In this document: positions 1 to 64,000 of the stretch, piece by piece
How the letters are laid out: every line of letters begins with the position of its first letter
Position numbering within the stretch: position 1 is the first letter of the stretch
Source: Actinomycetota bacterium
GTDB lineage: Bacteria; Actinomycetota; Thermoleophilia; UBA2241
Assembly (NCBI GenBank): GCA_012514235.1
Contig: JAAZAR010000140.1
Location: forward strand, 9,414 to 73,413
Length of the DNA: 64,000 nt
Reading direction: 5' to 3'
Made by a program: the position numbers and the translations under genes
Notes under the pieces: model-generated
The model's input: the letters and a program-made list of their open reading frames with translations, nothing else
The model's database searches: none
What the model was told of the DNA's origin: nothing

Positions 1-57
1 GTCGAGAGGGATGTCGGGGCGGTAGCGGATGCCTCTGAACGGCGAGATGTGGGCCAT
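1..57 (-). CDS. N-terminal fragment of a DUF1015-like protein (gene runs off the left edge)
   Basis: The reverse complement of 1-57 reads ATG GCC CAC ATC TCG CCG TTC AGA GGC ATC CGC TAC... = MAHISPFRGIRYRPDIPLD, with GAGGAGG just upstream. This N-terminus resembles DUF1015 proteins from memory. Only 19 codons are visible. Confidence 0.4.
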   Translation of the reverse strand, partial: MAHISPFRGIRYRPDIPLD

Positions 58-195
58 GGTCCTCCTCGGGCGGCTGCGCGACGCGCGGGCCGGACCATTC
101 TATCGGGTGAGGGCGCCGGATGCGGAGTCGGCCGCCGGCGACGGGGTGGACAGCAGCGAAGGGCGGCCGGACGAGTCCGGGCTCGCGGCGGTCGC

Positions 196-1722
196 CTACC
201 GCCGGATGATGACCGGCATGCCGATCACCACGCGCTCGTAGACGTCTTCGACCTCCCAGATGTGCATCCGGATGCACCCGTGAGACGCGTAGGTGCCGAT
301 GGAGGCGTCGTCAGGCGTGCCGTGGATGCCGACGCCCGGCGCGCTGGTCCCGATCCAGCGCGTACCGAGCGGGTTGGCGATGCCCGGAGGGATGGGTTTG
401 GAGTCCTTGGCCCAATCTGAGTTGGGCGGATACCAGGTGGGGTTCATGATCTTGGAGGTGACGACGTATGAGCCGGTCGGGGTGGGGTACGCGGACGACC
501 CGGCCGCGACGGAGTAGCTCTTGACGAGCTTGCCGTCGCGGTACAGGTACAGCTTGAGATCGCTCAGGTCGACCACGATCTGACCGCTGAGCGCGTTGAG
601 CACGTTCCCTCCGACGATGCCGTCGACCTCGAGTCCGTACTTGGCCTGCAGCTTGCGGACGGCCTTCTCGGTGGCCGCGTCGTAGAACCCCGACTTCTTG
701 CCCGAATAGACGCCGGCGTTGATGAGCTTGGACTGGAGCGTCCGCACGTCCTTTCCCTTGGCGCCGGGCCACAGGGTGGCGGAGCCGAAGTGCTCCGTGC
801 TGTCGACGGTGAACGTCTGCTTGCTCTTGACCACGTTGCCGCCCTTGTCCTCGACGGACACGACCAGGACGTGCTTGCCCTCCGCGAGACCCTTGGCCGA
901 GTACTTGGCCTTCGACGCCGGGCCGCTGAGCTCGCGCTCCTCGCCGTCCAGCACCAGCTTGACGGCGGGGACCCCGAGCTGGTCCGTGGCCTTGACGCGG
1001 ACGGTGAGACGCGCCTTGTCGAGGGTCTTGTCGAGCTCGGTGACGTCGAGCTCAGGCGGCTGCGCATCGACGTACACGCTGAGCCGCTTGGCGCGGGTGT
1101 TGCCGGCGCGGTCGGCGGTGGTGACCACGACCTCGGATTCGCCGTCCGGGAGGTCGATGCTGATCGCGTACTTGCCGGAGGCGTCCGCCTGCCCGGCGGC
1201 CTTGACGTCGCCGGCGACGACGGTGACGGTGGCGAAGGGCTCCGTCTTCCCGGTGAAGGTGGCCGGATCGGTGTTGATGCGGCCCTCCATGATGTCGTCC
1301 TCCAGCTCCAGCTCGGGGATGCTGGTGTCGACGGTGAAGCGCCAGTCCTTGCGCACGTCCCGGCGGAAGACGTTGGAGCTGCGGGCGCTGAAGGTGACCG
1401 CGTGCTCGCCGTCGGAGAGTTCGTCCGCGGCGAGCGTGAGCTTGTCGCCGTCCCGCGTCGTCTCGGAGGTGACGTCCTTGCCGTCGAGCATGACGGCGAC
1501 GTCTTCGAGCCTGGAAAGTCCCCTGACGTCGAGGATGAGCGTCGGCGACGCGTCCTTCACGTAGGTGTCGGGTCCCGGAGTGACCGCCGACACGCGAGGC
1601 ACTGCGTACAGCTGCCAGCCGACCAGGGCCGCGAATACACAAACCGCCGCTATGACGATGTACGGCCAGCGGCGGCGGCGACGGTGTTCGGCTCTATAGA
1701 GTTGGTAGGGTGCCTCGGGCAC
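196..1722 (-). CDS. L,D-transpeptidase (YkuD family) with peptidoglycan-binding domain and Ig-like repeats, membrane-anchored
   Basis: 508-aa ORF with an N-terminal TM helix (WPYIVIAAVCVFAALVGW). PG_binding_1-like segment LQSKLINAGVYSGKKSGFYDAATEKAVRKLQAKYGLEVDGIVG. C-terminal YkuD motif HGT...SHGCIRM. GTG start with GGAAGGG upstream; TAG stop. Confidence 0.9.
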   Translation of the reverse strand: MPEAPYQLYRAEHRRRRRWPYIVIAAVCVFAALVGWQLYAVPRVSAVTPGPDTYVKDASPTLILDVRGLSRLEDVAVMLDGKDVTSETTRDGDKLTLAADELSDGEHAVTFSARSSNVFRRDVRKDWRFTVDTSIPELELEDDIMEGRINTDPATFTGKTEPFATVTVVAGDVKAAGQADASGKYAISIDLPDGESEVVVTTADRAGNTRAKRLSVYVDAQPPELDVTELDKTLDKARLTVRVKATDQLGVPAVKLVLDGEERELSGPASKAKYSAKGLAEGKHVLVVSVEDKGGNVVKSKQTFTVDSTEHFGSATLWPGAKGKDVRTLQSKLINAGVYSGKKSGFYDAATEKAVRKLQAKYGLEVDGIVGGNVLNALSGQIVVDLSDLKLYLYRDGKLVKSYSVAAGSSAYPTPTGSYVVTSKIMNPTWYPPNSDWAKDSKPIPPGIANPLGTRWIGTSAPGVGIHGTPDDASIGTYASHGCIRMHIWEVEDVYERVVIGMPVIIRR

Positions 1723-1907
1723 GCGACCCTTCCTGGAGGATTCTGCTCCGCATTATACCGGAGCTGTCTGTACTCTTCTCGTTTCGTGTGAACGTTTCCA
1801 TGGGACGTCCGTCCAGTCCTGCGCCCGCGTGCGCGGTTCGTCCCGGTTCCCGTCGCTCTGAGCGCTCGAGAGGTGTTCCGGGCCGTGCGCTCAAGGCTCG
1901 TCGACTA

Positions 1908-1913
1908 TAGACT
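1908..1913 (+). promoter_or_regulatory. -10 element TAGACT placed 6 nt before the larB ATG (leaderless-type promoter)
   Basis: The sequence is ...gactaTAGACTcgtggcATG. There is no Shine-Dalgarno, and the -10-to-start spacing matches a transcript that begins at the start codon. Confidence 0.4.
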
Positions 1914-1919
1914 CGTGGC

Positions 1920-2690
1920 ATGGACAGTTCCCTCGACGAGCTTCTGGCAGACGTCGCCGCCGGCCGGCTCAGCGCCGCCGAGGGGGCGGAGCGGCTGCGC
2001 CGCCTCGGGTACGTCTCCGTCGGCGACTTCGCCCGCCTCGACGTCTCTCGCGCGGCGCGCAAGGGCGTGCCCGAGGTGGTGTTCGCAGAGGGCAAGTCGG
2101 TCGCGCAGGTGGTCGCCATCACGCGCCGCTTCCTCGAGCATGCCGCCGCCGTCCTCTGCACGCGCGTCACGCAGGAGCAGGCGGCCGCCCTTGACGAGGC
2201 CCTCGAGGGCGGGGTGTCGCACGATCCACGCAGCCGCGTCGTGGTGGCTCGGCGGCCGGGCGCGCCGCCGCCGCAGGTGCGCGGCGCGGTCGGGGTCCTG
2301 GCCGCCGGCACCAGCGACGTGGCCGTCGCCGGCGAGGCCGTGGCCATGATCGACGCCATGGGCGTCGAGGCGCTCACCGCCTACGACGTCGGCGTCGCCG
2401 GTCTGCACCGGCTCTCGGCGCCGCTCGAGGAGATGCGCTCCGCCGGCGTCGGCGCCCTCGTGGTCGCCGCAGGCATGGAGGGCGCCCTCCCGTCGGTCGT
2501 CGCCGGCCTCGTCGAGGTCCCGGTCATCGGCCTTCCCACCTCGACGGGGTACGGGTACGGCGGGCGTGGCGAGGCTGCCCTCATGGGGATGCTCCAGAGC
2601 TGCAGCCCGGGGCTCGCCGTCGTGAACATCGACAACGGCGTCGGCGCGGGCGCGACCGCCGCGCTCATCGCTCGCGGGAGCGCGCGATGA
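1920..2690 (+). CDS. larB: LarB-type pyridinium-3,5-biscarboxylic acid mononucleotide synthase (PurE-like AIR carboxylase family)
   Basis: 256 aa. The N-terminal helical extension (LLADVAAGRLSAAEGAERLRRLGY) followed by a PurE-like fold (GVLAAGTSDVAVAGEA..., GMEGALPSVVAGL...PVIGLPTS.GYG) is the typical LarB architecture. Confidence 0.8.
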   Translation: MDSSLDELLADVAAGRLSAAEGAERLRRLGYVSVGDFARLDVSRAARKGVPEVVFAEGKSVAQVVAITRRFLEHAAAVLCTRVTQEQAAALDEALEGGVSHDPRSRVVVARRPGAPPPQVRGAVGVLAAGTSDVAVAGEAVAMIDAMGVEALTAYDVGVAGLHRLSAPLEEMRSAGVGALVVAAGMEGALPSVVAGLVEVPVIGLPTSTGYGYGGRGEAALMGMLQSCSPGLAVVNIDNGVGAGATAALIARGSAR

Positions 2691-3130
2691 CCAGCATCCC
2701 CTTCGTCCTGCGCGAGCACCGCGAGCAGCTTTGGCGCCGCTGGGCCGAGTCGCTGGGCGACGACGTCCCAGCCGACTACCGGGAGCTCATGAGCAGCCCG
2801 CTCGGCGAGCGGTTCGTGCGCGCCTTCGTCGAGGACCTGATCGGGTGGAGCGAGGCCGAGGAGTACGAGGCGCCGGCCCAGTTGCGGCAGGCCTGCGACC
2901 GCGTCGCTGCGGACGCCGGCAACCGCATGGCGCTCGGCTTCTCCGCCGTCGAGCTGACAGCCGCGCTGCAGACGCTGCGCGGCGCTGTCGTCGACGTCCT
3001 CCTCGATGCGCTGGTGCTGGGCGAGCTGCCCTCGTTCGCGGAGACGCTCGAGCAGGTCAAGGCGGTCGATCGGTTCATCGACCGTCTGGTCGCGGCGGTG
3101 CTCACGGCCACACCTGCGGAGACCCGCTGA
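2687..3130 (+). CDS. Helical sensor-like protein (RsbR N-terminal-domain-like), hypothetical
   Basis: 147-aa ORF whose ATG overlaps the larB stop (ATGA at 2687-2690), indicating translational coupling. All-helical composition. The resemblance to RsbR-type N-terminal domains is from memory and weak. No STAS domain follows. Confidence 0.55.
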   Translation: MTSIPFVLREHREQLWRRWAESLGDDVPADYRELMSSPLGERFVRAFVEDLIGWSEAEEYEAPAQLRQACDRVAADAGNRMALGFSAVELTAALQTLRGAVVDVLLDALVLGELPSFAETLEQVKAVDRFIDRLVAAVLTATPAETR

Positions 3131-3237
3131 CGGATGCCGCGGACGGCCAGGCTCCGCTGCGATCGGGACCCGGCCGGGCGGGTCCGGGTCATGCAGCAGG
3201 GGTTGCGGTGCCTCCTGCCCGCGACTAGGCTTCGCCC

Positions 3238-4308
3238 ATGCTGAGGCTGGCGCTCATCTTCGGCGGCCGCTCGGCCGAGCACGAGATCTCGCTGGCCTCC
3301 GCCCGCTTCGTCTTCTCGATGCTCGACCCGGACGCGTACGAGGTCGTACCGGTGGGCATCACGCCCGCCGGCAGGTGGGTGGTGCCGGAGGACTTCGACG
3401 CCGCCACGACGATCGGGCTCGATGCCGTGTCCACGCGGCCCGTGCGCCTGGTCTCCGACCCGGGCCGCCCCGGCCTCGCGTTCGCCGACGGGGAGTTCCT
3501 CCCGCTCGACTTCGCCTTCCCGATCATGCACGGCACGTTCGCCGAGGACGGCACCATCCAGGGACTCCTCGAGATGGCAGGACTCGCGTATGCCGGGTCA
3601 GGTGTCCTAGGGAGCTCGGTCGGCATGGACAAGGAGCTCATGAAGGCGGTGTTCGCGAACGCCGGACTGCCGCAGATGGACTATCTCGTGTTGCGCGACG
3701 ACGCGGCTACCGGCCCGGACGCGATCGCTGCCGTGGAGGAGCGCCTGCAGTACCCGGTCTTCGTGAAGCCGGCCAACCTCGGATCGAGCGTCGGCATGAC
3801 CAAGGCGCACGACAGGGGCGAACTGGGCCCGGCACTGGAGCTCGCCGCCACCCACGACCGCAAGACGGTCGTCGAGGCGGCGTGCGTCGGCCGCGAGCTC
3901 GAGTGCAGCCTTCTCGGCAACGCCGACTGCCGGGCGTCGGTGGTCGGCGAGGTCATCCCGGCCAACGAGTTCTACGACTACGAATCCAAGTACACCGAGG
4001 GCATGATGTCGTTCGCCATACCGGCGAAGGTGGACGACCGGCACACGGAGCGAGTCCGGGAGCTCGCGGTGCGGGCGTTCCACGCCGTCGACGCGAGCGG
4101 CTTCGCCCGCTGCGACTTCTTCCTCGAGACGGCCACGGACCGGGTGATCCTCAACGAGATCAACACCATCCCCGGCATGACGGCGATGAGCGGCTTCCCG
4201 CGGCTCTGGGCGGCATCAGGCATCGACGGTCACGCGCTGGTGGACGAGATCGTCCGGCTGGGGCTCGAGCGTCACGAGCGCCTCGCCCGGCTCAAGCTGG
4301 CGCGCTGA
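3238..4308 (+). CDS. ddl: D-alanine--D-alanine ligase
   Basis: 356 aa. Canonical Ddl N-terminus (LALIFGGRSAEHEISL.SA), FP.MHG..GEDG..QGLLE, and an ATP-grasp C-terminal region (EINT.PG.T..S..P). Confidence 0.93.
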   Translation: MLRLALIFGGRSAEHEISLASARFVFSMLDPDAYEVVPVGITPAGRWVVPEDFDAATTIGLDAVSTRPVRLVSDPGRPGLAFADGEFLPLDFAFPIMHGTFAEDGTIQGLLEMAGLAYAGSGVLGSSVGMDKELMKAVFANAGLPQMDYLVLRDDAATGPDAIAAVEERLQYPVFVKPANLGSSVGMTKAHDRGELGPALELAATHDRKTVVEAACVGRELECSLLGNADCRASVVGEVIPANEFYDYESKYTEGMMSFAIPAKVDDRHTERVRELAVRAFHAVDASGFARCDFFLETATDRVILNEINTIPGMTAMSGFPRLWAASGIDGHALVDEIVRLGLERHERLARLKLAR

Positions 4309-4314
4309 GCGCTC

Positions 4315-4725
4315 CTATTCGCCGGCGGCGACGCCGGTGCGCGTCGGGTTGGTGACGCGGTCCACCCAGTCCTTGAGCTGAGGGATCTTGCCCAGGTAGT
4401 GGAACGCGTACGTGTCCGCGGTCGCCTGGGCCGTCACGGTGAACGTGACCGTGCCGTTCTGGGCGCGCTTGGCCGTGAAGTCCACCATCTCGAGACCAGC
4501 CTTGGCCAGGTACTGCCGGGCGGCGATCTCGGCGGAGGAGACGTTGAGGCTCTGTGCGTACTCGGTCCTGGCCTCCCGGGCCGCGGTCGAGGCATCGTCG
4601 GCCGACTGGTAGGCGCTGAAGATCGCCATGGCATCGAGCACGACGACGCCGATGACGGCGAGCACGACGACGATCCAGACGACCTCGCGGATGAAGCCGT
4701 CCTGGTTGCCCAGTCGTGAGCGCAT
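4315..4725 (-). CDS. Hypothetical single-pass membrane protein
   Basis: 136 aa from ATG 4725 with GGAGGGA 8 nt upstream. TM helix VVWIVVVLAVIGVVVLDAMAIF followed by a soluble domain. TAG stop. No family recognised. Confidence 0.65.
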   Translation of the reverse strand: MRSRLGNQDGFIREVVWIVVVLAVIGVVVLDAMAIFSAYQSADDASTAAREARTEYAQSLNVSSAEIAARQYLAKAGLEMVDFTAKRAQNGTVTFTVTAQATADTYAFHYLGKIPQLKDWVDRVTNPTRTGVAAGE

Positions 4726-4791
4726 CGTCACTGTCCCTCCTTGATCCTGCCAGGCCGTCACCTCCCTGTATCGGCGGGAGGCGGGAACAGT

Positions 4792-5604
4792 TTACTCCGT
4801 CTCGGCGGTGAGCCGGATGCAGAGGACGGCGAGATCGTCCGCGGGCGGGCGCGACGAGAAGCGCTCGCCGGCGCTCACGAGGCGCGCGACCACGTCGGCC
4901 GCGCGCGCTCCGTGCGTCCCGGCGAGCACCTCGTCGATGCACGACTCGAAGAACGTGCCGGCGTCGTCGCGCAGCTCCGCGATGCCGTCGGTGAAGAGCA
5001 CGATGAGGTCGTCCCGGTAGAGCCGCACGACCTCGGTGGGGTACGGCTCCAGGGCCGCGTCCAGTTCCACGCCGATCGGCGGCTCGGTCATCAGGAGCGG
5101 GCGCTCGACGCTACCGGAGCGGACGATGAACGGCGTCGGATGGCCCGCCGAGGCCAGCCTCAGCAGGCCGGTGCGCGGCGTGAGTTGCCCGAACAGCACG
5201 GTCACGAACCTGTCAGTCTCGCGGGCGAAGTCCGGTTGTTCGAGCAGGCCGTTGCGCAGTTCCTGCAGCGCCTCGCCGGGACGGGTCGGCCAGGAGAGCT
5301 GGCCACCGAAGACGGCTCCGCGCAGCATGAACTTGGTGACGAAGGTGGTGGCCATGGCGTCGACGCCCTTGCCGGCCACGTCGCCGATGACGAAGGCCAG
5401 GCTGCCCGACGGCGGCCGCGTGTAGTAGTCGACGAAGTCGCCGCCGCTGAGCACGCCTCGGCTCGCCGAGCGGTAGGTGAAGGCGAGGTCCAGGTCGGGC
5501 AGGTCGGGCGGATCGTCCGGCAGCAGGCGTCGCTGAAGCCTCTCGGCCACGTCGGCCAGCAGGTCGACGGGGTCCTCGCCGGGGCGGTCGACGGGGGTGG
5601 TCAC
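4792..5604 (-). CDS. PP2C/SpoIIE-family serine/threonine phosphatase
   Basis: GTG 5604 overlaps the stop of the upstream gene (GTGA). 270 aa with PPM/SpoIIE motifs (SGGDFVDY, IGDVAGKGVDAMA, LFTDGI, DDLAVLCI). The 489-aa track ORF is an overextension in the same frame. Confidence 0.85.
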   Translation of the reverse strand: MTTPVDRPGEDPVDLLADVAERLQRRLLPDDPPDLPDLDLAFTYRSASRGVLSGGDFVDYYTRPPSGSLAFVIGDVAGKGVDAMATTFVTKFMLRGAVFGGQLSWPTRPGEALQELRNGLLEQPDFARETDRFVTVLFGQLTPRTGLLRLASAGHPTPFIVRSGSVERPLLMTEPPIGVELDAALEPYPTEVVRLYRDDLIVLFTDGIAELRDDAGTFFESCIDEVLAGTHGARAADVVARLVSAGERFSSRPPADDLAVLCIRLTAETE

Positions 5605-6143
5605 CGGCTCCGTACCGTCGTCGACCAGAGCAGGAGCGCCTGCACGCCGAGCGCGGCGATGGCGACGATGAGGACGAGGTCGAAGGACACGCCCACCACG
5701 CCGACGAGAAAGGTGAAGGCGAGCGCCCACAGGACGGCTCCCGGCAGCACGCGCCAGAGGAACCGCCGCCGGAAGCTGAGGAGCAGCAGCCGGCGGCGCA
5801 TCCCGTGCCCGCGGGCGTTGTCGTCGAGGTAGCTGGAGCCGCGGGCGTGCAGGGTGCCCGTGAGGTCGCTGCCGTCCGAGCCGTACATGCGGCACTGCAG
5901 CGGCAGACCCGTGCGCCGGCGCAGCACGGCGTCCTGGGCGCGGGCGAAGTACTCGACGAGGGAGAGGAAGCGGTCGTCGCCGGACAGTCTGGCGCTGGCG
6001 AGGCGGACGTCGAGGTACAGCCGGTCCTCCGCCGGGTCGTACTTGATTTCGCTGCGCCAGCCGCGGCGGCTGAAGAAGTTGCCCAGGAACCGGTCGAGGT
6101 CTCCCGGGATGTTCTCGACGTCCGGTCGTTCCATCACGCCCAT
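5601..6143 (-). CDS. Hypothetical protein with C-terminal membrane helices, translationally coupled to the PP2C phosphatase
   Basis: 180 aa. Soluble N-terminal domain followed by two hydrophobic helices (VLPGAVLWALAFTFLVGVVGV / LVLIVAIAALGVQALLLW). Its stop overlaps the phosphatase start. Confidence 0.6.
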   Translation of the reverse strand: MGVMERPDVENIPGDLDRFLGNFFSRRGWRSEIKYDPAEDRLYLDVRLASARLSGDDRFLSLVEYFARAQDAVLRRRTGLPLQCRMYGSDGSDLTGTLHARGSSYLDDNARGHGMRRRLLLLSFRRRFLWRVLPGAVLWALAFTFLVGVVGVSFDLVLIVAIAALGVQALLLWSTTVRSR

Positions 6144-6149
6144 GTGCCG

Positions 6150-6155
6150 ATTCTA
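6150..6155 (-). promoter_or_regulatory. -10 element TAGAAT placed 6 nt before the ATG at 6143 (leaderless-type promoter)
   Basis: The minus strand reads ...gggtgggTAGAATcggcacATG. No Shine-Dalgarno is present. Confidence 0.4.
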
Positions 6156-6281
6156 CCCACCCCCCACCATCCATCGGCAGCCGGGACGGAGGAGTCGATC
6201 CCGGCCGCCGAGCTATGCGATAGAATTCCCGACTTGATGGGGCGGCTCCCGCCGCCGCCAACGACGTACAGGGAGTTCCCC

Positions 6282-7547
6282 GTGAAGATCGCAGTCATCG
6301 GCCTGGGCTACGTCGGCCTGCCGCTGGCGATGGTGTTCGCCGAGGCCGGCATCGAGGTGGTCGGCATCGAGGCCGTGGCCGAGCGATGCGACGAGGTCAA
6401 CGCCGGCCGCAGCTACATCCAGGACGTACCCGGCGACGCGCTCAAGGCCATGGTCGACAAGGGACTCATCCATGCCACCACGGACTACGCGGAGACCGAG
6501 GACTGCGACGCGGACATCATCTGCCTGCCCACGCCGCTCAACGCCAACCGGGAGCCGGACCTGACGCTGGTCAAGCAGGCGACGGAACAGCTGGCCGGGC
6601 ACCTGCGGCGCGGCCAGCTGGTCACCCTCGAGAGCACCACCTATCCGGGCACGACGCGCGACGAGCTCGCGCCGATCCTCGAGGCCGGCTCGGGCCTCAC
6701 CGCCGGCGTCGACTTCCACCTCGCCTTCTCGCCGGAGCGCGTGGACCCCGGACGCACCGACTACACGACCAAGACCACGCCCAAGGTCGTCGGCGGCCTC
6801 ACCCAGGCATGTACCGAACGCGCCCTCCAGGTGTACGGTCCGGCGCTCGACCACGTCGTGCCGGTCAGCACGCCCGAGGTGGCGGAGATGACCAAGCTGC
6901 TGGAGAACATCTTCCGCAGCGTCAACATCGCCCTCATGAACGAGCTTGCGATGCTCTGCGACCGCATGAAGGTCGACGTGTGGGAGGTCATCGACGCGGC
7001 CGCCACCAAGCCGTTCGGCTTCATGAAGTTCCAGCCCGGACCGGGCCTCGGCGGCCACTGCATCCCCATCGACCCGTTCTACCTGAGCTGGAAGGCGCGC
7101 GAGTTCGACTTCTGGACCGAGTTCATCGAGCTCGCCGGCAAGGTCAACGAGAACATGCCGTACTTCTGCGTCGAGAAGCTCCATCGCGCGCTCAACACCC
7201 GCGGCAAGAGCCTGAACGGAGCGAAGATCCTGGTGCTGGGCGTGGCGTACAAGGCTGACATCGACGACCTGCGGGAGAGCCCCGCGCTCAAGGTGATCCG
7301 GCTGCTGCGCTCGCAGGGCGCCGCCGTGGACTACCACGACTCGTACTGCCCCGAGCTGCCCGAGTTCGGGCTCAGCTCGGTGCCGCTCGACGACCATCGC
7401 CCGCTGGCCGCGTACGACGCCGTGACCATCGTGACTGCTCACTCCGACGTCGACTATCGCGCCGTCGTCGACGAGGCCGACCTCGTGGTCGACTTCCGCA
7501 ACGCCACGGCCGGCATCCCGAGCGCCGGCAACGTCTGGAAACTGTAA
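6282..7547 (+). CDS. UDP-N-acetyl-D-glucosamine/mannosamine 6-dehydrogenase family (WbpA/WecC-like nucleotide-sugar dehydrogenase)
   Basis: Rossmann motif IAVIGLGYVGLPLA, catalytic Cys region GGHCIPIDP, and a UDPG_MGDP_dh C-terminal domain. GTG 6282 has GGGAG 6 nt upstream; ATG 6237 is an alternative. The track start at 5805 is an overextension. Confidence 0.88.
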   Translation: MKIAVIGLGYVGLPLAMVFAEAGIEVVGIEAVAERCDEVNAGRSYIQDVPGDALKAMVDKGLIHATTDYAETEDCDADIICLPTPLNANREPDLTLVKQATEQLAGHLRRGQLVTLESTTYPGTTRDELAPILEAGSGLTAGVDFHLAFSPERVDPGRTDYTTKTTPKVVGGLTQACTERALQVYGPALDHVVPVSTPEVAEMTKLLENIFRSVNIALMNELAMLCDRMKVDVWEVIDAAATKPFGFMKFQPGPGLGGHCIPIDPFYLSWKAREFDFWTEFIELAGKVNENMPYFCVEKLHRALNTRGKSLNGAKILVLGVAYKADIDDLRESPALKVIRLLRSQGAAVDYHDSYCPELPEFGLSSVPLDDHRPLAAYDAVTIVTAHSDVDYRAVVDEADLVVDFRNATAGIPSAGNVWKL

Positions 7548-7563
7548 GAGGGGAGACCCACTC

Positions 7564-8589
7564 GTGACTGACAAGGTCCGCGTGGGCGTGGTCGGGCTCG
7601 GCTACTGGGGCCCCAACCTCGCCCGCAACTTCGACCGCCTCGAGGGCGCCGAGCTCGCCTACTGCTGCGACCTCGACGAGGGCAATCTGGCCAAGGCGCG
7701 CAGTCTGTATCCGCAGACCACCGTCACCGACGACTACGCCCATCTGCTCGCCGACGACGCGCTCGACGCGATCGTCGTCGCCACATCCGTGCCGACCCAC
7801 TACAAGCTCGGCAAGCTCGCCATCGAGGCCGGCAAGCACGCCTTCATCGAGAAGCCCATCGCCCTCAAGGCCGCGGACGCGCAGGACCTGCTCGACACGG
7901 CCGAGGAGTACGGCGTGAAGCTCATGGTCGGCCACCTGCTGGAGTACCACCCGGCCGTGGCCAAGATGAAGGAGCTCATCGACGCCGGCGAGCTCGGCCG
8001 GGTCTACTACGCCTACGCCAACCGCCTCAACCTGGGCAAGGTGCGCACCGACGAGAACGCGCTCTGGAGCCTCGGGCCCCACGACGTGTCGGTGCTCAAC
8101 TACCTCACCGGCGACGAGCCGGTGGAGGTCAGCGCCCGCGGCGAGTGCTACCTCCAGGACGACGTCGAGGACGTCGTCTTCGGCTACATCAGGTACGAGA
8201 ACGGCATGGTCGGCCACCTGCACGTGAGCTGGCTCGATCCTCACAAGAGCCGCAAGATCACCGTGGTCGGTGAGCGGAAGATGGTGGTCTTCGACGACAT
8301 GGAGTCGGACCGCAAGATCACCGTGTACGACAAGGGCGCCACCACCACGCGCACCAAGTTCGAGACCTACGGCGAGTTCGTCACCCTGCACTTCGGCGAC
8401 ATCCACATCCCCCGCATCGGGAACGAAGAGCCGCTGCGCATCGAGTGCCAGCACTTCGTGGACTGCATCAACGACGACGCGACCCCGCGCAGCGACGGTC
8501 GCGACGCGCTCAATGTGGTCAAGGTCCTCGATGCCATGGAGGTCAGCCTGCGCGAGGGCGGCCGCCCTGTGAAGACCGAGGAGCTGTGA
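7564..8589 (+). CDS. Gfo/Idh/MocA-family oxidoreductase (WbpB-like UDP-sugar 3-dehydrogenase by context)
   Basis: 341 aa with N-terminal Rossmann motif VRVGVVGLGYWGPNLARN and a GFO_IDH_MocA C-terminal domain. It sits between a nucleotide-sugar dehydrogenase and an acetyltransferase. Confidence 0.82.
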   Translation: MTDKVRVGVVGLGYWGPNLARNFDRLEGAELAYCCDLDEGNLAKARSLYPQTTVTDDYAHLLADDALDAIVVATSVPTHYKLGKLAIEAGKHAFIEKPIALKAADAQDLLDTAEEYGVKLMVGHLLEYHPAVAKMKELIDAGELGRVYYAYANRLNLGKVRTDENALWSLGPHDVSVLNYLTGDEPVEVSARGECYLQDDVEDVVFGYIRYENGMVGHLHVSWLDPHKSRKITVVGERKMVVFDDMESDRKITVYDKGATTTRTKFETYGEFVTLHFGDIHIPRIGNEEPLRIECQHFVDCINDDATPRSDGRDALNVVKVLDAMEVSLREGGRPVKTEEL

Positions 8590-8591
8590 CG

Positions 8592-9305
8592 ATGGCCTTG
8601 CACGACAGCGACCTGGGCCGCAACCTGCTGCTCGGCGACGGCGTGGTCGTCGGCAGGGACGTCGTCTTCGGCGCCAACGTCGTCGTGTACGAAGACACCG
8701 TCATCGGCGACGGCTGCTTCATCCAGGACGGCGCGGTGCTCGGCAAGGTGCCGAGCCTCTCGCCGACCAGCACCGCCAAGCGCGGCGAGCTCGCGCCGCT
8801 CCAGCTCGGCGCCGGCTGCGTGATCAGCACCGGCGCCGTGGTCTACCGCGGCACCACGCTCGGCGAGGGTTGCATCCTCGGCGACTACGCCGGCGTGCGC
8901 GAGCGGTGCACGCTCGGCCAGCGGGTCGTCGTCGGTCGCGGCAGCGTCGTGGAGAACGACACCATCATCGGCGACTTCACCAAGATCCAGACCGACGTGT
9001 ACATAACCGCGTACATGACGATCGAGGAACGGTGCTTCATCGCGCCGTGCGTCCAGACCACCAACGACAACTTCATGGGCCGCACGGAGAAGCGTCACAA
9101 GCTCATCAAGGGTGCGACCATCCGCCGCGGCGCCCGCGTCGGCGGCGGCGCGGTGCTCTGCCCGGCGATCGAGATCGGCGAAGAGGCGTTCATCGCCGCC
9201 GGCGCCGTGGTGACGAAGGACGCGCCGGCCGGCAAGGTGCTCATGGGCGTGCCGGCCCGCGTCGTGCGCGACGTGTACGAGGACGAGCTGCTCGAGAACC
9301 AGTAG
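8592..9305 (+). CDS. Hexapeptide-repeat (left-handed beta-helix) acetyltransferase, WbpD-like by context
   Basis: 237 aa from ATG 8592, 2 nt after the upstream stop. Runs of [LIV]-G-x-x-x-x hexapeptides throughout. TAG stop. Confidence 0.8.
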   Translation: MALHDSDLGRNLLLGDGVVVGRDVVFGANVVVYEDTVIGDGCFIQDGAVLGKVPSLSPTSTAKRGELAPLQLGAGCVISTGAVVYRGTTLGEGCILGDYAGVRERCTLGQRVVVGRGSVVENDTIIGDFTKIQTDVYITAYMTIEERCFIAPCVQTTNDNFMGRTEKRHKLIKGATIRRGARVGGGAVLCPAIEIGEEAFIAAGAVVTKDAPAGKVLMGVPARVVRDVYEDELLENQ

Positions 9306-9456
9306 CCCGCGGACCTTATGACGAGGGGCTCGGACAGACGTGTCGGAAGGGGCGCCGCGAGGCGCCCCTTTTCGCGTCCTGCGGCGCGTGGTGGCCCTCT
9401 CTCGCCGGTTTCAGGACGGGAACACTCCGGTTACAGGTTCAGGCGTGGGATCAGCG

Positions 9457-10197
9457 ATGGACGACGAGACACGGCAGGGCGACCAGGGACGGACGGCGGA
9501 TGAGGGCGCCGGCGCGGCTCCGGCGCGCGACGAGCGGCGGCCGCACGGCGCCGTGCGGTTCACGCGCCGCCGCTTGCTGCTGGTGGGGGGAGCCCTTGCC
9601 GCCGGCGTGGCCGCCGCTGTCGCCGGTCTGCGCGCCCTCGGCGGCCCCTCCGAGGTGGCCGACAAGGTCGGAGGCCCCGTGGCCGACCAGTTCGGCACGT
9701 TCCCGGTGCGCAGCGTCGAGGACGTGCCCGACGTTCCGCCCGGGCAATGGGTCGTCAAGGTGGACGGCCTCGTGGAGACGCCGCTGACGATCGACCGCCC
9801 GACGTGGGCCGCGCTGCCGCGCGTGGACGAGACGGCCGACTTCCTCTGCGTCGAGGGCTGGGGTGTCGACGACGTGCGCTGGGGCGGCGTGGCGCCGTCG
9901 GTGGTCCTGGACCGGGCCGGCGTCCGGCCGGAGGCGCGCTACGCCGTCTTCTACGCCGCCGGCGGCGTCTACCTCAGCAGCCTGCCGCTCGAGCTGGTCC
10001 GTGACTCCCAGACCGTGCTGGCGGACGCGATCGCCGGCGCTCCGCTGCCGCCCAAGCACGGCGGGCCGCTGCGCCTGGTGGTGCCGAAGCAGCTCGGCTA
10101 CAAGAGCGTGAAGTGGGTGCGGCGGATCGAGCTCACGGACCGGATCCGGACCGGCTACTGGGAGTCCAGGGGCTATCCGGAGGACGCTCCGGTCTGA
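9457..10197 (+). CDS. Tat-exported molybdopterin-binding oxidoreductase (sulfite-oxidase/MsrP-YedY family)
   Basis: Twin-arginine signal FTRRRLLLVGGALAAGVAAAVAG. Oxidored_molyb-like core (ADFLCVEGWG, PPKHGGPLRLVVP, GYKSVKWVRRIEL). The start is taken at ATG 9457; track start 9340 is possible. Confidence 0.78.
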   Translation: MDDETRQGDQGRTADEGAGAAPARDERRPHGAVRFTRRRLLLVGGALAAGVAAAVAGLRALGGPSEVADKVGGPVADQFGTFPVRSVEDVPDVPPGQWVVKVDGLVETPLTIDRPTWAALPRVDETADFLCVEGWGVDDVRWGGVAPSVVLDRAGVRPEARYAVFYAAGGVYLSSLPLELVRDSQTVLADAIAGAPLPPKHGGPLRLVVPKQLGYKSVKWVRRIELTDRIRTGYWESRGYPEDAPV

Positions 10198-10442
10198 CGA
10201 CAGGGGACGGCTTGGCCTCGGCCGGGCATCGGCCTCGCCGAGGCCACGGCCTGACCCGGCATTGGCCGCGCCAACGTCGCGTCTTGACTCGGCAGCGGTC
10301 TCTCGCTGGGGCCCTGGTCGCGTCTTGCCCCCAGGAACCGTCGGGGTGATCCCCGCGTGCGGCCGCAGGCCGTGCGGCGCGGTAGACTGACGCGTACGCC
10401 GCGCGCGCCGCGCCGACCAGCGAGGAGTCCAGGAGGCCGACG

Positions 10443-10610
10443 ATGACGAAGTACATCTGCACCGTGTGCGACTACGTGTACGACCCCGAGGTGGGGGATC
10501 CCGACAACGGGATCGAGCCGGGCACCGCCTTCGAGGACCTGCCTGACGACTGGGTGTGCCCGGACTGCGGAGTCGAGAAGGACGAGTTCGAGCCTCTCGA
10601 CGAGGGGTGA
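10443..10610 (+). CDS. Rubredoxin (55 aa; below the ORF-track length cutoff)
   Basis: My translation is [55 protein letters not shown]. It has the two CxxC knuckles (CTVC, CPDC) and the rubredoxin core Y.YDP..GD...G...GT.FEDLP.DW.CP.CG. AGGAGG lies 6 nt upstream. Confidence 0.92.
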
Positions 10611-10654
10611 TGCAGGCAAGGACGCGGCGACCGACCTCGTCAGCGAGGGCCGGT

Positions 10655-11875
10655 CTACTGCGCCCGCGGCACGGGTTTGAGACCCTCCGCGAAGGCGAGC
10701 AGTTCCTGGCGGGTGAGCCCGCCGGTGACGAAGACGGCCCGGCGCTCCCCGACCACGAACAACGACGGCCCTGACTCCTGGTACCAGGTCAGGGCCGTCT
10801 CGCCCGCGAAGGCGCCGTAGCCCAGCGTCGTCTCCCGGACGGAGAGTCTGCCGTTCGCAGCCGCCTCCTGCTGGGCCGGCATCCCGGACAGTCGCTCCAT
10901 CGTCGCGGACCCGACCTGCTCGACGGTGAACAGGGAGAGGCCTCGCGTGTAGAGCTCGAGGACGCCGGTCCCCTGCGAGTCGTCGGGCAGGTCCCACGGC
11001 CCGTCGTCGACCCGGCTGAGGGACCCGGCCGGGACGGTGGCGACGGCCCTGAGCTCGTAGCCGTCCGGCGCCAGGTCGGAGACGAGGACGTCGTAGCCTG
11101 CGTCGCGACCGGCGTCGACGGGAGTGGCCGCGTACTGCGGCGCGCTGGTGACGACCTCGGCGCCCGCTCCGGCAGCCGCGTCGGCGTCGTGGGCCGCGGC
11201 AGTCTGCGGCGGCGAGTCCCAGTCGATGTCGGCGGTGAACGTCTCGCCGCCGCTGCTGTACCAGGTGACGAGGCCGGTCTCCTGGTCGACGACGACATCG
11301 ACCTGCCGGTCGAGGCGCATGGACGCGCGCCAGACGGCCCGGTCGGCGTCTTTGCCCGGCTTGATCCCCACCGTGTCGTCGCCGTCCTCCACGGCCGTGC
11401 GGACGATCGCCGCCAGCCCCTGGTAGTCGAGCGGACTGCGCGTCGCGACCCTCCAGACGGGCGGCCACTGGCCGACGGTCCTGCGGCACCTGAGCCGGGC
11501 ACCCACACCGGCGCACGTGCTCTCCGTTCGCGTCGCCGTGGCGTACGCCGATCGCACGGGGACGAGACCGGGGGCGCCGGGTCCGGCCGGCGTCCGCGCC
11601 GAGCCGCCGGCGTCGCCGGATCGCACGGCGCTGAACTCGCCGTCGACGCCAGTCTCTCCGCCCGCCGCCGTCGAGCGCCACTGGTACGTGCCCTGTACGC
11701 CATCCACGAGAGGCGCCGTGACCGGCTCGTCCGAGCGCAGGAAGAGCATCCAGGCGACGGCGAAGACGACGGCCAGCGCGACAAGTGTCGCCGCGAAGCT
11801 CGGCGGGCGCCGGCTGAAGCGCGCGGCTCGCGCCCGCTGGCTGGGTCGCTGTGGTGACGTGAACACCGGCGTCAC
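10655..11875 (-). CDS. Membrane-anchored extracytoplasmic protein, LolA-like/DUF4367-like C-terminus (paralogous to the ectodomain of the anti-sigma factor at 22194..23669)
   Basis: Arg-rich cytoplasmic N-terminus, TM helix FAATLVALAVVFAVAWMLFL, and a C-terminal ...VFVTGGLTRQELLAFAEGLKPV resembling the end of the anti-sigma protein (...VSVAGDLTREELARIAGSLHPI). The start (GTG 11875) is uncertain. The 737-aa track ORF is an overextension. Confidence 0.55.
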   Translation of the reverse strand: MTPVFTSPQRPSQRARAARFSRRPPSFAATLVALAVVFAVAWMLFLRSDEPVTAPLVDGVQGTYQWRSTAAGGETGVDGEFSAVRSGDAGGSARTPAGPGAPGLVPVRSAYATATRTESTCAGVGARLRCRRTVGQWPPVWRVATRSPLDYQGLAAIVRTAVEDGDDTVGIKPGKDADRAVWRASMRLDRQVDVVVDQETGLVTWYSSGGETFTADIDWDSPPQTAAAHDADAAAGAGAEVVTSAPQYAATPVDAGRDAGYDVLVSDLAPDGYELRAVATVPAGSLSRVDDGPWDLPDDSQGTGVLELYTRGLSLFTVEQVGSATMERLSGMPAQQEAAANGRLSVRETTLGYGAFAGETALTWYQESGPSLFVVGERRAVFVTGGLTRQELLAFAEGLKPVPRAQ

Positions 11876-12335
11876 TCGGCGCCGATGGCGCTCCGGGCGG
11901 CCACGGCGCCGGTGCGCATGACGTGAAGCCGCATCGTGTGTGACCGTCCGTCCATGGGCCCAAAGCCTGCCCTTCCGGTCACCTGCGTGCAAGCGAACAG
12001 CTAACGAACTCCACCGTTCCGTACGTGTCTCGGGACTACGGAGGCCCACGGGCACAAGCGGAAACTCATACGGCTTCTGAGTGCGAATATCCCTGCAAAT
12101 CGCAGGAAAAAGCGGGTTGCAATCGGGCGCCGGTTGGCATTGGATGTTCGCCGAGTCAAGGCAGTGCCCCCGGCGCCCGAGCCCCGTGTATCCCTCATCC
12201 TTCCCCACTGCAAGGGATGTGCGAACATGGCCGGCGTTTCGGGGCCCGCAAGCACCCGCCGGTCTGCTGCCGGCGGGTGCCGCAAGCCCCGTCGGCGCCA
12301 GTCGCCGGCGGGGGTCACGACGGGGAAAGGACGCC

Positions 12336-14120
12336 GTGCACAGACAACTGGCACTCATCATCGCACTCTGCCTGGTGGCCGTTTCAGCGGTCGCCGGCCT
12401 GGCCTCGGCGAGGCCAGCAACGCTCCAGGACGTGGTGGAGAGGACGGTGACGGCCGGCCCACGAGGTACGCACGACCTCGTGCGAGCGGGCCAGACCGTC
12501 CTCGATGCAGCAGACGGGGTCTCCGCCACGATCCGAACGACGGCATACCAGGGGTTCTGTTGGAACGTGGAGAAGAGCGTCGACGTGTCGACGGTCTTCA
12601 CCGGTGCGTTCCGGCCAGACGCCCCCGCCGCGACGATCGCGGAGGTGCCGTCGTCGACGACGCCGGTCCCGGCCGCGGAGCCGGCGAAGCCCGCGACGCA
12701 GTCCGCGACTCCGGAGTCGATCGTCACGCTGACGCCGGCGCCGACCGCGGCAGCGTCGACCACCGTGTACGCGGCGGCCCAGGCCACGGCCCGCGCCGCC
12801 ACGGCGCCGGCTCTCACCGGCACCGCTTCGGCCGAGACCGCGGCCTCGAGCCATCCGGCCAGCCACATGAACGACAGCTCGACGTCGACCTATTGGCAGG
12901 CCTCCAGCTCCGCAGTACCGCAGAAGGTCACCATCGACCTCGGGTCGCCGAAGGCCGTCAGCGCCTCCAACGTGTCCTGGCGAGTGAACGGCGCCGTCCA
13001 CTTCCGTGTCTTCGGAAGCAACGACCAGCGGGCGTGGCGTGAACTCGCCAACTGCGACGGCAACCGGCTCGCCACCACGAGCACGGCGATCTCCGGGACG
13101 TGGCGGTACGTGCGCATGCGCATCGGCTACGTCGCCTCCGGGTCCGCCGGCATCTACGACTGGAAGGTCTACGGCACGGCGACGGCGTCGCCGTCTCCGA
13201 CCGCGACGCCCAAGCCGACCGCGACACCGACGCAGACCGCGACGCCCAAACCGACCGCGACACCGACGTCGGGGTCCTCGGCGAGCTACACGACGATGAC
13301 CAACGCCAAGCTCCAGTCAGGCACGTCCTCGGCACCGCGCGTCTACGAGAACATCATCTTCAAGGGCGGCAGCAGCACCACCGGCGTCCTGCACATCAAC
13401 TACAACCTGCACGACGTGGTCCTGCGCAACTGCATCATCGATACCGGCCCGCAGAACGGCTGGACCATCAACACGAACGACTCGGTGAGCGTGTACAACA
13501 TCCGCGTCGAGGGGCTCACCATCCGCCCCCAGCCGCGCATGGGCCTTGAGTTCACCGACCGCACCTACTCGGGGCGCAGCACCAACAACTGGCGCTACCT
13601 GACCCTCAACAACGTGACCGTGGAGCCCTCGGGCTCGGAGGCGGTCTCGTTCTGCTCGACCGCCATGGGCAACGCCTACACCACTGTGAAGGACATGGTG
13701 ATCGAGGGGTCGGGCACCCGTCCGGACCTCTACAGCTGGGGCCAGGGCTTCGAGATCAACAAGGCCAAGGGGATCACGGTCGACGGCCTTACCATCAGGC
13801 AGACGAGGGGCTCGGCATTCAACCTGCAGGGTCCCTCCTCGTCGACCAACATGATGTGGAAGTTCACTCGTGTCAACGCCGACATGAGCGTGCGTGACTC
13901 CCAGCAGACGCAGAGCATGAGCACTACCTCGCAGGTCGTGTACTGCAAGAACGCCACCGGCTGGAGCTTCTCCGGGCGCGTGGTGGCCACCGTCTCCGAC
14001 TGCGGCTATCTCGACAACGTGAAGGGCGCTACGTTCACGGGCACGAGCTGGACCCGCGTCGGCGGCACGGCGCGGGTCCTGCAGGCGAACGGCAGCAGCG
14101 GCAACATCGGGCTGCCGTGA
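12336..14120 (+). CDS. Secreted protein: F5/8-type-C (discoidin) carbohydrate-binding domain, Pro/Thr linker, right-handed beta-helix domain
   Basis: GTG 12336 with GGAAAGGA upstream and signal peptide LALIIALCLVAVSAVAGLASA. Discoidin-like segment (STYWQA...KVTIDLG...WRYVRMRI...IYDWKVYG). TATPKPTATPTQ linker. The C-terminal part has repetitive N/G/T-rich beta-helix-like turns. Confidence 0.8.
   Translation: MHRQLALIIALCLVAVSAVAGLASARPATLQDVVERTVTAGPRGTHDLVRAGQTVLDAADGVSATIRTTAYQGFCWNVEKSVDVSTVFTGAFRPDAPAATIAEVPSSTTPVPAAEPAKPATQSATPESIVTLTPAPTAAASTTVYAAAQATARAATAPALTGTASAETAASSHPASHMNDSSTSTYWQASSSAVPQKVTIDLGSPKAVSASNVSWRVNGAVHFRVFGSNDQRAWRELANCDGNRLATTSTAISGTWRYVRMRIGYVASGSAGIYDWKVYGTATASPSPTATPKPTATPTQTATPKPTATPTSGSSASYTTMTNAKLQSGTSSAPRVYENIIFKGGSSTTGVLHINYNLHDVVLRNCIIDTGPQNGWTINTNDSVSVYNIRVEGLTIRPQPRMGLEFTDRTYSGRSTNNWRYLTLNNVTVEPSGSEAVSFCSTAMGNAYTTVKDMVIEGSGTRPDLYSWGQGFEINKAKGITVDGLTIRQTRGSAFNLQGPSSSTNMMWKFTRVNADMSVRDSQQTQSMSTTSQVVYCKNATGWSFSGRVVATVSDCGYLDNVKGATFTGTSWTRVGGTARVLQANGSSGNIGLP
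13199..13270 (+). repeat. Two tandem 36-bp copies encoding the TATPKPTATPTQ linker
   Basis: gaccgcgacgcccaagccgaccgcgacaccgacgca / gaccgcgacgcccaaaccgaccgcgacaccgacgtc. There are 3 mismatches over 36 nt. Confidence 0.85.
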
Positions 14121-14229
14121 ACCACGCCCCCCGCGAGGGAAGACGCAGACGGCTGCCGGGCCGCGGAGCGGCGACCTGAGGGCGCCGGATCGACGACGGA
14201 GCGATACCGAGCCTGGCAGCACAAGTCCT

Positions 14230-14280
14230 GACGACGAGCGGGGCGGGCGGTAGGGAAGGCCGCCCGCCCCGCTCGTCGTC
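14230..14280. terminator. Bidirectional intrinsic-terminator-like hairpin (21-bp perfect stem) between convergent genes
   Basis: GACGACGAGCGGGGCGGGCGG tagggaagg CCGCCCGCCCCGCTCGTCGTC. Confidence 0.75.
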
Positions 14281-14354
14281 GCTCCTTGCCGGCCGCGTTC
14301 CTGTGCGCGGAGACCGCTACCGGGCGGTGTACGTGGGCGGACCGGCGATGTGGC

Positions 14355-15011
14355 TCAGAGGATCGGTCCGAGCTCGGTCCATCCGGACGTGAGCTTCACC
14401 TTCAGCGTGAATCCGGTCGCCGGGCGTGCGTAGCTGTAGTCTCCCAGGCTCGCCCCGGCGGTCATGGCGGAGCCGGTCCACGGGTTGCGCGGCCAGACGT
14501 AGGCAGGGGAGGCGAAGGTGGTCTGGTCCAGCGTCTCCGGATACGTGTCGTGCTGCAGGTAGTAGGTCGTGAGGTAGCGCTGCAGCAGGAGCAGATTGTG
14601 CTTGCTCGCCGTGTTGCGCTCGGCTTTGAACCACGCGGGCATCGCGCTCTTCAGCACGAACTTGCCCTTGGAGAGGTGCATCGTGAGCCGGTAGCTCCGG
14701 CCGTCGCTGCCGAGGGCGTAGGTGTAGGTGCCGCGCGAGCTCCCCGGGCCCATGACCTTGCCGGTCCAGGGGTTGGCCGGCCAGATGATTGTGGAGTTGG
14801 GCAGCCCACCCCCCTTCTTCACCATCGACTTGGGCGGGTAGACGAACTGGTGGGCCTGGCCGTAGGTGTTGATGGAGCTCTGGATGAGGAGCCCGCCGGC
14901 CTGGACCTGCTTGTCCACGAAGCTGACGGCGTCGGCGCGCGGAGCCGCGGCGGCGAGGGTCAGGGCGAGGGCGACGGTCGACAGGACGACGAAGAGCCGG
15001 CGTCTGGTCAC
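14355..15011 (-). CDS. Secreted protein with two pseudopilin-globular-domain-like modules (family member P1)
   Basis: GTG start with AGGAGG 5 nt upstream and signal peptide MTRRRLFVVLSTVALALTLAAAAPRADA. Two modules end in IIWPANPWTGKVMGPGSSRGTYTYALGSDGRSYRLTMHL and YVWPRNPWTGSAMTAGASLGDYSYARPATGFTLKVKL. Confidence 0.8.
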   Translation of the reverse strand: MTRRRLFVVLSTVALALTLAAAAPRADAVSFVDKQVQAGGLLIQSSINTYGQAHQFVYPPKSMVKKGGGLPNSTIIWPANPWTGKVMGPGSSRGTYTYALGSDGRSYRLTMHLSKGKFVLKSAMPAWFKAERNTASKHNLLLLQRYLTTYYLQHDTYPETLDQTTFASPAYVWPRNPWTGSAMTAGASLGDYSYARPATGFTLKVKLTSGWTELGPIL

Positions 15012-15032
15012 GGGAGCCTCCTGTGGCGGTGA

Positions 15033-15959
15033 TCAGTCGGGGGAGCCGGCGCCGCGCGCCGGCGCCGCAGGCGACGGCGCGGTGCCTCCGGCCTCGTACT
15101 CCCCCGAGTGAAGATGGACGGTGAGCGTGTAGGCGCCGGCAGCGCCGGCGGCATACGTGTAGGTGCCGGGCACGGTGCCGGGCGCCATGGGGCCGCCGCT
15201 GGCGGGGTCGAGCGGCCAGTCCGTGTGGGCGGCGCCGACCGCCGCGGCCGGCGCCATCTCGACGGCGCTCGGGAGCGCACCGGCGTGCTGGAGCGACCAC
15301 TGGTCGACGTAGCCTCGCAGGATGCGGCCGTTTCGTCTGACGATCTCGTCCTCGAGGCTGATGAGCAGCTGCTGCCAGGGAGTGGCCACCACGGTGCCGG
15401 TCAGGACGTAGTCTCCCTTGAGTGCCCGATGCAGCCGCAGCGTGTACGACCTCCGGTCTGAGGTGACCGAGTAGGAGAACGACCCCCGATCGCGGCGCTG
15501 CGTCATGGCGCGGTGGTCCCAGGGGTTGCTGGGCCAGTAGCGGCGACGGGGCTCCTGGCCCACGGCGCCGTCCGACTCGATCGCGGACGGCAGAGGATAC
15601 CGGCCGTCGTGCGCGGCGGCGTAGTCCTCGATGTACTGGCGGATGAGGTTGATGCCCTCCTCGCTGCGGTGGTCGTAAGCCCGCATGATGGTGCGTGGCA
15701 TGCCCCCTCTGAGCACGATGGTGCCGCCGTTCAGGTAGCCGACGAGGCGGTAGCGACGCCTGTCCGGCGTCACGGTGTACCGGTAGTGGCCGCGGCCCGT
15801 GCCCGGACGCAGGTCCTGGCCCGTCCAGGGGTCGTCCGGCCACAGCCGGCTCCCGGCGAGGCGGCCTGGCTGGATCGACGCCCGGCGCGGATATACGAAG
15901 TAGCGCTCGGCCCCGGCGCGGTCGATGAGGCCGCGCAGCGCGAGGACGGCCGCCCTCAT
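15033..15959 (-). CDS. Protein with three pseudopilin-globular-domain-like modules (family member P2). A signal-peptide-coding extension continues in frame to about 16073 without a canonical start.
   Basis: Modules: LWPDDPWTGQDLRPGTGRGHYRYTVTPDRRRYRLVGYL; YWPSNPWDHRAMTQRRDRGSFSYSVTSDRRSYTLRLH; DWPLDPASGGPMAPGTVPGTYTYAAGAAGAYTLTVHL. The first ATG is at 15959. Upstream in frame the sequence encodes TTRRITRLTLILAALLLAALCAGAVTSAPARAA. Confidence 0.75.
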   Translation of the reverse strand: MRAAVLALRGLIDRAGAERYFVYPRRASIQPGRLAGSRLWPDDPWTGQDLRPGTGRGHYRYTVTPDRRRYRLVGYLNGGTIVLRGGMPRTIMRAYDHRSEEGINLIRQYIEDYAAAHDGRYPLPSAIESDGAVGQEPRRRYWPSNPWDHRAMTQRRDRGSFSYSVTSDRRSYTLRLHRALKGDYVLTGTVVATPWQQLLISLEDEIVRRNGRILRGYVDQWSLQHAGALPSAVEMAPAAAVGAAHTDWPLDPASGGPMAPGTVPGTYTYAAGAAGAYTLTVHLHSGEYEAGGTAPSPAAPARGAGSPD

Positions 15960-16214
15960 CTCCTCGTTCGGAGACGCCGCGCGGGCGGGCGCCGAGGTGA
16001 CAGCGCCCGCGCAGAGCGCCGCGAGCAGCAGGGCGGCGAGGATGAGCGTGAGTCGGGTGATGCGTCTCGTCGTGGCCCCCTTCTTCCTCTCCCAGTGTCA
16101 TCGGGCGCTCCGCTCCGGTCAACCGCAGGCGCCGCCGAGCCACGTCTGCTGCTACGATTCGCGACGAGCGTCGTGCAGCCTGCAGCGCTCGTGGATGGAA
16201 GCGAAGGGGGACAC

Positions 16215-17600
16215 GTGGAGACCAGGATCCCGACCCGGATGGGCGACGGCTACATGGTCGAGATGACGCCCAGCGAGCTGCGCGCGGACATCGAGGCCGC
16301 GACGGAGGAGGCGGCCCGCAAGGCGGGCTGCGCGCCGCTCGCCCAGGACGAGCTCGACCACCTGCTGGACATCTATGCCTCGCGTGCGGCGTTCACAGCC
16401 GTCGACATCGGGGACCAGGTGGTCCTCAGCTGCGACGGCGGCGGCAGCAAGATGACGGGCACCGACCTGCTCGATCTTCTCGAGAGCGAGCAGCGGCTGG
16501 GGCAGGACATCCTCGAGCTCTGGCACATCGAGTACAGCTACAAGGCGATCAAGACGATCCTGCCCTTCCAGCAGCAGGTGATGCAGAACGTCCAGCTCAT
16601 GTGCACGGCGCCGGTGCAGTACGGGGCGCAGCCCAACCTGGCCTTCTACAGCAAGCCCGACGGACCGGCGGAGAACTGGTTCGAGCTGCTGCCGCGCGGA
16701 GAGATCGCTGCCGCCCGCGCGGCCATCGAGGAGGCCATGGACCTCGCCACCAAGGACTTCATCTACGTGGGCGAGGGCATGCTGGACACCGGCGCCGACG
16801 GCATGGACTTCGACACCACCGGCGGCGCCGGCGACGCCGACTTCTTCAGCACCCTGCGCGCCGTGAAGCACCTGCGCGGGAAGTACCCCGACGCCGGCAT
16901 CGAGGTCGGGATGGCCGGCGAGTTCGTGATCGGCGTGCACGGGGAGCTGGAGTGGGACGGCCGCCGGCTGGCCGGCCTGTGGCCGGCGGCCCAGGTGCAG
17001 GTCTGCCAGGACGCCGGCGCGACGATCTACGGGCCGGCCGTCAACATCCGCACCGGCAAGAGCTGCGCCTGGAACGCTGCGTACGCGATCACCGTGTGCA
17101 AGCCCGCCATGGAGGTGGCGCGCATCCCCGTGCACCCCAACGTGGGCGAGGGCGTCGGCGGCGTGCCCGTGAACGGGTACCCGCCCGAGGACGCCGCGTC
17201 GCGGGCCGCCAAGGCGCACGTCGACATCCTGAAGTGCGACGGGTTGTAGGTGGGCTCGGGTGACTCCAGAGGCATGGACGTCACCCACGCGCTCGCCGCG
17301 GGCATGGGCGGAGTGCGCACGGCCGGAGACCTGGTCGCGCGCATGCAGATGTCCCGCGGGATGCGCCTCCCGGAGGCCAAGAGCTACGTCGCGGACAGAC
17401 TGGGCTGCACGGTCCGCGACCTCAGCGACAGTTACGCGATGGAGCAGATCCGCGGCGAGAAGGGCCTGGGGCGGATCCTCGACCACTCCAACCTGCACCC
17501 GGGCGAACCGAACGCCATCATGGCCAAGTTCCGGATCGCCGAGCTGCTGGACGTACCGATCAACTCGGTGGAGCGTTTTCGGGCGCTGGCGGGGGTGTAG
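16215..17600 (+). CDS. mtbB: Dimethylamine:corrinoid methyltransferase MtbB homologue. One reading frame with an internal in-frame UAG (candidate pyrrolysine codon) at 17247-17249.
   Basis: Track ORFs 15513..17249 and 17250..17600 share a frame and are separated only by TAG. From GTG 16215 the joined product is 461 aa. It carries MtbB-family motifs on both sides of the UAG (RMGDG, HIEYSYK, FDTTGGAGD, EVGMAGE, LAGLWP, KCDGL-UAG-VGSGD, AGDLVARM, EAKSYVADRLG, PINSVERF). Confidence 0.8.
17247..17249 (+). other. In-frame amber codon (putative Pyl recoding site) inside mtbB
   Basis: ...AAG TGC GAC GGG TTG TAG GTG GGC TCG GGT GAC TCC... The frame stays open for 116 more family-conserved codons. Confidence 0.75.
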
Positions 17601-18102
17601 CGGCCGGCGTGGCAGGCGGCCCTCCGCGCACGATGAGCCACGCCACGAGCGCCGCGGCGAGGCCGATCGGCACCAGGAGGACGGCGACGAGCGTGGTCAG
17701 GTACATGCCCACGCCGGGGTCGAAGAAGCCGATCGAGTCGGCCGCGTCCTGCGCGACGCCGAAGGCGACGACGCCGCACGCGGCCACCAGCACGCCGAGC
17801 AGGATGGAGGACCGGCGCGGCCGGGTGAGCAGCATCGCCAGCCCGGCCGCCAGCACGACGACCGCGACCGCCAGTGCCGGCGTGCCCCACGCGGTGTCCA
17901 GCACGCCGTTCAGCTCGCCGCCCTGCGACAGGCTGAAGTTGACCCAACCCGGGCCGTCGTCGTTCGCCCACGGCAGGAAGACGGCCCCGACCAGGGTGCC
18001 CCCGGCGACGAGCGTGAGGACGGCGTCGCCCGTCCAGTCGCGGCGCAGGCGGCGGGGGTCCCTCAGTCTGTCGGGCCGCTTCATGCCACCAGTATCGCTC
18101 AT
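17560..18102 (-). CDS. Hypothetical multi-pass membrane protein
   Basis: 180 aa with 4 predicted TM helices (AVLTLVAGGTLVGAVFL, ALAVAVVVLAAGLAMLL, ILLGVLVAACGVVAFGV, LTTLVAVLLVPIGLAAALVAWLIV). The 3' end overlaps the mtbB 3' end by 41 nt (convergent). ATG 18084 is an alternative, preceded by GATACT-N6. Confidence 0.55.
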   Translation of the reverse strand: MSDTGGMKRPDRLRDPRRLRRDWTGDAVLTLVAGGTLVGAVFLPWANDDGPGWVNFSLSQGGELNGVLDTAWGTPALAVAVVVLAAGLAMLLTRPRRSSILLGVLVAACGVVAFGVAQDAADSIGFFDPGVGMYLTTLVAVLLVPIGLAAALVAWLIVRGGPPATPAATPPPAPENAPPS

Positions 18103-18185
18103 GCGGCCGCGAGCTTGTACTGTGAGAAGGCCTTGAGGCAGCAGGGAGCGCTGCCGATACGGTGGGCAGCGACCCTGGGAGGCAG

Positions 18186-18572
18186 ATGATGAAGCGGACC
18201 ACGGCTGCGGCGCTGATCGCCCTGCTGGCGCTGGGCGCCGTCGCCGCGCTCGCCGGTTGCGGCCTGCGGGAGCAGGCGGTGGAGAACACCACCGGCAAGA
18301 TCGACGTGGCCAAAGACGCGACCGTCAAGGCGCAGCTGGTGATGATCAAGACCGGCATCGATGCGCAGATCGCGACCACCGGCGCCGCTCCGGCCGACGC
18401 CTCGCAGGCGACCCTCGGCGGTCTGGTCGACCCATGGCCGACCAACCCCTTCACCGGCGAGCCGATGCGCGAGGGTGAGGCTCCCGGCGACTACACGTAC
18501 AGCCCGGGAGCAGGCACGTCGTACACGCTCGTGGTGCATCTCTCCGACGGCACGACGTCCGCCGCCCCATGA
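18186..18572 (+). CDS. Lipoprotein with one pseudopilin-globular-domain-like module (family member P3)
   Basis: GGGAGG upstream and a lipobox, MMKRTTAAALIALLALGAVAALAGC. Helix KAQLVMIKTGIDAQIATTG, then LVDPWPTNPFTGEPMREGEAPGDYTYSPGAGTSYTLVVHLSDG. Confidence 0.8.
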   Translation: MMKRTTAAALIALLALGAVAALAGCGLREQAVENTTGKIDVAKDATVKAQLVMIKTGIDAQIATTGAAPADASQATLGGLVDPWPTNPFTGEPMREGEAPGDYTYSPGAGTSYTLVVHLSDGTTSAAP

Positions 18573-18623
18573 TTTGTGATGGCGACGGGCGGTTGCTACC
18601 CTAGGGCAAAAGGGGGTCGACCA

Positions 18624-19736
18624 GTGCTGGGAAACGCAGGCGGCGGGTGGCGGACCAGGCTCGCGTTGGTGGCGCTCGGCGTCGTGTGTCTGCTCGGCGT
18701 CTCCATCCCGATGGCGATGGGCGCCGATGCCACGCCCACGTACAAGCTCAAGAGCTACCGCAGCCGCGGCTGGGACCGCAGCTTCAAGGCCGACGTGTAC
18801 GAAGAGATGCCCAAGGTGCCGCGCGTGCTCGTCTTCGGCGGCTCGCGCGGCCTCCGCATGGATCCTGCCACCATCAAGAAGGCGACGGGGCTCACCGCCT
18901 TCAACTTCGCGTTCCACAACGGCCGGCCGGAGGACGCCTGGGCCGTCACCGACTGGGTCCTCGACACGCACCCCGACAAGCCCCCGACGGTGATCTGGTG
19001 CATCCAGGCCACGACCCTCGCCGACGTCCCGATGAACCCGGGGCTCATCGTCGACGAGCGTCTCTCGCAGGCGTTCCCGAAGTCGCTCATCAACGCCAAG
19101 ATGAAGTGGGCCATGAAGCAGCCCCAGCGCAACATCCTGTCGGGCCGCCGCTTCGGATACGACGGCATGCTGTGGTGGAACAGCTACGACAAGAAGCGGC
19201 AGCAGGGCCGCACGCTCAAGAGGGCCCTCGACATGTATCTCGACGCGGACATGCTCGCCAAGGCGGGCAACCGCAAGATCCCGGGCAACACCCGCTCCAA
19301 GTCGTACTTCGTCAAGACCATCAGGCTGCTCAACGCCTACAAGATCAGGCCGCTGATCGTGATCATGCCGTACCACCCGCGGGCGCTGAAAGCCTTCCGC
19401 GCGGTGGGCTGGGGCGTGAAGCAGCGGTGGCTCCGCACGTATCTCTCGAAACTGCAGGACCATCTCAACTTCAGGGTGCTCAACTGCGTCAACATCAAGA
19501 CGTTCGGGGGTAATCCCAACGGCTTCTACGACGGGGCGCATCTCACCGCCTCCAACTCGAGGAAGCTCATCCGCTACTGCGTCCGGCGCGCGCCCGGGTG
19601 CTTCAAGGTGCCCAAGGCGCCGACCCCGACGCCGTCACCCAGCGTGAGCGGGTCGCCGGCGCCGGCGCCCGTCGCTCCGCCGGCGTACCAGCCGGTACCG
19701 GAAGACACGAGCACGCAGGCCGACTTCCTCGAGTGA
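18624..19736 (+). CDS. Secreted SGNH/DltD-like hydrolase or acyltransferase-fold protein (tentative), C-terminal Pro-rich tail
   Basis: GTG 18624 with AAAGGGGG 7 nt upstream and signal peptide WRTRLALVALGVVCLLGVSIPMAMGADA. VLVFGGSRG early and FYDGAHLT late resemble the Ser and Asp-x-x-His blocks of SGNH/DltD proteins (inference). Lys-rich and visibly less GC-biased than its neighbours. Confidence 0.65.
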   Translation: MLGNAGGGWRTRLALVALGVVCLLGVSIPMAMGADATPTYKLKSYRSRGWDRSFKADVYEEMPKVPRVLVFGGSRGLRMDPATIKKATGLTAFNFAFHNGRPEDAWAVTDWVLDTHPDKPPTVIWCIQATTLADVPMNPGLIVDERLSQAFPKSLINAKMKWAMKQPQRNILSGRRFGYDGMLWWNSYDKKRQQGRTLKRALDMYLDADMLAKAGNRKIPGNTRSKSYFVKTIRLLNAYKIRPLIVIMPYHPRALKAFRAVGWGVKQRWLRTYLSKLQDHLNFRVLNCVNIKTFGGNPNGFYDGAHLTASNSRKLIRYCVRRAPGCFKVPKAPTPTPSPSVSGSPAPAPVAPPAYQPVPEDTSTQADFLE

Positions 19737-19764
19737 GCCGAGGGGAAGGCGCAGCGGAGGCGCA

Positions 19765-19809
19765 GCGGAGGCGCCCTCCGCGCACCCGGCGCCGCAGCGG
19801 GGCCGGGTG
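19765..19809. terminator. Two adjacent GC hairpins between convergent genes
   Basis: GCGGAGG cgc CCTCCGC (19765-19781) and CACCCGGC...GCCGGGTG (19783-19809). Confidence 0.55.
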
Positions 19810-19814
19810 CCGGC

Positions 19815-21191
19815 TCAGGCGCCGATCAGCTTCTTGACGTAGGTCGCGCGCCTGCTCGGGCGCCCGGTGCGGAGCTCCGCCTCGTCGGCGCTCCCCATCG
19901 CGCGGAGCGCCGCGTTCACGCCGATCCAGCGGAGCGGCTCCGGCTCCCACGGCTTCGAGCGGTGATCCACCCACGGCAGGCTCGTGAGCTCCGTCTCTCG
20001 CCCGAGGATGAGGTCGCGCAGCGTGCGGCCGGCCAAGTTGGTGGTCGAGACGCCGTCTCCCACGTAGGCGCCGGCCCACGCCATGCCGGTGGACCGGTCC
20101 AGCCCGGTCGAGGTGTACCAGTCGCGTGCCGCGGCGATCGCGCCGCCCCAGTGATGGGTCACCCGGACGCCCTCGAGGGTGGGGAAGAGCTCGCCCAGCA
20201 AGGCGCGCAGGTGCTCCCGGACCACCGGGTCGCGCTCGTACTCCTCGCTCAGGCGGGAGCCGTAGTGGTACGGGGCGCCGCGACCGCCGATGGCGATGCG
20301 GTCGTCGGCGGTGCGCATGGCGTAGAAGATGAGGAAGCGGAAGTCGCCGAACACCTCACGGCCGCTCCAGCCGACCTCGTCCCAGAACGATCGCGGCAGC
20401 GGCTCCGTGCCGACCATGAGCGAGTAGATCGGCACGACGGTGCGCTCGAACCCCGGAAGCTCGGGGGTGAACGCCTCGGTGGCGCGGACGACGACCTCCG
20501 CGCGCACGTCGCCCGCGGGCGTCACGGCGAGGTGGGGCGCGATGCCCGTGACGGGGGTGCGCTCGTAGATGGGCACCCCCACCTTCTCGACCACGTCGGC
20601 GAGGCCGCGGGCGAGACGGGCCGGGTCCACGGCGGCGCCGTGCGGCGTGAAGCCGGCCCCGAGGCACCCGGCCACCCTGATGCGCTCGCGCATCTCCGCC
20701 GCCCCGAGCGCCCGGTAGTCGTCCTCGCCGAAGCCCCAGGAGCGCTCGTAGTCCACGGTCTCGCGGAGGCGGAGCAGCTGCACGGGCGTGAGCGCGAGGT
20801 CGAGCTGCCCGCCGAGGTGGAAGCGCGCGTCGATGCCTTCCTCGTCCACGACGCGGGCGATCTCGTACACCGTCTGGTGCAGTGCGCGCTGCTGGTCCTT
20901 CACCGCCTGCCGGCCGTGAGTCCGGGCGGCGAGTTCGCGCGAGCCTGGGAAGGTGGTGTGGCACCAGCCGCCGTTGCGTCCCGACGCTCCGAAGCCGGCG
21001 ATCTCCCGCTCCAGGACCGCGACGCGCAGATGAGGGTCCGCCTTCTTGAGGTAGTAGGCGGTCCACAGTCCCGTGAACCCCGCACCGACGATGGCGACGT
21101 CGACATCGGTCGGACCGGGGAGAGAGGGACGGGGGACGAGCTCGCCGGGGAGGTCGTCGAGCCACATGCTGCGGGCGCGGTAGTCGGTCAT
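19815..21191 (-). CDS. FAD-dependent oxidoreductase (DAO family; gamma-glutamylputrescine-oxidase-like)
   Basis: 458 aa with dinucleotide-binding motif DVAIVGAGFTGLWTAYYL followed by GASGRNGGW. Confidence 0.85.
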   Translation of the reverse strand: MTDYRARSMWLDDLPGELVPRPSLPGPTDVDVAIVGAGFTGLWTAYYLKKADPHLRVAVLEREIAGFGASGRNGGWCHTTFPGSRELAARTHGRQAVKDQQRALHQTVYEIARVVDEEGIDARFHLGGQLDLALTPVQLLRLRETVDYERSWGFGEDDYRALGAAEMRERIRVAGCLGAGFTPHGAAVDPARLARGLADVVEKVGVPIYERTPVTGIAPHLAVTPAGDVRAEVVVRATEAFTPELPGFERTVVPIYSLMVGTEPLPRSFWDEVGWSGREVFGDFRFLIFYAMRTADDRIAIGGRGAPYHYGSRLSEEYERDPVVREHLRALLGELFPTLEGVRVTHHWGGAIAAARDWYTSTGLDRSTGMAWAGAYVGDGVSTTNLAGRTLRDLILGRETELTSLPWVDHRSKPWEPEPLRWIGVNAALRAMGSADEAELRTGRPSRRATYVKKLIGA

Positions 21192-21256
21192 GGCTGGCTC
21201 CTTGGGCGGTGGTGCCGATGGTATCAGCGGCGCCGCCCGCGCGCCCAGGGAATAGG

Positions 21257-22192
21257 TCAGGGCACGAGCACGAGCTTGCCGAGGGCGGGGCGCTCCATCA
21301 CCAGGCGGTGGGCCCGTGGAGCCTCCGCGAGCGGGAGCTCGCGGCCGACCACGGGCCTGACGACGCCGTTGCGCACCGCGGCGTCGACGCCGGCTCGCGC
21401 GGCCTCCAGTTCGTCCGGCCGCGCGTTGGACAGCAGCATCCCCAGGACGGCGCCGTCGGCGTTCATCAGGTCGCGGGCGTCGACCTCGACCGGGCCGCGG
21501 CTGCCCACGACCACGACGCGGCCGCGCGGCGCCAGAGCTTTGAGGTCCGCACCGAGGTTCTCCGTGGCGAGAAGCTCCACGACGAGGTCGAAGCCGCGGC
21601 CACCCGTGAGCTCGACCGCGGCCTCGAGGTGCTGCGGGTCGTGATGATCCAGTACCCGCACGTCGCCCTGTGCGGCCACCAGCTCACCTCCTGCCTGGCT
21701 GCCGGCCGTGCCGGTGACGGCGAGGCCGGCGGCCAGCGCCAGCTGCACGGCTGCGATGCCTACGCCGCCCGAGGCACCGTGGATGAGGACGCGCTCACCC
21801 GCGGTGGCCCTGGCGCGCTGGAACAGAGCCCGGTAGGCCGTGGTGCAGGGGATGCCCAGGGCTGCTCCCTGGGCGTACGAGAGCGTCTCGGGGAGCGGCC
21901 TGACGTCCTCCTCGCGGCACAGCGCGTACTCCGCGTACGTGCCGCTCAGCGAGCCGGTGACGTACACGCGCTCCCCGGTGTCCAGGCGCACGCCGGCGCC
22001 GTCCGCGCCGGGGGTGTACGGCAGTGCCGGCAGCGTCCCGTACAGGCCCGCCCGGACATACGTCTCGACGGGATTGACCCCGGCCGCCTGGATGCGCACG
22101 AGGACCTCGCCCTCCACCGGTTCCGGCCTCGGCAACTCCTCGAGGACGAGGACGTCCGGATCGCCGAACTCGTGGACGCGGACGGCCTGCAC
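21257..22192 (-). CDS. NADPH:quinone oxidoreductase / zeta-crystallin-type medium-chain dehydrogenase
   Basis: 311 aa. MQAVRVHEFGDPDVLVLEELP..P..GEVLVRI.A.GVNP.E, and nucleotide motif HGASGGVGIAAVQLA. Confidence 0.88.
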   Translation of the reverse strand: MQAVRVHEFGDPDVLVLEELPRPEPVEGEVLVRIQAAGVNPVETYVRAGLYGTLPALPYTPGADGAGVRLDTGERVYVTGSLSGTYAEYALCREEDVRPLPETLSYAQGAALGIPCTTAYRALFQRARATAGERVLIHGASGGVGIAAVQLALAAGLAVTGTAGSQAGGELVAAQGDVRVLDHHDPQHLEAAVELTGGRGFDLVVELLATENLGADLKALAPRGRVVVVGSRGPVEVDARDLMNADGAVLGMLLSNARPDELEAARAGVDAAVRNGVVRPVVGRELPLAEAPRAHRLVMERPALGKLVLVP

Positions 22193-22193
22193 G

Positions 22194-23669
22194 CTAGCGC
22201 TCGATGGGGTGGAGAGAGCCGGCGATGCGCGCGAGTTCCTCGCGCGTGAGATCGCCGGCCACGCTGACCGAGACCTTGCCGCCGACCCCTGTCGTGACGT
22301 AGAGGTGGGGCCAGTCGGGCAAACCGAGCACGATCTGCGCCGTCTCGCCGCGCAGGCTGCCCGACCGGATCCGCAGCGGCGTGGTCTCCGTGCGGGCCGC
22401 GGAATCCTCGTCGAAGGGGTCGTCCGACCCTGGCGGGTTCTCGGCCCGCCAGCGGCTGACGACGCAGAAGCGGTCGAAGCCGCGGCGGTAGGTGAGCACG
22501 ACGGTGAGCGACCCGACTTCCACGTCGCGCACGGGGCGATAGGCGCCGAGGAAGGCGCCGTCGACGGCGCCCGTCACCCCGCTCAGGCGGTAGCCACGAG
22601 GCACCCAGCCGGCGGCGTACGGCGTGAAGCTGGTCGTCGCGCGGCCGCCGAGAGCGGCCGCGTCGCGGAGCGTCATGCGGCGGAAGCGCTCGCTCATGGG
22701 GAGCAGCCTGGTGCGCTCGCCCGCGGCGAGCGTGAAGCGGCTGCGCGGGACGTCGCCGCCGACGCGCACGTTCTCGATGCGGGTCCCGCTCACCTCGCCG
22801 TCGGCGCTCCAGTGCTCGACGGCCAGGGGGTAGCCGGACTCGGCGTCGACGACGATGCGCGCGGATCCCTCGGTGCCGCCGCCGGTGAGGGGCTCGGGCA
22901 CCGTGACCGACCAGGCGCGGCGGCCCTCCCACTCCACCGGCGTGACGGGGACGTCCGGATCGAGTTCGGCGATCATGGCGCGTGCGTAGGCCGCAAGGCT
23001 GCGGTCCAGTACCTGGGAGGCTCCCATCCACGGGCTGAAGAACGGGCCGGGATCAGGGAGGTCGCGGGCGACTTCACAGTACAGGACCTCGCCGTCGCGG
23101 AACACGTAGCGCCGGGCGACGCGCCGGGCGGCATCGTAGGTGTAGGTGATGCCCTGGGCGCGCTGCTCGATCCGGTAGTCGCCGCGGGAGGTGAACGTGA
23201 AGGACCCGACGTGGAAGGAGAACGGCCGGCCGCGCGCCGAGCCGTACTCCACGACGTCGCCGCTGATGCTGGTCAGGCTCTCGAGTGCCCGCTCGACATG
23301 CGCGAGGACGGTGTCGGCCGTGGCGGGCGCCGGCGTGGAGCGCTGGACGCCGGGCACGCCGGCCCAGCTGACCGCTACGGCAGCGGCGACTGCCGCGACA
23401 ACGGCGGCGACCGCGGCGAGACGGAGGCCCCGGCGCCGCTGCGGCGGGGCCGGCGGTTGCTGTCGCGAGCCCGTCCGGTGGGCCGGGCCGGGCGGCAGCC
23501 CGTCGGCGCCGGCGAGTTCGCGCATCCGTTCGCGGATACGCTCGAAGTGGTCCGGGCAGTGCGGCGGCACTGGCGATTCGCGCAGCTCGCGGCTGAGATC
23601 CTCGTCCCAGCCGGAGCGCGGAGCGCCTGCGGCGCCGCGCCCGACGTCGTGTCCACCCCGCCCCGTCAC
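22194..23669 (-). CDS. Membrane-spanning anti-sigma factor with LolA-like/DUF4367-like ectodomain
   Basis: The GTG start overlaps the sigma-factor stop (GTGA). Cytoplasmic N-terminus, TM helix LAAVAAVVAAVAAAVAV, and a large extracytoplasmic domain ending ...VSVAGDLTREELARIAGSL. Confidence 0.75.
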   Translation of the reverse strand: MTGRGGHDVGRGAAGAPRSGWDEDLSRELRESPVPPHCPDHFERIRERMRELAGADGLPPGPAHRTGSRQQPPAPPQRRRGLRLAAVAAVVAAVAAAVAVSWAGVPGVQRSTPAPATADTVLAHVERALESLTSISGDVVEYGSARGRPFSFHVGSFTFTSRGDYRIEQRAQGITYTYDAARRVARRYVFRDGEVLYCEVARDLPDPGPFFSPWMGASQVLDRSLAAYARAMIAELDPDVPVTPVEWEGRRAWSVTVPEPLTGGGTEGSARIVVDAESGYPLAVEHWSADGEVSGTRIENVRVGGDVPRSRFTLAAGERTRLLPMSERFRRMTLRDAAALGGRATTSFTPYAAGWVPRGYRLSGVTGAVDGAFLGAYRPVRDVEVGSLTVVLTYRRGFDRFCVVSRWRAENPPGSDDPFDEDSAARTETTPLRIRSGSLRGETAQIVLGLPDWPHLYVTTGVGGKVSVSVAGDLTREELARIAGSLHPIER

Positions 23670-24238
23670 GAGGTCCTCTCCCGGACGAGGGCCGGCTCGC
23701 CGAGCAGCGCGCGCAGGCGGCAGCGGGCGGTGGCGAGGCGGGAGGAGACCGTCCCCTCAGGCACGCCGACCACCTCCGCCGCGGTGCGGTAGTCGTAGCC
23801 GTACTGGTGGACGAGGATGACGAGGACGCGCTGCTCCACGGGCAGGCGGTCCAGCGCATCCTCGAGCTCGGCCCAGCGGGTGACGAGATCGCACGGGTCG
23901 TTGTCGCACGAGAGGTCCGCCAGAGCGTCCTCGCTCGTGAGCACCTGGAAGCGGCGCTCGCGGCGCAGGTAGTCGAGACAGGTGGTGTAGGTGATGCGGT
24001 AGAGCCACGTGCCCACCTCGCTGTCGCCGCGGAAGCCGGTGAGCGACTGGTACGCCTTGATGGCGGCGTCCTGGAGCGCATCGTCCATGAGCACCGGGTC
24101 GCGAAGCACGCGGAAGGCGAGGGCGCGCAGGCGGCTGTCGTAGTGCTTGAGCATCCGGACGAACGCCTCGCCGTCGCCGCGCCGCGCGGCATCCACGGTC
24201 TGTTCGTCGATCTCGCGCTCTGCCGCGTCGTACGTCAC
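23666..24238 (-). CDS. ECF-type RNA polymerase sigma-70 family factor
   Basis: 190 aa. Region 2 (AFRVLRDPVLMDDALQDAAIKAY...F.G.S...TWLYRI..T..LDYLRRE) and region 4 HTH (YGYDYRTAAEVVGVPEGTVSSRLATARCRLR). Confidence 0.9.
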   Translation of the reverse strand: MTYDAAEREIDEQTVDAARRGDGEAFVRMLKHYDSRLRALAFRVLRDPVLMDDALQDAAIKAYQSLTGFRGDSEVGTWLYRITYTTCLDYLRRERRFQVLTSEDALADLSCDNDPCDLVTRWAELEDALDRLPVEQRVLVILVHQYGYDYRTAAEVVGVPEGTVSSRLATARCRLRALLGEPALVRERTS

Positions 24239-24339
24239 TGGCTCGCATCCCGGCCCCCTTTCGCGCGCTGTGGGGCGATCAGTCGATTAGACGCGACGGC
24301 GGGGCCGGTCCGTCACGCCGGCGTTGTCCCTCGCATCCG

Positions 24340-24345
24340 ATTCTA
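24340..24345 (-). promoter_or_regulatory. Candidate -10 element TAGAAT upstream of the ECF sigma operon
   Basis: The minus strand reads gcgctgTAGAATcgg. It lies between the terminator hairpin of the upstream gene and the sigma start, about 100 nt upstream of the start. Confidence 0.35.
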
Positions 24346-24371
24346 CAGCGCGTGAGCCGGGCTGCACTCGC

Positions 24372-24421
24372 GACGATGCCCGGCCGCCGCCCGTCCTTCG
24401 GCGGCGCGGCCGGGCATCGTC
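24372..24421 (-). terminator. Hairpin terminator (16-bp perfect stem) after the gene at 24478..25503
   Basis: GACGATGCCCGGCCGC ...18 nt... GCGGCCGGGCATCGTC. Confidence 0.7.
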
Positions 24422-24477
24422 GGGCGCCGCCTGCGGCTGCGGCCGGGCGGCGCGCCCGGAAGACGGTGCGGCGCGGC

Positions 24478-25503
24478 TCAGGGCACGGTGTACGTGAGGC
24501 CGTTGCCGAGGTAGCCGGTGAGCTTGTAGGCCTGGCCGCCGCTGAGCTGTTCGTACACGTAGCTGCCGGGCGAGGTGCCGGGAGTCATGGGTGCCCCCGT
24601 GAACGGGTTGGTCGGCCACGGATCGACGTACTGGGAGAGGCCGCCGCCCTGGATCACGTCCTGGGGCGACGGATACAGGTTGTCGTTCTCCGCCGCCCAG
24701 GCGACGATCCCCGCCTGGAGCTTGGCGATGTTGGCTACGACCTGCTGGTCGGCGCTCGGCGATCCGGTCGGGCTGGGGCTCGCGGTCGGCGTCCCGGTGG
24801 GGTTCGCGGTCGGCGTCGGTGAGACCGACACCGTGGGGGTGGGCATGGGGCTGGCGGGGAGCAGGACCTCGACGCGCACGTAGTACACGGGCTCGACGGA
24901 GAGATCGCCGGCCGTGACGTCCAGCCTCAGGCGATCGTGCGGCTCGTGCGTCAATGTGCCGCGCACGGTCCCGGTCACACCCTTGAGGCCGATGGCGGAC
25001 GCCCTGATCGAGAGTTCCAGTCTGCCGTCGACCAGGTCGGCGGCGGAGGAGCCGGCCTGCTGCAGGTCGCCGTCGTACTGGGTGACGGTGAACCGGCCGT
25101 CACCGAGCTGCTTGATCACGAGGCCGCCTCCGGCGCCCGTCTGCGGCGACCAGGTACCGACGAACTCTTCGCCGCCGGCTGCGTCCGAGTCGGTCGGCCG
25201 CAGGAAGAAGTACCAGAGTGCGGCCGCAGCGGCGATCACGGCGAGCACCACGACGAGCCAGACCCACCAGGGCACGCCCGGACGCTCGGGCCGCCCGTGC
25301 GTCATGAGCAGCGTGGGCTGGGCGGGCGGCGGGGGCGGAGGCTCGTCCGCCGCCGGCATCACCCGGGTCGCCTCGGTCTCTCCGCCGGGCATGACCTGGG
25401 TCTCGCCCTCGTCGGCGGGCGGCATGATGCGGGTCTCGTCATCCGGCGGCGTCACCCGGGTCAGCTCGGTATCGTCGTCGGGAACTCTGCGTTCGTCGTC
25501 CAT
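24478..25503 (-). CDS. Single-pass membrane protein: acidic repeat N-terminus, TM, beta-rich domain, PT linker, one pseudopilin-globular-domain-like module (family member P4)
   Basis: N-terminal ET-x-[VI]-MP repeats and TM helix WWVWLVVVLAVIAAAAALWYFFL. C-terminal KLQAGIVAWAAENDNLYPSPQDV...YVDPWPTNPFTGAPMTPGTSPGSYVYEQLSGGQAYKLTGYL. Confidence 0.8.
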   Translation of the reverse strand: MDDERRVPDDDTELTRVTPPDDETRIMPPADEGETQVMPGGETEATRVMPAADEPPPPPPAQPTLLMTHGRPERPGVPWWVWLVVVLAVIAAAAALWYFFLRPTDSDAAGGEEFVGTWSPQTGAGGGLVIKQLGDGRFTVTQYDGDLQQAGSSAADLVDGRLELSIRASAIGLKGVTGTVRGTLTHEPHDRLRLDVTAGDLSVEPVYYVRVEVLLPASPMPTPTVSVSPTPTANPTGTPTASPSPTGSPSADQQVVANIAKLQAGIVAWAAENDNLYPSPQDVIQGGGLSQYVDPWPTNPFTGAPMTPGTSPGSYVYEQLSGGQAYKLTGYLGNGLTYTVP

Positions 25504-25569
25504 GCTCGTCCTCCCGGGCGGGTGACGCTCGTCTGAGGTGTGCGGTCCGGCTCTACTACTTTGCCCCGC

Positions 25570-26865
25570 TCAGCCGGTTCCCTGTTCCAGTCCGCTCAAG
25601 AGATCGAAGAAGGTGGGACAGGTCTTGGCCACGCAGGCCGGGTCGGCGATGACCATCCCCGGCGTCCTGAGGCCGAGCACGGAGAACGCAATGGCGATGC
25701 GGTGGTCGCCGTGCGGATCGACGACGGCGCCGCGAGGCGTGCCGGGATACACGCGCAGCCAGTCGGGGCCGGACTCCGTCTTCACTCCGGTCCGGCCCAG
25801 GTTCTCCTCCACCGCCGCGATGCGGTCAGACTCCTTCAGGCGGACGGTGCCGATCCCCGTCACGGTGACCGGTGACGTGGCCAGCGGTGCGATCGCGGCC
25901 AGCGTCATGAAGGTGTCGGGGATGTCGGTCATGTCGACGGTGAGCCCCGACAGCGCGGCCGGACCGGTCACGCGCACGCCCTCGGGGAGGTCCTCGACGA
26001 GGCACCCCATCGCCGCGAGGACGTCCAGGAACGCCACGTCGCCCTGCAGGGCGTGGCGGCGATGCAGGCCGGCCACCCTGACGCGACCGGCCACGGCCGC
26101 GGCGGCGAAGAAGTACGACGCCGTGGACGCGTCGGGCTCCACGTCGTACTCGCGGCCGAGGTACCGCCCCGGCACGACGACGAACCGGTCGCCGGGGCCG
26201 CTCTGCGGCGTCACGCCGAACTGCTCCATCATGCGCAGCGTCATGGTCACGTAGGGCCGGCTGACGAGCCCGTCGACGTCCAGCTCGAGCGCAGCACGGC
26301 CGAGCGGCGCCGCCATGAGGAGGGCGGAGACGAACTGGCTCGAGGTGTCGCCCGGGAGCCGCAGGCCGCCTCCGGCGAGGCCGCTCGCCGCCAGCGTGAG
26401 CGGCAGGCCGGAGGCGGCGGCGGGCTCGGTGCGCACGCCCTGGGCGCGCAGCGCGTCGAGCAGCTGGCCGAGAGGGCGCCTCCGCAACTGCGGCGCCGCG
26501 TCGAAGTGGTAGGCGCCGCGGCCGGCCGCGGAGGCGGCGAGCAGGAAGCGTGCCGCGGTACCCGCCTCGTCGCAGTACACGGTGGCCTCGTCGGCCGGGA
26601 ACGGCCCTCCAGCTCCTCGGACGAGCAGGCCGGAGTCGAGACGCTCGACGGCGACGCCGAGGCTGCGCAGGCCGGCGGCGAACGCCTCCGTGTCGCCGGC
26701 CTCGAGCGCTCCGCGCAGCACGGACTCGCCCGAGGCGAGCGCGGCGAGGAGCAGTGCCCGGTTGGTCACGCTCTTGGAGCCGGGCACGCGCACGCGGGCG
26801 TCGAGTCCGGGTCGGGCGAGTCGGATGGTGCGGGTCGGGCCGGCGGGGGCGTTCATCGCCCGCAT
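25570..26865 (-). CDS. aroA: 3-phosphoshikimate 1-carboxyvinyltransferase (EPSP synthase)
   Basis: VPGSKSVTNRALLLAALA.G.S.L...L...DT; LPGD.SSQF.SALLMAAP; RLKESDR; DHRIAIAF. The start is ATG 26865 or 26856. The 678-aa track ORF is an overextension. Confidence 0.92.
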   Translation of the reverse strand: MRAMNAPAGPTRTIRLARPGLDARVRVPGSKSVTNRALLLAALASGESVLRGALEAGDTEAFAAGLRSLGVAVERLDSGLLVRGAGGPFPADEATVYCDEAGTAARFLLAASAAGRGAYHFDAAPQLRRRPLGQLLDALRAQGVRTEPAAASGLPLTLAASGLAGGGLRLPGDTSSQFVSALLMAAPLGRAALELDVDGLVSRPYVTMTLRMMEQFGVTPQSGPGDRFVVVPGRYLGREYDVEPDASTASYFFAAAAVAGRVRVAGLHRRHALQGDVAFLDVLAAMGCLVEDLPEGVRVTGPAALSGLTVDMTDIPDTFMTLAAIAPLATSPVTVTGIGTVRLKESDRIAAVEENLGRTGVKTESGPDWLRVYPGTPRGAVVDPHGDHRIAIAFSVLGLRTPGMVIADPACVAKTCPTFFDLLSGLEQGTG

Positions 26866-26879
26866 GATACCGCAGGCGC

Positions 26880-27266
26880 CTACCGCAGCTTGTCTGCGAC
26901 GAACTGCGAGAGGGCGTCGATCTGCGCGGCGCTCAGCGAGCCCGAGAAGCCCGGCATCCCGTCGCCCCCCTCCCGGATCTGTTCGCGGATGCTGTCTGGG
27001 TCGTCCTCCCCGGCGATGGCCGGCGCGCTCCCGCCGCCGCCGCTCGGGCCGTGGCAGCCGGCGCAGTTGGCGGAGTACAGGGCGGCGGCCTCTTCCGCCG
27101 GTCCCGCCGGTGACGCAGGCGCCGTCGGCGCATCCGTGGGAGTGGCTGCCTCGCTCGACGGCGCCGCCGGCGTGGCGGCGCCGTCCCCGGCCGGCTCGTC
27201 GCCGCACGCGGCGAGCGAGACGGCGACGATCAGCGCGAGCACGAACGCCAGAAGCTGACGGTTCAT
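26880..27266 (-). CDS. Class I c-type cytochrome, lipoprotein
   Basis: Lipobox AVSLAAC, Pro/Ala linker, haem motif CAGCH, and a distal Met region (GDGMPGF). Its start overlaps the upstream stop (ATGA). TAG stop. Confidence 0.85.
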   Translation of the reverse strand: MNRQLLAFVLALIVAVSLAACGDEPAGDGAATPAAPSSEAATPTDAPTAPASPAGPAEEAAALYSANCAGCHGPSGGGGSAPAIAGEDDPDSIREQIREGGDGMPGFSGSLSAAQIDALSQFVADKLR

Positions 27267-28231
27267 CCCGGCTCCTTTCCTGGTGTCTGGTCCGCTGCAT
27301 CCCGGAGGTCCTTCGCGTACAGCTCGTAGGCCGACGTCGCCCGCAGGCCGGCGCGCTCGTACAGGCGCAGCGGCCTCGTCGCGCCCTCAGCGTCCACGCC
27401 CAGGTCCACGCGCAGCCGGCCGCGCTCGAGGAACGCCGCGAGGGCGTGCGCGAGCAGCGCGCTGCCGAGTCCGCGCCGGCGCCAGGGCCTGCGCACGCCG
27501 AGTCCCTTGATCCAGCCGAGGTCGCCGTGGTCGTAGGCGATGAGCGCTCCGGCGGCCTGGTCGCCGTCCCAGGCGATCCACCACAGGTCCGGGTCGAAGT
27601 CGGCATGGCCGACCAGGCGGGCGCGCCAGGCGTCGAAGGGTTCTTCGCTCTGCCTGAAGTGATCGACGAAGGCCTCGTTCATGAGGTCGTACAGGGTGCC
27701 CTCGTCGGCCCCGAGCCGGAAGGGACGGATCTCGAGGCCCGGCGGCGGTGGGGAGACCGGCGCGCCGCCGGAGAGGTCGGCAGTCATCCGGTAGACGCTG
27801 CGCGTGAGCGCATACCCGTGCCGCCGCAGCAGGTCACGCTTGGCTCGGTTGCCGGAGATACAGAAGACGTCGAGGGTGGGGTCGGCGTAGCCACGCTCCA
27901 CGGCGATCCGCGCAGCGCGGCGCTCTGCGAGCCCGAGCAGCCGGTCGGGGAGCTCGGGCTCGTGACGCTCCGGGTGCACCCAGAGGTCGGCCTCCAGCTC
28001 GCCGGTACGGAACTGGTCGCCGGCGTAGGCATAGCCGACGAGCCCGGCGGGACCTTCCGCCACCCAGGCGTCCCGCGCCGGGTCGAAGCCCTCCATGGAC
28101 CAGTCGTTCTCGAGGTCTTCGAGGGTGCTGTCCGGCTCGCCGGTCTCGGCCACGTCGCAGGCGCACAGCAGCTCGACGATCTCGGGCATGTCGCCGCGCG
28201 TGGCGGGCCGGATGAGACTGGGGGCGCTCAT
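27263..28231 (-). CDS. Two-domain GNAT N-acetyltransferase (mycothiol-synthase MshD-like architecture)
   Basis: 322 aa from ATG 28231 (ATGA overlap with the upstream gene). Two acetyltransferase halves; the second has the acetyl-CoA motif GVRRPWRRRGLGSALL. Confidence 0.78.
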   Translation of the reverse strand: MSAPSLIRPATRGDMPEIVELLCACDVAETGEPDSTLEDLENDWSMEGFDPARDAWVAEGPAGLVGYAYAGDQFRTGELEADLWVHPERHEPELPDRLLGLAERRAARIAVERGYADPTLDVFCISGNRAKRDLLRRHGYALTRSVYRMTADLSGGAPVSPPPPGLEIRPFRLGADEGTLYDLMNEAFVDHFRQSEEPFDAWRARLVGHADFDPDLWWIAWDGDQAAGALIAYDHGDLGWIKGLGVRRPWRRRGLGSALLAHALAAFLERGRLRVDLGVDAEGATRPLRLYERAGLRATSAYELYAKDLRDAADQTPGKEPG

Positions 28232-28947
28232 ACGGTCTCGGCCGCGTCTCTCGTCAGCGTGATGGTCTCCTCGTAGTCCTCGCCGTCGGGCGACGTGCCC
28301 ACGATGCGCAGGTCGAGGCCGGCGTCGCCGGCGCGGCTGAGGATCAGCGTGAAGTCTCCGGCCACGGCCTGAAGGGTGGCCTTGAAGACCTTCGCGCCGT
28401 CCTCCTCGGCCATCTGCGAGAAGTCGTCCATGGTGATGACGAGGTCGCTGCCGTCGAGGTGCGCGGGCACGGTGCTCGTCTGCGAGGGGCCGTTCCCTGC
28501 GATGAGGACGGAGAACGCCTCGCCGTCCCGGGTGATCACCAGCGTAGCGGTCCCCCGGTCCGTGGCGGCCGTCCAGCTGCCGAGGAACTCCTCGCCGGTG
28601 GTGGCCGGGCCTCTGAGTACGAAGAACCAGACGAGGATGACGGCGACGACGGCGACGAGTCCGCCGACGACGACGAGACTGATGAGGCCGTCCCTGCCGA
28701 CGGCGGGCCGGGCCGAGGACGGCGTGGCTGCCCGCGGCTGGTGCTCCGGCCCCCACTGCCCGGGACCGCCGTACGGCGGCGAGCCTCCGTAGCCCGGCGA
28801 GTCTCCGTAGGCCGGCTCGCCGTGACCCGCGGCGCCCTGTGCGGTGGCCGGGGCCTGCAGGCCGCCGCCGGCCACCGGAGCCCCGCAGGCGCCGCAGGTC
28901 CAGTCGCCGTCCTTGATCGGAGTGTTGCAGCTCGTGCACTCGGCCAT
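28228..28947 (-). CDS. Zinc-ribbon membrane protein with extracytoplasmic beta-rich domain
   Basis: MAECTSCNTPIKDGDWTCGACGAP (CxxC...CxxC), a G/P/Y-rich spacer, TM helix LISLVVVGGLVAVVAVILVWFFVL, then GEEFLGSWTAA..., a domain shared with 24478..25503 and 30798..31478. Confidence 0.7.
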   Translation of the reverse strand: MAECTSCNTPIKDGDWTCGACGAPVAGGGLQAPATAQGAAGHGEPAYGDSPGYGGSPPYGGPGQWGPEHQPRAATPSSARPAVGRDGLISLVVVGGLVAVVAVILVWFFVLRGPATTGEEFLGSWTAATDRGTATLVITRDGEAFSVLIAGNGPSQTSTVPAHLDGSDLVITMDDFSQMAEEDGAKVFKATLQAVAGDFTLILSRAGDAGLDLRIVGTSPDGEDYEETITLTRDAAETV

Positions 28948-28994
28948 TCAGGTCTCCCTCGGGACGTCGTCGTCGGGCCGCATCTCCTTCGCTC

Positions 28995-30296
<1,302 letters not shown>

Positions 30297-30507
30297 CAAG
30301 TCCCTCCGCGGCCGCCGGCATCACGGCTGGACCGGCAGTGCCGCCGGCCTCCGTCTCCTGTCGGGGGCGATTGTCTCACAGAGGCGCGCCAGGGCGACAC
30401 GTCCCGTGGCGCCCGGGCGCCGGTCTGGTTTCTGCACGGCGCCCGGGGGAGAATCAACCGGGTACCGCGGCCGGGAGCCGCGGGGCCACAGCGGAGGGAG
30501 GATGAGG

Positions 30508-30780
30508 ATGCCGACGGGAGAGGAACTGCGCGACCTCGCGATCAAGGCGATCAAGAAGAAGCGCGACTTCTGGAACCACGTGATCGCCTACTGCATCGTC
30601 AACGCCTTCCTGGTGGGCATCTGGTTCTGGACCGGCGCCGGGTACTTCTGGCCGGGCTGGGTGCTGGCCGGCTGGGGCATCGGGGTGGCGTTCAACGCCT
30701 GGGACACGTACGGCCGCGGAAGCCGGCCGATCACCGAGGAAGAGATCCAGCGGGAGATAGACCGGCAGCGGCGCGGCTGA
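30508..30780 (+). CDS. 2TM-domain small membrane protein
   Basis: GGAGGGAGG upstream. 90 aa: KKKRDFWNHVIAYCIVNAFLVGIWFWT...WPGWVLAGWGIGVAFNAW matches the 2TM domain pattern. Confidence 0.7.
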   Translation: MPTGEELRDLAIKAIKKKRDFWNHVIAYCIVNAFLVGIWFWTGAGYFWPGWVLAGWGIGVAFNAWDTYGRGSRPITEEEIQREIDRQRRG

Positions 30781-30797
30781 GGCTCCGGTCCCGGTCG

Positions 30798-31478
30798 TCA
30801 GTCGCCGATGATGCCGCCGTCCGAGAGGCGGGCGGTGAGCGCGTACTTCCTGCCGCTGTCCAGCCGCTCGTACGTGAAGTCGCCGGGGTCCTCGCCCTGC
30901 TCCATCGGGCCGCCGGTGAACGGGTTGGACGGCCAGCGCACCATGGTGCCCAGGAGGCCGTCCGCGGCGACCTCCTCGGCCGGCGGGTACTTCTTGCCGC
31001 CGCCGGCCTTCCACATCGCAAGGCCTCGTCGCAGCACGGCGAGGCCGGCGGCGACCGAGGCGTCCGCGTACTGCGTCGCGTCCACCCGCTCCAGCACGAC
31101 TGCCTGGGGGGACGCGAACATCGAGCCGGAGAACGTCAGACTGAGCTGGTCCGGCCCCGCCGGCGTCAGCGTCATCGTGACGGCGTGCGAGTCGACGACG
31201 AGGGAGTCGCCCTCCCTCACGGCGTCTCCCGCCGGGGCGTCCGGATTGGTGAGCACCACGTAGTCGTCACGGTCCTTGCCGACCTGCACCATGGTCATCC
31301 CGTCGGGCGACCCGCCGCCGAGCCAGAACCCGACCAGCGGGTCGCCGTCGGCACTGTCTCCACCGCAGGCGGCGAGCGCCGCCATCAGGACCGCCGTCAC
31401 GAGGACGGCGGTCAGCGCCGCGAGGACGCCGCGCCCGCGCTGCCGGCGCGTCAGGCCGCGTCGACGCGCCTCATGCAC
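30798..31478 (-). CDS. Lipoprotein: beta-rich domain plus one pseudopilin-globular-domain-like module (family member P5)
   Basis: Lipobox MAALAACGG. DPLVGFWLGGG... domain. C-terminal LAVLRRGLAMWKAGGGKKYPPAEEV...VRWPSNPFTGGPMEQGEDPGDFTYERLDSGRKYALTARLSDG. Confidence 0.8.
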   Translation of the reverse strand: MHEARRRGLTRRQRGRGVLAALTAVLVTAVLMAALAACGGDSADGDPLVGFWLGGGSPDGMTMVQVGKDRDDYVVLTNPDAPAGDAVREGDSLVVDSHAVTMTLTPAGPDQLSLTFSGSMFASPQAVVLERVDATQYADASVAAGLAVLRRGLAMWKAGGGKKYPPAEEVAADGLLGTMVRWPSNPFTGGPMEQGEDPGDFTYERLDSGRKYALTARLSDGGIIGD

Positions 31479-31851
31479 GGCGGGCGATCGCCTCGATCTC
31501 GACGTGCAGGTCCTTGGGGAGGCGCGCCACCTCTACCGTCGAGCGCGCCGGATACGGCTCCGTGAAGAACTCGGCGTACACGTCGTTGACGGCGCCGAAC
31601 TCGTCCATGTCCTTGAGGAAGATGGTCGTCTTGACCACGTCATCGAGCGTCAGCCCAGCCGCCTGGAGCGTCACGCGCAGGTTCTCCAGCGCCTTGCGGG
31701 CCTGGTCCTTGGGCGTGTAGCCGACGATCTTGCCGTCCGGGTCCAGGGGGACCTGGCCGGAGACGAAGACGAAGTCACCGGCGCCGACGGCCGGCGAGTA
31801 CGGGCCGACGGCGGGGGCGCCGTCGGGCGACACGAAGACCTGCTTCTCCAT
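31471..31851 (-). CDS. ridA: RidA/YjgF-family reactive-intermediate deaminase
   Basis: 126 aa from ATG 31851: APAVGPYSPAV..GD.VFVSGQ.PLDP.G.IVG......QA..AL.NL..L.AAG..LDDVVKT.IFL.DM.....N.VY..FF....PARS.VEVARLP. Confidence 0.88.
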   Translation of the reverse strand: MEKQVFVSPDGAPAVGPYSPAVGAGDFVFVSGQVPLDPDGKIVGYTPKDQARKALENLRVTLQAAGLTLDDVVKTTIFLKDMDEFGAVNDVYAEFFTEPYPARSTVEVARLPKDLHVEIEAIARRA

Positions 31852-31879
31852 GGATCCGTCCTTTCGTGTAGGAGCCCGG

Positions 31880-31996
31880 TCAGGCGAGCAGCGCACGCAC
31901 GGCCACGCAGGCCAGCGCGACGGCGATGAGCGCTACCGCGACGTAGAGGAAGCCCGAGATGGTCCGGGGGCTGGGCGGCTTCTGGTCCCTGGGCAT
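31880..31996 (-). CDS. Possible 38-aa small membrane protein
   Basis: MPRDQKPPSPRTISGFLYVAVALIAVALACVAVRALLA. GAGGA lies 6 nt upstream of the ATG. No homology evidence. Confidence 0.3.
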   Translation of the reverse strand: MPRDQKPPSPRTISGFLYVAVALIAVALACVAVRALLA

Positions 31997-32005
31997 CTGC
32001 GATCC

Positions 32006-32386
32006 TCAGTACCGTTGCGCGATGGCGGCCACCTGCAGCCGCGCACCGCCGGGCACCCATGGTACACCGGTGATGGTGAGCGCGGGATAGGGTCGGGTGA
32101 AGCGCTCCCGGATCGCCGCGTCGATCGCGGCCCGGTCGGCCTCGTGGACGAGGTGGACGTCGAGGCTCACCACGTGGTCGAGCGAGAGCCCGGTGGAGCG
32201 CAGCTGGTGGGCGAGGTTGTCGAAGGCGCGGCCGGCCTGGCCGGCCGCGCCGCCATCCACGAGCTGCCCGTCCGCGTCGAGCGGGAGCTGGGCGGAGACG
32301 AACACCAGCTGCCCGGCGGAGATCCCGGAGGACGCCGCGCCGGGCGGTCCGGGCGCCCTGGTCGACCTGATCGCGTACCTGCCCAT
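32006..32386 (-). CDS. RidA/YjgF-family protein, second divergent copy
   Basis: 126 aa from ATG 32386: GISAGQLVFVSAQLPLDADGQLV...AGQAGRAFDNLAHQLRSTGLSLDHVVSLDVHL. Confidence 0.72.
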   Translation of the reverse strand: MGRYAIRSTRAPGPPGAASSGISAGQLVFVSAQLPLDADGQLVDGGAAGQAGRAFDNLAHQLRSTGLSLDHVVSLDVHLVHEADRAAIDAAIRERFTRPYPALTITGVPWVPGGARLQVAAIAQRY

Positions 32387-32475
32387 GTGCCCACTGTTCC
32401 CCGCTCGGCCTTCCTGCGTGCGGGGCCGGGCCGTCGCCATCGTCGCCGCCCGGGCGGGACCTCCGCCCCCGGCGG

Positions 32476-32925
32476 TCAGACGTCCAGGATCCTGGCCGCG
32501 AGGATGGCGGCGTTGCGGGCGCCGTTGATGGCCACGCACGCGACCGGCACGCCGGGCGGCATCTGGACGATGCTGAGCAGCGAGTCCATGCCGCCGAGAT
32601 CGCTCGTCTTGATCGGCACACCGATGACCGGCAGGGTGGTGTAGGCGGCGAGCACGCCGGGGAGGGCTGCCGCCTTGCCGGCGCCTCCGATGAGGACCTT
32701 GAGCCCGCGGCTCCGGGCAGTCTTGGCGTAGTGCGCCACCTTGTCGGGGTCGCGGTGGGCGGAGAGCACGTTGATCTCGTACTTGATCTTGCGTTCCTCG
32801 AGCTCGGCGGCGGCCTGCTGCATCACGTCGCGGTCGCTCTCGCTGCCCATCACGATGCCGACGAGGACGGGGTCCATCTGGATGCCCTGGAGGATGGCCT
32901 CGACCTCAGTCCTGGTCTCTTCCAC
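32476..32925 (-). CDS. purE: N5-carboxyaminoimidazole ribonucleotide mutase
   Basis: [36 protein letters not shown], and SIVQMP.GVPVA.VAI. GTG 32925 has AAGGAGA 6 nt upstream. Confidence 0.9.
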
Positions 32926-33036
32926 TTCGCGTCTCCTTTGCCGGCCGGTCACTGCCGGCGCCGTGGTGTCGTCCCTGACCGCCGGTGCTGGATCACCTGA
33001 CGGGAGCTCTCGCCGCCGGTCGGCCTCGAGGCGGCC

Positions 33037-34356
33037 TCAGGCGAGCTCGAGGCCGCGGGGGAACAGGTCGAGCTCGCCCGCCTGTGCCTTGACGGCTCGC
33101 TCGGCGATGTCCGAACGGACCTGCAGGCCGTCGAAAGCGATCCTGCCGACGGCCTCGTAGGCGCGCTCGCGGGCGGCGGCGAAGCCGTCGCCGAGCGCGC
33201 TCACCGCGAGGACGCGGCCGCCGGCCGTGACGACCTCGCCGTCCTGCAGAGCCGTCCCGGCGTGGTAGACGGTCACGTCGTCCAGCGCGGCCGCCTCGGC
33301 CAGGCCGCTGATGACGTCGCCCTTGTGACTGCTCGCCGGGTAGCCGGCCGAGGCGAGCACGACGGTGACGCAGTCCTGCGGCTTCCAGAGCGCCCTGGCG
33401 CCGCCCAGCCCGCCGTCGGCGGCGGCGGCGCACAGCTCCAGCAGGTCGCTGTCCAGACGCGGCAACACCGCCTGCGTCTCCGGGTCGCCGAAACGGCAGT
33501 TGAACTCCAGCACCTTGATGCCGGCCTCCGTCACGATGAGGCCGGCGTACAGCACGCCCCGGTAGGTCACGTTGCGCCTGCGGAGCGCGGCCACCACCGG
33601 TTCGACCACGTGCTCCATGGCCGCGTCGATCGCCTTCTGCTCGAACCCGGGCACCGGGCAGTAGCTGCCCATGCCTCCGGTGTTGGGACCCTGGTCGCCG
33701 GCGAAGATGCGTTTGTAGTCCTGCGCCGGCGCGAGCGGCACCGCCGTCTCGCCGTCGCACAGCACGAGCAGCGAGACCTCGGAGCCGGTGAGGTACTCCT
33801 CGGTGATGAGGACGTCGCCGGCCGCGCCGAAGTCGCGGCTCACGAAGCACGACTCGACGGCGGTCCGCGCCTCGGCCTTGTGGGCGCAGATGATGACGCC
33901 CTTGCCGGCGGCGAGGCCGTCGGCCTTGACGACCAGCGGGTAGTCCTCGCGGCCCTCGACGTCGGCGAGGGCCGTCTCCAGGGCCGTGTGCCGCCGGTAG
34001 GCGCCGGTGGGGACGCCGCCGTCGGCCATGACCTCCTTGGCGAACACCTTGCTGCCCTCGAGCTGGGCAGCCTCCCTGTTGGGACCGAAGACGGCGAGCC
34101 CATGCTCCTCGAAGAGGTCGGTGAGCCCGATCACGAGCGGCGCTTCGGGGCCGACGACGGTGAGGTCGATCTGCTCGCGGCTGGCGAAGTCGAGCAGCGC
34201 CGGCAGGTCGTCGGCGGCGACGGGGATGTTGTCTGCCTCGGCGGCGGTACCGGCGTTGCCGGGGGCGCAGAAGATGCGTTCGGCGAGTGGGGACTGGGCG
34301 AAGGAATGGACGAGGGCGTGCTCTCTGCCGCCGCCGCCCACCACGAGCACGCGCAT
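33037..34356 (-). CDS. purD: Phosphoribosylamine--glycine ligase
   Basis: MRVLVVGGGGREHAL... N-terminus, ATP-grasp core (VVKADGLAAGKGV), and GDQGPNTGGMG. GGAGG lies 4 nt upstream of ATG 34356. Confidence 0.93.
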   Translation of the reverse strand: MRVLVVGGGGREHALVHSFAQSPLAERIFCAPGNAGTAAEADNIPVAADDLPALLDFASREQIDLTVVGPEAPLVIGLTDLFEEHGLAVFGPNREAAQLEGSKVFAKEVMADGGVPTGAYRRHTALETALADVEGREDYPLVVKADGLAAGKGVIICAHKAEARTAVESCFVSRDFGAAGDVLITEEYLTGSEVSLLVLCDGETAVPLAPAQDYKRIFAGDQGPNTGGMGSYCPVPGFEQKAIDAAMEHVVEPVVAALRRRNVTYRGVLYAGLIVTEAGIKVLEFNCRFGDPETQAVLPRLDSDLLELCAAAADGGLGGARALWKPQDCVTVVLASAGYPASSHKGDVISGLAEAAALDDVTVYHAGTALQDGEVVTAGGRVLAVSALGDGFAAARERAYEAVGRIAFDGLQVRSDIAERAVKAQAGELDLFPRGLELA

Positions 34357-34533
34357 GAGGCCTCCGAGTGGTGGATCCTGCCGGGCGGCGCTGCGCCGGC
34401 CCGGCCCGACCACGGAAGTCTACTCGGGCCGGGCGCGGCGGGGAAGGCCGGTCGCGGCGAAAAAGCCGGTCGCGGCGGAAGGAGCACCGGGCGCGGCGGT
34501 GGGAGCACCCTTCGGCTCCCGCCGCCGCGCCGC

Positions 34534-35310
34534 TCAGATCGACTTCTGGTACACGCGGAACGCCGCCGTCGCCAGCCAGCCGCACACGAGCGTGAAGAGG
34601 ACCAGCCACCCCATGCGGCTGAGGACCACGCTCCAGTCGGGGCCGGCGGCCAGCGCCTCGCGCCCGGCCCTGACCGCCCACTCCACCGGGTTGTAGGTGG
34701 CGATGCTCTGCATCCAGCCCGGCATGAGCGCGCGCGCCATGAAGACCGAGCTCATGAACGTGAGCGGCAGCAGCACGAAGTTGCTGACCGCCACCATGGT
34801 CTCCACGTTGCGGCTGAGCACGCCGATCGCGTTACTGAGGGCCCCGACCGCGGTGCCGAGCAGCACCGCTGCGATGGTGAGCGCGGCGATGCCGGGGATC
34901 CCGCCGGGGTACTCGGCACCGACGATGAGCCCGAGGACGACGATGATGACCGACTGGATGACGCCCACCAGCGCGCCCTGGACCAGGCGCCCGGCGATGA
35001 GCGAGCTCCGGCTCGCCGGGCTCACGAGGAACCTGTCCACCACGCCGCGGTCGATGTCCTCGATCAGGTCCATGCCGCTCCACCCGGCGCTGAACAGGCA
35101 CGTCATGACGACGATGCCGGGGGTGAGGAAGTCGATGTAGCTGGCGGCGCCGAACCCGGGGATCTCGACGATCTTGCGGAACAGGGCGCCGTACAGCAGC
35201 AGCCACACCACGGGCTGCACCAGCGAGATCAGGATCCAGGCCGGCTGCCGCAGCAGGTTGCGTACGTGGCGATGGGTCATGAACAGCGTGTCCGAGATCA
35301 CGTGGGTCAC
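34534..35310 (-). CDS. ABC-2-type exporter permease (DrrB-like)
   Basis: 258 aa with six hydrophobic segments. The GTG start overlaps the ATPase stop (GTGA). Confidence 0.85.
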   Translation of the reverse strand: MTHVISDTLFMTHRHVRNLLRQPAWILISLVQPVVWLLLYGALFRKIVEIPGFGAASYIDFLTPGIVVMTCLFSAGWSGMDLIEDIDRGVVDRFLVSPASRSSLIAGRLVQGALVGVIQSVIIVVLGLIVGAEYPGGIPGIAALTIAAVLLGTAVGALSNAIGVLSRNVETMVAVSNFVLLPLTFMSSVFMARALMPGWMQSIATYNPVEWAVRAGREALAAGPDWSVVLSRMGWLVLFTLVCGWLATAAFRVYQKSI

Positions 35311-36278
35311 GGCTTCTTCACCTCCTGGTCGGCCTCGTTGAAGGCGCGGCCGGCGTGGCGCAGGTACACGTCGTCGAGCGAGGGCCGGGAGACGGTGACC
35401 GAGGCCACCTTGACGCCCTCGGCCTCCAGGGAGGCCAGGACCAGCGGGACGGCGCGGGCGCCGCTGTCGGCCCGCGCGTGCAGCGCGCGGGCCTCGACGC
35501 TGATGTCGTACAGGTCCGGGACGCGCTCGAGCGCCCGCCGGACCTCGCCGTCCATCTGATGCTCCTCCAGCTCGACGTGGATGGCGTCGCCGCGGAGCTC
35601 GCCCTTGAGCTCGTCCGGCGTGCCCTCGGCGACCACCCTGCCGCGGTCGACGATCGCCAGCCGCCTGGCCAGGCCGTCGGCCTCCTCCAGGTAGTGGGTC
35701 GTCATCAGGATGGTGAGGCCTTCGTCGCCGGCGAGGCGCGCGATCTCGTTCCACATGTCCACGCGCGCCTCCGGGTCGAGTCCGGTGGTCGGCTCGTCGA
35801 GGAAGAGCACCTGCGGCCGGTGCATGAGGCCCACGGCGACGTCCAGCTTGCGCTGCATCCCGCCGGAGTAGGTGCGCACGGTACGGTCCGCCGCCTCGGC
35901 GAGCCCGAAGCGGTCGATGAGCTCTTGTGCTCGGGAGTGGAGGGCCGCGCCTCTCATACCGTACACGCGGCCCTGCAGCAGCAGGTTCTCGCGGCCCGTG
36001 GCCTGCAAGTCGAGTCCCGACTTCTGTGCCACGCACCCGATGGCGAGGCGGACCTTGGCCGGATGACGCAGCACGTCGTGCCCGGCCACGAACGCCTCGC
36101 CGGTGTCCGGCCGTGACAGCGTGGTGAGGATCTTCACGGCGGTCGACTTGCCGGCGCCGTTCGGGCCGAGCAGGCCGAACACGCTGCCGGTCTCGACGGC
36201 GAGGCTCACGCCGTCGAGCGCCCGCACGCCTCCCCTGTAGGTCTTGACCAGCCCTCGGGCCTCGATCGCGTTGTCCAT
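35307..36278 (-). CDS. ABC transporter ATP-binding protein (DrrA/daunorubicin-resistance-like)
   Basis: Walker A GPNGAGKST, signature YSGGMQRKL, Walker B LFLDEPTTGLD. Confidence 0.92.
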   Translation of the reverse strand: MDNAIEARGLVKTYRGGVRALDGVSLAVETGSVFGLLGPNGAGKSTAVKILTTLSRPDTGEAFVAGHDVLRHPAKVRLAIGCVAQKSGLDLQATGRENLLLQGRVYGMRGAALHSRAQELIDRFGLAEAADRTVRTYSGGMQRKLDVAVGLMHRPQVLFLDEPTTGLDPEARVDMWNEIARLAGDEGLTILMTTHYLEEADGLARRLAIVDRGRVVAEGTPDELKGELRGDAIHVELEEHQMDGEVRRALERVPDLYDISVEARALHARADSGARAVPLVLASLEAEGVKVASVTVSRPSLDDVYLRHAGRAFNEADQEVKKP

Positions 36279-36367
36279 TCCTTCCGTCCTTCCGTCACCG
36301 GCGTCCGCGCCGGCGCGCGCCGCTTCGTCGCTCTGTCAGATGAGTCAGTGTAGCGATGATTATTAGA

Positions 36368-36395
36368 TTGTCAAACCTTTTACTTGTGGTATCAT
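36368..36395 (+). promoter_or_regulatory. Sigma-70-type promoter (-35 TTGTCA, 16-nt spacer, -10 TATCAT) in the only clearly AT-rich stretch of the ABC/MarR divergent region
   Basis: tagaTTGTCAaaccttttacttgtggTATCATcatgg. Confidence 0.55.
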
Positions 36396-36495
36396 CATGG
36401 TGGCGTACGGCTGTGGGTCCGTGGCGTCACGACCGCGTCCTGCGTGGTCCAGTCCCACAGGTGTTCCCGCTGCAGCGCGGAGGATGGAGACGGCG

Positions 36496-37650
36496 ATGGA
36501 CGATCGTGACCGTGAACACGAACGGCTCGTCGACCAGGTCGGCGTTGAGCTGGACCAGGTGCGGCGCTCGGGCGACCAGCTGGATGAGGCCGTCGCCCTG
36601 CAGTTCGGGCTGAACCGCACCGACCTGCGATGTCTCGGCATCCTGTACCGCCATGGGCGCCTCACCGCCGGCGAGCTTGCGGAGGAGAGCGGGCTGACGC
36701 CCGGAGCCATCACCACCGTGCTGGACAGGCTGGAGCGCGGCGGCTACGCCAACCGGGTCCCGGACCCGGAGGACCGGCGCCGCGTGCTCGTCGTCTCCAC
36801 GGCCGCGACGCGTGAGATCGGCGCCCGCCTGCAGGGAGAGATCGAGCTGGCGACGAGGAAGGTCCTGGAGGAGCGGACGGCGGGCGAGCTCGCCATGATC
36901 CGCGACTACCTGCGCGGCGTGCGAGGCGTGTACGAAGCACAGGTGGCAGCCCTGACGGCGGAGGCCGCGCCCGGCGCTCCGGCCCGGGAGGCCGGCGGTC
37001 TCACGGTGGAAGTCGGCCTCTCCCTGGGCGGCAAGAAGGAGCCCGCGACGAGCTCAGCTCCGCTCGACGGAGTCACAGCGGGGCGTCTCGAGTTCACCAA
37101 GGGCGCCGCCCAGATCGTCCTGAGGGGCGACCCCGGACTCACCGACCTCTACCAGGCGAGCTTCCAGGGGCCCGTACCGGGGATCACGGTGGACGGCGGC
37201 ACCGTGACGGTGCAGCAGCGCCGGCGGTTCCGTCCGTTCGACTGGCGGACCCAGTCCGCCGAGTTCGCGTTGACCGCCGCCGTCCCGTGGGCCATCTCGC
37301 TCCGGGGCGGCTTGTGGAAGCTGTCGGCCGACCTCAGCCCGCTTCAGATCACGAGCCTCGAGGTGGGCGGCGGCGCCAGCGACATCGAGATCACCCTGCC
37401 GGCGCCGGCCGGCTCGGTGCCGGTGCGCATCTCCGGCGGCGCCAGCAAGGTCGTCCTGCGCCGCCCCAAGGGCACGGAGGCTCGGGCGGAGGTGAGCGGC
37501 GGCGCGAGCCAGCTCGTCTTCGACGGCCAGCGTCTGGGCGCCGTCGGCGGGCGCACCGTGCTCGCGTCCAGCGGCTTCGCCGACGCCGAGGACCGCTACG
37601 AGATCCGCTTCGCCGGCGGCGCCAGCAAGGTCACGGTCACGACCGTCTGA
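36496..37650 (+). CDS. MarR-family winged-helix regulator fused to a C-terminal repetitive beta ('toast-rack'/DUF4097-LiaF-like) domain
   Basis: MarR core (LNRTDLRCLGILYRHGRLTAGELAEESGLTPGAITTVLDRLERGGYANRVPDPEDRRRVLV). The C-terminal half has four repeats of GGAS-[DKQ]-h-x-h-x-h. Start at ATG 36496 (GGAGA 5 nt upstream); 36484 and 36397 are alternatives. Confidence 0.78.
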   Translation: MDDRDREHERLVDQVGVELDQVRRSGDQLDEAVALQFGLNRTDLRCLGILYRHGRLTAGELAEESGLTPGAITTVLDRLERGGYANRVPDPEDRRRVLVVSTAATREIGARLQGEIELATRKVLEERTAGELAMIRDYLRGVRGVYEAQVAALTAEAAPGAPAREAGGLTVEVGLSLGGKKEPATSSAPLDGVTAGRLEFTKGAAQIVLRGDPGLTDLYQASFQGPVPGITVDGGTVTVQQRRRFRPFDWRTQSAEFALTAAVPWAISLRGGLWKLSADLSPLQITSLEVGGGASDIEITLPAPAGSVPVRISGGASKVVLRRPKGTEARAEVSGGASQLVFDGQRLGAVGGRTVLASSGFADAEDRYEIRFAGGASKVTVTTV

Positions 37651-37734
37651 CGGGCGCGGCACGAGGCTCGGCGTCTCGCGCACGGCACGAGGACGTCCGA
37701 GCCGTTCGACGGCGGGACGCCGGCGACGGGACGG

Positions 37735-38766
37735 TCACGCCGTCGGGACCACCCCCGCATACGCCGGGGCGAAGAGCGCCGGCGCGCCGCCCGTGTGCAG
37801 GACCACGACGGTGTCGTCCGGCGCGATCGTCCCGGCGCCCACGAGGTCCGACAGAGCGGCCACGGCCTTCGCGGTGTACACGGGATCCAGCACGAGCCCG
37901 GCGGTACGGAGCGCAGTCGAGATCGCCGCAGAAGCAGCGTCCGACACCTGCCCGTACCCGGGCCCCGCGCCGTCGACGAGCACGACGTCCTCGGGCTGCA
38001 GTCGATCTTCCCTGCCGAGCAGCGCGAGGCAGTCGCCGGCCAGGGACGCCACGCGCTCCCGCAGCGTCCCCGCGCCCTTGGCGACGTCGACGCCGATCAC
38101 GCGCGGACCGCGGCCGGCCACCGCGCGCCCTGCCAGCAGGCCCGCCTGGGTCCCGCCGGAACCGCTCGCCGTCACGACCCAGTCGGCGGTCGACCCGGCG
38201 GCGTCGAGCTGCTCGCAGAGCTCCAGATAGGCCTCTGCGTAGCCGACCGCGCCGAGCGGCATCGAGGCGCCCATGGGGATCAGATAGGGCTTTCGTCCAT
38301 CGCCGCGCAGCTCCGCCACGAGCTGGGCCGCGGCGCGGTCGAGCGACTCCCAGTCGTCTTGCGCGACACAGCGAAGGTGCGCTCCGGCCAGCAGGTCCAG
38401 CGTCAGATTGCCGCCCCACATCCGGTCCGGGTCGCCGCCCAGCACGAGATACGCCTCGAGCCCGGTCAGGCAGCCGCAGACGGCTGTGAGGCGGGCGTGG
38501 TTGGACTGCACGGCCCCGATGGTCACCACGCAATCGGCCCCGCCGGCCAGCGCCTCGGCGAGCACGTACTGCAGCTTGCGCACCTTGTTGCCGCCGAGGC
38601 CGGGCCCGGCCAGATCATCCCGCTTCACGAGCAGGGGCGCGCGCAGGCCCAGCGCCCGACCCAGCTCGGGCTCCGTCTCGAGCGGCGTGCCCAGGGCGCC
38701 AAGGTCGACCCTGGCCTGCTTCCCGAGGCCCGCCTCGATGTGGGATCGCCCCCGCCGTGTGATCAT
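37735..38766 (-). CDS. PLP-dependent D-cysteine desulfhydrase / ACC-deaminase family protein
   Basis: 343 aa: LLVKRDDL...GGNKVRKLQYVLAEA (PLP-lysine motif), G.VQSNHAR, GSGGTQAGL. Confidence 0.82.
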   Translation of the reverse strand: MITRRGRSHIEAGLGKQARVDLGALGTPLETEPELGRALGLRAPLLVKRDDLAGPGLGGNKVRKLQYVLAEALAGGADCVVTIGAVQSNHARLTAVCGCLTGLEAYLVLGGDPDRMWGGNLTLDLLAGAHLRCVAQDDWESLDRAAAQLVAELRGDGRKPYLIPMGASMPLGAVGYAEAYLELCEQLDAAGSTADWVVTASGSGGTQAGLLAGRAVAGRGPRVIGVDVAKGAGTLRERVASLAGDCLALLGREDRLQPEDVVLVDGAGPGYGQVSDAASAAISTALRTAGLVLDPVYTAKAVAALSDLVGAGTIAPDDTVVVLHTGGAPALFAPAYAGVVPTA

Positions 38767-38799
38767 CGTCTCGTCGCCCTTCTGGTGGGTCGCGGACTC

Positions 38800-39588
38800 C
38801 TACTCCATCAGCTTGGCCTTGAAGGCCGCGTACTCCTCGTCGGTGAGCTTGCCTCGGTCGTCGAGTCCGGCAAGCTGCGTCAACTGGCCGACGAGGTCGC
38901 CGGCAGCGCCGGCTCGCCGTTCATCCGCGTCGGAGAGGCCGCCATCGAGGGGTACCCCTGCGGCGGCAAGCGTCGGCGCGATGCTCGCGCGCACCTGGGC
39001 GTGGCTCCTGTCACTCACCTCATAGACTGCGCACTGCCCGTCGGCCGTATGCACCATGACGAAGGTCCGGTCTCTCAATCCCTTGGCGGCGAGCCCCAGG
39101 ACGCCGAATGCCAGCACGGGAAGAACCTTCGACACCTCGACCTGGTCGCCGTCTACTGCGATCCTCGAGACCTCGGACATGGCGAGCGCAGCGCCGCCGG
39201 TGGGTCCGGTCGTCAGCACGGGCTGCAGACCGACATGCTCACGCGAGATCCAGAGCTTGCCGGCCCGCCTGGGCCCGAGACTCGAATGACCGCCCAGGTA
39301 GATGGCAGTGCCGACAAGGACCCGCGCTGGGTCAGCGTTCTCGGTGTGGGCAGCCAGTGCCTGCTGAGCGCGGTCGATCAGCTCGTCGCACTCGTCGTCG
39401 TAGCGACCCGGTTCGGTCAGGCGTATCTCAGAGGCGAGCTCGTAGATGCCCTGAGCGATGGCCTGGTCCTCCACGGCGCCGGGCACGGCGTACTGGAGCG
39501 TGTCGAGGGCCTTCCTCGGGCGACCTTCGCCGGACTGCTGCCACGCCGTGGTGAGCCTCTTGCTCGCATCCTGCTCGACGGACCCCAC
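38800..39588 (-). CDS. Hypothetical protein with C-terminal SHOCT domain
   Basis: GTG 39588 with GGAGG 6 nt upstream. 262 aa ending LVGQLTQLAGLDDRGKLTDEEYAAFKAKLME, which fits the SHOCT pattern. TAG stop. Confidence 0.65.
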   Translation of the reverse strand: MGSVEQDASKRLTTAWQQSGEGRPRKALDTLQYAVPGAVEDQAIAQGIYELASEIRLTEPGRYDDECDELIDRAQQALAAHTENADPARVLVGTAIYLGGHSSLGPRRAGKLWISREHVGLQPVLTTGPTGGAALAMSEVSRIAVDGDQVEVSKVLPVLAFGVLGLAAKGLRDRTFVMVHTADGQCAVYEVSDRSHAQVRASIAPTLAAAGVPLDGGLSDADERRAGAAGDLVGQLTQLAGLDDRGKLTDEEYAAFKAKLME

Positions 39589-39608
39589 GTGCCACCTCCA
39601 GACGCCGA

Positions 39609-42241
<2,633 letters not shown>

Positions 42242-42244
42242 GAG

Positions 42245-43342
42245 ATGGGCGGGCTGTCGGCGATCGTGCTGGCCGCCGGCTACGCGTCCCGGATGGGCGA
42301 CCTCAAGCCGCTCGCCGACCTCGGAGGGCGGACCCTGCTCGCCCGGGTCGTCGCCTCCTTCGCCTCGATCGGCGTCGAGGACGTCGTGGTGGTCACGGGT
42401 CATCGCCGTGATGACGTGGCGGCCGCTGCGCACGAGGCCGGCGCACGCACGGTCGTCAATCCCCGCTTCGCCGACGGCATGTACTCGTCGGTCAAGGCAG
42501 GCGCCGCCGCCGTGCCGGAGGGGCGGCGCTTTTTCCTGCTCCCGGTCGACTGCCCGCTCGTGAGACCCGAGACGATGGGCAGGCTGGCGAGGGCGGGGGC
42601 CGCCGCCGGGGCCGCCGTGGTCCTGCCCACATACGGCGGCCTCCCCGGGCATCCGCCCCTGCTGGCGCCCGAGCTCAGGAGCGAGATCCTCGCGGGGGAG
42701 CCTGCCGGCGGCCTCCGCGAGCTGCTGACTGACAGGCCGGAGCCGGCGCTCCGGGTGGAGGTCGACGACCCGGGCGTGGTCACCGACGCGGACACGCCGG
42801 CCGATCTGGAGAGGCTGCGCGCCGTGGTGGCCGCCGAGGAACTGCCGTCGGAGCGGCGCTGCCTCGAGCTCCTCCGGGAACGGGGGGCGAGCGAGGGCCG
42901 GGTCGCGCACTCGCTCGCCGTCGCCGCCGTCGCTGCGGCGCTCGCGGCGGCGCTCAACGAGCGGGACCAGTGCCTGTGCGTCCCCCTCGTCGCCGCCGCC
43001 GCGCTGCTCCATGACGTCGCCCGCGCGGAGCCGCGGCACGCGGAGGCCGGCGCCGCCCTGCTCGAGCGGCTCGGCTACCCGAGGGTGGCGCCGGCCGTGC
43101 GCAGGCACATGCGCCTCGGCGAGACCGCCGCAGGAGACCTCGACGAGGCGCAGGTCGTTTTCCTGGCCGACAAGCTCGTCCAGGACGACCGTCTGGCCGG
43201 CCTGGAGGCCCGTTTCGCCGCGCGGCTTCGCCGGCACGCCGGCGACGACGACGCGCTGGAGGGCGTGCGACAGCGCCTGGAGGAGGCACGAGCCGTCCAG
43301 GCGCGGGTCGAGGCGGTGCTCGGCCGGCCGCTCGGCGTCTGA
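42245..43342 (+). CDS. MobA/MocA-like molybdenum-cofactor nucleotidyltransferase fused to an HD-domain phosphohydrolase
   Basis: N-terminal LSAIVLAAGYASRMG..KPLADLGG and LPVDCPLV. The C-terminal half has H...HD (VAHSLAVA...ALLHDVAR). Confidence 0.8.
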   Translation: MGGLSAIVLAAGYASRMGDLKPLADLGGRTLLARVVASFASIGVEDVVVVTGHRRDDVAAAAHEAGARTVVNPRFADGMYSSVKAGAAAVPEGRRFFLLPVDCPLVRPETMGRLARAGAAAGAAVVLPTYGGLPGHPPLLAPELRSEILAGEPAGGLRELLTDRPEPALRVEVDDPGVVTDADTPADLERLRAVVAAEELPSERRCLELLRERGASEGRVAHSLAVAAVAAALAAALNERDQCLCVPLVAAAALLHDVARAEPRHAEAGAALLERLGYPRVAPAVRRHMRLGETAAGDLDEAQVVFLADKLVQDDRLAGLEARFAARLRRHAGDDDALEGVRQRLEEARAVQARVEAVLGRPLGV

Positions 43343-43362
43343 GCCGCCGCCGGACCTCTCCG

Positions 43363-44829
43363 CTACGCCGTCTCGCCGGCCACCGAGGTCGTCGCCGCCT
43401 CGCCCGGTCGCCGGGCTTGCGGCGCCTGGTCCGCGATCCCGAGGATGCTCCGCGCCGCGATCACGCCGGCGGCCGAGGCCTGGACGAGGCCGCGCGTGAT
43501 GCCGGCCCCGTCGCCCACCGCGTACAGGTTGGCGACGGGCGTCTGCAGCCCCTCGTCCAGCTCCGGGCGCGCCGAGTAGAACTTGACCTCCACGCCGTAG
43601 AGCAGCGTGTCGCGGCCGTTCACGCCGGGCGCCAGCTTGTCCATCGCGGCGAGCATCTCGAGGATGTCCGTGAGGTGCCGGTACGGCAGCACGAACGCCA
43701 GGTCGCCGGCCGTGGCGCCGGCGAGCGTGGGCTGTACGGTCCCTCGCCTGATGCGGTCCCTCGTGCTGCGGTGGCCCTGGTGCAGGTCGCCGAGACGCTG
43801 CACGATGATGTCCTCGCCGAGCACGTTGGCCAGCCGCGCGATGCTCTTGCCGTAGGCGATGGGGTCGTCGAACGGCTCCGTGAAGTCGGTGCTGACCAGC
43901 AGGGCGAAGTTGGTGCGGTCGGTCTTGAAGTCGGCGTAGCTGTGGCCGTTGACGGTGACCACGTCGCCGTAGTTCTCGAGCGAGACGGCGCCGTAGGGGT
44001 TCATGCAGAACGTGCGCACCGGGTCCTCGAAGGTCGGCGTGTAGTAGATGAGCTTGCTCTCGTAGAGCGCGCCGGTGAGCGGCTCCATGATCGCCGCGGA
44101 CGTCTCGACGCGCACCCCGATGTCCACCGGGTTGGTGCGCAGTCCGATCTTGAGGCGCTTGCACTCCTCCACGAGCCACGACGCGCCGTCGCGGCCTGGG
44201 GCCGCGATCACGGCGTCGCTCGTGACGCGCGTCCCGTCCTCCAGCACGACGCCGGTGGCGTGGAGGTCGGCCTCGCCCGGCCGCTTCTCGGCGAGGATAC
44301 GGTCGACCCGGCAGCGGCTGAGCACCTCGACTGCGGGCTCCAGTTCCGCGCGCATGCGCGTGAGGATGTCGTAGGAGCGCTCCGTGCCCATGTGGCGCAC
44401 CGGCGACTCCACCAGGTTCATGCCGTGGAGGAGCGCTTCCCTGCGGATGCGCTCGGACTTCCTGCCCCCGCCGTGGACCTCCTCGGGGGCGCCGTAGTCG
44501 AGCCAGATGCCGTCCACGTAGTGGATGAGCTCGCGCAGGCCGTCCTTGCCGACGAAGCGGTCAAGCCAGCCGCCGACCTCGGGCGAGAGCGTGAGCTTGC
44601 CGTCGCTGAAGGCGCCGGCGCCTCCCCAGCCGCAGGTGATGTCGCACGGCTCGCAGCCGGCGCAGACGCCGGTCGTGCGGGCCGGGCAGCCGCGGCGGCT
44701 GATGTCCGGCCCGCGCTCGACGACGAGCACGGAGGAGCCGCTGCGGCGCACGAGCTCGAGTGCCGCGAAGATCCCGGCCGGCCCGGCGCCGACCACGATG
44801 ACGTCGTAATGAGAGCGTGCGGTGTCCAT
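43363..44829 (-). CDS. FAD-dependent protein (COG2509-like uncharacterised dehydrogenase)
   Basis: YDVIVVGAGPAGIFAALEL at the N-terminus, GDGAG..RG near the C-terminus, and a Cys cluster CPARTTGVCAGCEPCDITCGWGGAG. TAG stop. Confidence 0.78.
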   Translation of the reverse strand: MDTARSHYDVIVVGAGPAGIFAALELVRRSGSSVLVVERGPDISRRGCPARTTGVCAGCEPCDITCGWGGAGAFSDGKLTLSPEVGGWLDRFVGKDGLRELIHYVDGIWLDYGAPEEVHGGGRKSERIRREALLHGMNLVESPVRHMGTERSYDILTRMRAELEPAVEVLSRCRVDRILAEKRPGEADLHATGVVLEDGTRVTSDAVIAAPGRDGASWLVEECKRLKIGLRTNPVDIGVRVETSAAIMEPLTGALYESKLIYYTPTFEDPVRTFCMNPYGAVSLENYGDVVTVNGHSYADFKTDRTNFALLVSTDFTEPFDDPIAYGKSIARLANVLGEDIIVQRLGDLHQGHRSTRDRIRRGTVQPTLAGATAGDLAFVLPYRHLTDILEMLAAMDKLAPGVNGRDTLLYGVEVKFYSARPELDEGLQTPVANLYAVGDGAGITRGLVQASAAGVIAARSILGIADQAPQARRPGEAATTSVAGETA

Positions 44830-45187
44830 GACGTTGGCGGGGGGTCGACGAAAGGGTGTGGAGTTCCCTTGCACAGATGATAGCCGTGGCCTGAACGCGT
44901 GACAAACGTCGCGCGTCTCGAAGGGTGTCCGGCGGCAGAGCTGCAGGCTCGATGACGCCCGCGGCGGAAGCGCCGCCGGCAGCGCCGCAGGAGGACGCCG
45001 CGCCGGGGCAGGCCGGTGCCGGCAGCGGCAGGGGGGCGGGGACCAGGCGGGGCGGGCGGCCCGTCACGGGCCGCCCGCCCGTTCCCCGCCGTCGCTCTCC
45101 GGCCCGGCGGCTCGCGCCGACCGCGCGTCTTGCCAGCCCGCGGATCCGGTCGATACGCTCACCCTCGCAGATTCTCGCGACCCCGAG

Positions 45188-45709
45188 GTGAGCATGGACT
45201 ACCCCGACCGCGATCCCGTCCTCACGCGGCGCAGCATCCGCGCGTACCGCGACGAGCCGGTCGACGACGCCACCGTGGAGCGGCTGCTCCGCGCCGGCAT
45301 GGCCGCTCCGTCGGCCGGCAACCAGCAGCCGTGGCAGTTCATCGTCATCCGCGACCGGGCCACCCTTGACCAGATCCCGACGTGGCATCCGTACGCGAAG
45401 ATGCTGCCGTCGGCGCCGGTGGCGGTGCTCGTCCTGGGGGACCCGGCCGGGGTCAAGTGGGCCGGGATGTGGCCGCAGGACTGCGCGGCGTGCGTCCAGA
45501 ACATGCTGATCGAGGCCGAGCTCCTCGGCCTGGGGGCCGTGTGGCTCGGCGTCCACCCGCTGCCCGAGCGCGAGGCCGCGCTGCGCGAGCTCCTCGGCAT
45601 CCCCGAGGAGCTGGTGCCCTTCGCGCTCGTCCCGTTCGGCTGGCCGCGGCAGCGCAAGGAGCCGGCGGACCGGTACGACCCGTCGCGCGTCCACTACGAG
45701 CGCTGGTGA
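45188..45709 (+). CDS. Nitroreductase-family flavoprotein
   Basis: 173 aa: RRSIRAY.DEPV......RLL.AGM.APSAGN.QPW.F.V. Confidence 0.85.
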   Translation: MSMDYPDRDPVLTRRSIRAYRDEPVDDATVERLLRAGMAAPSAGNQQPWQFIVIRDRATLDQIPTWHPYAKMLPSAPVAVLVLGDPAGVKWAGMWPQDCAACVQNMLIEAELLGLGAVWLGVHPLPEREAALRELLGIPEELVPFALVPFGWPRQRKEPADRYDPSRVHYERW

Positions 45710-45895
45710 GCGCCGCGGAGCCGTCGCCGGCCGGTCAACGGCGAGGCCTCTGTTTCTACCGCCCCGTCCGGGGGTAGTCTTGGCATCCGACCCGTGATGC
45801 GGCGGGTGCCGCCCTCCGGCCCGGCGCCGGCGAGACAGGCTCCGCCCCACGGGTCGTCAGCATGACTCATTGCAGACGGAGCGAAGGGGTGAGCC

Positions 45896-46216
45896 GTGAC
45901 CGGACCGTGCTGGGTCCCGACCATCGACGACACCACAGTCCCTGACGGCGCGTACGTCGCCGTCTTCCCCAAAGGTCTCGGCGTGCTGCTGACGCGCGTC
46001 GACGGGGACCTCTACGCGGTCGCCAACAAGTGCGCCCATATGGGCTGCCCCATGGAGGGCGGCAAGCTCGAGGGGTACGTCCTCACGTGCCCGTGCCACG
46101 ACTGGCGGTTCGACGTGCGCACCGGCGTCTTCCTCGACGCGCCGGAGCTCTCGATCCGGACGTTCCCGCTCAAGGTCGAGGACGGGAAGGTCCACGTCGA
46201 GGTAGGGGGCGCGTGA
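45896..46216 (+). CDS. Rieske [2Fe-2S] ferredoxin
   Basis: 106 aa with CAHMGCPM...CPCHDWRF (CxH...CxxH). AAGGGG upstream of GTG 45896. Confidence 0.88.
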   Translation: MTGPCWVPTIDDTTVPDGAYVAVFPKGLGVLLTRVDGDLYAVANKCAHMGCPMEGGKLEGYVLTCPCHDWRFDVRTGVFLDAPELSIRTFPLKVEDGKVHVEVGGA

Positions 46217-46482
46217 TGGTCGACGAGGTCTTCGTCTACGCGCTCAGCACCTGTCCCTGGTGCCGCAAGACCAAGCAGTGGTTCGACGACAGCAGGATCG
46301 CCTACGACTTCGTCGACGTGGACAAGCTGCCGGACGACGAGCAGGACGCCGCCGCCGACAAGGCCTACGAGCTCAGCGGCGGCCGCCGCTTCCCCGTGGT
46401 GGTCATCAACGGCGAGGTGATCGTGGGCTACAGCCCCGACAAGTTCCTCGAGCATCTCAAGGGCTGGGGAGGGGGCTCATGA
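46216..46482 (+). CDS. Glutaredoxin/NrdH-like small thiol-disulfide oxidoreductase (CPWC)
   Basis: 88 aa: VFVYALSTCPWCRKTKQWF...RFPVVVINGEVIVGYSPDKF. The ATG overlaps the upstream TGA by 1 nt. Confidence 0.85.
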   Translation: MVDEVFVYALSTCPWCRKTKQWFDDSRIAYDFVDVDKLPDDEQDAAADKAYELSGGRRFPVVVINGEVIVGYSPDKFLEHLKGWGGGS

Positions 46483-46805
46483 GCACGGACGCCCGCAAGG
46501 AGTCGCTCAGGTATCTCTTCGAGCGCGTCGTCACGCCGCTCGGCTACAAGTTCAGCCCCGACGAGCAGCTGGTCGACGACCTGCTCGAGGCCGAGGTCCA
46601 GCTGGAGCAGGACCACGGTGCCCCCTTCTGCCCCTGTCAGGGGCGCACCGGGGTCCGCGAGGAGGACATGAAGATCGTGTGTCCCTGCATCCCGTTCCAC
46701 CGCGCCCACTTCGACGCGATGAGGCGCTGCTGGTGCGGTCTCTACGTCCACCTGGACGTCACGGATCCGGACAGCCTGCCCCAGTTCCCGCCCGACGAGG
46801 TCTGA
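46479..46805 (+). CDS. Ferredoxin:thioredoxin reductase catalytic (beta) subunit-like protein
   Basis: 108 aa with Cys pattern FCPCQ-X14-CPCIPF-X13-CWC, resembling the FTRc CPC...CPC...CHC motif. ATGA overlap with the upstream gene. Confidence 0.78.
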   Translation: MSTDARKESLRYLFERVVTPLGYKFSPDEQLVDDLLEAEVQLEQDHGAPFCPCQGRTGVREEDMKIVCPCIPFHRAHFDAMRRCWCGLYVHLDVTDPDSLPQFPPDEV

Positions 46806-46807
46806 CC

Positions 46808-47209
46808 ATGTGGCACGAAGTAGCCAAGACCGACGATATCGCCCCCGGCGGCATGAAGTACGTGCGCGCCGCCGGCCGCGAGATCTGCCTCTGCGAACAC
46901 GACGGCTCCTTCTATGCGGTGAGCCGTCGCTGCGGGCACCAGAACGCCCCGCTCAACGAGGGGGCGCTCGAGGGATGGATCCTCACCTGCCCGCTCCACA
47001 ACGCCCAGTTCGACATCCGCTCGGGGACCAATCTCGCGTGGCCCATCGATCACGACATGGGACCGGAGGAGGACGTGCCCGAGCCGGTGCGGCGCTTCTT
47101 CAAGCTCGAGAAGCGACTGCAGTGGAAGACGCGAGTGCACGACCTGCACACCTACGCCGTGCGCGTGCAGGACGGCGCGGTCGAGGTCGACGTGCCGGAG
47201 CAGGTCTGA
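46808..47209 (+). CDS. Rieske [2Fe-2S] ferredoxin, second copy with C-terminal extension
   Basis: 133 aa with CGHQNAPL...CPLHNAQF. It starts 2 nt after the upstream stop. Confidence 0.85.
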   Translation: MWHEVAKTDDIAPGGMKYVRAAGREICLCEHDGSFYAVSRRCGHQNAPLNEGALEGWILTCPLHNAQFDIRSGTNLAWPIDHDMGPEEDVPEPVRRFFKLEKRLQWKTRVHDLHTYAVRVQDGAVEVDVPEQV

Positions 47210-47308
47210 ACGAGGGCTCCGGCCGTCCCGACGAGCCATCACCCGGCCCCTGCGGGGCCGTGCCAGCACCGGGGAACACCCCGGCCAGACGACAGACAAG
47301 GAGGAACG

Positions 47309-47908
47309 ATGGCGTTCGAACTGCCGCCGCTCCCGTGGGCGGAAGACGCACTTGAGCCTGCCTATTCCGCGCGCACGGTCAGCTTCCACTACGGCAAGCA
47401 CCACAAGGCGTACGTCGACACGCTCAACAAGCTGGTGGCCGGCACAGACCTCGAAGGCAAGAGCCTCGAGGACGTGATCATGGCCGTGGCCGGCAAGCCG
47501 GAGAAGCAGGCGGTGTTCAACAATGCGGCGCAGGTGTGGAACCACACCTTCTTCTGGAACTGCATGAAGCCGAACGGCGGCGGTGCCCCGTCGGGCGCCA
47601 TCGCCGAGCGGATCGAGGGCATGGGCGGGTACGAGAAGTTCGTCGAGGACTTCAAGGCCACGGCCGTCGGCCGCTTCGGGTCGGGCTGGGCGTGGCTCGT
47701 CCTGGACAACGGCGAGTGCAAGCTGGTCAGCACGCCCAACGCCGAGATGCCGGCGGCGCCGGGCGTCACGCCGCTGCTCGTGGTCGACGTATGGGAGCAC
47801 GCCTACTACCTCGACTACCAGAACCTGCGGCCGGCGTTCGTGCAGGCCTTCTTCGACAGTCTCGTCAACTGGGACTTCGCGAACGAGAACCTGGCGAAGG
47901 CCGGCTGA
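47309..47908 (+). CDS. sod: Fe/Mn-family superoxide dismutase
   Basis: FELPPLPW..DALEP..S..T..FHYGKHH..YV..LN; FNNAAQVWNHTFFW; DVWEHAYYLDYQN.R. AAGGAGGA upstream. Confidence 0.94.
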   Translation: MAFELPPLPWAEDALEPAYSARTVSFHYGKHHKAYVDTLNKLVAGTDLEGKSLEDVIMAVAGKPEKQAVFNNAAQVWNHTFFWNCMKPNGGGAPSGAIAERIEGMGGYEKFVEDFKATAVGRFGSGWAWLVLDNGECKLVSTPNAEMPAAPGVTPLLVVDVWEHAYYLDYQNLRPAFVQAFFDSLVNWDFANENLAKAG

Positions 47909-47964
47909 CGCCGGCCTGACGGAGACCGCCGCCGGCCGAGGGACGAGGCCGGCGGCGCGGACGG

Positions 47965-48009
47965 GCCGCGAGGGGCGGCGGGTGCCGGGCACCCGCCGCC
48001 CCTCGCGGC
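47965..48009 (+). terminator. Strong hairpin (about 21-bp stem) downstream of sod
   Basis: GCCGCGAGGGGCGGCGGGTGCC g GGCACCCGCCGCCCCTCGCGGC. Confidence 0.75.
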
Positions 48010-48104
48010 TGTCGAGCGTCCGTTCGCATCTCTTCGTATGAGGCTCGGAGGAGTGTAGACTGCGGCGAGGCCGCCTGGTAGGGGCGGCGACCAAGGAGGG
48101 GTCC

Positions 48105-50693
48105 ATGGTCTACCGTGTCCGCTTCGCCCTGCTCGCCGTGCTCTGCGCGGCCGTGCTCGCCGCAATCGCCGCCGCGCCCGCGGCGGCGGGCTCGACTCAC
48201 TGGACCTGGCAGTCGTCATCCAACGGAGACCTGTGGGACGTCAGCTTCGTCGGCGACGTGGGGTGGGCCGTCGACGGCGGCGACCACGTCTTGCACACGG
48301 TCGACGGCGGCCTCACCTGGAGCAAGCTTCCGACCGGCGAGGACGACGCGCTCTACGGCGTCCAGTTCGTCAGCCCCGCCGAGGGCTGGGTCGTCGGCGA
48401 ATGGGGCGCCGTCCTGCACACCACGGACGGAGGCGTCACCTGGGAGCGGCAGGCGAGTCGCAGCATCAGCTCGCTGTACGACATCGAGTTCATCGACGCC
48501 GACCACGGCTGGGCCCTGGGTCTGGACACGCTGCTCGCGACGACGGACGGCGGGGCGACGTGGAAGCTTCAGCTCGGCGAGGGGTCCCTCATGGATTGGG
48601 ATTGGTTCTGGCCCGAGGCGATGATGTACGGGGTCGCGTTCGCCGATGCGCAGCACGGGTGCGTGGTCGGCATCCGTGAGCAGGCCCGCCAGGAGGAGGA
48701 CTACGCCGGCGTGGCGTGGAGCACGAGCGACGGCGGTGCCACGTGGACCGAGACGCGGGTGAGTGGGGTCTCCTCGCTCTACGCGGTCACGGTGTACGAC
48801 GGCATGTACTGGGCTGCGGGGGGCGACAACACCATCGCCCACAGCCCAGACGGCGTGCACTGGACGCGCGACACCATGGCGGCTCCGGTCTACCTCACCG
48901 GTATCGCCATGACGTCGGCCGGTGGTTGGGCTGTGGGCTACGGCGAGTCCGACGACTGGTTCTCGGACTCGTACCTGGAGGCCGCGATCGTCCTCCGCTC
49001 CGGCGACGGCGGCGCGACTTGGGAGCCGGTCGTCGACCCGCTGTTCGACATCGATCCGCCGCTGTCGGTGCGGTTCGAGAGCACGGCCCACGGCCGCATG
49101 CTCGCGGAGTCGGGCACCATGTACGTCACCGACGACGGCGGAGACAGCTGGTCGGTCGTCGGAGAGAAGCCCATGCCGGCAGTCGCCTTCGAGGCCATCA
49201 CCCAGGCCCCTGATGGGATGGTGTGGGCGGTCGGGAACACGGGCGACGACGACGGCGACGAAGGCGGCACCGGCGTCGTCTGGCGGTCCGCCGACAGCGG
49301 CGCGACGTGGGAGCCCCTGGATCACCCGCTCTTCGATGTCGCCGGGTTCACGCAGGTGGTCGCGGCCGCGGGCGGTGAGGCCTGGGTGGCCGGCGACGGC
49401 GGGCGCATCCTGCACACGACCGACGCCGGCCAGACGTGGCGTCGGCAGCCGACCGGCGTCGGCTCCTCGTTCACCGGCCTCGCGTTCAGCGACGCGGAGC
49501 ACGGGTGGGCGGTGAGTCCCGGCCTGCGGGGCACGGTGCTCAGGACCTCCGACGGCGGGGACCACTGGCAGCTGACGAAGGTCGGCGACCGGGAGCGCTA
49601 CTTCACCGTGCTCGCCTCCGCCGCCGACGTCTGGCTGGGAGGCATGGCCTATCGCAGCGACTGCGAGGAAGAGGGACCAGGGCTCGTCGCGCACAGCACC
49701 GACGGCGGCGCGACCTGGACGACGGTCCCGGCTGGGCCGCGCGCCGTCCTGCGTCTCGCCATGCCCGGCGGGGGTCAGGGGTGGGCCGTGTCCGGGCCCT
49801 CGTACTGGTGGGACGCCGGGGGCGTCCTCCTCCACACCACGGACGATGGGGCGACCTGGACCCAGACCAAGGCGGGTCCCAAGGGCACCGTGCGGCGGGT
49901 CCTCGACGTGTTCTTCGCCGACCCCCTGGAGGGCTGGGCGCTGGCCATCTCCGGCGACTACGAGCAGACGCTGGTCCTGCACACGGTGGACGGCGGCGCC
50001 CACTGGGGCGCCGTGCGGATAGACGATGCGCGGGACCTCCGCACGATCTGGTTCTCCGGACGAGACGACGGCTGGGTGGCCGGCCGCAACGCGATCCTGG
50101 CCACCACGGACGGCGGCGGCATCGCCCCCATGAGCGTCTGCAACGCGATGTGGGGGCCCAAGTGGGTCAGGAAGGCCTTCACGTTCAAGGTCGAGACGGC
50201 GGATGACGGGCTCGGACTCGCGCCGACGCAGACGCGACTGGGAGACGGTCCCTGGGAGGACGCCGCAAAGCGGACGATCAGGGCGCCGCGCAGCCATGCC
50301 AACGACGGCTACCACCTCATCAGGTACAGGGGCGTCGATCTGGCCGGCAACCGTGAAGAAGTGAACGCCGCGCCCGTCGTGGTCGACACGCGGCCGCCCC
50401 GGCTGGTCACGCGCGACCGCGCCAGGGCGCGCGCCATGCGCCGGGGCACCCTGCGCCTCAAGGTACACGACGCCCTGTCGCCGGCAGTGCGAGTGACCAT
50501 CGACGTGTTCGACAAGGCCGGCAAGCGCCTGCGCCGGGCGCGGGCGATGGCTCCGACAGACGGCGTCTGGCACGCCGTCCGCTACAACGCGGCGTATCCT
50601 GCCGGGAAGTACCGTATGGTGGTCCGCGTGTCGGACTATGCGGGCAACCGCTGCGAACGTCCGCGGACCCTGGTCCTCACCGTCCGCAAGTGA
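48105..50693 (+). CDS. Secreted multi-blade beta-propeller protein with about 12 BNR/Asp-box repeats (Ycf48/sortilin-like) and C-terminal Ig-like region
   Basis: Signal peptide VRFALLAVLCAAVLAAIAAAPAAAG. Repeated [ST]-D-G-G-x-T-W boxes (TVDGGLTW, TTDGGVTW, TTDGGATW, STSDGGATW, ...). AAGGAGG upstream and TAGACT at 48056-48061. Confidence 0.85.
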   Translation: MVYRVRFALLAVLCAAVLAAIAAAPAAAGSTHWTWQSSSNGDLWDVSFVGDVGWAVDGGDHVLHTVDGGLTWSKLPTGEDDALYGVQFVSPAEGWVVGEWGAVLHTTDGGVTWERQASRSISSLYDIEFIDADHGWALGLDTLLATTDGGATWKLQLGEGSLMDWDWFWPEAMMYGVAFADAQHGCVVGIREQARQEEDYAGVAWSTSDGGATWTETRVSGVSSLYAVTVYDGMYWAAGGDNTIAHSPDGVHWTRDTMAAPVYLTGIAMTSAGGWAVGYGESDDWFSDSYLEAAIVLRSGDGGATWEPVVDPLFDIDPPLSVRFESTAHGRMLAESGTMYVTDDGGDSWSVVGEKPMPAVAFEAITQAPDGMVWAVGNTGDDDGDEGGTGVVWRSADSGATWEPLDHPLFDVAGFTQVVAAAGGEAWVAGDGGRILHTTDAGQTWRRQPTGVGSSFTGLAFSDAEHGWAVSPGLRGTVLRTSDGGDHWQLTKVGDRERYFTVLASAADVWLGGMAYRSDCEEEGPGLVAHSTDGGATWTTVPAGPRAVLRLAMPGGGQGWAVSGPSYWWDAGGVLLHTTDDGATWTQTKAGPKGTVRRVLDVFFADPLEGWALAISGDYEQTLVLHTVDGGAHWGAVRIDDARDLRTIWFSGRDDGWVAGRNAILATTDGGGIAPMSVCNAMWGPKWVRKAFTFKVETADDGLGLAPTQTRLGDGPWEDAAKRTIRAPRSHANDGYHLIRYRGVDLAGNREEVNAAPVVVDTRPPRLVTRDRARARAMRRGTLRLKVHDALSPAVRVTIDVFDKAGKRLRRARAMAPTDGVWHAVRYNAAYPAGKYRMVVRVSDYAGNRCERPRTLVLTVRK

Positions 50694-50697
50694 ACCG

Positions 50698-50731
50698 GAG
50701 GGCGGCGGGTGCGCATGCACCCGCCGCCCTC
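50698..50731. terminator. Bidirectional hairpin (15-bp stem) between convergent genes
   Basis: GAGGGCGGCGGGTGC gcat GCACCCGCCGCCCTC. Confidence 0.7.
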
Positions 50732-50748
50732 TTCGCGTACGGGCGGCG

Positions 50749-51900
50749 TCAGTCGCCTTGGCCGCCGGCCGGGTCGAGGCCCCCGTCCCGGCCGGTCTCG
50801 TCGCCCGTGCCCGGGCCCTCCGCCCGGCCGCGCTTGCCGACCGGGCCGCGACCGGCCCCTTCGCCGAGGCCACCGGACGGACCTGCCGCCCGAAGCCCGG
50901 CCAGCCCATCCAGCGGGAACGGCGGCGCCGAGAGCGGCCTCGCCGCCAGCGAGAGCAGCAGCGCCTCGTTGTCGTCACCGGCGATGCGGTTGCTGCTCAG
51001 GCGCCCGCAGGTGCGACAGCGGTGGACGAGCGCCCACTCCCCACGGCCTCGCACCCACACGGTGACCGGATCCATCACGCAGCAGGCGGCGCGGTCGCCC
51101 GGCACCTCGTCCAGGTGGAGGCTGTGCAGGCAGTGCGGGCAGTGGTTTCGGTGCCTGCTGCCGGCCGCGTCGGGCGGGACCGGCCGGCCGCAGTGCGCAC
51201 ACGTGAACTGACGGCCGGCTCCGGGGTCGGCCGGAGCGGGCTCCCCGTCGGCGGGGCGAGGGTCGTCGCCGTCCCCGCCGACCAGCTTGCGGTAGCTCAC
51301 GTACCGGCTGCGCGGGAGCCTGCCGTCCGCGACGGCGCGGCGGACGGCACAACCAGGCTCGTGCAGGTGCGTGCAATCGGCGAAGCGGCAGTCCGCGGCG
51401 TGGCGCCGCAGCTCAGCGAAGCCGGCGGCGACGGCGGCCGGGTCGGCGCCGTCGAGGCTGAAGCGGCGGATGCCCGGCGTGTCGATCACGCGGATGCCGC
51501 CGGGCAGCTCGTAGAGCGCCGAGGCGGTCGTCGTATGGCGGCCGCGGCCGTCGCCGGCGCGTACCGCGCCGGTCCGTGCCGCGGCCTTCCCGCCGAGCGC
51601 GTTGAGCAGTGACGACTTGCCGACGCCGCTCTGGCCGACGAAGACACAGGTGTGGCCGGCGAGCGTCTCGCCGATCTCCCGCACGCCCTCGCCTCGCTCG
51701 ACGCTGCACGCCAGCACCGGCATGCCGAGTGACCTGTACGGCTGGAGTCGCGCCAACAGGTCGTGTCGGTCCCGCCCGTCGACGAGATCGATCTTGGTGA
51801 CGACCAGCACCGGATCGGCGCCGGACCGCTCGACGGCCACGAGGTAGCGGTCGATGAGGCGCGGATGCAGCGGCGGGGCTACCGCTGCGACCACGACCAC
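50749..51900 (-). CDS. RsgA/YjeQ-type circularly permuted GTPase lacking the N-terminal OB domain, fused to a C-terminal RNHCP zinc domain
   Basis: LVVTKIDL (G4), GQSGVGKSSLLNAL (G1), DTPG (G3), and the RsgA zinc knuckle CRFADCTHLHEPGC. Then FTCAHCGRPV...SRHRNHCPHCLHSLH...HRCRTCG, the RNHCP pattern. The frame is closed by TGA 11 codons upstream of GTG 51900. Confidence 0.75.
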   Translation of the reverse strand: MVVVAAVAPPLHPRLIDRYLVAVERSGADPVLVVTKIDLVDGRDRHDLLARLQPYRSLGMPVLACSVERGEGVREIGETLAGHTCVFVGQSGVGKSSLLNALGGKAAARTGAVRAGDGRGRHTTTASALYELPGGIRVIDTPGIRRFSLDGADPAAVAAGFAELRRHAADCRFADCTHLHEPGCAVRRAVADGRLPRSRYVSYRKLVGGDGDDPRPADGEPAPADPGAGRQFTCAHCGRPVPPDAAGSRHRNHCPHCLHSLHLDEVPGDRAACCVMDPVTVWVRGRGEWALVHRCRTCGRLSSNRIAGDDNEALLLSLAARPLSAPPFPLDGLAGLRAAGPSGGLGEGAGRGPVGKRGRAEGPGTGDETGRDGGLDPAGGQGD

Positions 51901-52049
51901 GACCAGGTCGACGTTGGCCCATGGGGTCCCTCAGTCGCCCGCGTCGACGGAAGACGTCATGGCCGGATGAGTGCCGACGTACTATCCTTCGTGCCAAGCG
52001 ACGCCGTCATCCGGTGACGTCGCGCGCTCAACCCAAGGAAGGTATCGCC

Positions 52050-52463
52050 ATGATCAAGGGATTCAGGGACTTCATCCTCCGCGGCAACGTCGTGGACCTG
52101 GCCGTGGCCGTCGTGATCGGCGCCGCGTTCGGCGCCGTGGTCACCTCGTTCGTGGAGAACCTCATCACGCCGCTCATTGCGGCGATCGTCGGAAAGCCCG
52201 ACTTCTCCGGCCTGGCCTTCACCATCAACGGAAGCCAGTTCCAGTACGGCCTCTTCATCAACGCCGTGGTCTCGTTCCTGCTCATCGCCGCCGCCATCTA
52301 TTTCGTCGTCGTCGTGCCCATGAACAAGATGGCGGAGCTGCGGGCGCGCGGCAAGGCGCCCGAGGACAGCTCAACCAAGCAGTGCCCGGAGTGCCTGAGC
52401 GAGATACCCTCCGGCGCCCACAGATGCGCCTTCTGCACGTCCGAGCAGCCGGCGGAGGCGTGA
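52050..52463 (+). CDS. mscL: Large-conductance mechanosensitive channel with C-terminal zinc-ribbon-like tail
   Basis: MIKGFRDFILRGNVVDLAVAVVIGAAFG.VV.SFV...ITPLI is the canonical MscL N-terminus. Tail CPECLSEIPSGAHRCAFC. AAGGAAGG upstream. Confidence 0.92.
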   Translation: MIKGFRDFILRGNVVDLAVAVVIGAAFGAVVTSFVENLITPLIAAIVGKPDFSGLAFTINGSQFQYGLFINAVVSFLLIAAAIYFVVVVPMNKMAELRARGKAPEDSSTKQCPECLSEIPSGAHRCAFCTSEQPAEA

Positions 52464-52593
52464 CGCTGCGAGGCTGATCGACGTAGCTCGTCGCGGTGGC
52501 GACGGCGCAGCCGACGGCCGGTGCCACCTGTGGTAGTCTGCGGGCTCGCTCGGCGCCGTGCCCGCGAGCCTGAACGACCGCAGGAGAGCGCGT

Positions 52594-54444
52594 ATGTCCC
52601 TACAACGGCTCGACCTCGACGACCGCCAGGCCGTCATGTACTCGGAGGGCGGCGTGTGCGCCGGCACGCAGGAGCTCGTCGAGAGCGCCGCCTTCGCCCG
52701 GGTCCTCGACCTGTACGTCGACCACCTCGAGTCGCACAACCCGCAGGTGCTCGACGAGCTCGGACTGGCCGCCGCCGCCTGGTCGGGACCGGGCGGGGCA
52801 GCCGCGGCCGATCAGGGCAAGGGCGACGCCGACCCGCGGCGCACCCGCCTGCTCGACCTCATCCGCCTGCTCGCCAACAACCCGCTCGAACGCGTGTCGG
52901 TCACGGCGTGCGCCCCGGGCGACCTGCTGGCGCGGCGCCGGCAGCTGCACGAGTTCGTCGAGGGACTGTACGACTTCTGGCGCCGCTGGGACCGGTTCCT
53001 CGTCCTGCGCGCGGAACAGCCGCCGGCCCCCGGCGACAAGCGCCCGCTGCGCGGCTTCACCGAGACCGTCGAGTCCCTGGCGCGGCTGGTTCGCGCCCTG
53101 TATCGCGACGTCGCCGAGAACATCACCGGCACCCGTCCGCGCGTGCTGCGCCAGGTCTCGGCCGGCGCCGAGGTCGGCGTGTTCGCGGTCAATCACAGAT
53201 GGCCGGTGCCGGCTCGCTACCGCGAGCTGCTCACCGGCGTCCCCTTCGTCCGGGACCTGCTGCTCTACCCGCCGCTGCTGCTCGATCCGCCGATGAACAC
53301 CCGCACCGGGCAGTTCGCGGAGGTCGACGAGAACCCGCTCGAGGGTCTGAAGCTGGAGCGCGAGGAGTGGCTCTGCTACCCGGCCCTCGTGGGGCGCACG
53401 ACGGTGTTCGTCTACTTCCACCGCCGCTTCATGGGCCTCGGGCTGAGCTTGGCCAACCTGTTCGAGGTGGCCTCGGACGAGGAGATCGCCGCCGGACCCG
53501 ACGCCGTGTACCTCTTCGGCGTCCCGCCGGCGTCGCTCGCCCGCTTCGGCGACCTGCCGACCGTGTTCCACGACGACCGCCGCAGCCGCCTGCTGGTGGC
53601 GGCGGTCCCGCTCGAGGACCGCTTCGGCTACTTCGGCTACCTCAAGAAGATGGTGCTCACGCTGCACAACGTCGCCGCCATGGACCGCGGCGTCATGCCC
53701 TTCCACGGCGCGTACGCCCGGCTGGTGCTCGACGACGGCAGCGCGGCGACCGTCCTCCTCATCGGCGACACCGCGACCGGCAAGAGCGAGACGCTCGAGG
53801 CGCTGCGCGTCGCCGGCGCCGGGCGCATCCGCGAGGTGCGCATCATCGCCGACGACATGGGTTCACTGGACGTCGGCTCCGGCGGCGAGCTGCTCGGGTT
53901 CGGCACCGAGATCGGCGCGTTCGTACGTCTCGACGACCTGCAGCAGGGCTACGCCTTCGGCCAGCTCGACCGCTCCATCATCATGAGCCCCAACAAGGTC
54001 AACGCCAGGGTGGTGCTCCCGGTCACCACGCTGGAGGACGTCCTGCGCGGCTACCCCGTGGACTTCCTCCTGTACGCCGACAACCACGAGGCGGTCGACG
54101 CGGAGCATCCGCTCGTCGACCGCTTCGCGGACGAGCAGGAGGCCCTGGCCGTGTTCCGCGACGGGGCCGCCATGAGCAAGGGGACGACCACGTCGACCGG
54201 CATCACCCACACGTACTTCGCCAACCCGTTCGGGCCGGCGCAGCGACGCGAGCAGCATGAGGCGCTGGCCGCGTCCACGTTCGCGGCGGCGTTCCGGGCC
54301 GGCGTGTTCGTCGGGCAGTTGCGGACGCAACTCGGACTGCCCGGGCAGGAGACCGCCGGCCCCGCCGCCGCCGCTCAAGCTCTGCTCGACCTCATCGCCG
54401 CGAAACGATGGGGCGGAGCTGATGGCGTTCCGCGATACGGGTAG
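52594..54444 (+). CDS. Large hypothetical protein with C-terminal HPr-kinase/PEPCK-like P-loop domain
   Basis: 616 aa from ATG 52594 with AGGAGA 6 nt upstream. The segment PFHGAYARLVLDDGSAATVLLIGDTATGKSETLEAL...IADDMG resembles the HprK/P core (HG...G.G.L..G.SG.GKSE.AL, .ADD). The N-terminal ~390 aa are unrecognised. TAG stop. Confidence 0.7.
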   Translation: MSLQRLDLDDRQAVMYSEGGVCAGTQELVESAAFARVLDLYVDHLESHNPQVLDELGLAAAAWSGPGGAAAADQGKGDADPRRTRLLDLIRLLANNPLERVSVTACAPGDLLARRRQLHEFVEGLYDFWRRWDRFLVLRAEQPPAPGDKRPLRGFTETVESLARLVRALYRDVAENITGTRPRVLRQVSAGAEVGVFAVNHRWPVPARYRELLTGVPFVRDLLLYPPLLLDPPMNTRTGQFAEVDENPLEGLKLEREEWLCYPALVGRTTVFVYFHRRFMGLGLSLANLFEVASDEEIAAGPDAVYLFGVPPASLARFGDLPTVFHDDRRSRLLVAAVPLEDRFGYFGYLKKMVLTLHNVAAMDRGVMPFHGAYARLVLDDGSAATVLLIGDTATGKSETLEALRVAGAGRIREVRIIADDMGSLDVGSGGELLGFGTEIGAFVRLDDLQQGYAFGQLDRSIIMSPNKVNARVVLPVTTLEDVLRGYPVDFLLYADNHEAVDAEHPLVDRFADEQEALAVFRDGAAMSKGTTTSTGITHTYFANPFGPAQRREQHEALAASTFAAAFRAGVFVGQLRTQLGLPGQETAGPAAAAQALLDLIAAKRWGGADGVPRYG

Positions 54445-54480
54445 CGTAGGTGCAAAGCGAGCGAGAGGAGCGGCGCGACC

Positions 54481-55353
54481 ATGACCACCCTGTACGAGTC
54501 CAACGAGCAGGCCTGGAAGCTCATCAACCGGGGCAAGGTCCGCGACGTCTACGAGTACGCGCCGAACCAGCTGCTCATCGTCGTGACCGACCGCCTGTCC
54601 GCCTTCGACGTCGTCCTGCCCACGCCGATCGCCGAGAAGGGCACCGTCCTCACGCAGATCTCCACCTTCTGGTTCGAGCAGACCGACGCGATCATCCCCA
54701 ACCACCTCGTGGACGCGGACCCGTTCAGCACCGACGAGGAACACAAGCACCTCGCCGGCCGGTCGGTGGTGGTGCACAGGGCGGAGGCGCTGCCGGTGGA
54801 AGCCATCGTGCGCGGCTACCTCACGGGGTCGGGACGCAGGGACTACGAGCGCACCGGCAAGGTCTGCGGCATCGACCTGCCGTCGGGCCTCGTCGAGGCC
54901 AGCCAGCTGCCCGAGCCGATCTACACGCCGTCGACCAAGGCCGCCATCGGGGACCACGACGAGAACATCTCGTTCGACGCGACCGTGGACCTGATCGGCC
55001 GGGAGATGGCGGAGAAGGTGCGCGACACGGCGCTGGAGCTGTACAGGTTCGGCGCCGGCTACGCGCTCGAGCGGGGCATCATCATCGCCGACACCAAGTT
55101 CGAGTTCGGCATCCTTGACGGGGAGCTCATCCTGATCGACGAGGCCATGACGCCGGACTCGTCGCGGTTCTGGCCGGCGGACGGCTACGAGCCGGGGAAG
55201 AGCCAGCCGAGTTTCGACAAGCAGTACGTCCGCGACTACCTCGAGACGCTCGACTGGGACAAGACCGCGCCCGGTCCCGAGCTGCCGCCGGAGGTGGCGG
55301 CGAAGACCTCCGAGAAGTACCTGGAGGCGTGGCGACGCCTGACGCAGTCGTGA
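54481..55353 (+). CDS. purC: Phosphoribosylaminoimidazole-succinocarboxamide (SAICAR) synthase
   Basis: [37 protein letters not shown], and [10 protein letters not shown]. Confidence 0.94.
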
Positions 55354-56102
55354 CGTCGAGCAGGGGAGGAGGCTCGGGCGGCGGGCCCTTCGGGCCGCCC
55401 GAGCCCGACGTGCCGCAGGCGTCTCTTCACTGGGAGCGGCGGTACGCCGCGGACGAGAAGGTGTGGGGCGACGGTCCCAGCCCGCTCGCGCAGCTGACCG
55501 TCGCCCGCCTGCGCCCGTACGCCACCCCGGACCTGCGGCTGCTCGACGTCGGGTGCGGCTACGGCCGCGACACGCGCTTCCTCGCCCGCGAGCTCGGCTG
55601 CCGCGTGCTCGGCATCGACGGCTCGCCCGCCGCCATCGAGGCGGCCAGGCGCGAGCACGCCGACGCCGTCCGTCGTTCGGGCAAGGGCTCGCTCGCCGCC
55701 GAGTACCTGGCCGCGGACCTGGCCTCCTTCGCGGCCGACCCCGAGCATGCGGGCGCGTTCGACGTCGTCTTCGCCTGCAACGTCTACCACCTGCTGGGGC
55801 CGATCGGCCGCCGGGAGTTCGCGGCGGCGCTCGCCGCCGTCGCCCGGCCCGGCGGCCTCCTCTTCCTGAGCACACTCTCGCCTCGCGATCCGCAGCACTA
55901 CGCCAAGGGCGAGCCCGTCAGCGGCGAGGAACGCAGCTGGGTGGACAAGGTGTACCTGCACTTCTGCACGGCGGAGGAGCTCGAGCGCGACCTCGCCGCG
56001 TTCGAGGTGCTGGACCTCGAGGAGCGTGCATACGACGAGGCAAGGCCGGGCCTGCCCGTCCATCACCACACGAGCTGGTTCCTGGAGGGGCGCCGGCGGT
56101 GA
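55350..56102 (+). CDS. Class I SAM-dependent methyltransferase
   Basis: GTG 55350 overlaps the purC stop (GTGA). Motif [12 protein letters not shown], then [12 protein letters not shown]. Confidence 0.78.
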
Positions 56103-56190
56103 GCCTGCGGCTCGCCGGCGCCGGCCGGCCAGCCTGGTCCCACCGTCGCGCCGGCTCGGCTTCAGCATGCCCGAGCGCGCCGGGCCGGCC

Positions 56191-57381
56191 TCAGGGCGCC
56201 ACGATGCGGTAGACGGGTCCGGCGAGCGACGTGACGTACAGCTCGCCGTCCGCGCCCTCGCCGAACGAGGAGAGCTGGTCCACCTCACCGTCGACGCCCT
56301 GCAGGCGATGGGGCTCCGCTCCGGGGCCGCGCATGGCCCAGACGCCGCCGGAGCCGAAGTCGCCGAACAGGTAGAAGCCGCGGAGCCCGGGGACGGCGGA
56401 GCCCCGGTACACGTACCCGCCGGTGACCGAGAAGCCGAGCTCGCGGCCGTACTCGCCGACCGGGAACGTGAGCGCGTCCTCGTCGAGCTGTGAGGCGACC
56501 GACTGGTCGTAGACCTCGCTGCCCTCGTAACCGTTCCAGCCGAAGTTGACGCCTGCCTCCTGCCCGGGCGGCAGGTAGTCGATCTCCTCGCGGGTGCCCT
56601 GGCCCACATCCCCGATCCACAGCGCCCCGGTGTCGCGGTCGAAGGAGAACCGCCAGGGGTTCCGCAGGCCGGTGGCCCAGATCGCGACCCGCGGCGGAGT
56701 CGCGCTCACGTCGATGCGCAGCAGCTTGCCGAGTCTGCTCTCCGGGTCCTGGGCGTGTCCGTGCGGGTCGCCGGCGCTGCCGCCGTCCCCCATGCCGACG
56801 TAGAGGCGCCCATCCGGGCCGAACTGCAGCTGGCCGCCGTTGTGGTTGGAGTACGGCTGCTCGACGCGAAGGATCTCGATCGCGGTGGAGGGATCCGCCC
56901 TGTCCGGATCCTCTGAGACGCGGTACCGGACGACACGGGTGTCGCCGTCGCGGTCGGTGTAGTCGACGTAGAACAGTCCGCTGGCGGCGTAGTCCGGGTC
57001 GAAGGTCATCGAGAGCAGGCCCTGCTCAGACCCAGAAGAGACCTCATCGGAGATGTCGAGAAAGGGCCGGTCCAGGGGCGCGCCGTCCTTCACGATGCGG
57101 ATCGCGCCTGTCTTCTCGACGATGAAGAGTCGCGATGCGTCGCCGGACGGCGCGGTCACGTACAGCGGCTGGCTGTAGGAGCCCGGGACCTCCTCAAGTC
57201 GCACGACCGGGGGCTCCCGGCCGGCTCCTGGCGAGCCGCCGCCCTCCGCGTCGGTGGGCGCGGTCGTCGGCGTGGCGGTGGAGTCGGCCGGCTTGGGCGA
57301 CGGTCCGCGGCTGACGGCGACCGCAACGAGGACGGCGGCGACGATCGCCGCCGCGGCGAGGATGAACGCCGTGCGACGCAT
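56191..57381 (-). CDS. PQQ-dependent soluble sugar (glucose/sorbosone) dehydrogenase-family beta-propeller, membrane/signal anchored
   Basis: N-terminal hydrophobic anchor MRRTAFILAAAAIVAAVLVAVAV. HNGGQLQFGPDGRLYVGMGDGG and GLRNPWRFSFD motifs. Confidence 0.85.
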   Translation of the reverse strand: MRRTAFILAAAAIVAAVLVAVAVSRGPSPKPADSTATPTTAPTDAEGGGSPGAGREPPVVRLEEVPGSYSQPLYVTAPSGDASRLFIVEKTGAIRIVKDGAPLDRPFLDISDEVSSGSEQGLLSMTFDPDYAASGLFYVDYTDRDGDTRVVRYRVSEDPDRADPSTAIEILRVEQPYSNHNGGQLQFGPDGRLYVGMGDGGSAGDPHGHAQDPESRLGKLLRIDVSATPPRVAIWATGLRNPWRFSFDRDTGALWIGDVGQGTREEIDYLPPGQEAGVNFGWNGYEGSEVYDQSVASQLDEDALTFPVGEYGRELGFSVTGGYVYRGSAVPGLRGFYLFGDFGSGGVWAMRGPGAEPHRLQGVDGEVDQLSSFGEGADGELYVTSLAGPVYRIVAP

Positions 57382-57458
57382 GGCTGGAGCCTTCCGCAGG
57401 GGCCGCCGGCCCTAACCACGATCGGCCGCCGCCCGCTCGAGGCTGCCCCCTGCGGGCG

Positions 57459-58283
57459 TCAGAGGTAGGCGGCCCGGAAGGCGTCGGCGCTCGCCTTCTC
57501 GGCGGAGCCGACGAGCGAGCGCAGCGTGTCCAGCTCCTCCCGATGCACCAGCAGCGCGACGTCGTCGACGCGCTCCACGGGGACGATGCCGCGGACGCTG
57601 CTGGTGAGCAGGAGGCCGTCGTCGGGGCGCAGGTCAGAGACCCGGGCCCACGCCTCGACGACGGGGACACCCGCCGCCGTGGCCAGCTCCTCGACCTTGG
57701 CGCGGAGCACGCCGGGCAGGATGTCGCCCTCGGCGGGCGGCGTGATGAGGCCGCCGCTGCGCACGATGAACACGTTGGACGTCGCGCCCTCGAAGATCTG
57801 TCCCTCGCCGTCCACCAGCAGGGCGTCGTCCATGGCGGCGGCGTGCGCCGCCCGCTGGGCGAAGTACGACTGCATCACCGTCATCGCCTTGTACTGTGCG
57901 CTCACACGGACGCCGCGGTGGGTGATCACGCGCAGAGGCCGGTCCGGGAACTCCCGCCTGTCCGTCTGCACCAGCAGGTTCGGGCGGCCGCCGGTCGGAC
58001 CGGCGGTGACGAGCAGACGACAGCCGTTGTGAGCCCGGCCGTTCGCCTCGGCCAGGCGGCAGATCTGCTCGGCCAGCTCGGGCTTGTCGATGGGCTTGTC
58101 CAGCCCGAGCGCGGCGATGCCCTGCACCAGGCGGGCCACGTGCTCCTCGAAGAACACCGGCACGCCGTCCATCAGTTTCATGGTCTCGTAGAGACCCAGA
58201 CCGTGGGTGAGCGCCCGGTCGGTCGCGGGCAGCGTCGCCTCGTCCTCCGTCATGAGGACGCCGTTGAGGATGAGCATGGTCAC
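57459..58283 (-). CDS. pabC: Class IV aminotransferase-fold protein, aminodeoxychorismate lyase by context
   Basis: 274 aa: GLGLYET.K, SAQYKAM, GATSNVF, and ILPGV.R, immediately downstream of pabB. Confidence 0.75.
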   Translation of the reverse strand: MTMLILNGVLMTEDEATLPATDRALTHGLGLYETMKLMDGVPVFFEEHVARLVQGIAALGLDKPIDKPELAEQICRLAEANGRAHNGCRLLVTAGPTGGRPNLLVQTDRREFPDRPLRVITHRGVRVSAQYKAMTVMQSYFAQRAAHAAAMDDALLVDGEGQIFEGATSNVFIVRSGGLITPPAEGDILPGVLRAKVEELATAAGVPVVEAWARVSDLRPDDGLLLTSSVRGIVPVERVDDVALLVHREELDTLRSLVGSAEKASADAFRAAYL

Positions 58284-58389
58284 GGATGGGAGTCTATCGC
58301 GCCGGAGGACCGTGCGCGGCCCGGCGCGATAGCCAGGGCGTCACATCCGGCACGTCGCCGCCCGCCCCTTCGTCGAGCGGCGACCGGCA

Positions 58390-59892
58390 TCACGTCCGTT
58401 CGGCGATGCTGGCGCTCACGGCGCGCAGCATGCCGGCGGCCTTGTGGAGCGTCTCGCGGTACTCGCGCTCGGGCACCGAGTCGGCGACGATGCCGCCGCC
58501 GGCCTGCAGGAACAGCCTGTCGCCCTTGCGGACCAGCGTGCGGATGATGATGTTGAGGTCCAGGCGCCGCGCGGCGATCCAGCCGAAGGACCCGGTGTAC
58601 GGGCCGCGGCGCACCGTCTCCAGCTCGTCCACGATCTCCATGCACCGGACCTTGGGACAGCCGGTGATGGTGCCGCCGGGGAACATCGCCCGGATCAGGT
58701 CCACGGCGTCGCGGGAGGGGTGCAGGTGCCCGCGCACGTTGCTCACGATGTGGATGACGTGGCTGTAGTACTCGTTGACCATGAGCTCGTTGACGCGTAC
58801 CGTGCCGTACTCGCAGACCCGGCCCAGGTCGTTGCGCTCGAGGTCGACCAGCATGATGTGCTCGGCGCGGTCCTTGGGGTCCAGGTTGAGGTCCTCGGTG
58901 AGGTCGTCGGGCGTGAGCGAGCCGCGGGGGCGCGTGCCGGCGATAGGGCGGGTCTCGGCCCAGCCGTCGGCGTCCAGCGAGACCAGGCGCTCCGGGGACG
59001 AGCTGATGAGCTCGTACTCGCCGAAGTGCAGGTAGCCGGCGAACGGGCTGGGGTTCACGGTGCGCAGGGTGTCGTAGAGGTGCAGGCTCGGCAGGGCGTA
59101 GCAGAGGTCGAGCCGCTGGCTGAGGTTGGCCTGGAAGATGTCTCCGGCGAAGACGTACTCGCGCGTGCGCCGTACGATCTCCTCGTACTCCTCCCGGGTG
59201 AAGGTGCTGCGGAACACCGGCAGGTCGTTGCCGTGGAGGGCGGCGGGGGAGGGTCGGCACGCGGCCCGCAGGGCCCGCTCGACGCGCGCCGCCTGCGCCG
59301 CCGCCGCGGATGCGTCCGCGGCGAGGCGGTCGACGAGGACGGCCTCGCCCGTCTGCAGGTCGTAGCGCAGCAGCCGGCCGGGCAGGAACACGTCGATGTC
59401 GGGGATGCCGAGGTCGTCGCGCACCGAGTCCGGCAGACGCTCCAGATACCGCACGGCGTCGTAGCTGAGGAGGCCGACGAGGGCTTCCGTCTCGGCGGGG
59501 CCGGCCCCGGCGGCCGGGTCGGCGGTCGCCAAGCCGCGGAGCGTCGCCAGCCGCGTCGCCTCGCGCAGCGCCTCGAAGGGCGCCAGCGCGGTCAGCGATC
59601 CGGCCTGGTCCGCGAGGGCGCGAGCCTGCGGCCCGCCCTCGCGCGTGACGCCGTCTCCCGCCAGCACCCGCACGCGTCCGGCACGGGCGCGCAGCCGGAA
59701 CACGGGGTCCCAGGCGAGGTAGTGCCGGCGGGCGAGCTGCGGCGACCCGCCCGCCGAGTCCAGCAGCACGACGGGCGCGACGCCCTCGAGGCCGAGGGCG
59801 CGGATGAGCGCGACCGGGTCGAGCGCCGGCGTCCGGAGCCGGGTCACCACGGGGCTCGCGAAGTGAGCTGACTGCGTCGAGGCGTGCACCAT
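58390..59892 (-). CDS. pabB: Aminodeoxychorismate (or anthranilate) synthase component I
   Basis: Chorismate-binding domain: GDIFQANLSQR, SPERL, RPIAGTRPRG, EH.MLVDLERNDLGRV, PGGTITGCPK, and RGPYTGS.G. Confidence 0.85.
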   Translation of the reverse strand: MVHASTQSAHFASPVVTRLRTPALDPVALIRALGLEGVAPVVLLDSAGGSPQLARRHYLAWDPVFRLRARAGRVRVLAGDGVTREGGPQARALADQAGSLTALAPFEALREATRLATLRGLATADPAAGAGPAETEALVGLLSYDAVRYLERLPDSVRDDLGIPDIDVFLPGRLLRYDLQTGEAVLVDRLAADASAAAAQAARVERALRAACRPSPAALHGNDLPVFRSTFTREEYEEIVRRTREYVFAGDIFQANLSQRLDLCYALPSLHLYDTLRTVNPSPFAGYLHFGEYELISSSPERLVSLDADGWAETRPIAGTRPRGSLTPDDLTEDLNLDPKDRAEHIMLVDLERNDLGRVCEYGTVRVNELMVNEYYSHVIHIVSNVRGHLHPSRDAVDLIRAMFPGGTITGCPKVRCMEIVDELETVRRGPYTGSFGWIAARRLDLNIIIRTLVRKGDRLFLQAGGGIVADSVPEREYRETLHKAAGMLRAVSASIAERT

Positions 59893-59960
59893 GCGGCTGA
59901 GTGTACCCGCGGAGCGTCCGCCGGCGGCGTCAGGCCCTGAGCCGATGCCGCGGCGAGCCG

Positions 59961-61343
59961 CTACTCGTCGTCACCGTACCCGTAGTCCTCTGTCTGGCGA
60001 AGGGTGCGGAACTGGGTGTAGTCGCGCACGAAGCCGAGGCGCACGAGCCCGGTGGGGCCGTTACGGTGCTTGGCGATCTTGACCTTGACGACGCCCTTGG
60101 AGGCCGGGTCGCTGGGGTCCTCGTAGATGAACATGACCATGTCGGCGTCCTGCTCGATGGCGCCCGACTCGCGCAGATCCGCGAGCTGAGGCTCGCGGTC
60201 GGCGCGCGCCTCGGGCGCGCGGTTGAGCTGGCTCACGGCGATCACGGGCACGGCCAGCTCGCGGGCCAGCTGCTTCATGGCGCGCGAGATGTTGCTGACC
60301 TCCTGCTGCCGGTTGTCCGCGCGGCCGTCCCCGGCCATGAGCTGCAGGTAGTCGACGATGACGAGGCTGAGCGGCGTCTTGGCCTGCAGCCGCCGCGCCT
60401 TGGCGCGGAGCTCGAACATGTTGAGGCCGGCCGTGTCGTCGATGAAGATGTCCGCCTTCTCGAGGACGCCGGCCGCCTGCACGAGCTTGGCGTGGTCGTC
60501 CGGCGAGAGGTTGCCGGTCCTGAGCTTGTGGGAGCTGACGCGCGCCGCGGAGCACATGAGGCGTTCGCCCAGCTCCTCGGCGCTCATCTCCAGGCTGAAG
60601 ATGGCCACCGCGTGGCGGCTGCCGTCGGCACGGCGGCTCTCCGTCGCGATGTGCTGCGCCATGTTGAGCGCGAGGCTCGTCTTGCCGACGCCCGGGCGCG
60701 CCGCCAGCACGATGAGGTTGGCGCGCTGGAACCCGCCCGTGAGCTTGTCGATGCCCTCGAAGCCGCAGCCCACTCCCGTGACGCCGCGATCCCCGTCGAG
60801 CGTGGCGAGGTGCTCGAAGTTGCGGACGAGCACCTCTTTGATGTGCTCGAACTCGCCCGTGCTGCGCTGCTGCTGGATGGCGAAGACCTTCTGCTCGCAG
60901 CGGTCGAGCAGGTCGCGCGTCTCGCCCGGGTGCTGGTACCCCAGCTCCGCGATCTCGTTGCCGACCCGGATGAGCGAGCGCAGCACGCTCTGCTCGCGGA
61001 CGATGCCGGCGTAGTGCGGCGCGTTGGCCGCCGCCGGCACGAACTCCGCGAGCGTGTGGATGAACTCGCGCCCTCCGGCGCGCTCGAGCAGGCCGTCTCG
61101 CTCGAGCTGGGCGCCTACCGTGACGACGTCGACTTCTTCGCCGCGCTCGAACAGCGTGAGGACGGCGCGGTAGATGAGCCGATGCGTGTCGCGGTAGAAG
61201 TCGTCCGCCGTGAGCAGCTCCGCGCACGCCGTGATGGCGTTCGGGTTGACCAGCATGGCCCCGAGCACCGACTGCTCCGCCTCGAGGTTGTGCGGCGGCA
61301 GGTGCGGGCCGGCTGGTGCTGCATCGATGCGCTCGACGGCCAA
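59961..61343 (-). CDS. dnaB: Replicative DNA helicase
   Basis: PPHNLEAEQSVLGAML N-terminus, Walker A ARPGVGKTSLALN, and SLEMS. The start is proposed at TTG 61343 (GGGGGAG 5 nt upstream), giving 460 aa. The track ORF is longer. TAG stop. Confidence 0.93.
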   Translation of the reverse strand: MAVERIDAAPAGPHLPPHNLEAEQSVLGAMLVNPNAITACAELLTADDFYRDTHRLIYRAVLTLFERGEEVDVVTVGAQLERDGLLERAGGREFIHTLAEFVPAAANAPHYAGIVREQSVLRSLIRVGNEIAELGYQHPGETRDLLDRCEQKVFAIQQQRSTGEFEHIKEVLVRNFEHLATLDGDRGVTGVGCGFEGIDKLTGGFQRANLIVLAARPGVGKTSLALNMAQHIATESRRADGSRHAVAIFSLEMSAEELGERLMCSAARVSSHKLRTGNLSPDDHAKLVQAAGVLEKADIFIDDTAGLNMFELRAKARRLQAKTPLSLVIVDYLQLMAGDGRADNRQQEVSNISRAMKQLARELAVPVIAVSQLNRAPEARADREPQLADLRESGAIEQDADMVMFIYEDPSDPASKGVVKVKIAKHRNGPTGLVRLGFVRDYTQFRTLRQTEDYGYGDDE

Positions 61344-61495
61344 GGTGACTCCCCCCGGGACTGTGGACTGGGCCTCGGAGTCTACAGCGACTCGCTGTGA
61401 CGATGATAACCGGGGCAGAGGACGGCAGCTGAAGATTCGGACGACGGTCCGAGTGTCGGAGCGAGGTCGTGGTCCCATTGCGACGGTGCAGCGCC

Positions 61496-61521
61496 GGAAA
61501 CTCCTTGACAAAGCAGTTTCC
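61496..61521. promoter_or_regulatory. Operator 1: perfect inverted repeat GGAAACT-N12-AGTTTCC whose spacer contains a -35-like TTGACA
   Basis: GGAAACTccttgacaaagcAGTTTCC. Confidence 0.7.
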
Positions 61522-61526
61522 ATCAT

Positions 61527-61552
61527 GGAAACTGTATGAGGCATGAGTTTCC
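61527..61552. promoter_or_regulatory. Operator 2: perfect inverted repeat GGAAACT-N12-AGTTTCC, 5 nt after operator 1
   Basis: GGAAACTgtatgaggcatgAGTTTCC. Confidence 0.7.
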
Positions 61553-61572
61553 GGCCGAGGTTTGGAGGAGCC

Positions 61573-62112
61573 GTGAGCACGACGCAGCAGCAGATCGCCG
61601 ACGCCTTCCGGCGCCGCATGGAGGAGGTCGGCTACACGGGCACGACGCTGGACGACGTGGCCCGCGCGCTGCGCATCTCCAAGAAGACCATCTACGTGCA
61701 CTTCGGCGGCAAACGCGAGATCTACACGTACCTGGTCGAGCGACAGGCGGCGCCGGAGAAGGCGCGGCTGGCCGCCATGCTGGCCGCGCTGCCCGCCGGC
61801 GCCGCCAGGGTGGAGGCAGCCGTGCGCATGGTGCTCGATGCGGGGAGGCGGCACGTGGAGCAAACCGGCCGCGAGGAGTGGCTCGCGCAGTACGAGGTCG
61901 CCGCCGACGCCTTCCGCAAGGCCAACGGCGACCTCATCAGGGAGCTCGTGCAGGCGGGCATGGACTCGGGCGAGTTCCCGCCCGGCGATGCCCGCCTCGT
62001 CGAGCAGATGGTGACCGCGATGGTCGTCGAGTACCTGCTGATCGTGCGCGACGACCCGTCGTTCGACCGGGACGAGGAACTGCTCGCCCGCATCATCAGG
62101 TTCATCGGGTAG
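61573..62112 (+). CDS. TetR/AcrR-family transcriptional regulator
   Basis: HTH region GYTGTTLDDVARALRISKKTIYVHFGGKREIY. GTG 61573 with GGAGG upstream; ATG 61543 is an alternative inside operator 2. TAG stop. Confidence 0.85.
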   Translation: MSTTQQQIADAFRRRMEEVGYTGTTLDDVARALRISKKTIYVHFGGKREIYTYLVERQAAPEKARLAAMLAALPAGAARVEAAVRMVLDAGRRHVEQTGREEWLAQYEVAADAFRKANGDLIRELVQAGMDSGEFPPGDARLVEQMVTAMVVEYLLIVRDDPSFDRDEELLARIIRFIG

Positions 62113-62122
62113 GGAAGCGGGG

Positions 62123-62142
62123 GGCCCGCCCACCGGCGGGCC
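62123..62142 (+). terminator. Short GC hairpin after the TetR gene (possibly a partial terminator or attenuator)
   Basis: GGCCCGCC cacc GGCGGGCC, followed by tctctc. Confidence 0.45.
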
Positions 62143-62157
62143 TCTCTCAGGTCTGAT

Positions 62158-62183
62158 GGAAACTCGATGCGACAGGAGTTTCC
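62158..62183. promoter_or_regulatory. Operator 3: third perfect GGAAACT-N12-AGTTTCC repeat, directly upstream of the membrane-protein gene
   Basis: GGAAACTcgatgcgacaggAGTTTCC. It ends 15 nt before ATG 62199 and abuts the RBS GGGAAAGGAG. Confidence 0.7.
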
Positions 62184-62198
62184 GGGAAAGGAGTCGTC

Positions 62199-62612
62199 AT
62201 GCGCTGGATCGTCCTCGCGTTGCTGCTCTTCGCGGCTCACATCAACCTCACGGCCCTGGTGCCGGCGGCGGCGGGCCAGGCCCCGCCGCCGTGGTGGGTC
62301 GGCGGGCGTCTCGCCTGGCCGTTCGGCCTCGACACGCACACGCTCCTGCCGTCGGGCGGTGCTCTGGACACGCTCACGCCGCTGCTCGCCATCGGCAGCG
62401 CGGTGTTCTTCCTGGCGGCGGCCGGCGCCCTGCTGCACTGGGTCGTCCCGGCGCAGTGGTTCGGGGCGCTGGTCGTCGCCGGCGCCGGCTGCTCCCTGGT
62501 GCTGCAGGCGGTCTGGATCTCGCCGTGGGCGGTGCTGCCGCTGGTGCTGGACGGCCTGCTGCTCTGGGGTCTCTTCAGCAGCAGGGTGACGGTGCCGGGA
62601 CTGCAGGCGTGA
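62199..62612 (+). CDS. Hypothetical 4-TM membrane protein, predicted TetR target
   Basis: 137 aa with hydrophobic segments WIVLALLLFAAHINLTALV, LLAIGSAVFFLAAAGALL, FGALVVAGAGCSLVLQAVWI and AVLPLVLDGLLLWGLF. GGAAAGGAG RBS. Confidence 0.7.
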   Translation: MRWIVLALLLFAAHINLTALVPAAAGQAPPPWWVGGRLAWPFGLDTHTLLPSGGALDTLTPLLAIGSAVFFLAAAGALLHWVVPAQWFGALVVAGAGCSLVLQAVWISPWAVLPLVLDGLLLWGLFSSRVTVPGLQA

Positions 62613-62655
62613 GCGGGCGCGGCGGCGAGGCTGCCCCGGTCCGCCCGCACACGAA

Positions 62656-62733
62656 GAAGCCCCGGGAGAAGCGCTCGCTTGCGCCTCGCCCGGGGCTTCC
62701 CGGTCGTGCGGACGCCCGCCGCGGCGGGCGTCC
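62656..62733. terminator. Two GC hairpins between the convergent membrane-protein gene and rplI
   Basis: GAAGCCCCGGG...CCCGGGGCTTC (62656-62699) and GGACGCCCGCC gc GGCGGGCGTCC (62710-62733). Confidence 0.65.
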
Positions 62734-62750
62734 GTGCCGGCTCGACTGCG

Positions 62751-63197
62751 TCAGGCCGGCACGATGATGGTCTTGACGCTGGCGACGAAGCCCTCGGCGA
62801 CCTCGACGTCGACCTGGAAGGTGCCGAGTTCCTTGATCGGCTCCTCCAGCAGGACCTTGCGCTTGTCGATGGTGATGCCGCGCGCGTCCTTGATGGCGTC
62901 GGCGATGTCCGCGCTCGTGATGCTGCCGAACAGGCGGTCGCCCTCGCCGGCCTTGGCGGCCAGCGTGATGACGGTCTTGTTGAGCGTCGCCGTGAACTCC
63001 TCGGCCTGCACGGCCAGACGAGCCTCGCGCGCCTTGCGCTCTTCTTCGCGACGACGGAACTCGACGATCTTACCCGGCGTCGCGACCTCGGCCAGCTTAC
63101 GCGGGATCAGATAGTTGCGGGCGTACCCGCGGGCAACGTTGGCGAGCTGGCCCTTGTCGCCGAGATCCTTGACGTCTTGGAGCAGGATGACCTCCAT
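62751..63197 (-). CDS. rplI: 50S ribosomal protein L9
   Basis: MEVILLQDVKDLGDKGQLANVARGYARNYLIPRKLA is the canonical L9 N-terminus. Confidence 0.95.
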   Translation of the reverse strand: MEVILLQDVKDLGDKGQLANVARGYARNYLIPRKLAEVATPGKIVEFRRREEERKAREARLAVQAEEFTATLNKTVITLAAKAGEGDRLFGSITSADIADAIKDARGITIDKRKVLLEEPIKELGTFQVDVEVAEGFVASVKTIIVPA

Positions 63198-63206
63198 GAC
63201 CTCTCC

Positions 63207-63476
63207 TCAGCGGTTGACGTAGGGCAGCAGCGCCAGCTCGCGTGCCTGCTTGATGGCGGCGCCCAGCTGGTTCTGGTGACGCCGGCAGGTGCCGGTGATG
63301 CGGCGCGAGCGGATCTTGCCCTTGTCGGACATGAAGCGGCGAAGGGTCGTGTGGTTCTTGTAGTCGACCTCTTCGATCTTCTCTTTGCAGAAATGGCAGA
63401 AGCGGCGCCTGGCCTGGCCGAACCCTCCGGCCTTGCCCTTCTTCTCACGCCGCGGCTTGGGCTTGGAACTCGGCAT
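63207..63476 (-). CDS. rpsR: 30S ribosomal protein S18
   Basis: [15 protein letters not shown]...[36 protein letters not shown]. Confidence 0.95.
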
Positions 63477-63520
63477 GCTTGGTTTCTCTCCTCGCGCCTA
63501 CCGGCGCAATCTCTTCGTGC

Positions 63521-64000
63521 TCAGAACGGGATGTCGTCGGCGTCTTCACCGAAGTCGTCGGCGGGCGGCGTGAGACCATCTCTCTTGAAGTCGGGGCCGC
63601 CCTGGCGCTGGCCGGCCTGCTGAGAGCCGCCGCCCGGCTGATAGCCGCCGGCCTGCTGAGAGCCGCCGCCGTCGCGGGGACCGATGAACTGCACGTTGTC
63701 CGCGACGATGGATACGGCCTGGCGCTTCTGGCCGTCCTGTGCCTCCCATTCGCGCCAGCGCAGACGGCCGCTGACGGCGACTTGGCGGCCCCGGGCGAGG
63801 TACTGCGCGCAGCGCTCGCCCTGGCCCCCGAAGACGTCGACGTCGAAGTAGTTGGGCTTGTCGCCCCACTCACCGCTGATCGGGTCCTTGACGCGGTCGT
63901 TGACGGCGACGCGCAGGCTGCACACGCTCGTGCCGCTCGGCGTCGCCCGCAACTCGGGGTCACGCGTGAGGTTGCCGACGATGACGACGCTGTTGATGGA
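63521..64000 (-). CDS. ssb: Single-stranded DNA-binding protein (5' end beyond the right edge)
   Basis: OB-fold core ...VGNLTRDPELR.TPSG..V....VAVN.R, a Gly/Gln-rich tail, and the acidic C-terminal tip DDIPF. Confidence 0.93.
   Translation of the reverse strand, partial: SINSVVIVGNLTRDPELRATPSGTSVCSLRVAVNDRVKDPISGEWGDKPNYFDVDVFGGQGERCAQYLARGRQVAVSGRLRWREWEAQDGQKRQAVSIVADNVQFIGPRDGGGSQQAGGYQPGGGSQQAGQRQGGPDFKRDGLTPPADDFGEDADDIPF

Follow-up and report, generated by a model that had tools for sequence, protein, structure and literature searches.

Five genes (here A to E) of an uncultured soil actinobacterium of the class Thermoleophilia, all within the 64 kb of contiguous DNA that we analysed (the window), encode proteins carrying a module of about 95 amino acids, which comparisons with the lineage's own prepilins show to be the alpha/beta head of the Thermoleophilia type IV pilin of the T2SSG/PilA type. 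To our knowledge, type IV pilin heads function only within leader-bearing, machine-polymerised subunits. The window proteins are probably (we put the chance at roughly 0.7) leaderless pilin heads, exported by Sec and either tethered to the envelope or secreted, which do not polymerise and have a structural or adhesive role. The domain is already known; what is new is its deployment without a leader, by other export routes and with the heads repeated. Neither leaderless nor tandem pilin heads were described in any paper that a literature search brought up.

Genes and architectures

A search of the window in all six frames, with a hidden Markov model (HMM) built from 137 family modules, found eight modules in genes A to E (domain i-E 3.5e-20 to 2.4e-33) and no ninth (the next best i-E being 0.65); these are exactly the modules and genes that an earlier sequence-only reading had named, and the WP-x-[ND]-P motif which it quoted can be seen directly in the translations. 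Invariant across the window modules are the P of 'YP', the W-P and second P of 'WPxNP', and G, Y, L and G residues; the module of C is 24-41% identical to the others in pairwise comparison. A Pfam scan of the five proteins gave no match to N_methyl, T2SSG or any other family at E<=1, and NCBIfam yielded no relevant family, the weak matches to signal regions lying far below cutoff.

Two of the genes contain tandem modules, as that reading had also recognized. Gene A (14355..15011, minus strand; 218 aa from the translated ORF) begins with a Sec-type signal peptide read from the translation (aa 1-28, ...APRADA|VS; 14928-15011), followed by modules at 14640-14942 (i-E 3.2e-32) and 14367-14642 (i-E 3.5e-20); a syntenic orthologue of 231 aa is present in two related contigs (L021/L022). 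An AF2 model of mature A (pLDDT 95.8, pTM 0.83) predicts that the orientation of its neighbouring heads is fixed. Gene B (15033..16061, minus strand) has three modules in the HMM scan, at 15699-15995 (i-E 9e-26), 15390-15701 (1.4e-29) and 15078-15377 (1.2e-27), and its annotated ATG (15959) lies inside the first of them. In frame upstream of that ATG is a probable N-terminus in the form of a Sec signal peptide (ITRLTLILAALLLAALCAGAVTSAPARA|AS; 15978-16061). The upstream frame, as far as the stop codon at 16098-16100, contains no ATG, GTG or TTG; the ATC at 16061 is a candidate start, and the B orthologues P0010, P0050 and the 343-aa gene of L021 have an ATG at that place, together with a signal peptide. 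Because no canonical start codon precedes the signal peptide in the window, B may be misassembled, may use a rare start, or may be inactive. The heads are joined head to tail, with two copies in A, three in B and up to six in relatives.

The other three genes have one module each. Gene C (18186..18572, plus strand) encodes a 127/128-aa lipoprotein comprising a lipobox (LAGC, with the Cys24 codon at 18258-18260, read from the translation), a short linker and a module (18288-18569, i-E 1.7e-26); its orthologues, of 120-127 aa, form more than 100 clusters. The gene downstream of C (18576-19736) has no Pfam or PDB match. Gene E (30798..31478, minus strand), which at its start shares 8 bp with the end of the RidA gene upstream of it, likewise determines a lipoprotein (226 aa in translation; lipobox LAAC, Cys38 codon at 31365-31367, also read from the translation), with an N-terminal domain of about 90 aa (31074-31349) preceding the module (30804-31088, i-E 5e-28). 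The 341-aa product of gene D (24478..25503, minus strand), as read from its translation, starts with about 76 acidic, Pro-rich residues, predicted to be cytoplasmic, and continues with a single transmembrane (TM) helix (25201-25275, coordinates from the translation), an unnamed domain that we call X (24850-25188), a Pro/Thr/Ser linker (24757-24858) and a C-terminal module (24481-24774, i-E 2.4e-33) that ends in ...TYTVP, as in prepilins. Orthologues of D are present in loci L001-L016.

Domain X, for which there is no Pfam family, recurs in a further gene of the window, F (28228..28947, minus strand), which lacks the module and combines a zinc ribbon (Pfam Zn_Ribbon_1, E 5e-4, below cutoff) with a TM helix and domain X (28300-28608); a jackhmmer search of a small local set from the X domain of D retrieved F at E 6.5e-20. 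The N-terminal domain of E resembles X by eye, but was not retrieved from X by jackhmmer.

GC3 is 0.90-0.94 in all five ORFs, and dN/dS for A to D against their orthologues (four of the five genes) is 0.29-0.48, which is moderately low only; taken with conserved synteny, these values indicate that A to D are real genes under constraint. The wider family comprises hundreds of sequence clusters, with one to six modules per relative and in some a coiled-coil insert, and our sampling (20 genome loci) shows it in uncultured Thermoleophilia only. The domains co-occurring in ten multi-domain relatives (weak GDSL, BNR, DUF4190 and coiled-coil matches) are uninformative, and neither domain X nor the Pro/Thr linker or coiled coil beside the modules gives any hint of a ligand.

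Export signals in place of a pilin leader

Signal peptides and lipoboxes were called by eye and by regular expression. By these means, we assign Sec signal peptides to A and B, a membrane anchor to D, and lipoboxes to C and E, both of which fit [LVI][ASTVI][GAS]C where the N-terminal signal ends. The class III leader (Gly-1, Phe/Met+1, Glu+5; PF07963) is absent from all five in both the Pfam scan and the translations, which bears out what had been concluded from the letters alone. Also absent from all five is a hydrophobic alpha1-N continuous with the helix of the head: a site of the signal-peptidase-I type lies between hydrophobic segment and head helix in A and B, a lipobox cysteine and linker come between them in C and E, and about 170 aa separate anchor from head in D. 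Among 113 relatives (top-scoring representatives starting with M and with 20 residues or more ahead of the first module), a hydrophobic stretch at the N-terminus is present in 106, a lipobox in 26 and the G|FTLxE motif in none.

Some relatives appear intermediate. These (P0195, P0238, P0272 and others; none in the window) have one head, of the same kind (module HMM scores of 101-122 bits), and share with D a long, Pro-rich, cytoplasmic N-terminal region. The membrane segment that follows it reads GFPVWAIVLIV...LAAIAIPMFLNQRDKA; in these relatives the C-terminal half of alpha1-N is joined directly to the head, and Glu5 has been lost.

Relationship to type IV pilins

In BLASTP comparisons with the Thermoleophilia prepilin P0279, D is 37% identical over 93 aa (E 3e-15) and C 41% over 88 aa (E 3e-14). 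An HMM made only from leaderless modules matches all of 72 leader-bearing prepilins (80-127 bits, HMM positions 3-99), and the BLASTP and HMM matches of modules to such prepilins are full-length, with E values from 1e-14 to 1e-39. What had been a guess at a pseudopilin head is thus supported by direct sequence homology. The prepilins concerned, named PilA, T2SS protein G or ComGC in their source records, are of about 130 aa, with the leader MKRFTKQG|FTLIELL..., a PF07963 (N_methyl) match and in some cases one to PF08334 (T2SSG). C and D, with up to 44% identity, cluster with the prepilins, whereas the tandem modules have diverged from the pilin head strongly and in a position-specific manner (mean identity 22-29%).

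The major, PilA-like type IV pilins of Thermoleophilia (PF07963 plus PF08334; for example P0279, P0335, P0378 and those of loci L020 and L025) possess the same head from end to end and are 37-44% identical to C and D. Pilins and modules share an alpha1-C helix (...SIQVGIQSYAVDNxDxYP), a WPxNPWTG loop, GDYTY...TFTLxGHLxxG strands and a C-terminal TVP. The pilins differ from A to E in having a leader (MKRFTKQG|FTLIELLIVIIIIGILAAIAIPMFLNQR) before their one head, and in their genetic setting. Prepilin peptidase genes adjoin the prepilin genes in both of the pilin loci examined, L020 having two prepilin genes and a peptidase (A24_N_bact, 1.6e-31) and L025 a complete type IV pilus (T4P) cluster (pilB-pilT-pilC, three pilins, prepilin peptidase and pilMNO), and c-di-GMP-I riboswitches precede prepilin genes in both; no such riboswitch was found in the window, which points to a difference in regulation, and the window genes lack the peptidase and pil neighbours.

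The fold predicted for the module is an alpha1-C helix, a long alpha-beta loop with WPxNP[WFY]TG, and a three-stranded antiparallel sheet (for the module of D, AF2 pLDDT 98.1; H2-23, E66-71, E76-82, E88-91). This is also the topology of GspG/PulG/EpsG (PDB 1t92, 3fu1, 3g20). In a Foldseek search of the PDB with one module, the only domain-length matches were pilins, GspG/PulG being the best (PulG TM 0.50, CofA 0.48, PilA1 0.46); neither one- nor two-module models matched anything at E<=1e-3, the best pilin having E 0.89. The fold comparison proposed earlier gave the expected helix-plus-sheet architecture but not a significant match. The sole Foldseek match of the two-module model, to tandem SH2 domains, had an RMSD above 16 Å and was rejected as noise.

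Profile searches gave a similar picture. When the modules were scanned against Pfam one by one, the only biologically coherent family to recur was T2SSG, matched by 13 of the 137 modules with a best E of 4.8e-4 and in collinear register with profile positions 4-94 of 108. Family modules scored 14-19.5 bits, and the relatives just short of the gathering threshold of 21 bits scored 16.5-19.5. The one other recurrent match, 2C_adapt (PF08793; 17 modules, below cutoff), was set aside as coincidence in a short NPxTG motif. Profiles of 8 or 137 modules found nothing significant among PDB sequences: GspG chains ranked third and fourth of 177,635, with a sub-threshold E of 2.2 for the module profile, and the top matches (H/S subunits of photosynthetic reaction centres, E 0.03-0.5) we attribute to motif coincidence in a Pro/Gly loop. 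HMM-HMM alignment with four GspG sequences, another check proposed by the sequence-only reading, is suggestive: hhalign brings the helix and the landmarks ...YP... and Px[DN]PW into the same register (P about 1e-3), but with a probability of only 20%. In that alignment the module has an insertion of about 12 residues (TGxPMxxGxxxG) before the first strand and lacks the C-terminal loop of GspG, which we take to be Ca-binding; the window proteins differ further in having neither leader nor T2SS context.

Since the Foldseek match to solved pilins is not significant, the case for homology is made through sequence links via the lineage's own prepilins. On those links the module, a PilA head, belongs to Pfam T2SSG as a divergent branch of it; that the earlier reading recognized no named family fits the five proteins, which fall below the Pfam threshold, but not the domain.

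Modular and minor type IV pilins become part of the filament, and retain both alpha1-N and the class III leader. Such pilins with extra domains include the T4b large minor pilins and, in Streptococcus sanguinis, modular pilins (review: PMC7248040). The present family resembles them in joining a pilin head to other domains in one polypeptide; A to E differ from them in that Sec, lipoprotein or TM targeting replaces the leader and, in A and B, the heads themselves are repeated.

Genomic neighbourhood

The five genes are scattered among genes for purine and aromatic amino-acid metabolism and other housekeeping functions, the arrangement of A to D being syntenic in L021/L022. A scan for neighbours found no prepilin peptidase and no pilus ATPase or platform gene among the approximately 55 genes of the window or in the syntenic contigs. 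With no pilus machinery in the window and housekeeping genes all around, A to E represent a family of paralogues and not a single cluster of genes, and the earlier suggestion of a lineage-specific surface system needs qualifying to that extent.

Genes for methylamine methyltransferases flank A and B. A functional link was considered, but since export would take A and B out of the cytoplasm, in which the enzymes reside, the association is kept as synteny only. One mtbB gene is of the pyrrolysine type: a TAG interrupts its reading frame in phase, and it has a PYLIS element; tRNA-Pyl was not found in the window or in loci L001-L024, and a literature search gave nothing on pyrrolysine in Thermoleophilia.

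What might leaderless pilin heads do?

In the five window genes the head has been parted from the hydrophobic alpha1-N and from its class III leader (G|FTLIE), and is fused instead to a Sec signal peptide in A and B, to a lipoprotein signal in C and E, and in D to an N-in membrane anchor with an extra domain and a linker rich in Pro and Thr. In the explanation that we prefer, all five proteins would be exported by Sec, C and E passing through Lgt/Lsp, and they would come to lie at the outer face of the membrane, held by lipid or helix, or free in the wall zone of this monoderm. Without alpha1-N and Glu5 they would presumably not enter a pilus filament, and should need neither prepilin peptidase nor assembly ATPase. 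The tandem proteins may be short and rigid rods in which the pilin heads are covalently pre-linked, and the single-head proteins may hold out one head at the tip of a tether. To judge from these architectures, the most likely role is that of a structural or adhesive (binding) module of the envelope, presenting the surface of a pilus shaft.

A bolder version, which we hold only tentatively, is that the pilin head has become a general-purpose, machinery-independent surface block, its concatenated heads being covalent 'pre-assembled pilus-like' rods secreted by Sec, and that the family preserves a stepwise switch of signal class (class III to class I/II). The steps might be represented by the prepilin; by the Glu5-less GFPVWAI form, which keeps part of alpha1-N; by forms in which the hydrophobic segment has turned into a cleavable signal peptide or lipobox; and by tandem arrays, in which the junction MPxW[FL]KxER would still resemble the end of alpha1-N (...IPMFLNQR).

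Might the tethered or secreted heads instead bind the organism's own T4P or pilins, as anchor, cap, chaperone or regulator, or act as decoys for pilus-specific agents such as phages? Type IV pili are common phage receptors, and the head differs from the lineage's pilin no more than the window modules differ among themselves, so that C and D, given their identity to prepilins (at most 44%) and their clustering with them, would show a pilus-like surface. We nevertheless consider this unlikely, in view of the missing linkage to pilus genes in the window and syntenic loci, the divergence of the tandem modules from the pilin head, and the want, among the window genes, of the c-di-GMP riboswitch of the pilin genes.

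Continued service as filament subunits, with the N-terminal hydrophobic segments acting as alpha1-N in some non-canonical assembly, seems very improbable. It is true that the hydrophobic segment of A and B is exactly where alpha1-N would be in a prepilin, and that the intermediate relatives keep ...LAAIAIPMFLNQRDKA... after a degenerate GFPVWAI motif, but lipobox and AxA cleavage sites come after the hydrophobic segment, in C, D and E a hydrophilic spacer of 20-170 aa lies between anchor and head, a Gly-1/Glu5 motif and an N_methyl match are both lacking, tandem heads would be unable to pack in the pilin helix, and assembly machinery was not found nearby. Convergence, whereby an unrelated small alpha/beta domain would share a Pro/Trp-rich motif with pseudopilins, might be read into the hhalign and Foldseek values and the failure of any window protein to pass the T2SSG threshold, but is refuted by the full-length prepilin matches and by the PF08334 domain of some of the matched prepilins themselves, and is scarcely credible.

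For annotation, 'hypothetical lipoproteins' of this kind are better described as proteins with a divergent T2SSG/PilA head, and the name pilin should be avoided. If our preferred reading, of leaderless heads in the envelope, is confirmed, these genes would provide a natural example of the exaptation of a filament-subunit domain into non-filament envelope proteins, and would document the exchange of one class of signal peptide for another.

Eight modules in five genes

The window has a G+C content of about 71% and carries chromosomal genes of an ordinary kind (ddl, aroA, purB, purE, purC and purA, those for an L,D-transpeptidase, UDP-glucose dehydrogenase, DnaB and SOD, and others). Its source is accordingly a Thermoleophilia-like actinobacterium, as every relative of the module genes (20 of 20 loci in a scan of genome collections) comes from an uncultured Thermoleophilia or Actinomycetota bin. 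The motif quoted in the sequence-only reading, which includes WPxNP, is present at eight sites in the translations of five ORFs, here called A (14355..15011, minus strand), B (15033..16061, minus), C (18186..18572, plus), D (24478..25503, minus) and E (30798..31478, minus). When aligned, the modules show 24-41% identity to the first of them, with eight invariant columns that include the P of YP, the W-P and second P of WPxNP, and G, Y, L and G residues. A 137-module profile, searched against all ORF fragments in the six frames of the window, found these eight and no ninth: their i-E values run from 3.5e-20 to 2.4e-33, and the next best match has an i-E of 0.65. GC3 is 0.90-0.94 in all five genes, and the four genes A-D have syntenic orthologues in two related contigs, with dN/dS of 0.29-0.48 against them. 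The modules are thus genuine.

The start of B (15959-16100, minus strand) is anomalous. Its annotated ATG (15959) falls within module 1. Upstream, the same frame encodes a typical signal peptide, with no ATG, GTG or TTG between the preceding stop and this signal peptide. B orthologues have ATG at the corresponding place, reading ...CATC ATG ATC CGA CGC... where the window has ...CGC ATC ACC CGA.... A conserved GGAGAGGAAGAAGGGGG purine tract precedes a candidate start, the ATC at 16061; either this is a rare start codon, or there is an assembly error, or export has been lost.

The module as a pilin head

Proteins A-E have no match in Pfam, and in NCBIfam only weak signal-region matches far under the cutoff. 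Profile searches of all PDB sequences gave no significant match; GspG chains ranked third and fourth of 177,635 with the module profile (E 2.2, not significant). A word-indexed protein search retrieved 173 relatives, all unnamed, and HMMER, run exhaustively over 1.84 billion cluster representatives, retrieved 708 (371 at E ≤ 1e-10), having from one to six modules per protein. Of the top-scoring representatives, 113 begin with M and have at least 20 residues ahead of the first module; a hydrophobic stretch is present at the N-terminus of 106 of these and a lipobox in 26, and none has a prepilin motif.

When modules were scanned singly against Pfam, one biologically coherent family recurred: T2SSG (PF08334), matched by 13 of 137 modules (best E 4.8e-4) at 14-19.5 bits, where the cutoff is 21. 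The matches are collinear (e.g. residues 2-91 on profile positions 4-94 of 108), and hhalign against four GspG sequences from PDB alignments (P ~1e-3) brings the helix, YP and Px[DN]PW into the register proposed by the sequence-only reading. By themselves, these results are only suggestive of a pilin head.

Decisive evidence came from leader-bearing proteins. A search of the related loci for the class III prepilin motif picked out L020, a locus in a Thermoleophilia bin that the genome scan had brought up through 32% identity to the D module. It contains two adjacent prepilin genes (...GG|FTLIELLIVIIIIGILAAIAIPMFLNQR(D/T)KAK..., the rest of the protein being the module), whose products match Pfam N_methyl (PF07963) at E ~1e-8 and the module HMM over positions 3-99 at 35 and 53 bits; 3 kb downstream is a prepilin peptidase gene (A24_N_bact 1.6e-31, Peptidase_A24 3e-12). 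Both prepilin ORFs (L020:5207-6303) look frame-disrupted, the second being without an in-frame start and having a head that, over some 25 codons, is read in another frame, probably through indel errors of assembly.

A search with an alignment of the L020 prepilins and related sequences found 3,235 proteins at E ≤ 1e-5, many of them prepilins of about 130 aa with the form MKRFTKQGGFTLIELL...NQRDKAKDSAVKEGVHSIQVGIQSYAVDNNDVYP...VDNWPKNPWTG.AM..G..GDYTYT...TFTLAGH..SGDFTVP. These bear PF07963 and, in some cases, PF08334, and go under source names such as PilA, T2SS protein G, ComGC and 'prepilin-type ... [Thermoleophilia bacterium]'. By BLASTP, one such prepilin, P0279, is 37% identical to D over 93 aa (E 3e-15) and 41% identical to C over 88 aa (E 3e-14). 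An HMM built from leaderless modules alone matches 72 of 72 leader-bearing prepilins at 80-127 bits, scores that equal or exceed those of the window modules themselves. Another prepilin, P0335, sits in a complete type IV pilus cluster in locus L025 (pilB, pilT, pilC, a sigma factor, three pilins, an ABC pair, prepilin peptidase, pilM, pilN and pilO). On the evidence of the L020 and L025 prepilins and of the BLASTP and HMM matches, the module is the head domain of the Thermoleophilia lineage's own type IV pilin, and the initial idea of a pseudopilin-like head is upheld by the matches to P0279 and to the 72 prepilins.

Predicted structure

The AlphaFold2 model of the D module (137-sequence alignment; pLDDT 98.1, pTM 0.89) begins with a helix of 22 residues, which is followed by a long loop containing a single short helical turn and then by three strands that run antiparallel. 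Foldseek found no significant match to it in the PDB. The only alignments spanning the domain were to pilins (PulG 1t92, TM 0.50/0.44; CofA, 0.48; Clostridium difficile PilA1, 0.46), none of them significant.

Mature A, with its two modules, was modelled with pLDDT 95.8 and pTM 0.83, and the predicted mutual orientation of the modules is therefore defined: the helix of module 2 begins two residues past the last strand of module 1. The tandem architecture is thus modelled with confidence as having a fixed inter-module geometry, one for which the PDB holds no meaningful match.

Divergence within the family

The single modules of C, D and E cluster with prepilins (maximum identity 44%, 44% and 35%, respectively), and the tandem modules of A and B have diverged further (22-29% mean identity to prepilins). 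The latter group by position, A1 with B1, and B2, B3 and A2 each with modules of multi-module relatives, which points to the A/B tandem arrays being old. In A and B the hydrophobic core of the signal peptide seems to occupy the position of alpha1-N, the hydrophobic N-terminal helix of pilins, and the conserved inter-module junction MPxW[FL]KxER may, judging by eye, correspond to the ...IPMFLNQR end of alpha1-N.

A third class of relatives, absent from the window (P0195, P0198, P0229, P0234, P0238, P0266 and P0272), has a long Pro-rich N-terminus, then GFPVWAIVLIV...LAAIAIPMFLNQRDKA, then one head; one member reaches 19.2 bits on T2SSG. Here the C-terminal half of alpha1-N is kept, and the FTLIE core with its Glu5 is gone. 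The GFPVWAI segment looks like a degenerate class III signal, in which Gly has been kept, Glu5 lost and five residues inserted. The start of the TM helix of D, GVPWWVWLVVV, faintly resembles this segment.

Gene neighbourhoods and regulation

The five copies within 17 kb had been taken to suggest a surface system, a view not sustained by their arrangement, as A-E do not form a single cluster. A and B are adjacent (21-bp gap) and in relatives lie between split mttB and mtbB genes. Only 3 bp past C is a gene for a 386-aa membrane-anchored protein (18576-19736, plus), which has no match in Pfam or the PDB and has a 383-aa orthologue beside C in L021/L022; inspection by eye shows GxSR and DGxH motifs in it that recall acyl-transferases of the SGNH/AlgX type. 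A weak GDSL-like region is fused to modules in the relative P0176. D lies upstream of genes for an ECF sigma factor (23666-24238) and, adjoining it, a putative anti-sigma factor (491 aa; 22194-23669, minus). The C-terminus of the latter resembles, by eye, the C-terminal domain of a protein encoded at 10655-~11850 (minus); for neither of the two is there a Pfam match. E shares an 8-bp overlap with a RidA gene.

An unnamed domain of about 110 aa (domain X, starting ...FVGTW...), for which there is no Pfam family, is common to D (24850-25188) and to a module-free neighbour with a zinc ribbon and a TM helix (28228..28947, minus; domain X at 28300-28608), and occurs in many D orthologues. To the eye, the N-terminal domain of E (31074-31349) is similar to domain X; jackhmmer did not retrieve it.

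There are no pilus genes in the 64-kb window. Immediately upstream of leader-bearing pilin genes with this head domain are c-di-GMP-I riboswitches (L025:9816-9890, L025:11230-11304 and L020:5105-5180; 62.4, 62.5 and 58.9 bits, respectively), and none was found in the window, so the leaderless paralogues are probably regulated otherwise than the pilus.

We draw attention also to mtbB, a dimethylamine methyltransferase gene beside B (16209-17600, plus; Pfam Dimeth_Pyl 8e-108 and 1e-37). Its reading frame is broken by a TAG (17247-17249) exactly at the pyrrolysine position of the profile, and from this TAG an Rfam PYLIS_2 match begins (17247-17346; 58.9 bits, E 1.4e-11). In relatives both mtbB and mttB contain this TAG and PYLIS elements (L021:4379-5848, L021:7959-9344 and L024:5305-6774). 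No corrinoid-protein gene is adjacent to mtbB, pylTSBCD is absent from the window and the related loci analysed, and tRNA-Pyl was not found in the window or in L001-L024. These features suggest pyrrolysine decoding in uncultured Thermoleophilia, of which we found no description in the literature. ARAGORN reported a 93-nt tRNA-like gene of undetermined identity with a four-base anticodon (ggta) at L017:3851-3943 (plus), possibly a false positive. Where L021/L022 have mttB beside A, the window has a gene (12081-14120, plus) whose product is a secreted F5/8-type-C (discoidin) protein; it contains a linker rich in Pro and Thr, and its C-terminal part is beta-helix-like by eye.

Proposed role

Taken as a domain, the window module belongs to the T2SSG/PilA head family, as a divergent branch. 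The proteins themselves have lost the class III leader and alpha1-N, and have Sec, lipoprotein or TM N-termini instead. Lacking every defining feature of type IV pilins (leader, alpha1-N and machinery context), they should not be filed as such. Of other interpretations, that the leaderless proteins are accessories or decoys of a pilus is a live alternative, if a rather doubtful one; that they are true filament subunits is very improbable. A convergent look-alike is ruled out by the sequence evidence linking the modules to prepilins.

We found no literature description of leaderless, Sec- or lipoprotein-exported, tandem pilin heads, an absence that is not proof of novelty. We suppose that A-E would be exported by Sec, that C and E would then be lipidated, that the proteins would be tethered on the membrane's outer face or released into the wall zone, and that, lacking alpha1-N, they would be unable to polymerise through it. 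There they would most likely serve as structural or adhesive modules of the envelope, D and E presenting a single head at the C-terminal end (preceded in D by a Pro/Thr linker) and the tandem forms acting as short covalent rods.

Follow-up and report, generated by a model that had tools for sequence, protein, structure and literature searches.

The window, that is, the whole stretch of 64,000 nucleotides (64 kb) that was analysed, has a GC content of 71% and carries chromosomal housekeeping genes (purE, purD, purB, purA, purC, ddl, sodA, mscL, rsgA, dnaB, and rplI) together with an mtbB homologue that is interrupted by an in-frame TAG. Two ORFs on the plus strand (15513..17249 and 17250..17600) share the same frame and are separated only by the TAG at 17247-17249; the ORF list and the sequence agreed on this point, confirming the arrangement described in an earlier note on this DNA. 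The residues ...KCDGL precede the TAG, and VGSGDSRGMDVT... follow it. Translation from the GTG at 16215, a start position consistent with the homologues (M..I.TRMGDG), gave 344 aa, the TAG, 116 aa, and a terminal TAG (17598-17600), which corresponds to 461 residues if the TAG is decoded. The joined product of 461 aa proposed in the earlier note was thereby reproduced, and all the motifs quoted for it (RMGDG, HIEYSYK, FDTTGGAGD, EVGMAGE, LAGLWP, AGDLVARM, and INSVERFR) were present in the translation. The terminal stop codon of the mtbB orthologues was TAG or TGA. A consensus sigma-70 promoter was not found in the region 15900-18200, and the terminator scan likewise returned no consensus sites. 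The features of the gene are listed in Table 1.

Table 1. Positions of the features of the mtbB gene in the window and the evidence for each.
Feature	Position	Strand	Evidence or remark
Whole recoded mtbB gene	16215..17600	+	GTG start, 344 codons, UAG (Pyl), 116 codons, terminal TAG
Shine-Dalgarno-like purine-rich stretch GAAGGGGGA, 3 nt 5' of the GTG start	16203..16211	+	Sequence reading only
344 N-terminal codons, called by gene finders as a truncated MtbB	16215..17246	+	Hundreds of database proteins (344-356 aa) with the same endpoint
In-frame UAG, predicted pyrrolysine codon (residue 345)	17247..17249	+	Homologous TAG, family fragment ends, RF02509 position 1
116 C-terminal codons, made only upon UAG decoding	17250..17597	+	Intact in orthologues, dN/dS, GC3 of 0.91
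Match to Rfam PYLIS_2 (pyrrolysine insertion sequence, mtbB; RF02509)	17247..17346	+	58.9 bits
Short hairpin ACGGCCGG-AGAC-CUGGUCG, 72-92 nt after the UAG	17319..17338	+	Covarying synonymous positions
Terminal TAG, then in-frame TGA (17634-17636) 11 codons on	17598..17636	+	TGA would stop any read-through product

The joined product, with X at the TAG, matched Pfam PF09505 (Dimeth_Pyl) with 510.3 bits (E of 5.5e-153; cut-off of 25) over positions 4-461 of the 463 in the profile. It also matched TIGR02368, the NCBI equivalog for MtbB, over positions 1-464 of 466 with 384.8 bits, which exceeds the cut-off of 369.1 by a small margin. The family match is far beyond chance, and the two full-length matches upheld the end-to-end colinearity with MtbB claimed in the earlier note. 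Hundreds of homologues were retrieved by a protein search, and nearly all of them were 344-346 aa in length, i.e., all ended at one point. An exhaustive search of 1.8 billion cluster representatives further retrieved family members of 353-356 aa (38-45% identity), which ended at DG[LV] in the TAG column of the window gene. Automated annotation had been expected to report two fragments or a pseudogene, and this was indeed the case, as the gene callers gave two ORFs and the retrieved homologues were fragments of ~344 aa. One homologue of 463 aa (P0158) was colinear with the window protein and scored 379 bits with TIGR02368 (above the cut-off), and its uninterrupted frame has Trp in the TAG column. 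A sequence search of the PDB found no solved structure of any MtbB relative.

A scan of species-representative genomes identified 79 mtbB loci, almost all of them in metagenome-assembled genomes (MAGs) labelled Thermoleophilia or Actinomycetota, and the habitats of these MAGs were soil, peat, and lake sediment. The 79 loci take in orthologues (78-97% identity), about eight paralogue types (51-62%), and two Firmicute copies (45-47%). Over this whole range of 45-97% identity, the homologous codon was TAG in every mtbB copy, and the frame stayed open for a further ~116-130 codons. RF02509 covered 17247-17346 of the window (gathering score of 36, E of 4.5e-13, model positions 1-100 of 100) with its first three positions aligned to the TAG, and the model also matched every other mtbB TAG tested; the PYLIS_2 score derives mostly from conserved coding sequence. 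The assignment of the UAG to the family's pyrrolysine (Pyl) column, which had been made from the window sequence, was corroborated by the same codon in the 79 loci, by the ends of the family fragments, and by the start of RF02509.

TAG terminated nine of the 49 ORFs in the window, including mtbB at its own end, while TGA terminated 39 of them. Thus, UAG is not reassigned, and the recoding would be site-specific. The in-frame UAG almost certainly encodes pyrrolysine, where we infer the identity of the residue from the sequence comparisons. Five other ORF pairs were considered as further cases of recoding and rejected: 18126/18573, 41051/42242, 32476/33037, and 14355/15033 are distinct genes separated by TGA, and for 52537/54445 the separator is TAG, where the second member is purC, a gene of its own.

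The hairpin downstream of the UAG is the counterpart of helix 2 in the Rfam model, and 87% of its cells were paired over 73 distinct sequences. The pair 17321/17336, of which both members are third codon positions, was GC in 28 sequences, CG in 23, UG in 11, UA in five, and AU in one, and was unpaired in five. Compensatory changes in the hairpin were also observed within the orthologues. The hairpin may play a role in UAG recoding. Helix 1 of PYLIS_2 was only 60% paired over the 73 sequences and is poorly supported by them. Synonymous conservation after the TAG was considered as an RNA signal and rejected, as the synonymous diversity was below the gene mean, yet was not the minimum of the gene, and is not distinctive on its own.

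The decoding machinery was searched for in the window and in its relatives. No pylBCD, B12-binding protein, or PylRS was found in the 64-kb window. ARAGORN returned zero tRNAs in the window and no tRNA-CUA there or in the 79 mtbB loci, and a pyl cluster adjoining mtbB was rejected on this result. Using an M. mazei PylRS sequence as a query, tblastn gave no match in the window or in the first 82 loci. The genome collection was searched for pylSc using the PylRS pocket motif RPMLAPNLY in GC-rich codons, and the 64 matches were mostly in the same Thermoleophilia MAGs that bear the mtbB orthologue. The proteins of the pylSc loci showed 50-57% full-length identity to a sequence that we take to be D. 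hafniense PylSc, and their identification was backed independently by TIGR02367 (318-321 bits). Two further PylSc searches were added to the motif search and raised the counts: of the 54 MAGs labelled Thermoleophilia or Actinomycetota in which the orthologue occurs, at least 49 also have pylSc, and the overall number of species-level assemblies of Thermoleophilia or Actinomycetota with pylSc is 65 or more.

The cluster at locus L144, which is the only one annotated in full, comprised pylSc (TIGR02367, 320.7 bits), pylSn (TIGR03912, 124.6 bits), pylB (TIGR03910, 454 bits), pylC (TIGR03909, 347 bits), pylD (TIGR03911, 221 bits), a tRNA-Pyl with the anticodon CUA, and an MtbC-like corrinoid protein (TIGR02370, 214 bits; cut-off of 215.3). 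At another locus (L088), pylSc, pylD, and pylT were found within the stretch examined. Across the relatives, pylD scored 198-221 bits, and the MtbC-like proteins scored 214-227 bits against the TIGR02370 cut-off of 215.3; one of these proteins was encoded beside pylSc and another in an mtbB/mttB island. A methylcorrinoid:tetrahydrofolate methyltransferase and RamA were not identified. Ten contigs carried both the mtbB orthologue and pylSc, and the two were 90-285 kb apart in the nine contigs for which the positions were known. The pyl cluster is therefore not expected inside a window of 64 kb. The closest relative (L001; 89-90% nucleotide identity) is a fragmentary MAG, and pylS was not found in its assembly. 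Of the genes that the earlier note had proposed to search for, pylT, pylSn, pylSc, pylB, pylC, pylD, and one for an MtbC-like protein were found in the orthologue-bearing relatives, but not in the 64-kb window; it is from these relatives that we infer Pyl decoding in the source genome.

We consider it highly probable that the window carries a single functional Pyl-encoding gene of the MtbB family on the chromosome of an uncultured Thermoleophilia bacterium, as judged from comparative sequence evidence. Expression of the pyl genes would supply PylB, PylC, and PylD for the synthesis of pyrrolysine from lysine, and the split synthetase PylSn/PylSc would charge it onto tRNA-Pyl (anticodon CUA). 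The Pyl-tRNA must compete with release factor 1, as it does in Pyl-using bacteria such as Acetohalobium and Desulfitobacterium. At the UAG of 17247-17249, this competition would yield the enzyme of 461 residues, or a truncated product of 344 residues when termination wins, and decoding probably takes place upon induction of the pyl genes. In the enzyme, Pyl345 would bind and activate the methylamine. The first acceptor of the methyl group would be the Co(I) corrinoid of a small MtbC-like protein whose gene lies elsewhere, and the next one presumably tetrahydrofolate, as in other bacteria that use methylamines.

About 40 MAGs share the gene order around mtbB, with genes for two secreted proteins upstream on the opposite strand and, downstream, genes for a small membrane protein, for secreted proteins, for a DAO-family oxidoreductase, and for an alcohol dehydrogenase. 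MtbB was ~90% identical across the MAGs, compared with 57-75% for its neighbours. On this comparison, mtbB is judged to be vertically inherited and strongly constrained, and to be neither a pseudogene nor a recent transfer. Neither the window nor the orthologous loci contained methyltransferase partner genes beside this mtbB copy. Among the other loci, L049 has five TAG-containing mtbB copies, one TAG-containing mttB, a corrinoid protein, and transporters, all within 21 kb; L080 has three tandem mtbB copies; and L147 has a TAG-containing mttB immediately upstream of the orthologue.

The window clade forms a separate "orphan" paralogue group. At 15 positions, its members share an invariant residue that differs from the one conserved at 85-100% in 44 other Pyl-MtbB copies. 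Its members have GDSRGM right after Pyl, where the other copies have GDP[LSV]GM. The TIGR02368 score of the window protein was the lowest of the sampled Pyl copies (384.8 bits, compared with 407-429 for the paralogues and 470 for a Firmicute copy). Given the 15 signature substitutions and this lowest score, the substrate may differ from dimethylamine, and dimethylamine as the substrate is an assumption made from sequence. It is thus conceivable, though we consider it unlikely, that the gene encodes a Pyl-containing MtbB-family enzyme that was neofunctionalised for another methylated amine and whose corrinoid protein is encoded elsewhere; this is a sub-case of the functional Pyl-encoding gene, and its probability is counted within that of the latter. 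In addition to the features above, it is favoured by the unusual conservation of the clade relative to its neighbours and by genomes with at least five further mtbB paralogues in methylamine islands (mttB, corrinoid protein, and transporters), in which the canonical dimethylamine enzyme is thus probably already present. However, the window protein passes the cut-off of the NCBI MtbB equivalog; Pyl, the preceding DG[LV], and the following AGDLVARM are all retained; and the substrate is not readable from sequence. As a tentative proposal that we hold to be doubtful, the window gene may represent an unrecognised and vertically inherited Pyl MtbB-like subfamily of soil and peat Thermoleophilia, with a diverged active-site neighbourhood and a substrate other than dimethylamine, as part of an expansion to at least six Pyl-mtbB copies per genome. 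If this is true, Thermoleophilia would be one of the major users of the 22nd amino acid among bacteria and would have been overlooked as such.

The segment that would be translated only by decoding of the UAG was compared with the segment upstream. Of about 50 orthologues, nearly all had an intact tail of ~116 codons, with 84-96% identity. In 35 orthologues without assembly frameshifts, the 12 residues after the TAG were invariant, and over the 595 pairs of this set the median dN/dS was 0.151 after the TAG (116 codons) and 0.195 before it (344 codons), and the comparison with the closest relative gave 0.13-0.14 in both segments. The GC3 of the post-TAG segment was 0.91, which is similar to that of the other genes in the window. 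Purifying selection downstream of the UAG is as strong as that upstream. The observation in the earlier note that conserved motifs and a host-like codon bias continue past the UAG agreed with the presence of AGDLVARM and INSVERFR and with the GC3 value. Its preference for functional read-through over a decaying remnant was likewise supported by the intact tail, by the dN/dS values, and by the TAG in all the orthologues and paralogues.

A pseudogene, i.e., an mtbB truncated by a nonsense mutation and followed by a decaying tail, or a gene whose pyl system was lost in the source genome, would be compatible with a window without pyl genes and with the finding of none in the fragmentary assembly of the closest relative. 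We consider this explanation very improbable, as the TAG is the ancestral state of the family and not a new mutation, the tail is intact with the GC3 given above and with dN/dS values of 0.14 (closest relative) and 0.15 (whole clade), and the pyl cluster of the relatives is too distant to be expected in 64 kb. Least credible of all is a split gene whose products of 344 and 116 aa are made separately and are active without pyrrolysine: GTG does follow the TAG directly in the window (a second start at 17250), and gene callers do predict two ORFs, but in several orthologues the TAG is followed by GTC or GTA, neither of them a start codon, and in the paralogues by ATC, ATG, or GCN, so that a separately initiated product of 116 aa is unlikely, no Shine-Dalgarno sequence precedes 17250, the stop codon is always TAG and never TGA or TAA in all the copies, although TGA is the commonest stop in the window (39/49), and the full pyl system is kept in the lineage.

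The functional Pyl-encoding gene was compared with prior work. The earlier note gave the impression that Pyl-dependent methylamine methyltransferases were undescribed from this kind of genome, and this proved to be out of date. Guo et al. (2022, PMC9630628) reported 81 bacterial genomes with PylRS genes, two of them from Actinobacteria, and Ellenbogen et al. (2023, PMC10805028) reported the expression of Pyl-encoding mtbB and mttB by Actinobacteriota MAGs from Stordalen Mire. The Stordalen MAGs palsa_647, palsa_645, bog_752, and fen_672 are among the loci with the orthologue or pylSc. In the text available from these two papers, Thermoleophilia is not named, and no pyl cluster, paralogue expansion, or syntenic orphan paralogue is described; our literature search also found no paper that links pyrrolysine to Thermoleophilia by name. 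The recoding is real, but the phylum already has earlier cases of it. What appears to be new is the breadth of the system in Thermoleophilia, where pylSc occurs in at least 65 species-level assemblies, together with the paralogue expansion and the conserved divergent orphan subfamily.

As gene callers split the gene and the homologues were retrieved as fragments of ~344 aa, the methylamine metabolism of these abundant soil and peat actinobacteria is systematically under-called. The assemblies with pylSc usually have several Pyl-encoding mtbB and mttB genes, which would make Thermoleophilia a substantial bacterial reservoir of pyrrolysine. In the habitats of Thermoleophilia, methylamines feed methane production. 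The lineage may also serve as a resource of high-GC PylRS/tRNA-Pyl pairs and of a set of diverged Pyl enzymes.

The window gene shares with MtbB1-3 of Methanosarcina the family, the colinearity, the UAG column (according to the family models and fragments), the motifs DG[LV]-O-[VI]G.GD and AGDLVARM, and the PYLIS match. Unlike those genes, it resides in a bacterial host with a GC content of 71% and has no adjoining mtbC, mtbA, ramA, or pyl genes, and coenzyme M cannot be the methyl acceptor of its enzyme. Its product is about 45% identical to the family representatives of 353-356 aa and has GDSRGM in place of GDP.GM after Pyl. Bacterial systems with a split PylSn/PylSc occur in Desulfitobacterium hafniense, Acetohalobium arabaticum, and Bilophila. 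The relatives of the window share with these systems the separate pylSn and pylSc, pylBCD, a tRNA-Pyl resembling that of D. hafniense, and UAG as a still normal stop codon, whereas they are high-GC actinobacteria from soil, peat, and lake sediment and their pyl cluster is 90-285 kb from this mtbB and not in one operon with it. Enzymes of the MttB superfamily such as MtgB are non-Pyl homologues of the Pyl methyltransferases. The non-Pyl homologue P0158 likewise shares the fold family with the product of the window gene, but it has Trp at the position where the window gene has kept the UAG.

The bacterial spread of PylS appears wider than the four phyla named for PylRS in the 2022 survey (PMC9630628), judging from MAG labels that may in part reflect mis-binning. 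In total, the species-representative genomes contained 583 PylS-like stretches. PylSc genes 55-70% identical to that of Thermoleophilia were observed in MAGs bearing the labels Dehalococcoidales, Aminicenantes, Zixibacteria, and Thermodesulfobacteriota, some of which may be mis-binned.

The methylamine island of L049, a relative's locus, contained five mtbB paralogues and one mttB, all with an in-frame TAG, together with genes for a corrinoid protein, MttB-like fragments, a permease, ABC transporters, and regulators of the TetR and LuxR types. The motif following Pyl varied among the L049 copies (GVGDPLGM, GIGDPLGM, GTGDALGM, GSGDSFGM, and GAGDNHSQG). In the complete pyl cluster of L144, another relative, both pylSn and the adjoining radical-SAM gene terminated in TAG; thus, active UAG read-through would also extend the products of the very genes that enable it.

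Features in the window and in related loci
Feature	Locus	Coordinates (strand)	Remark
Methylamine island	L049, contig CAVPVX010000007.1	1-21032	
pylSn and adjoining uncharacterised radical-SAM gene	L144	2057-2944 (+) and 2966-3349 (-)	inside pyl cluster
Overlapping long ORF pair, opposite strands	window	10655-12889 (-) / 12081-14120 (+)	GC3 high in both
Three secreted proteins	window	14355-16097 (-) and 18186-18572 (+)	Pfam-less; either side of mtbB
180-aa ORF	window	17563-18102 (-)	Pfam-less, conserved; convergent with mtbB
635-aa protein	window	52537-54444 (+)	upstream of purC; ends in TAG
PylSc matches not labelled Thermoleophilia	genome contigs L178, L185, L187, L257, L264, L266, L271, L280		

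In the window, the secreted proteins flanking mtbB matched one another, and their synteny with mtbB was kept in approximately 40 MAGs. All three carried the repeated motif W-P-x-N/D-P-W/F-T-G-x-x-M-x-x-G-x-x-x-G-x-Y-x-Y, which resembles the motif DPWGNPY known from pseudopilins of type II secretion. The convergent 180-aa ORF overlapped the 3' end of mtbB by approximately 40 nt, and its synteny was kept in most loci orthologous to the mtbB region.

Within the overlapping ORF pair, a domain match (F5/8 type C) was obtained for the plus-strand ORF and not for its minus-strand partner. The 635-aa protein had no Pfam match and only a faint, PEP-carboxykinase-like NCBIfam match; it contained a P-loop-like GDTATGKSE, and its TAG was followed by 302 in-frame open codons overlapping the purC reading frame.

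P0158, a full-length MtbB homologue of 463 aa taken from the representative library, had no stop and carried Trp at the Pyl column. Its score of 379 bits against the equivalog model for MtbB, despite this Trp, suggests that P0158 may represent a branch of the MtbB family without Pyl, a counterpart to the non-Pyl homologues of MttB.
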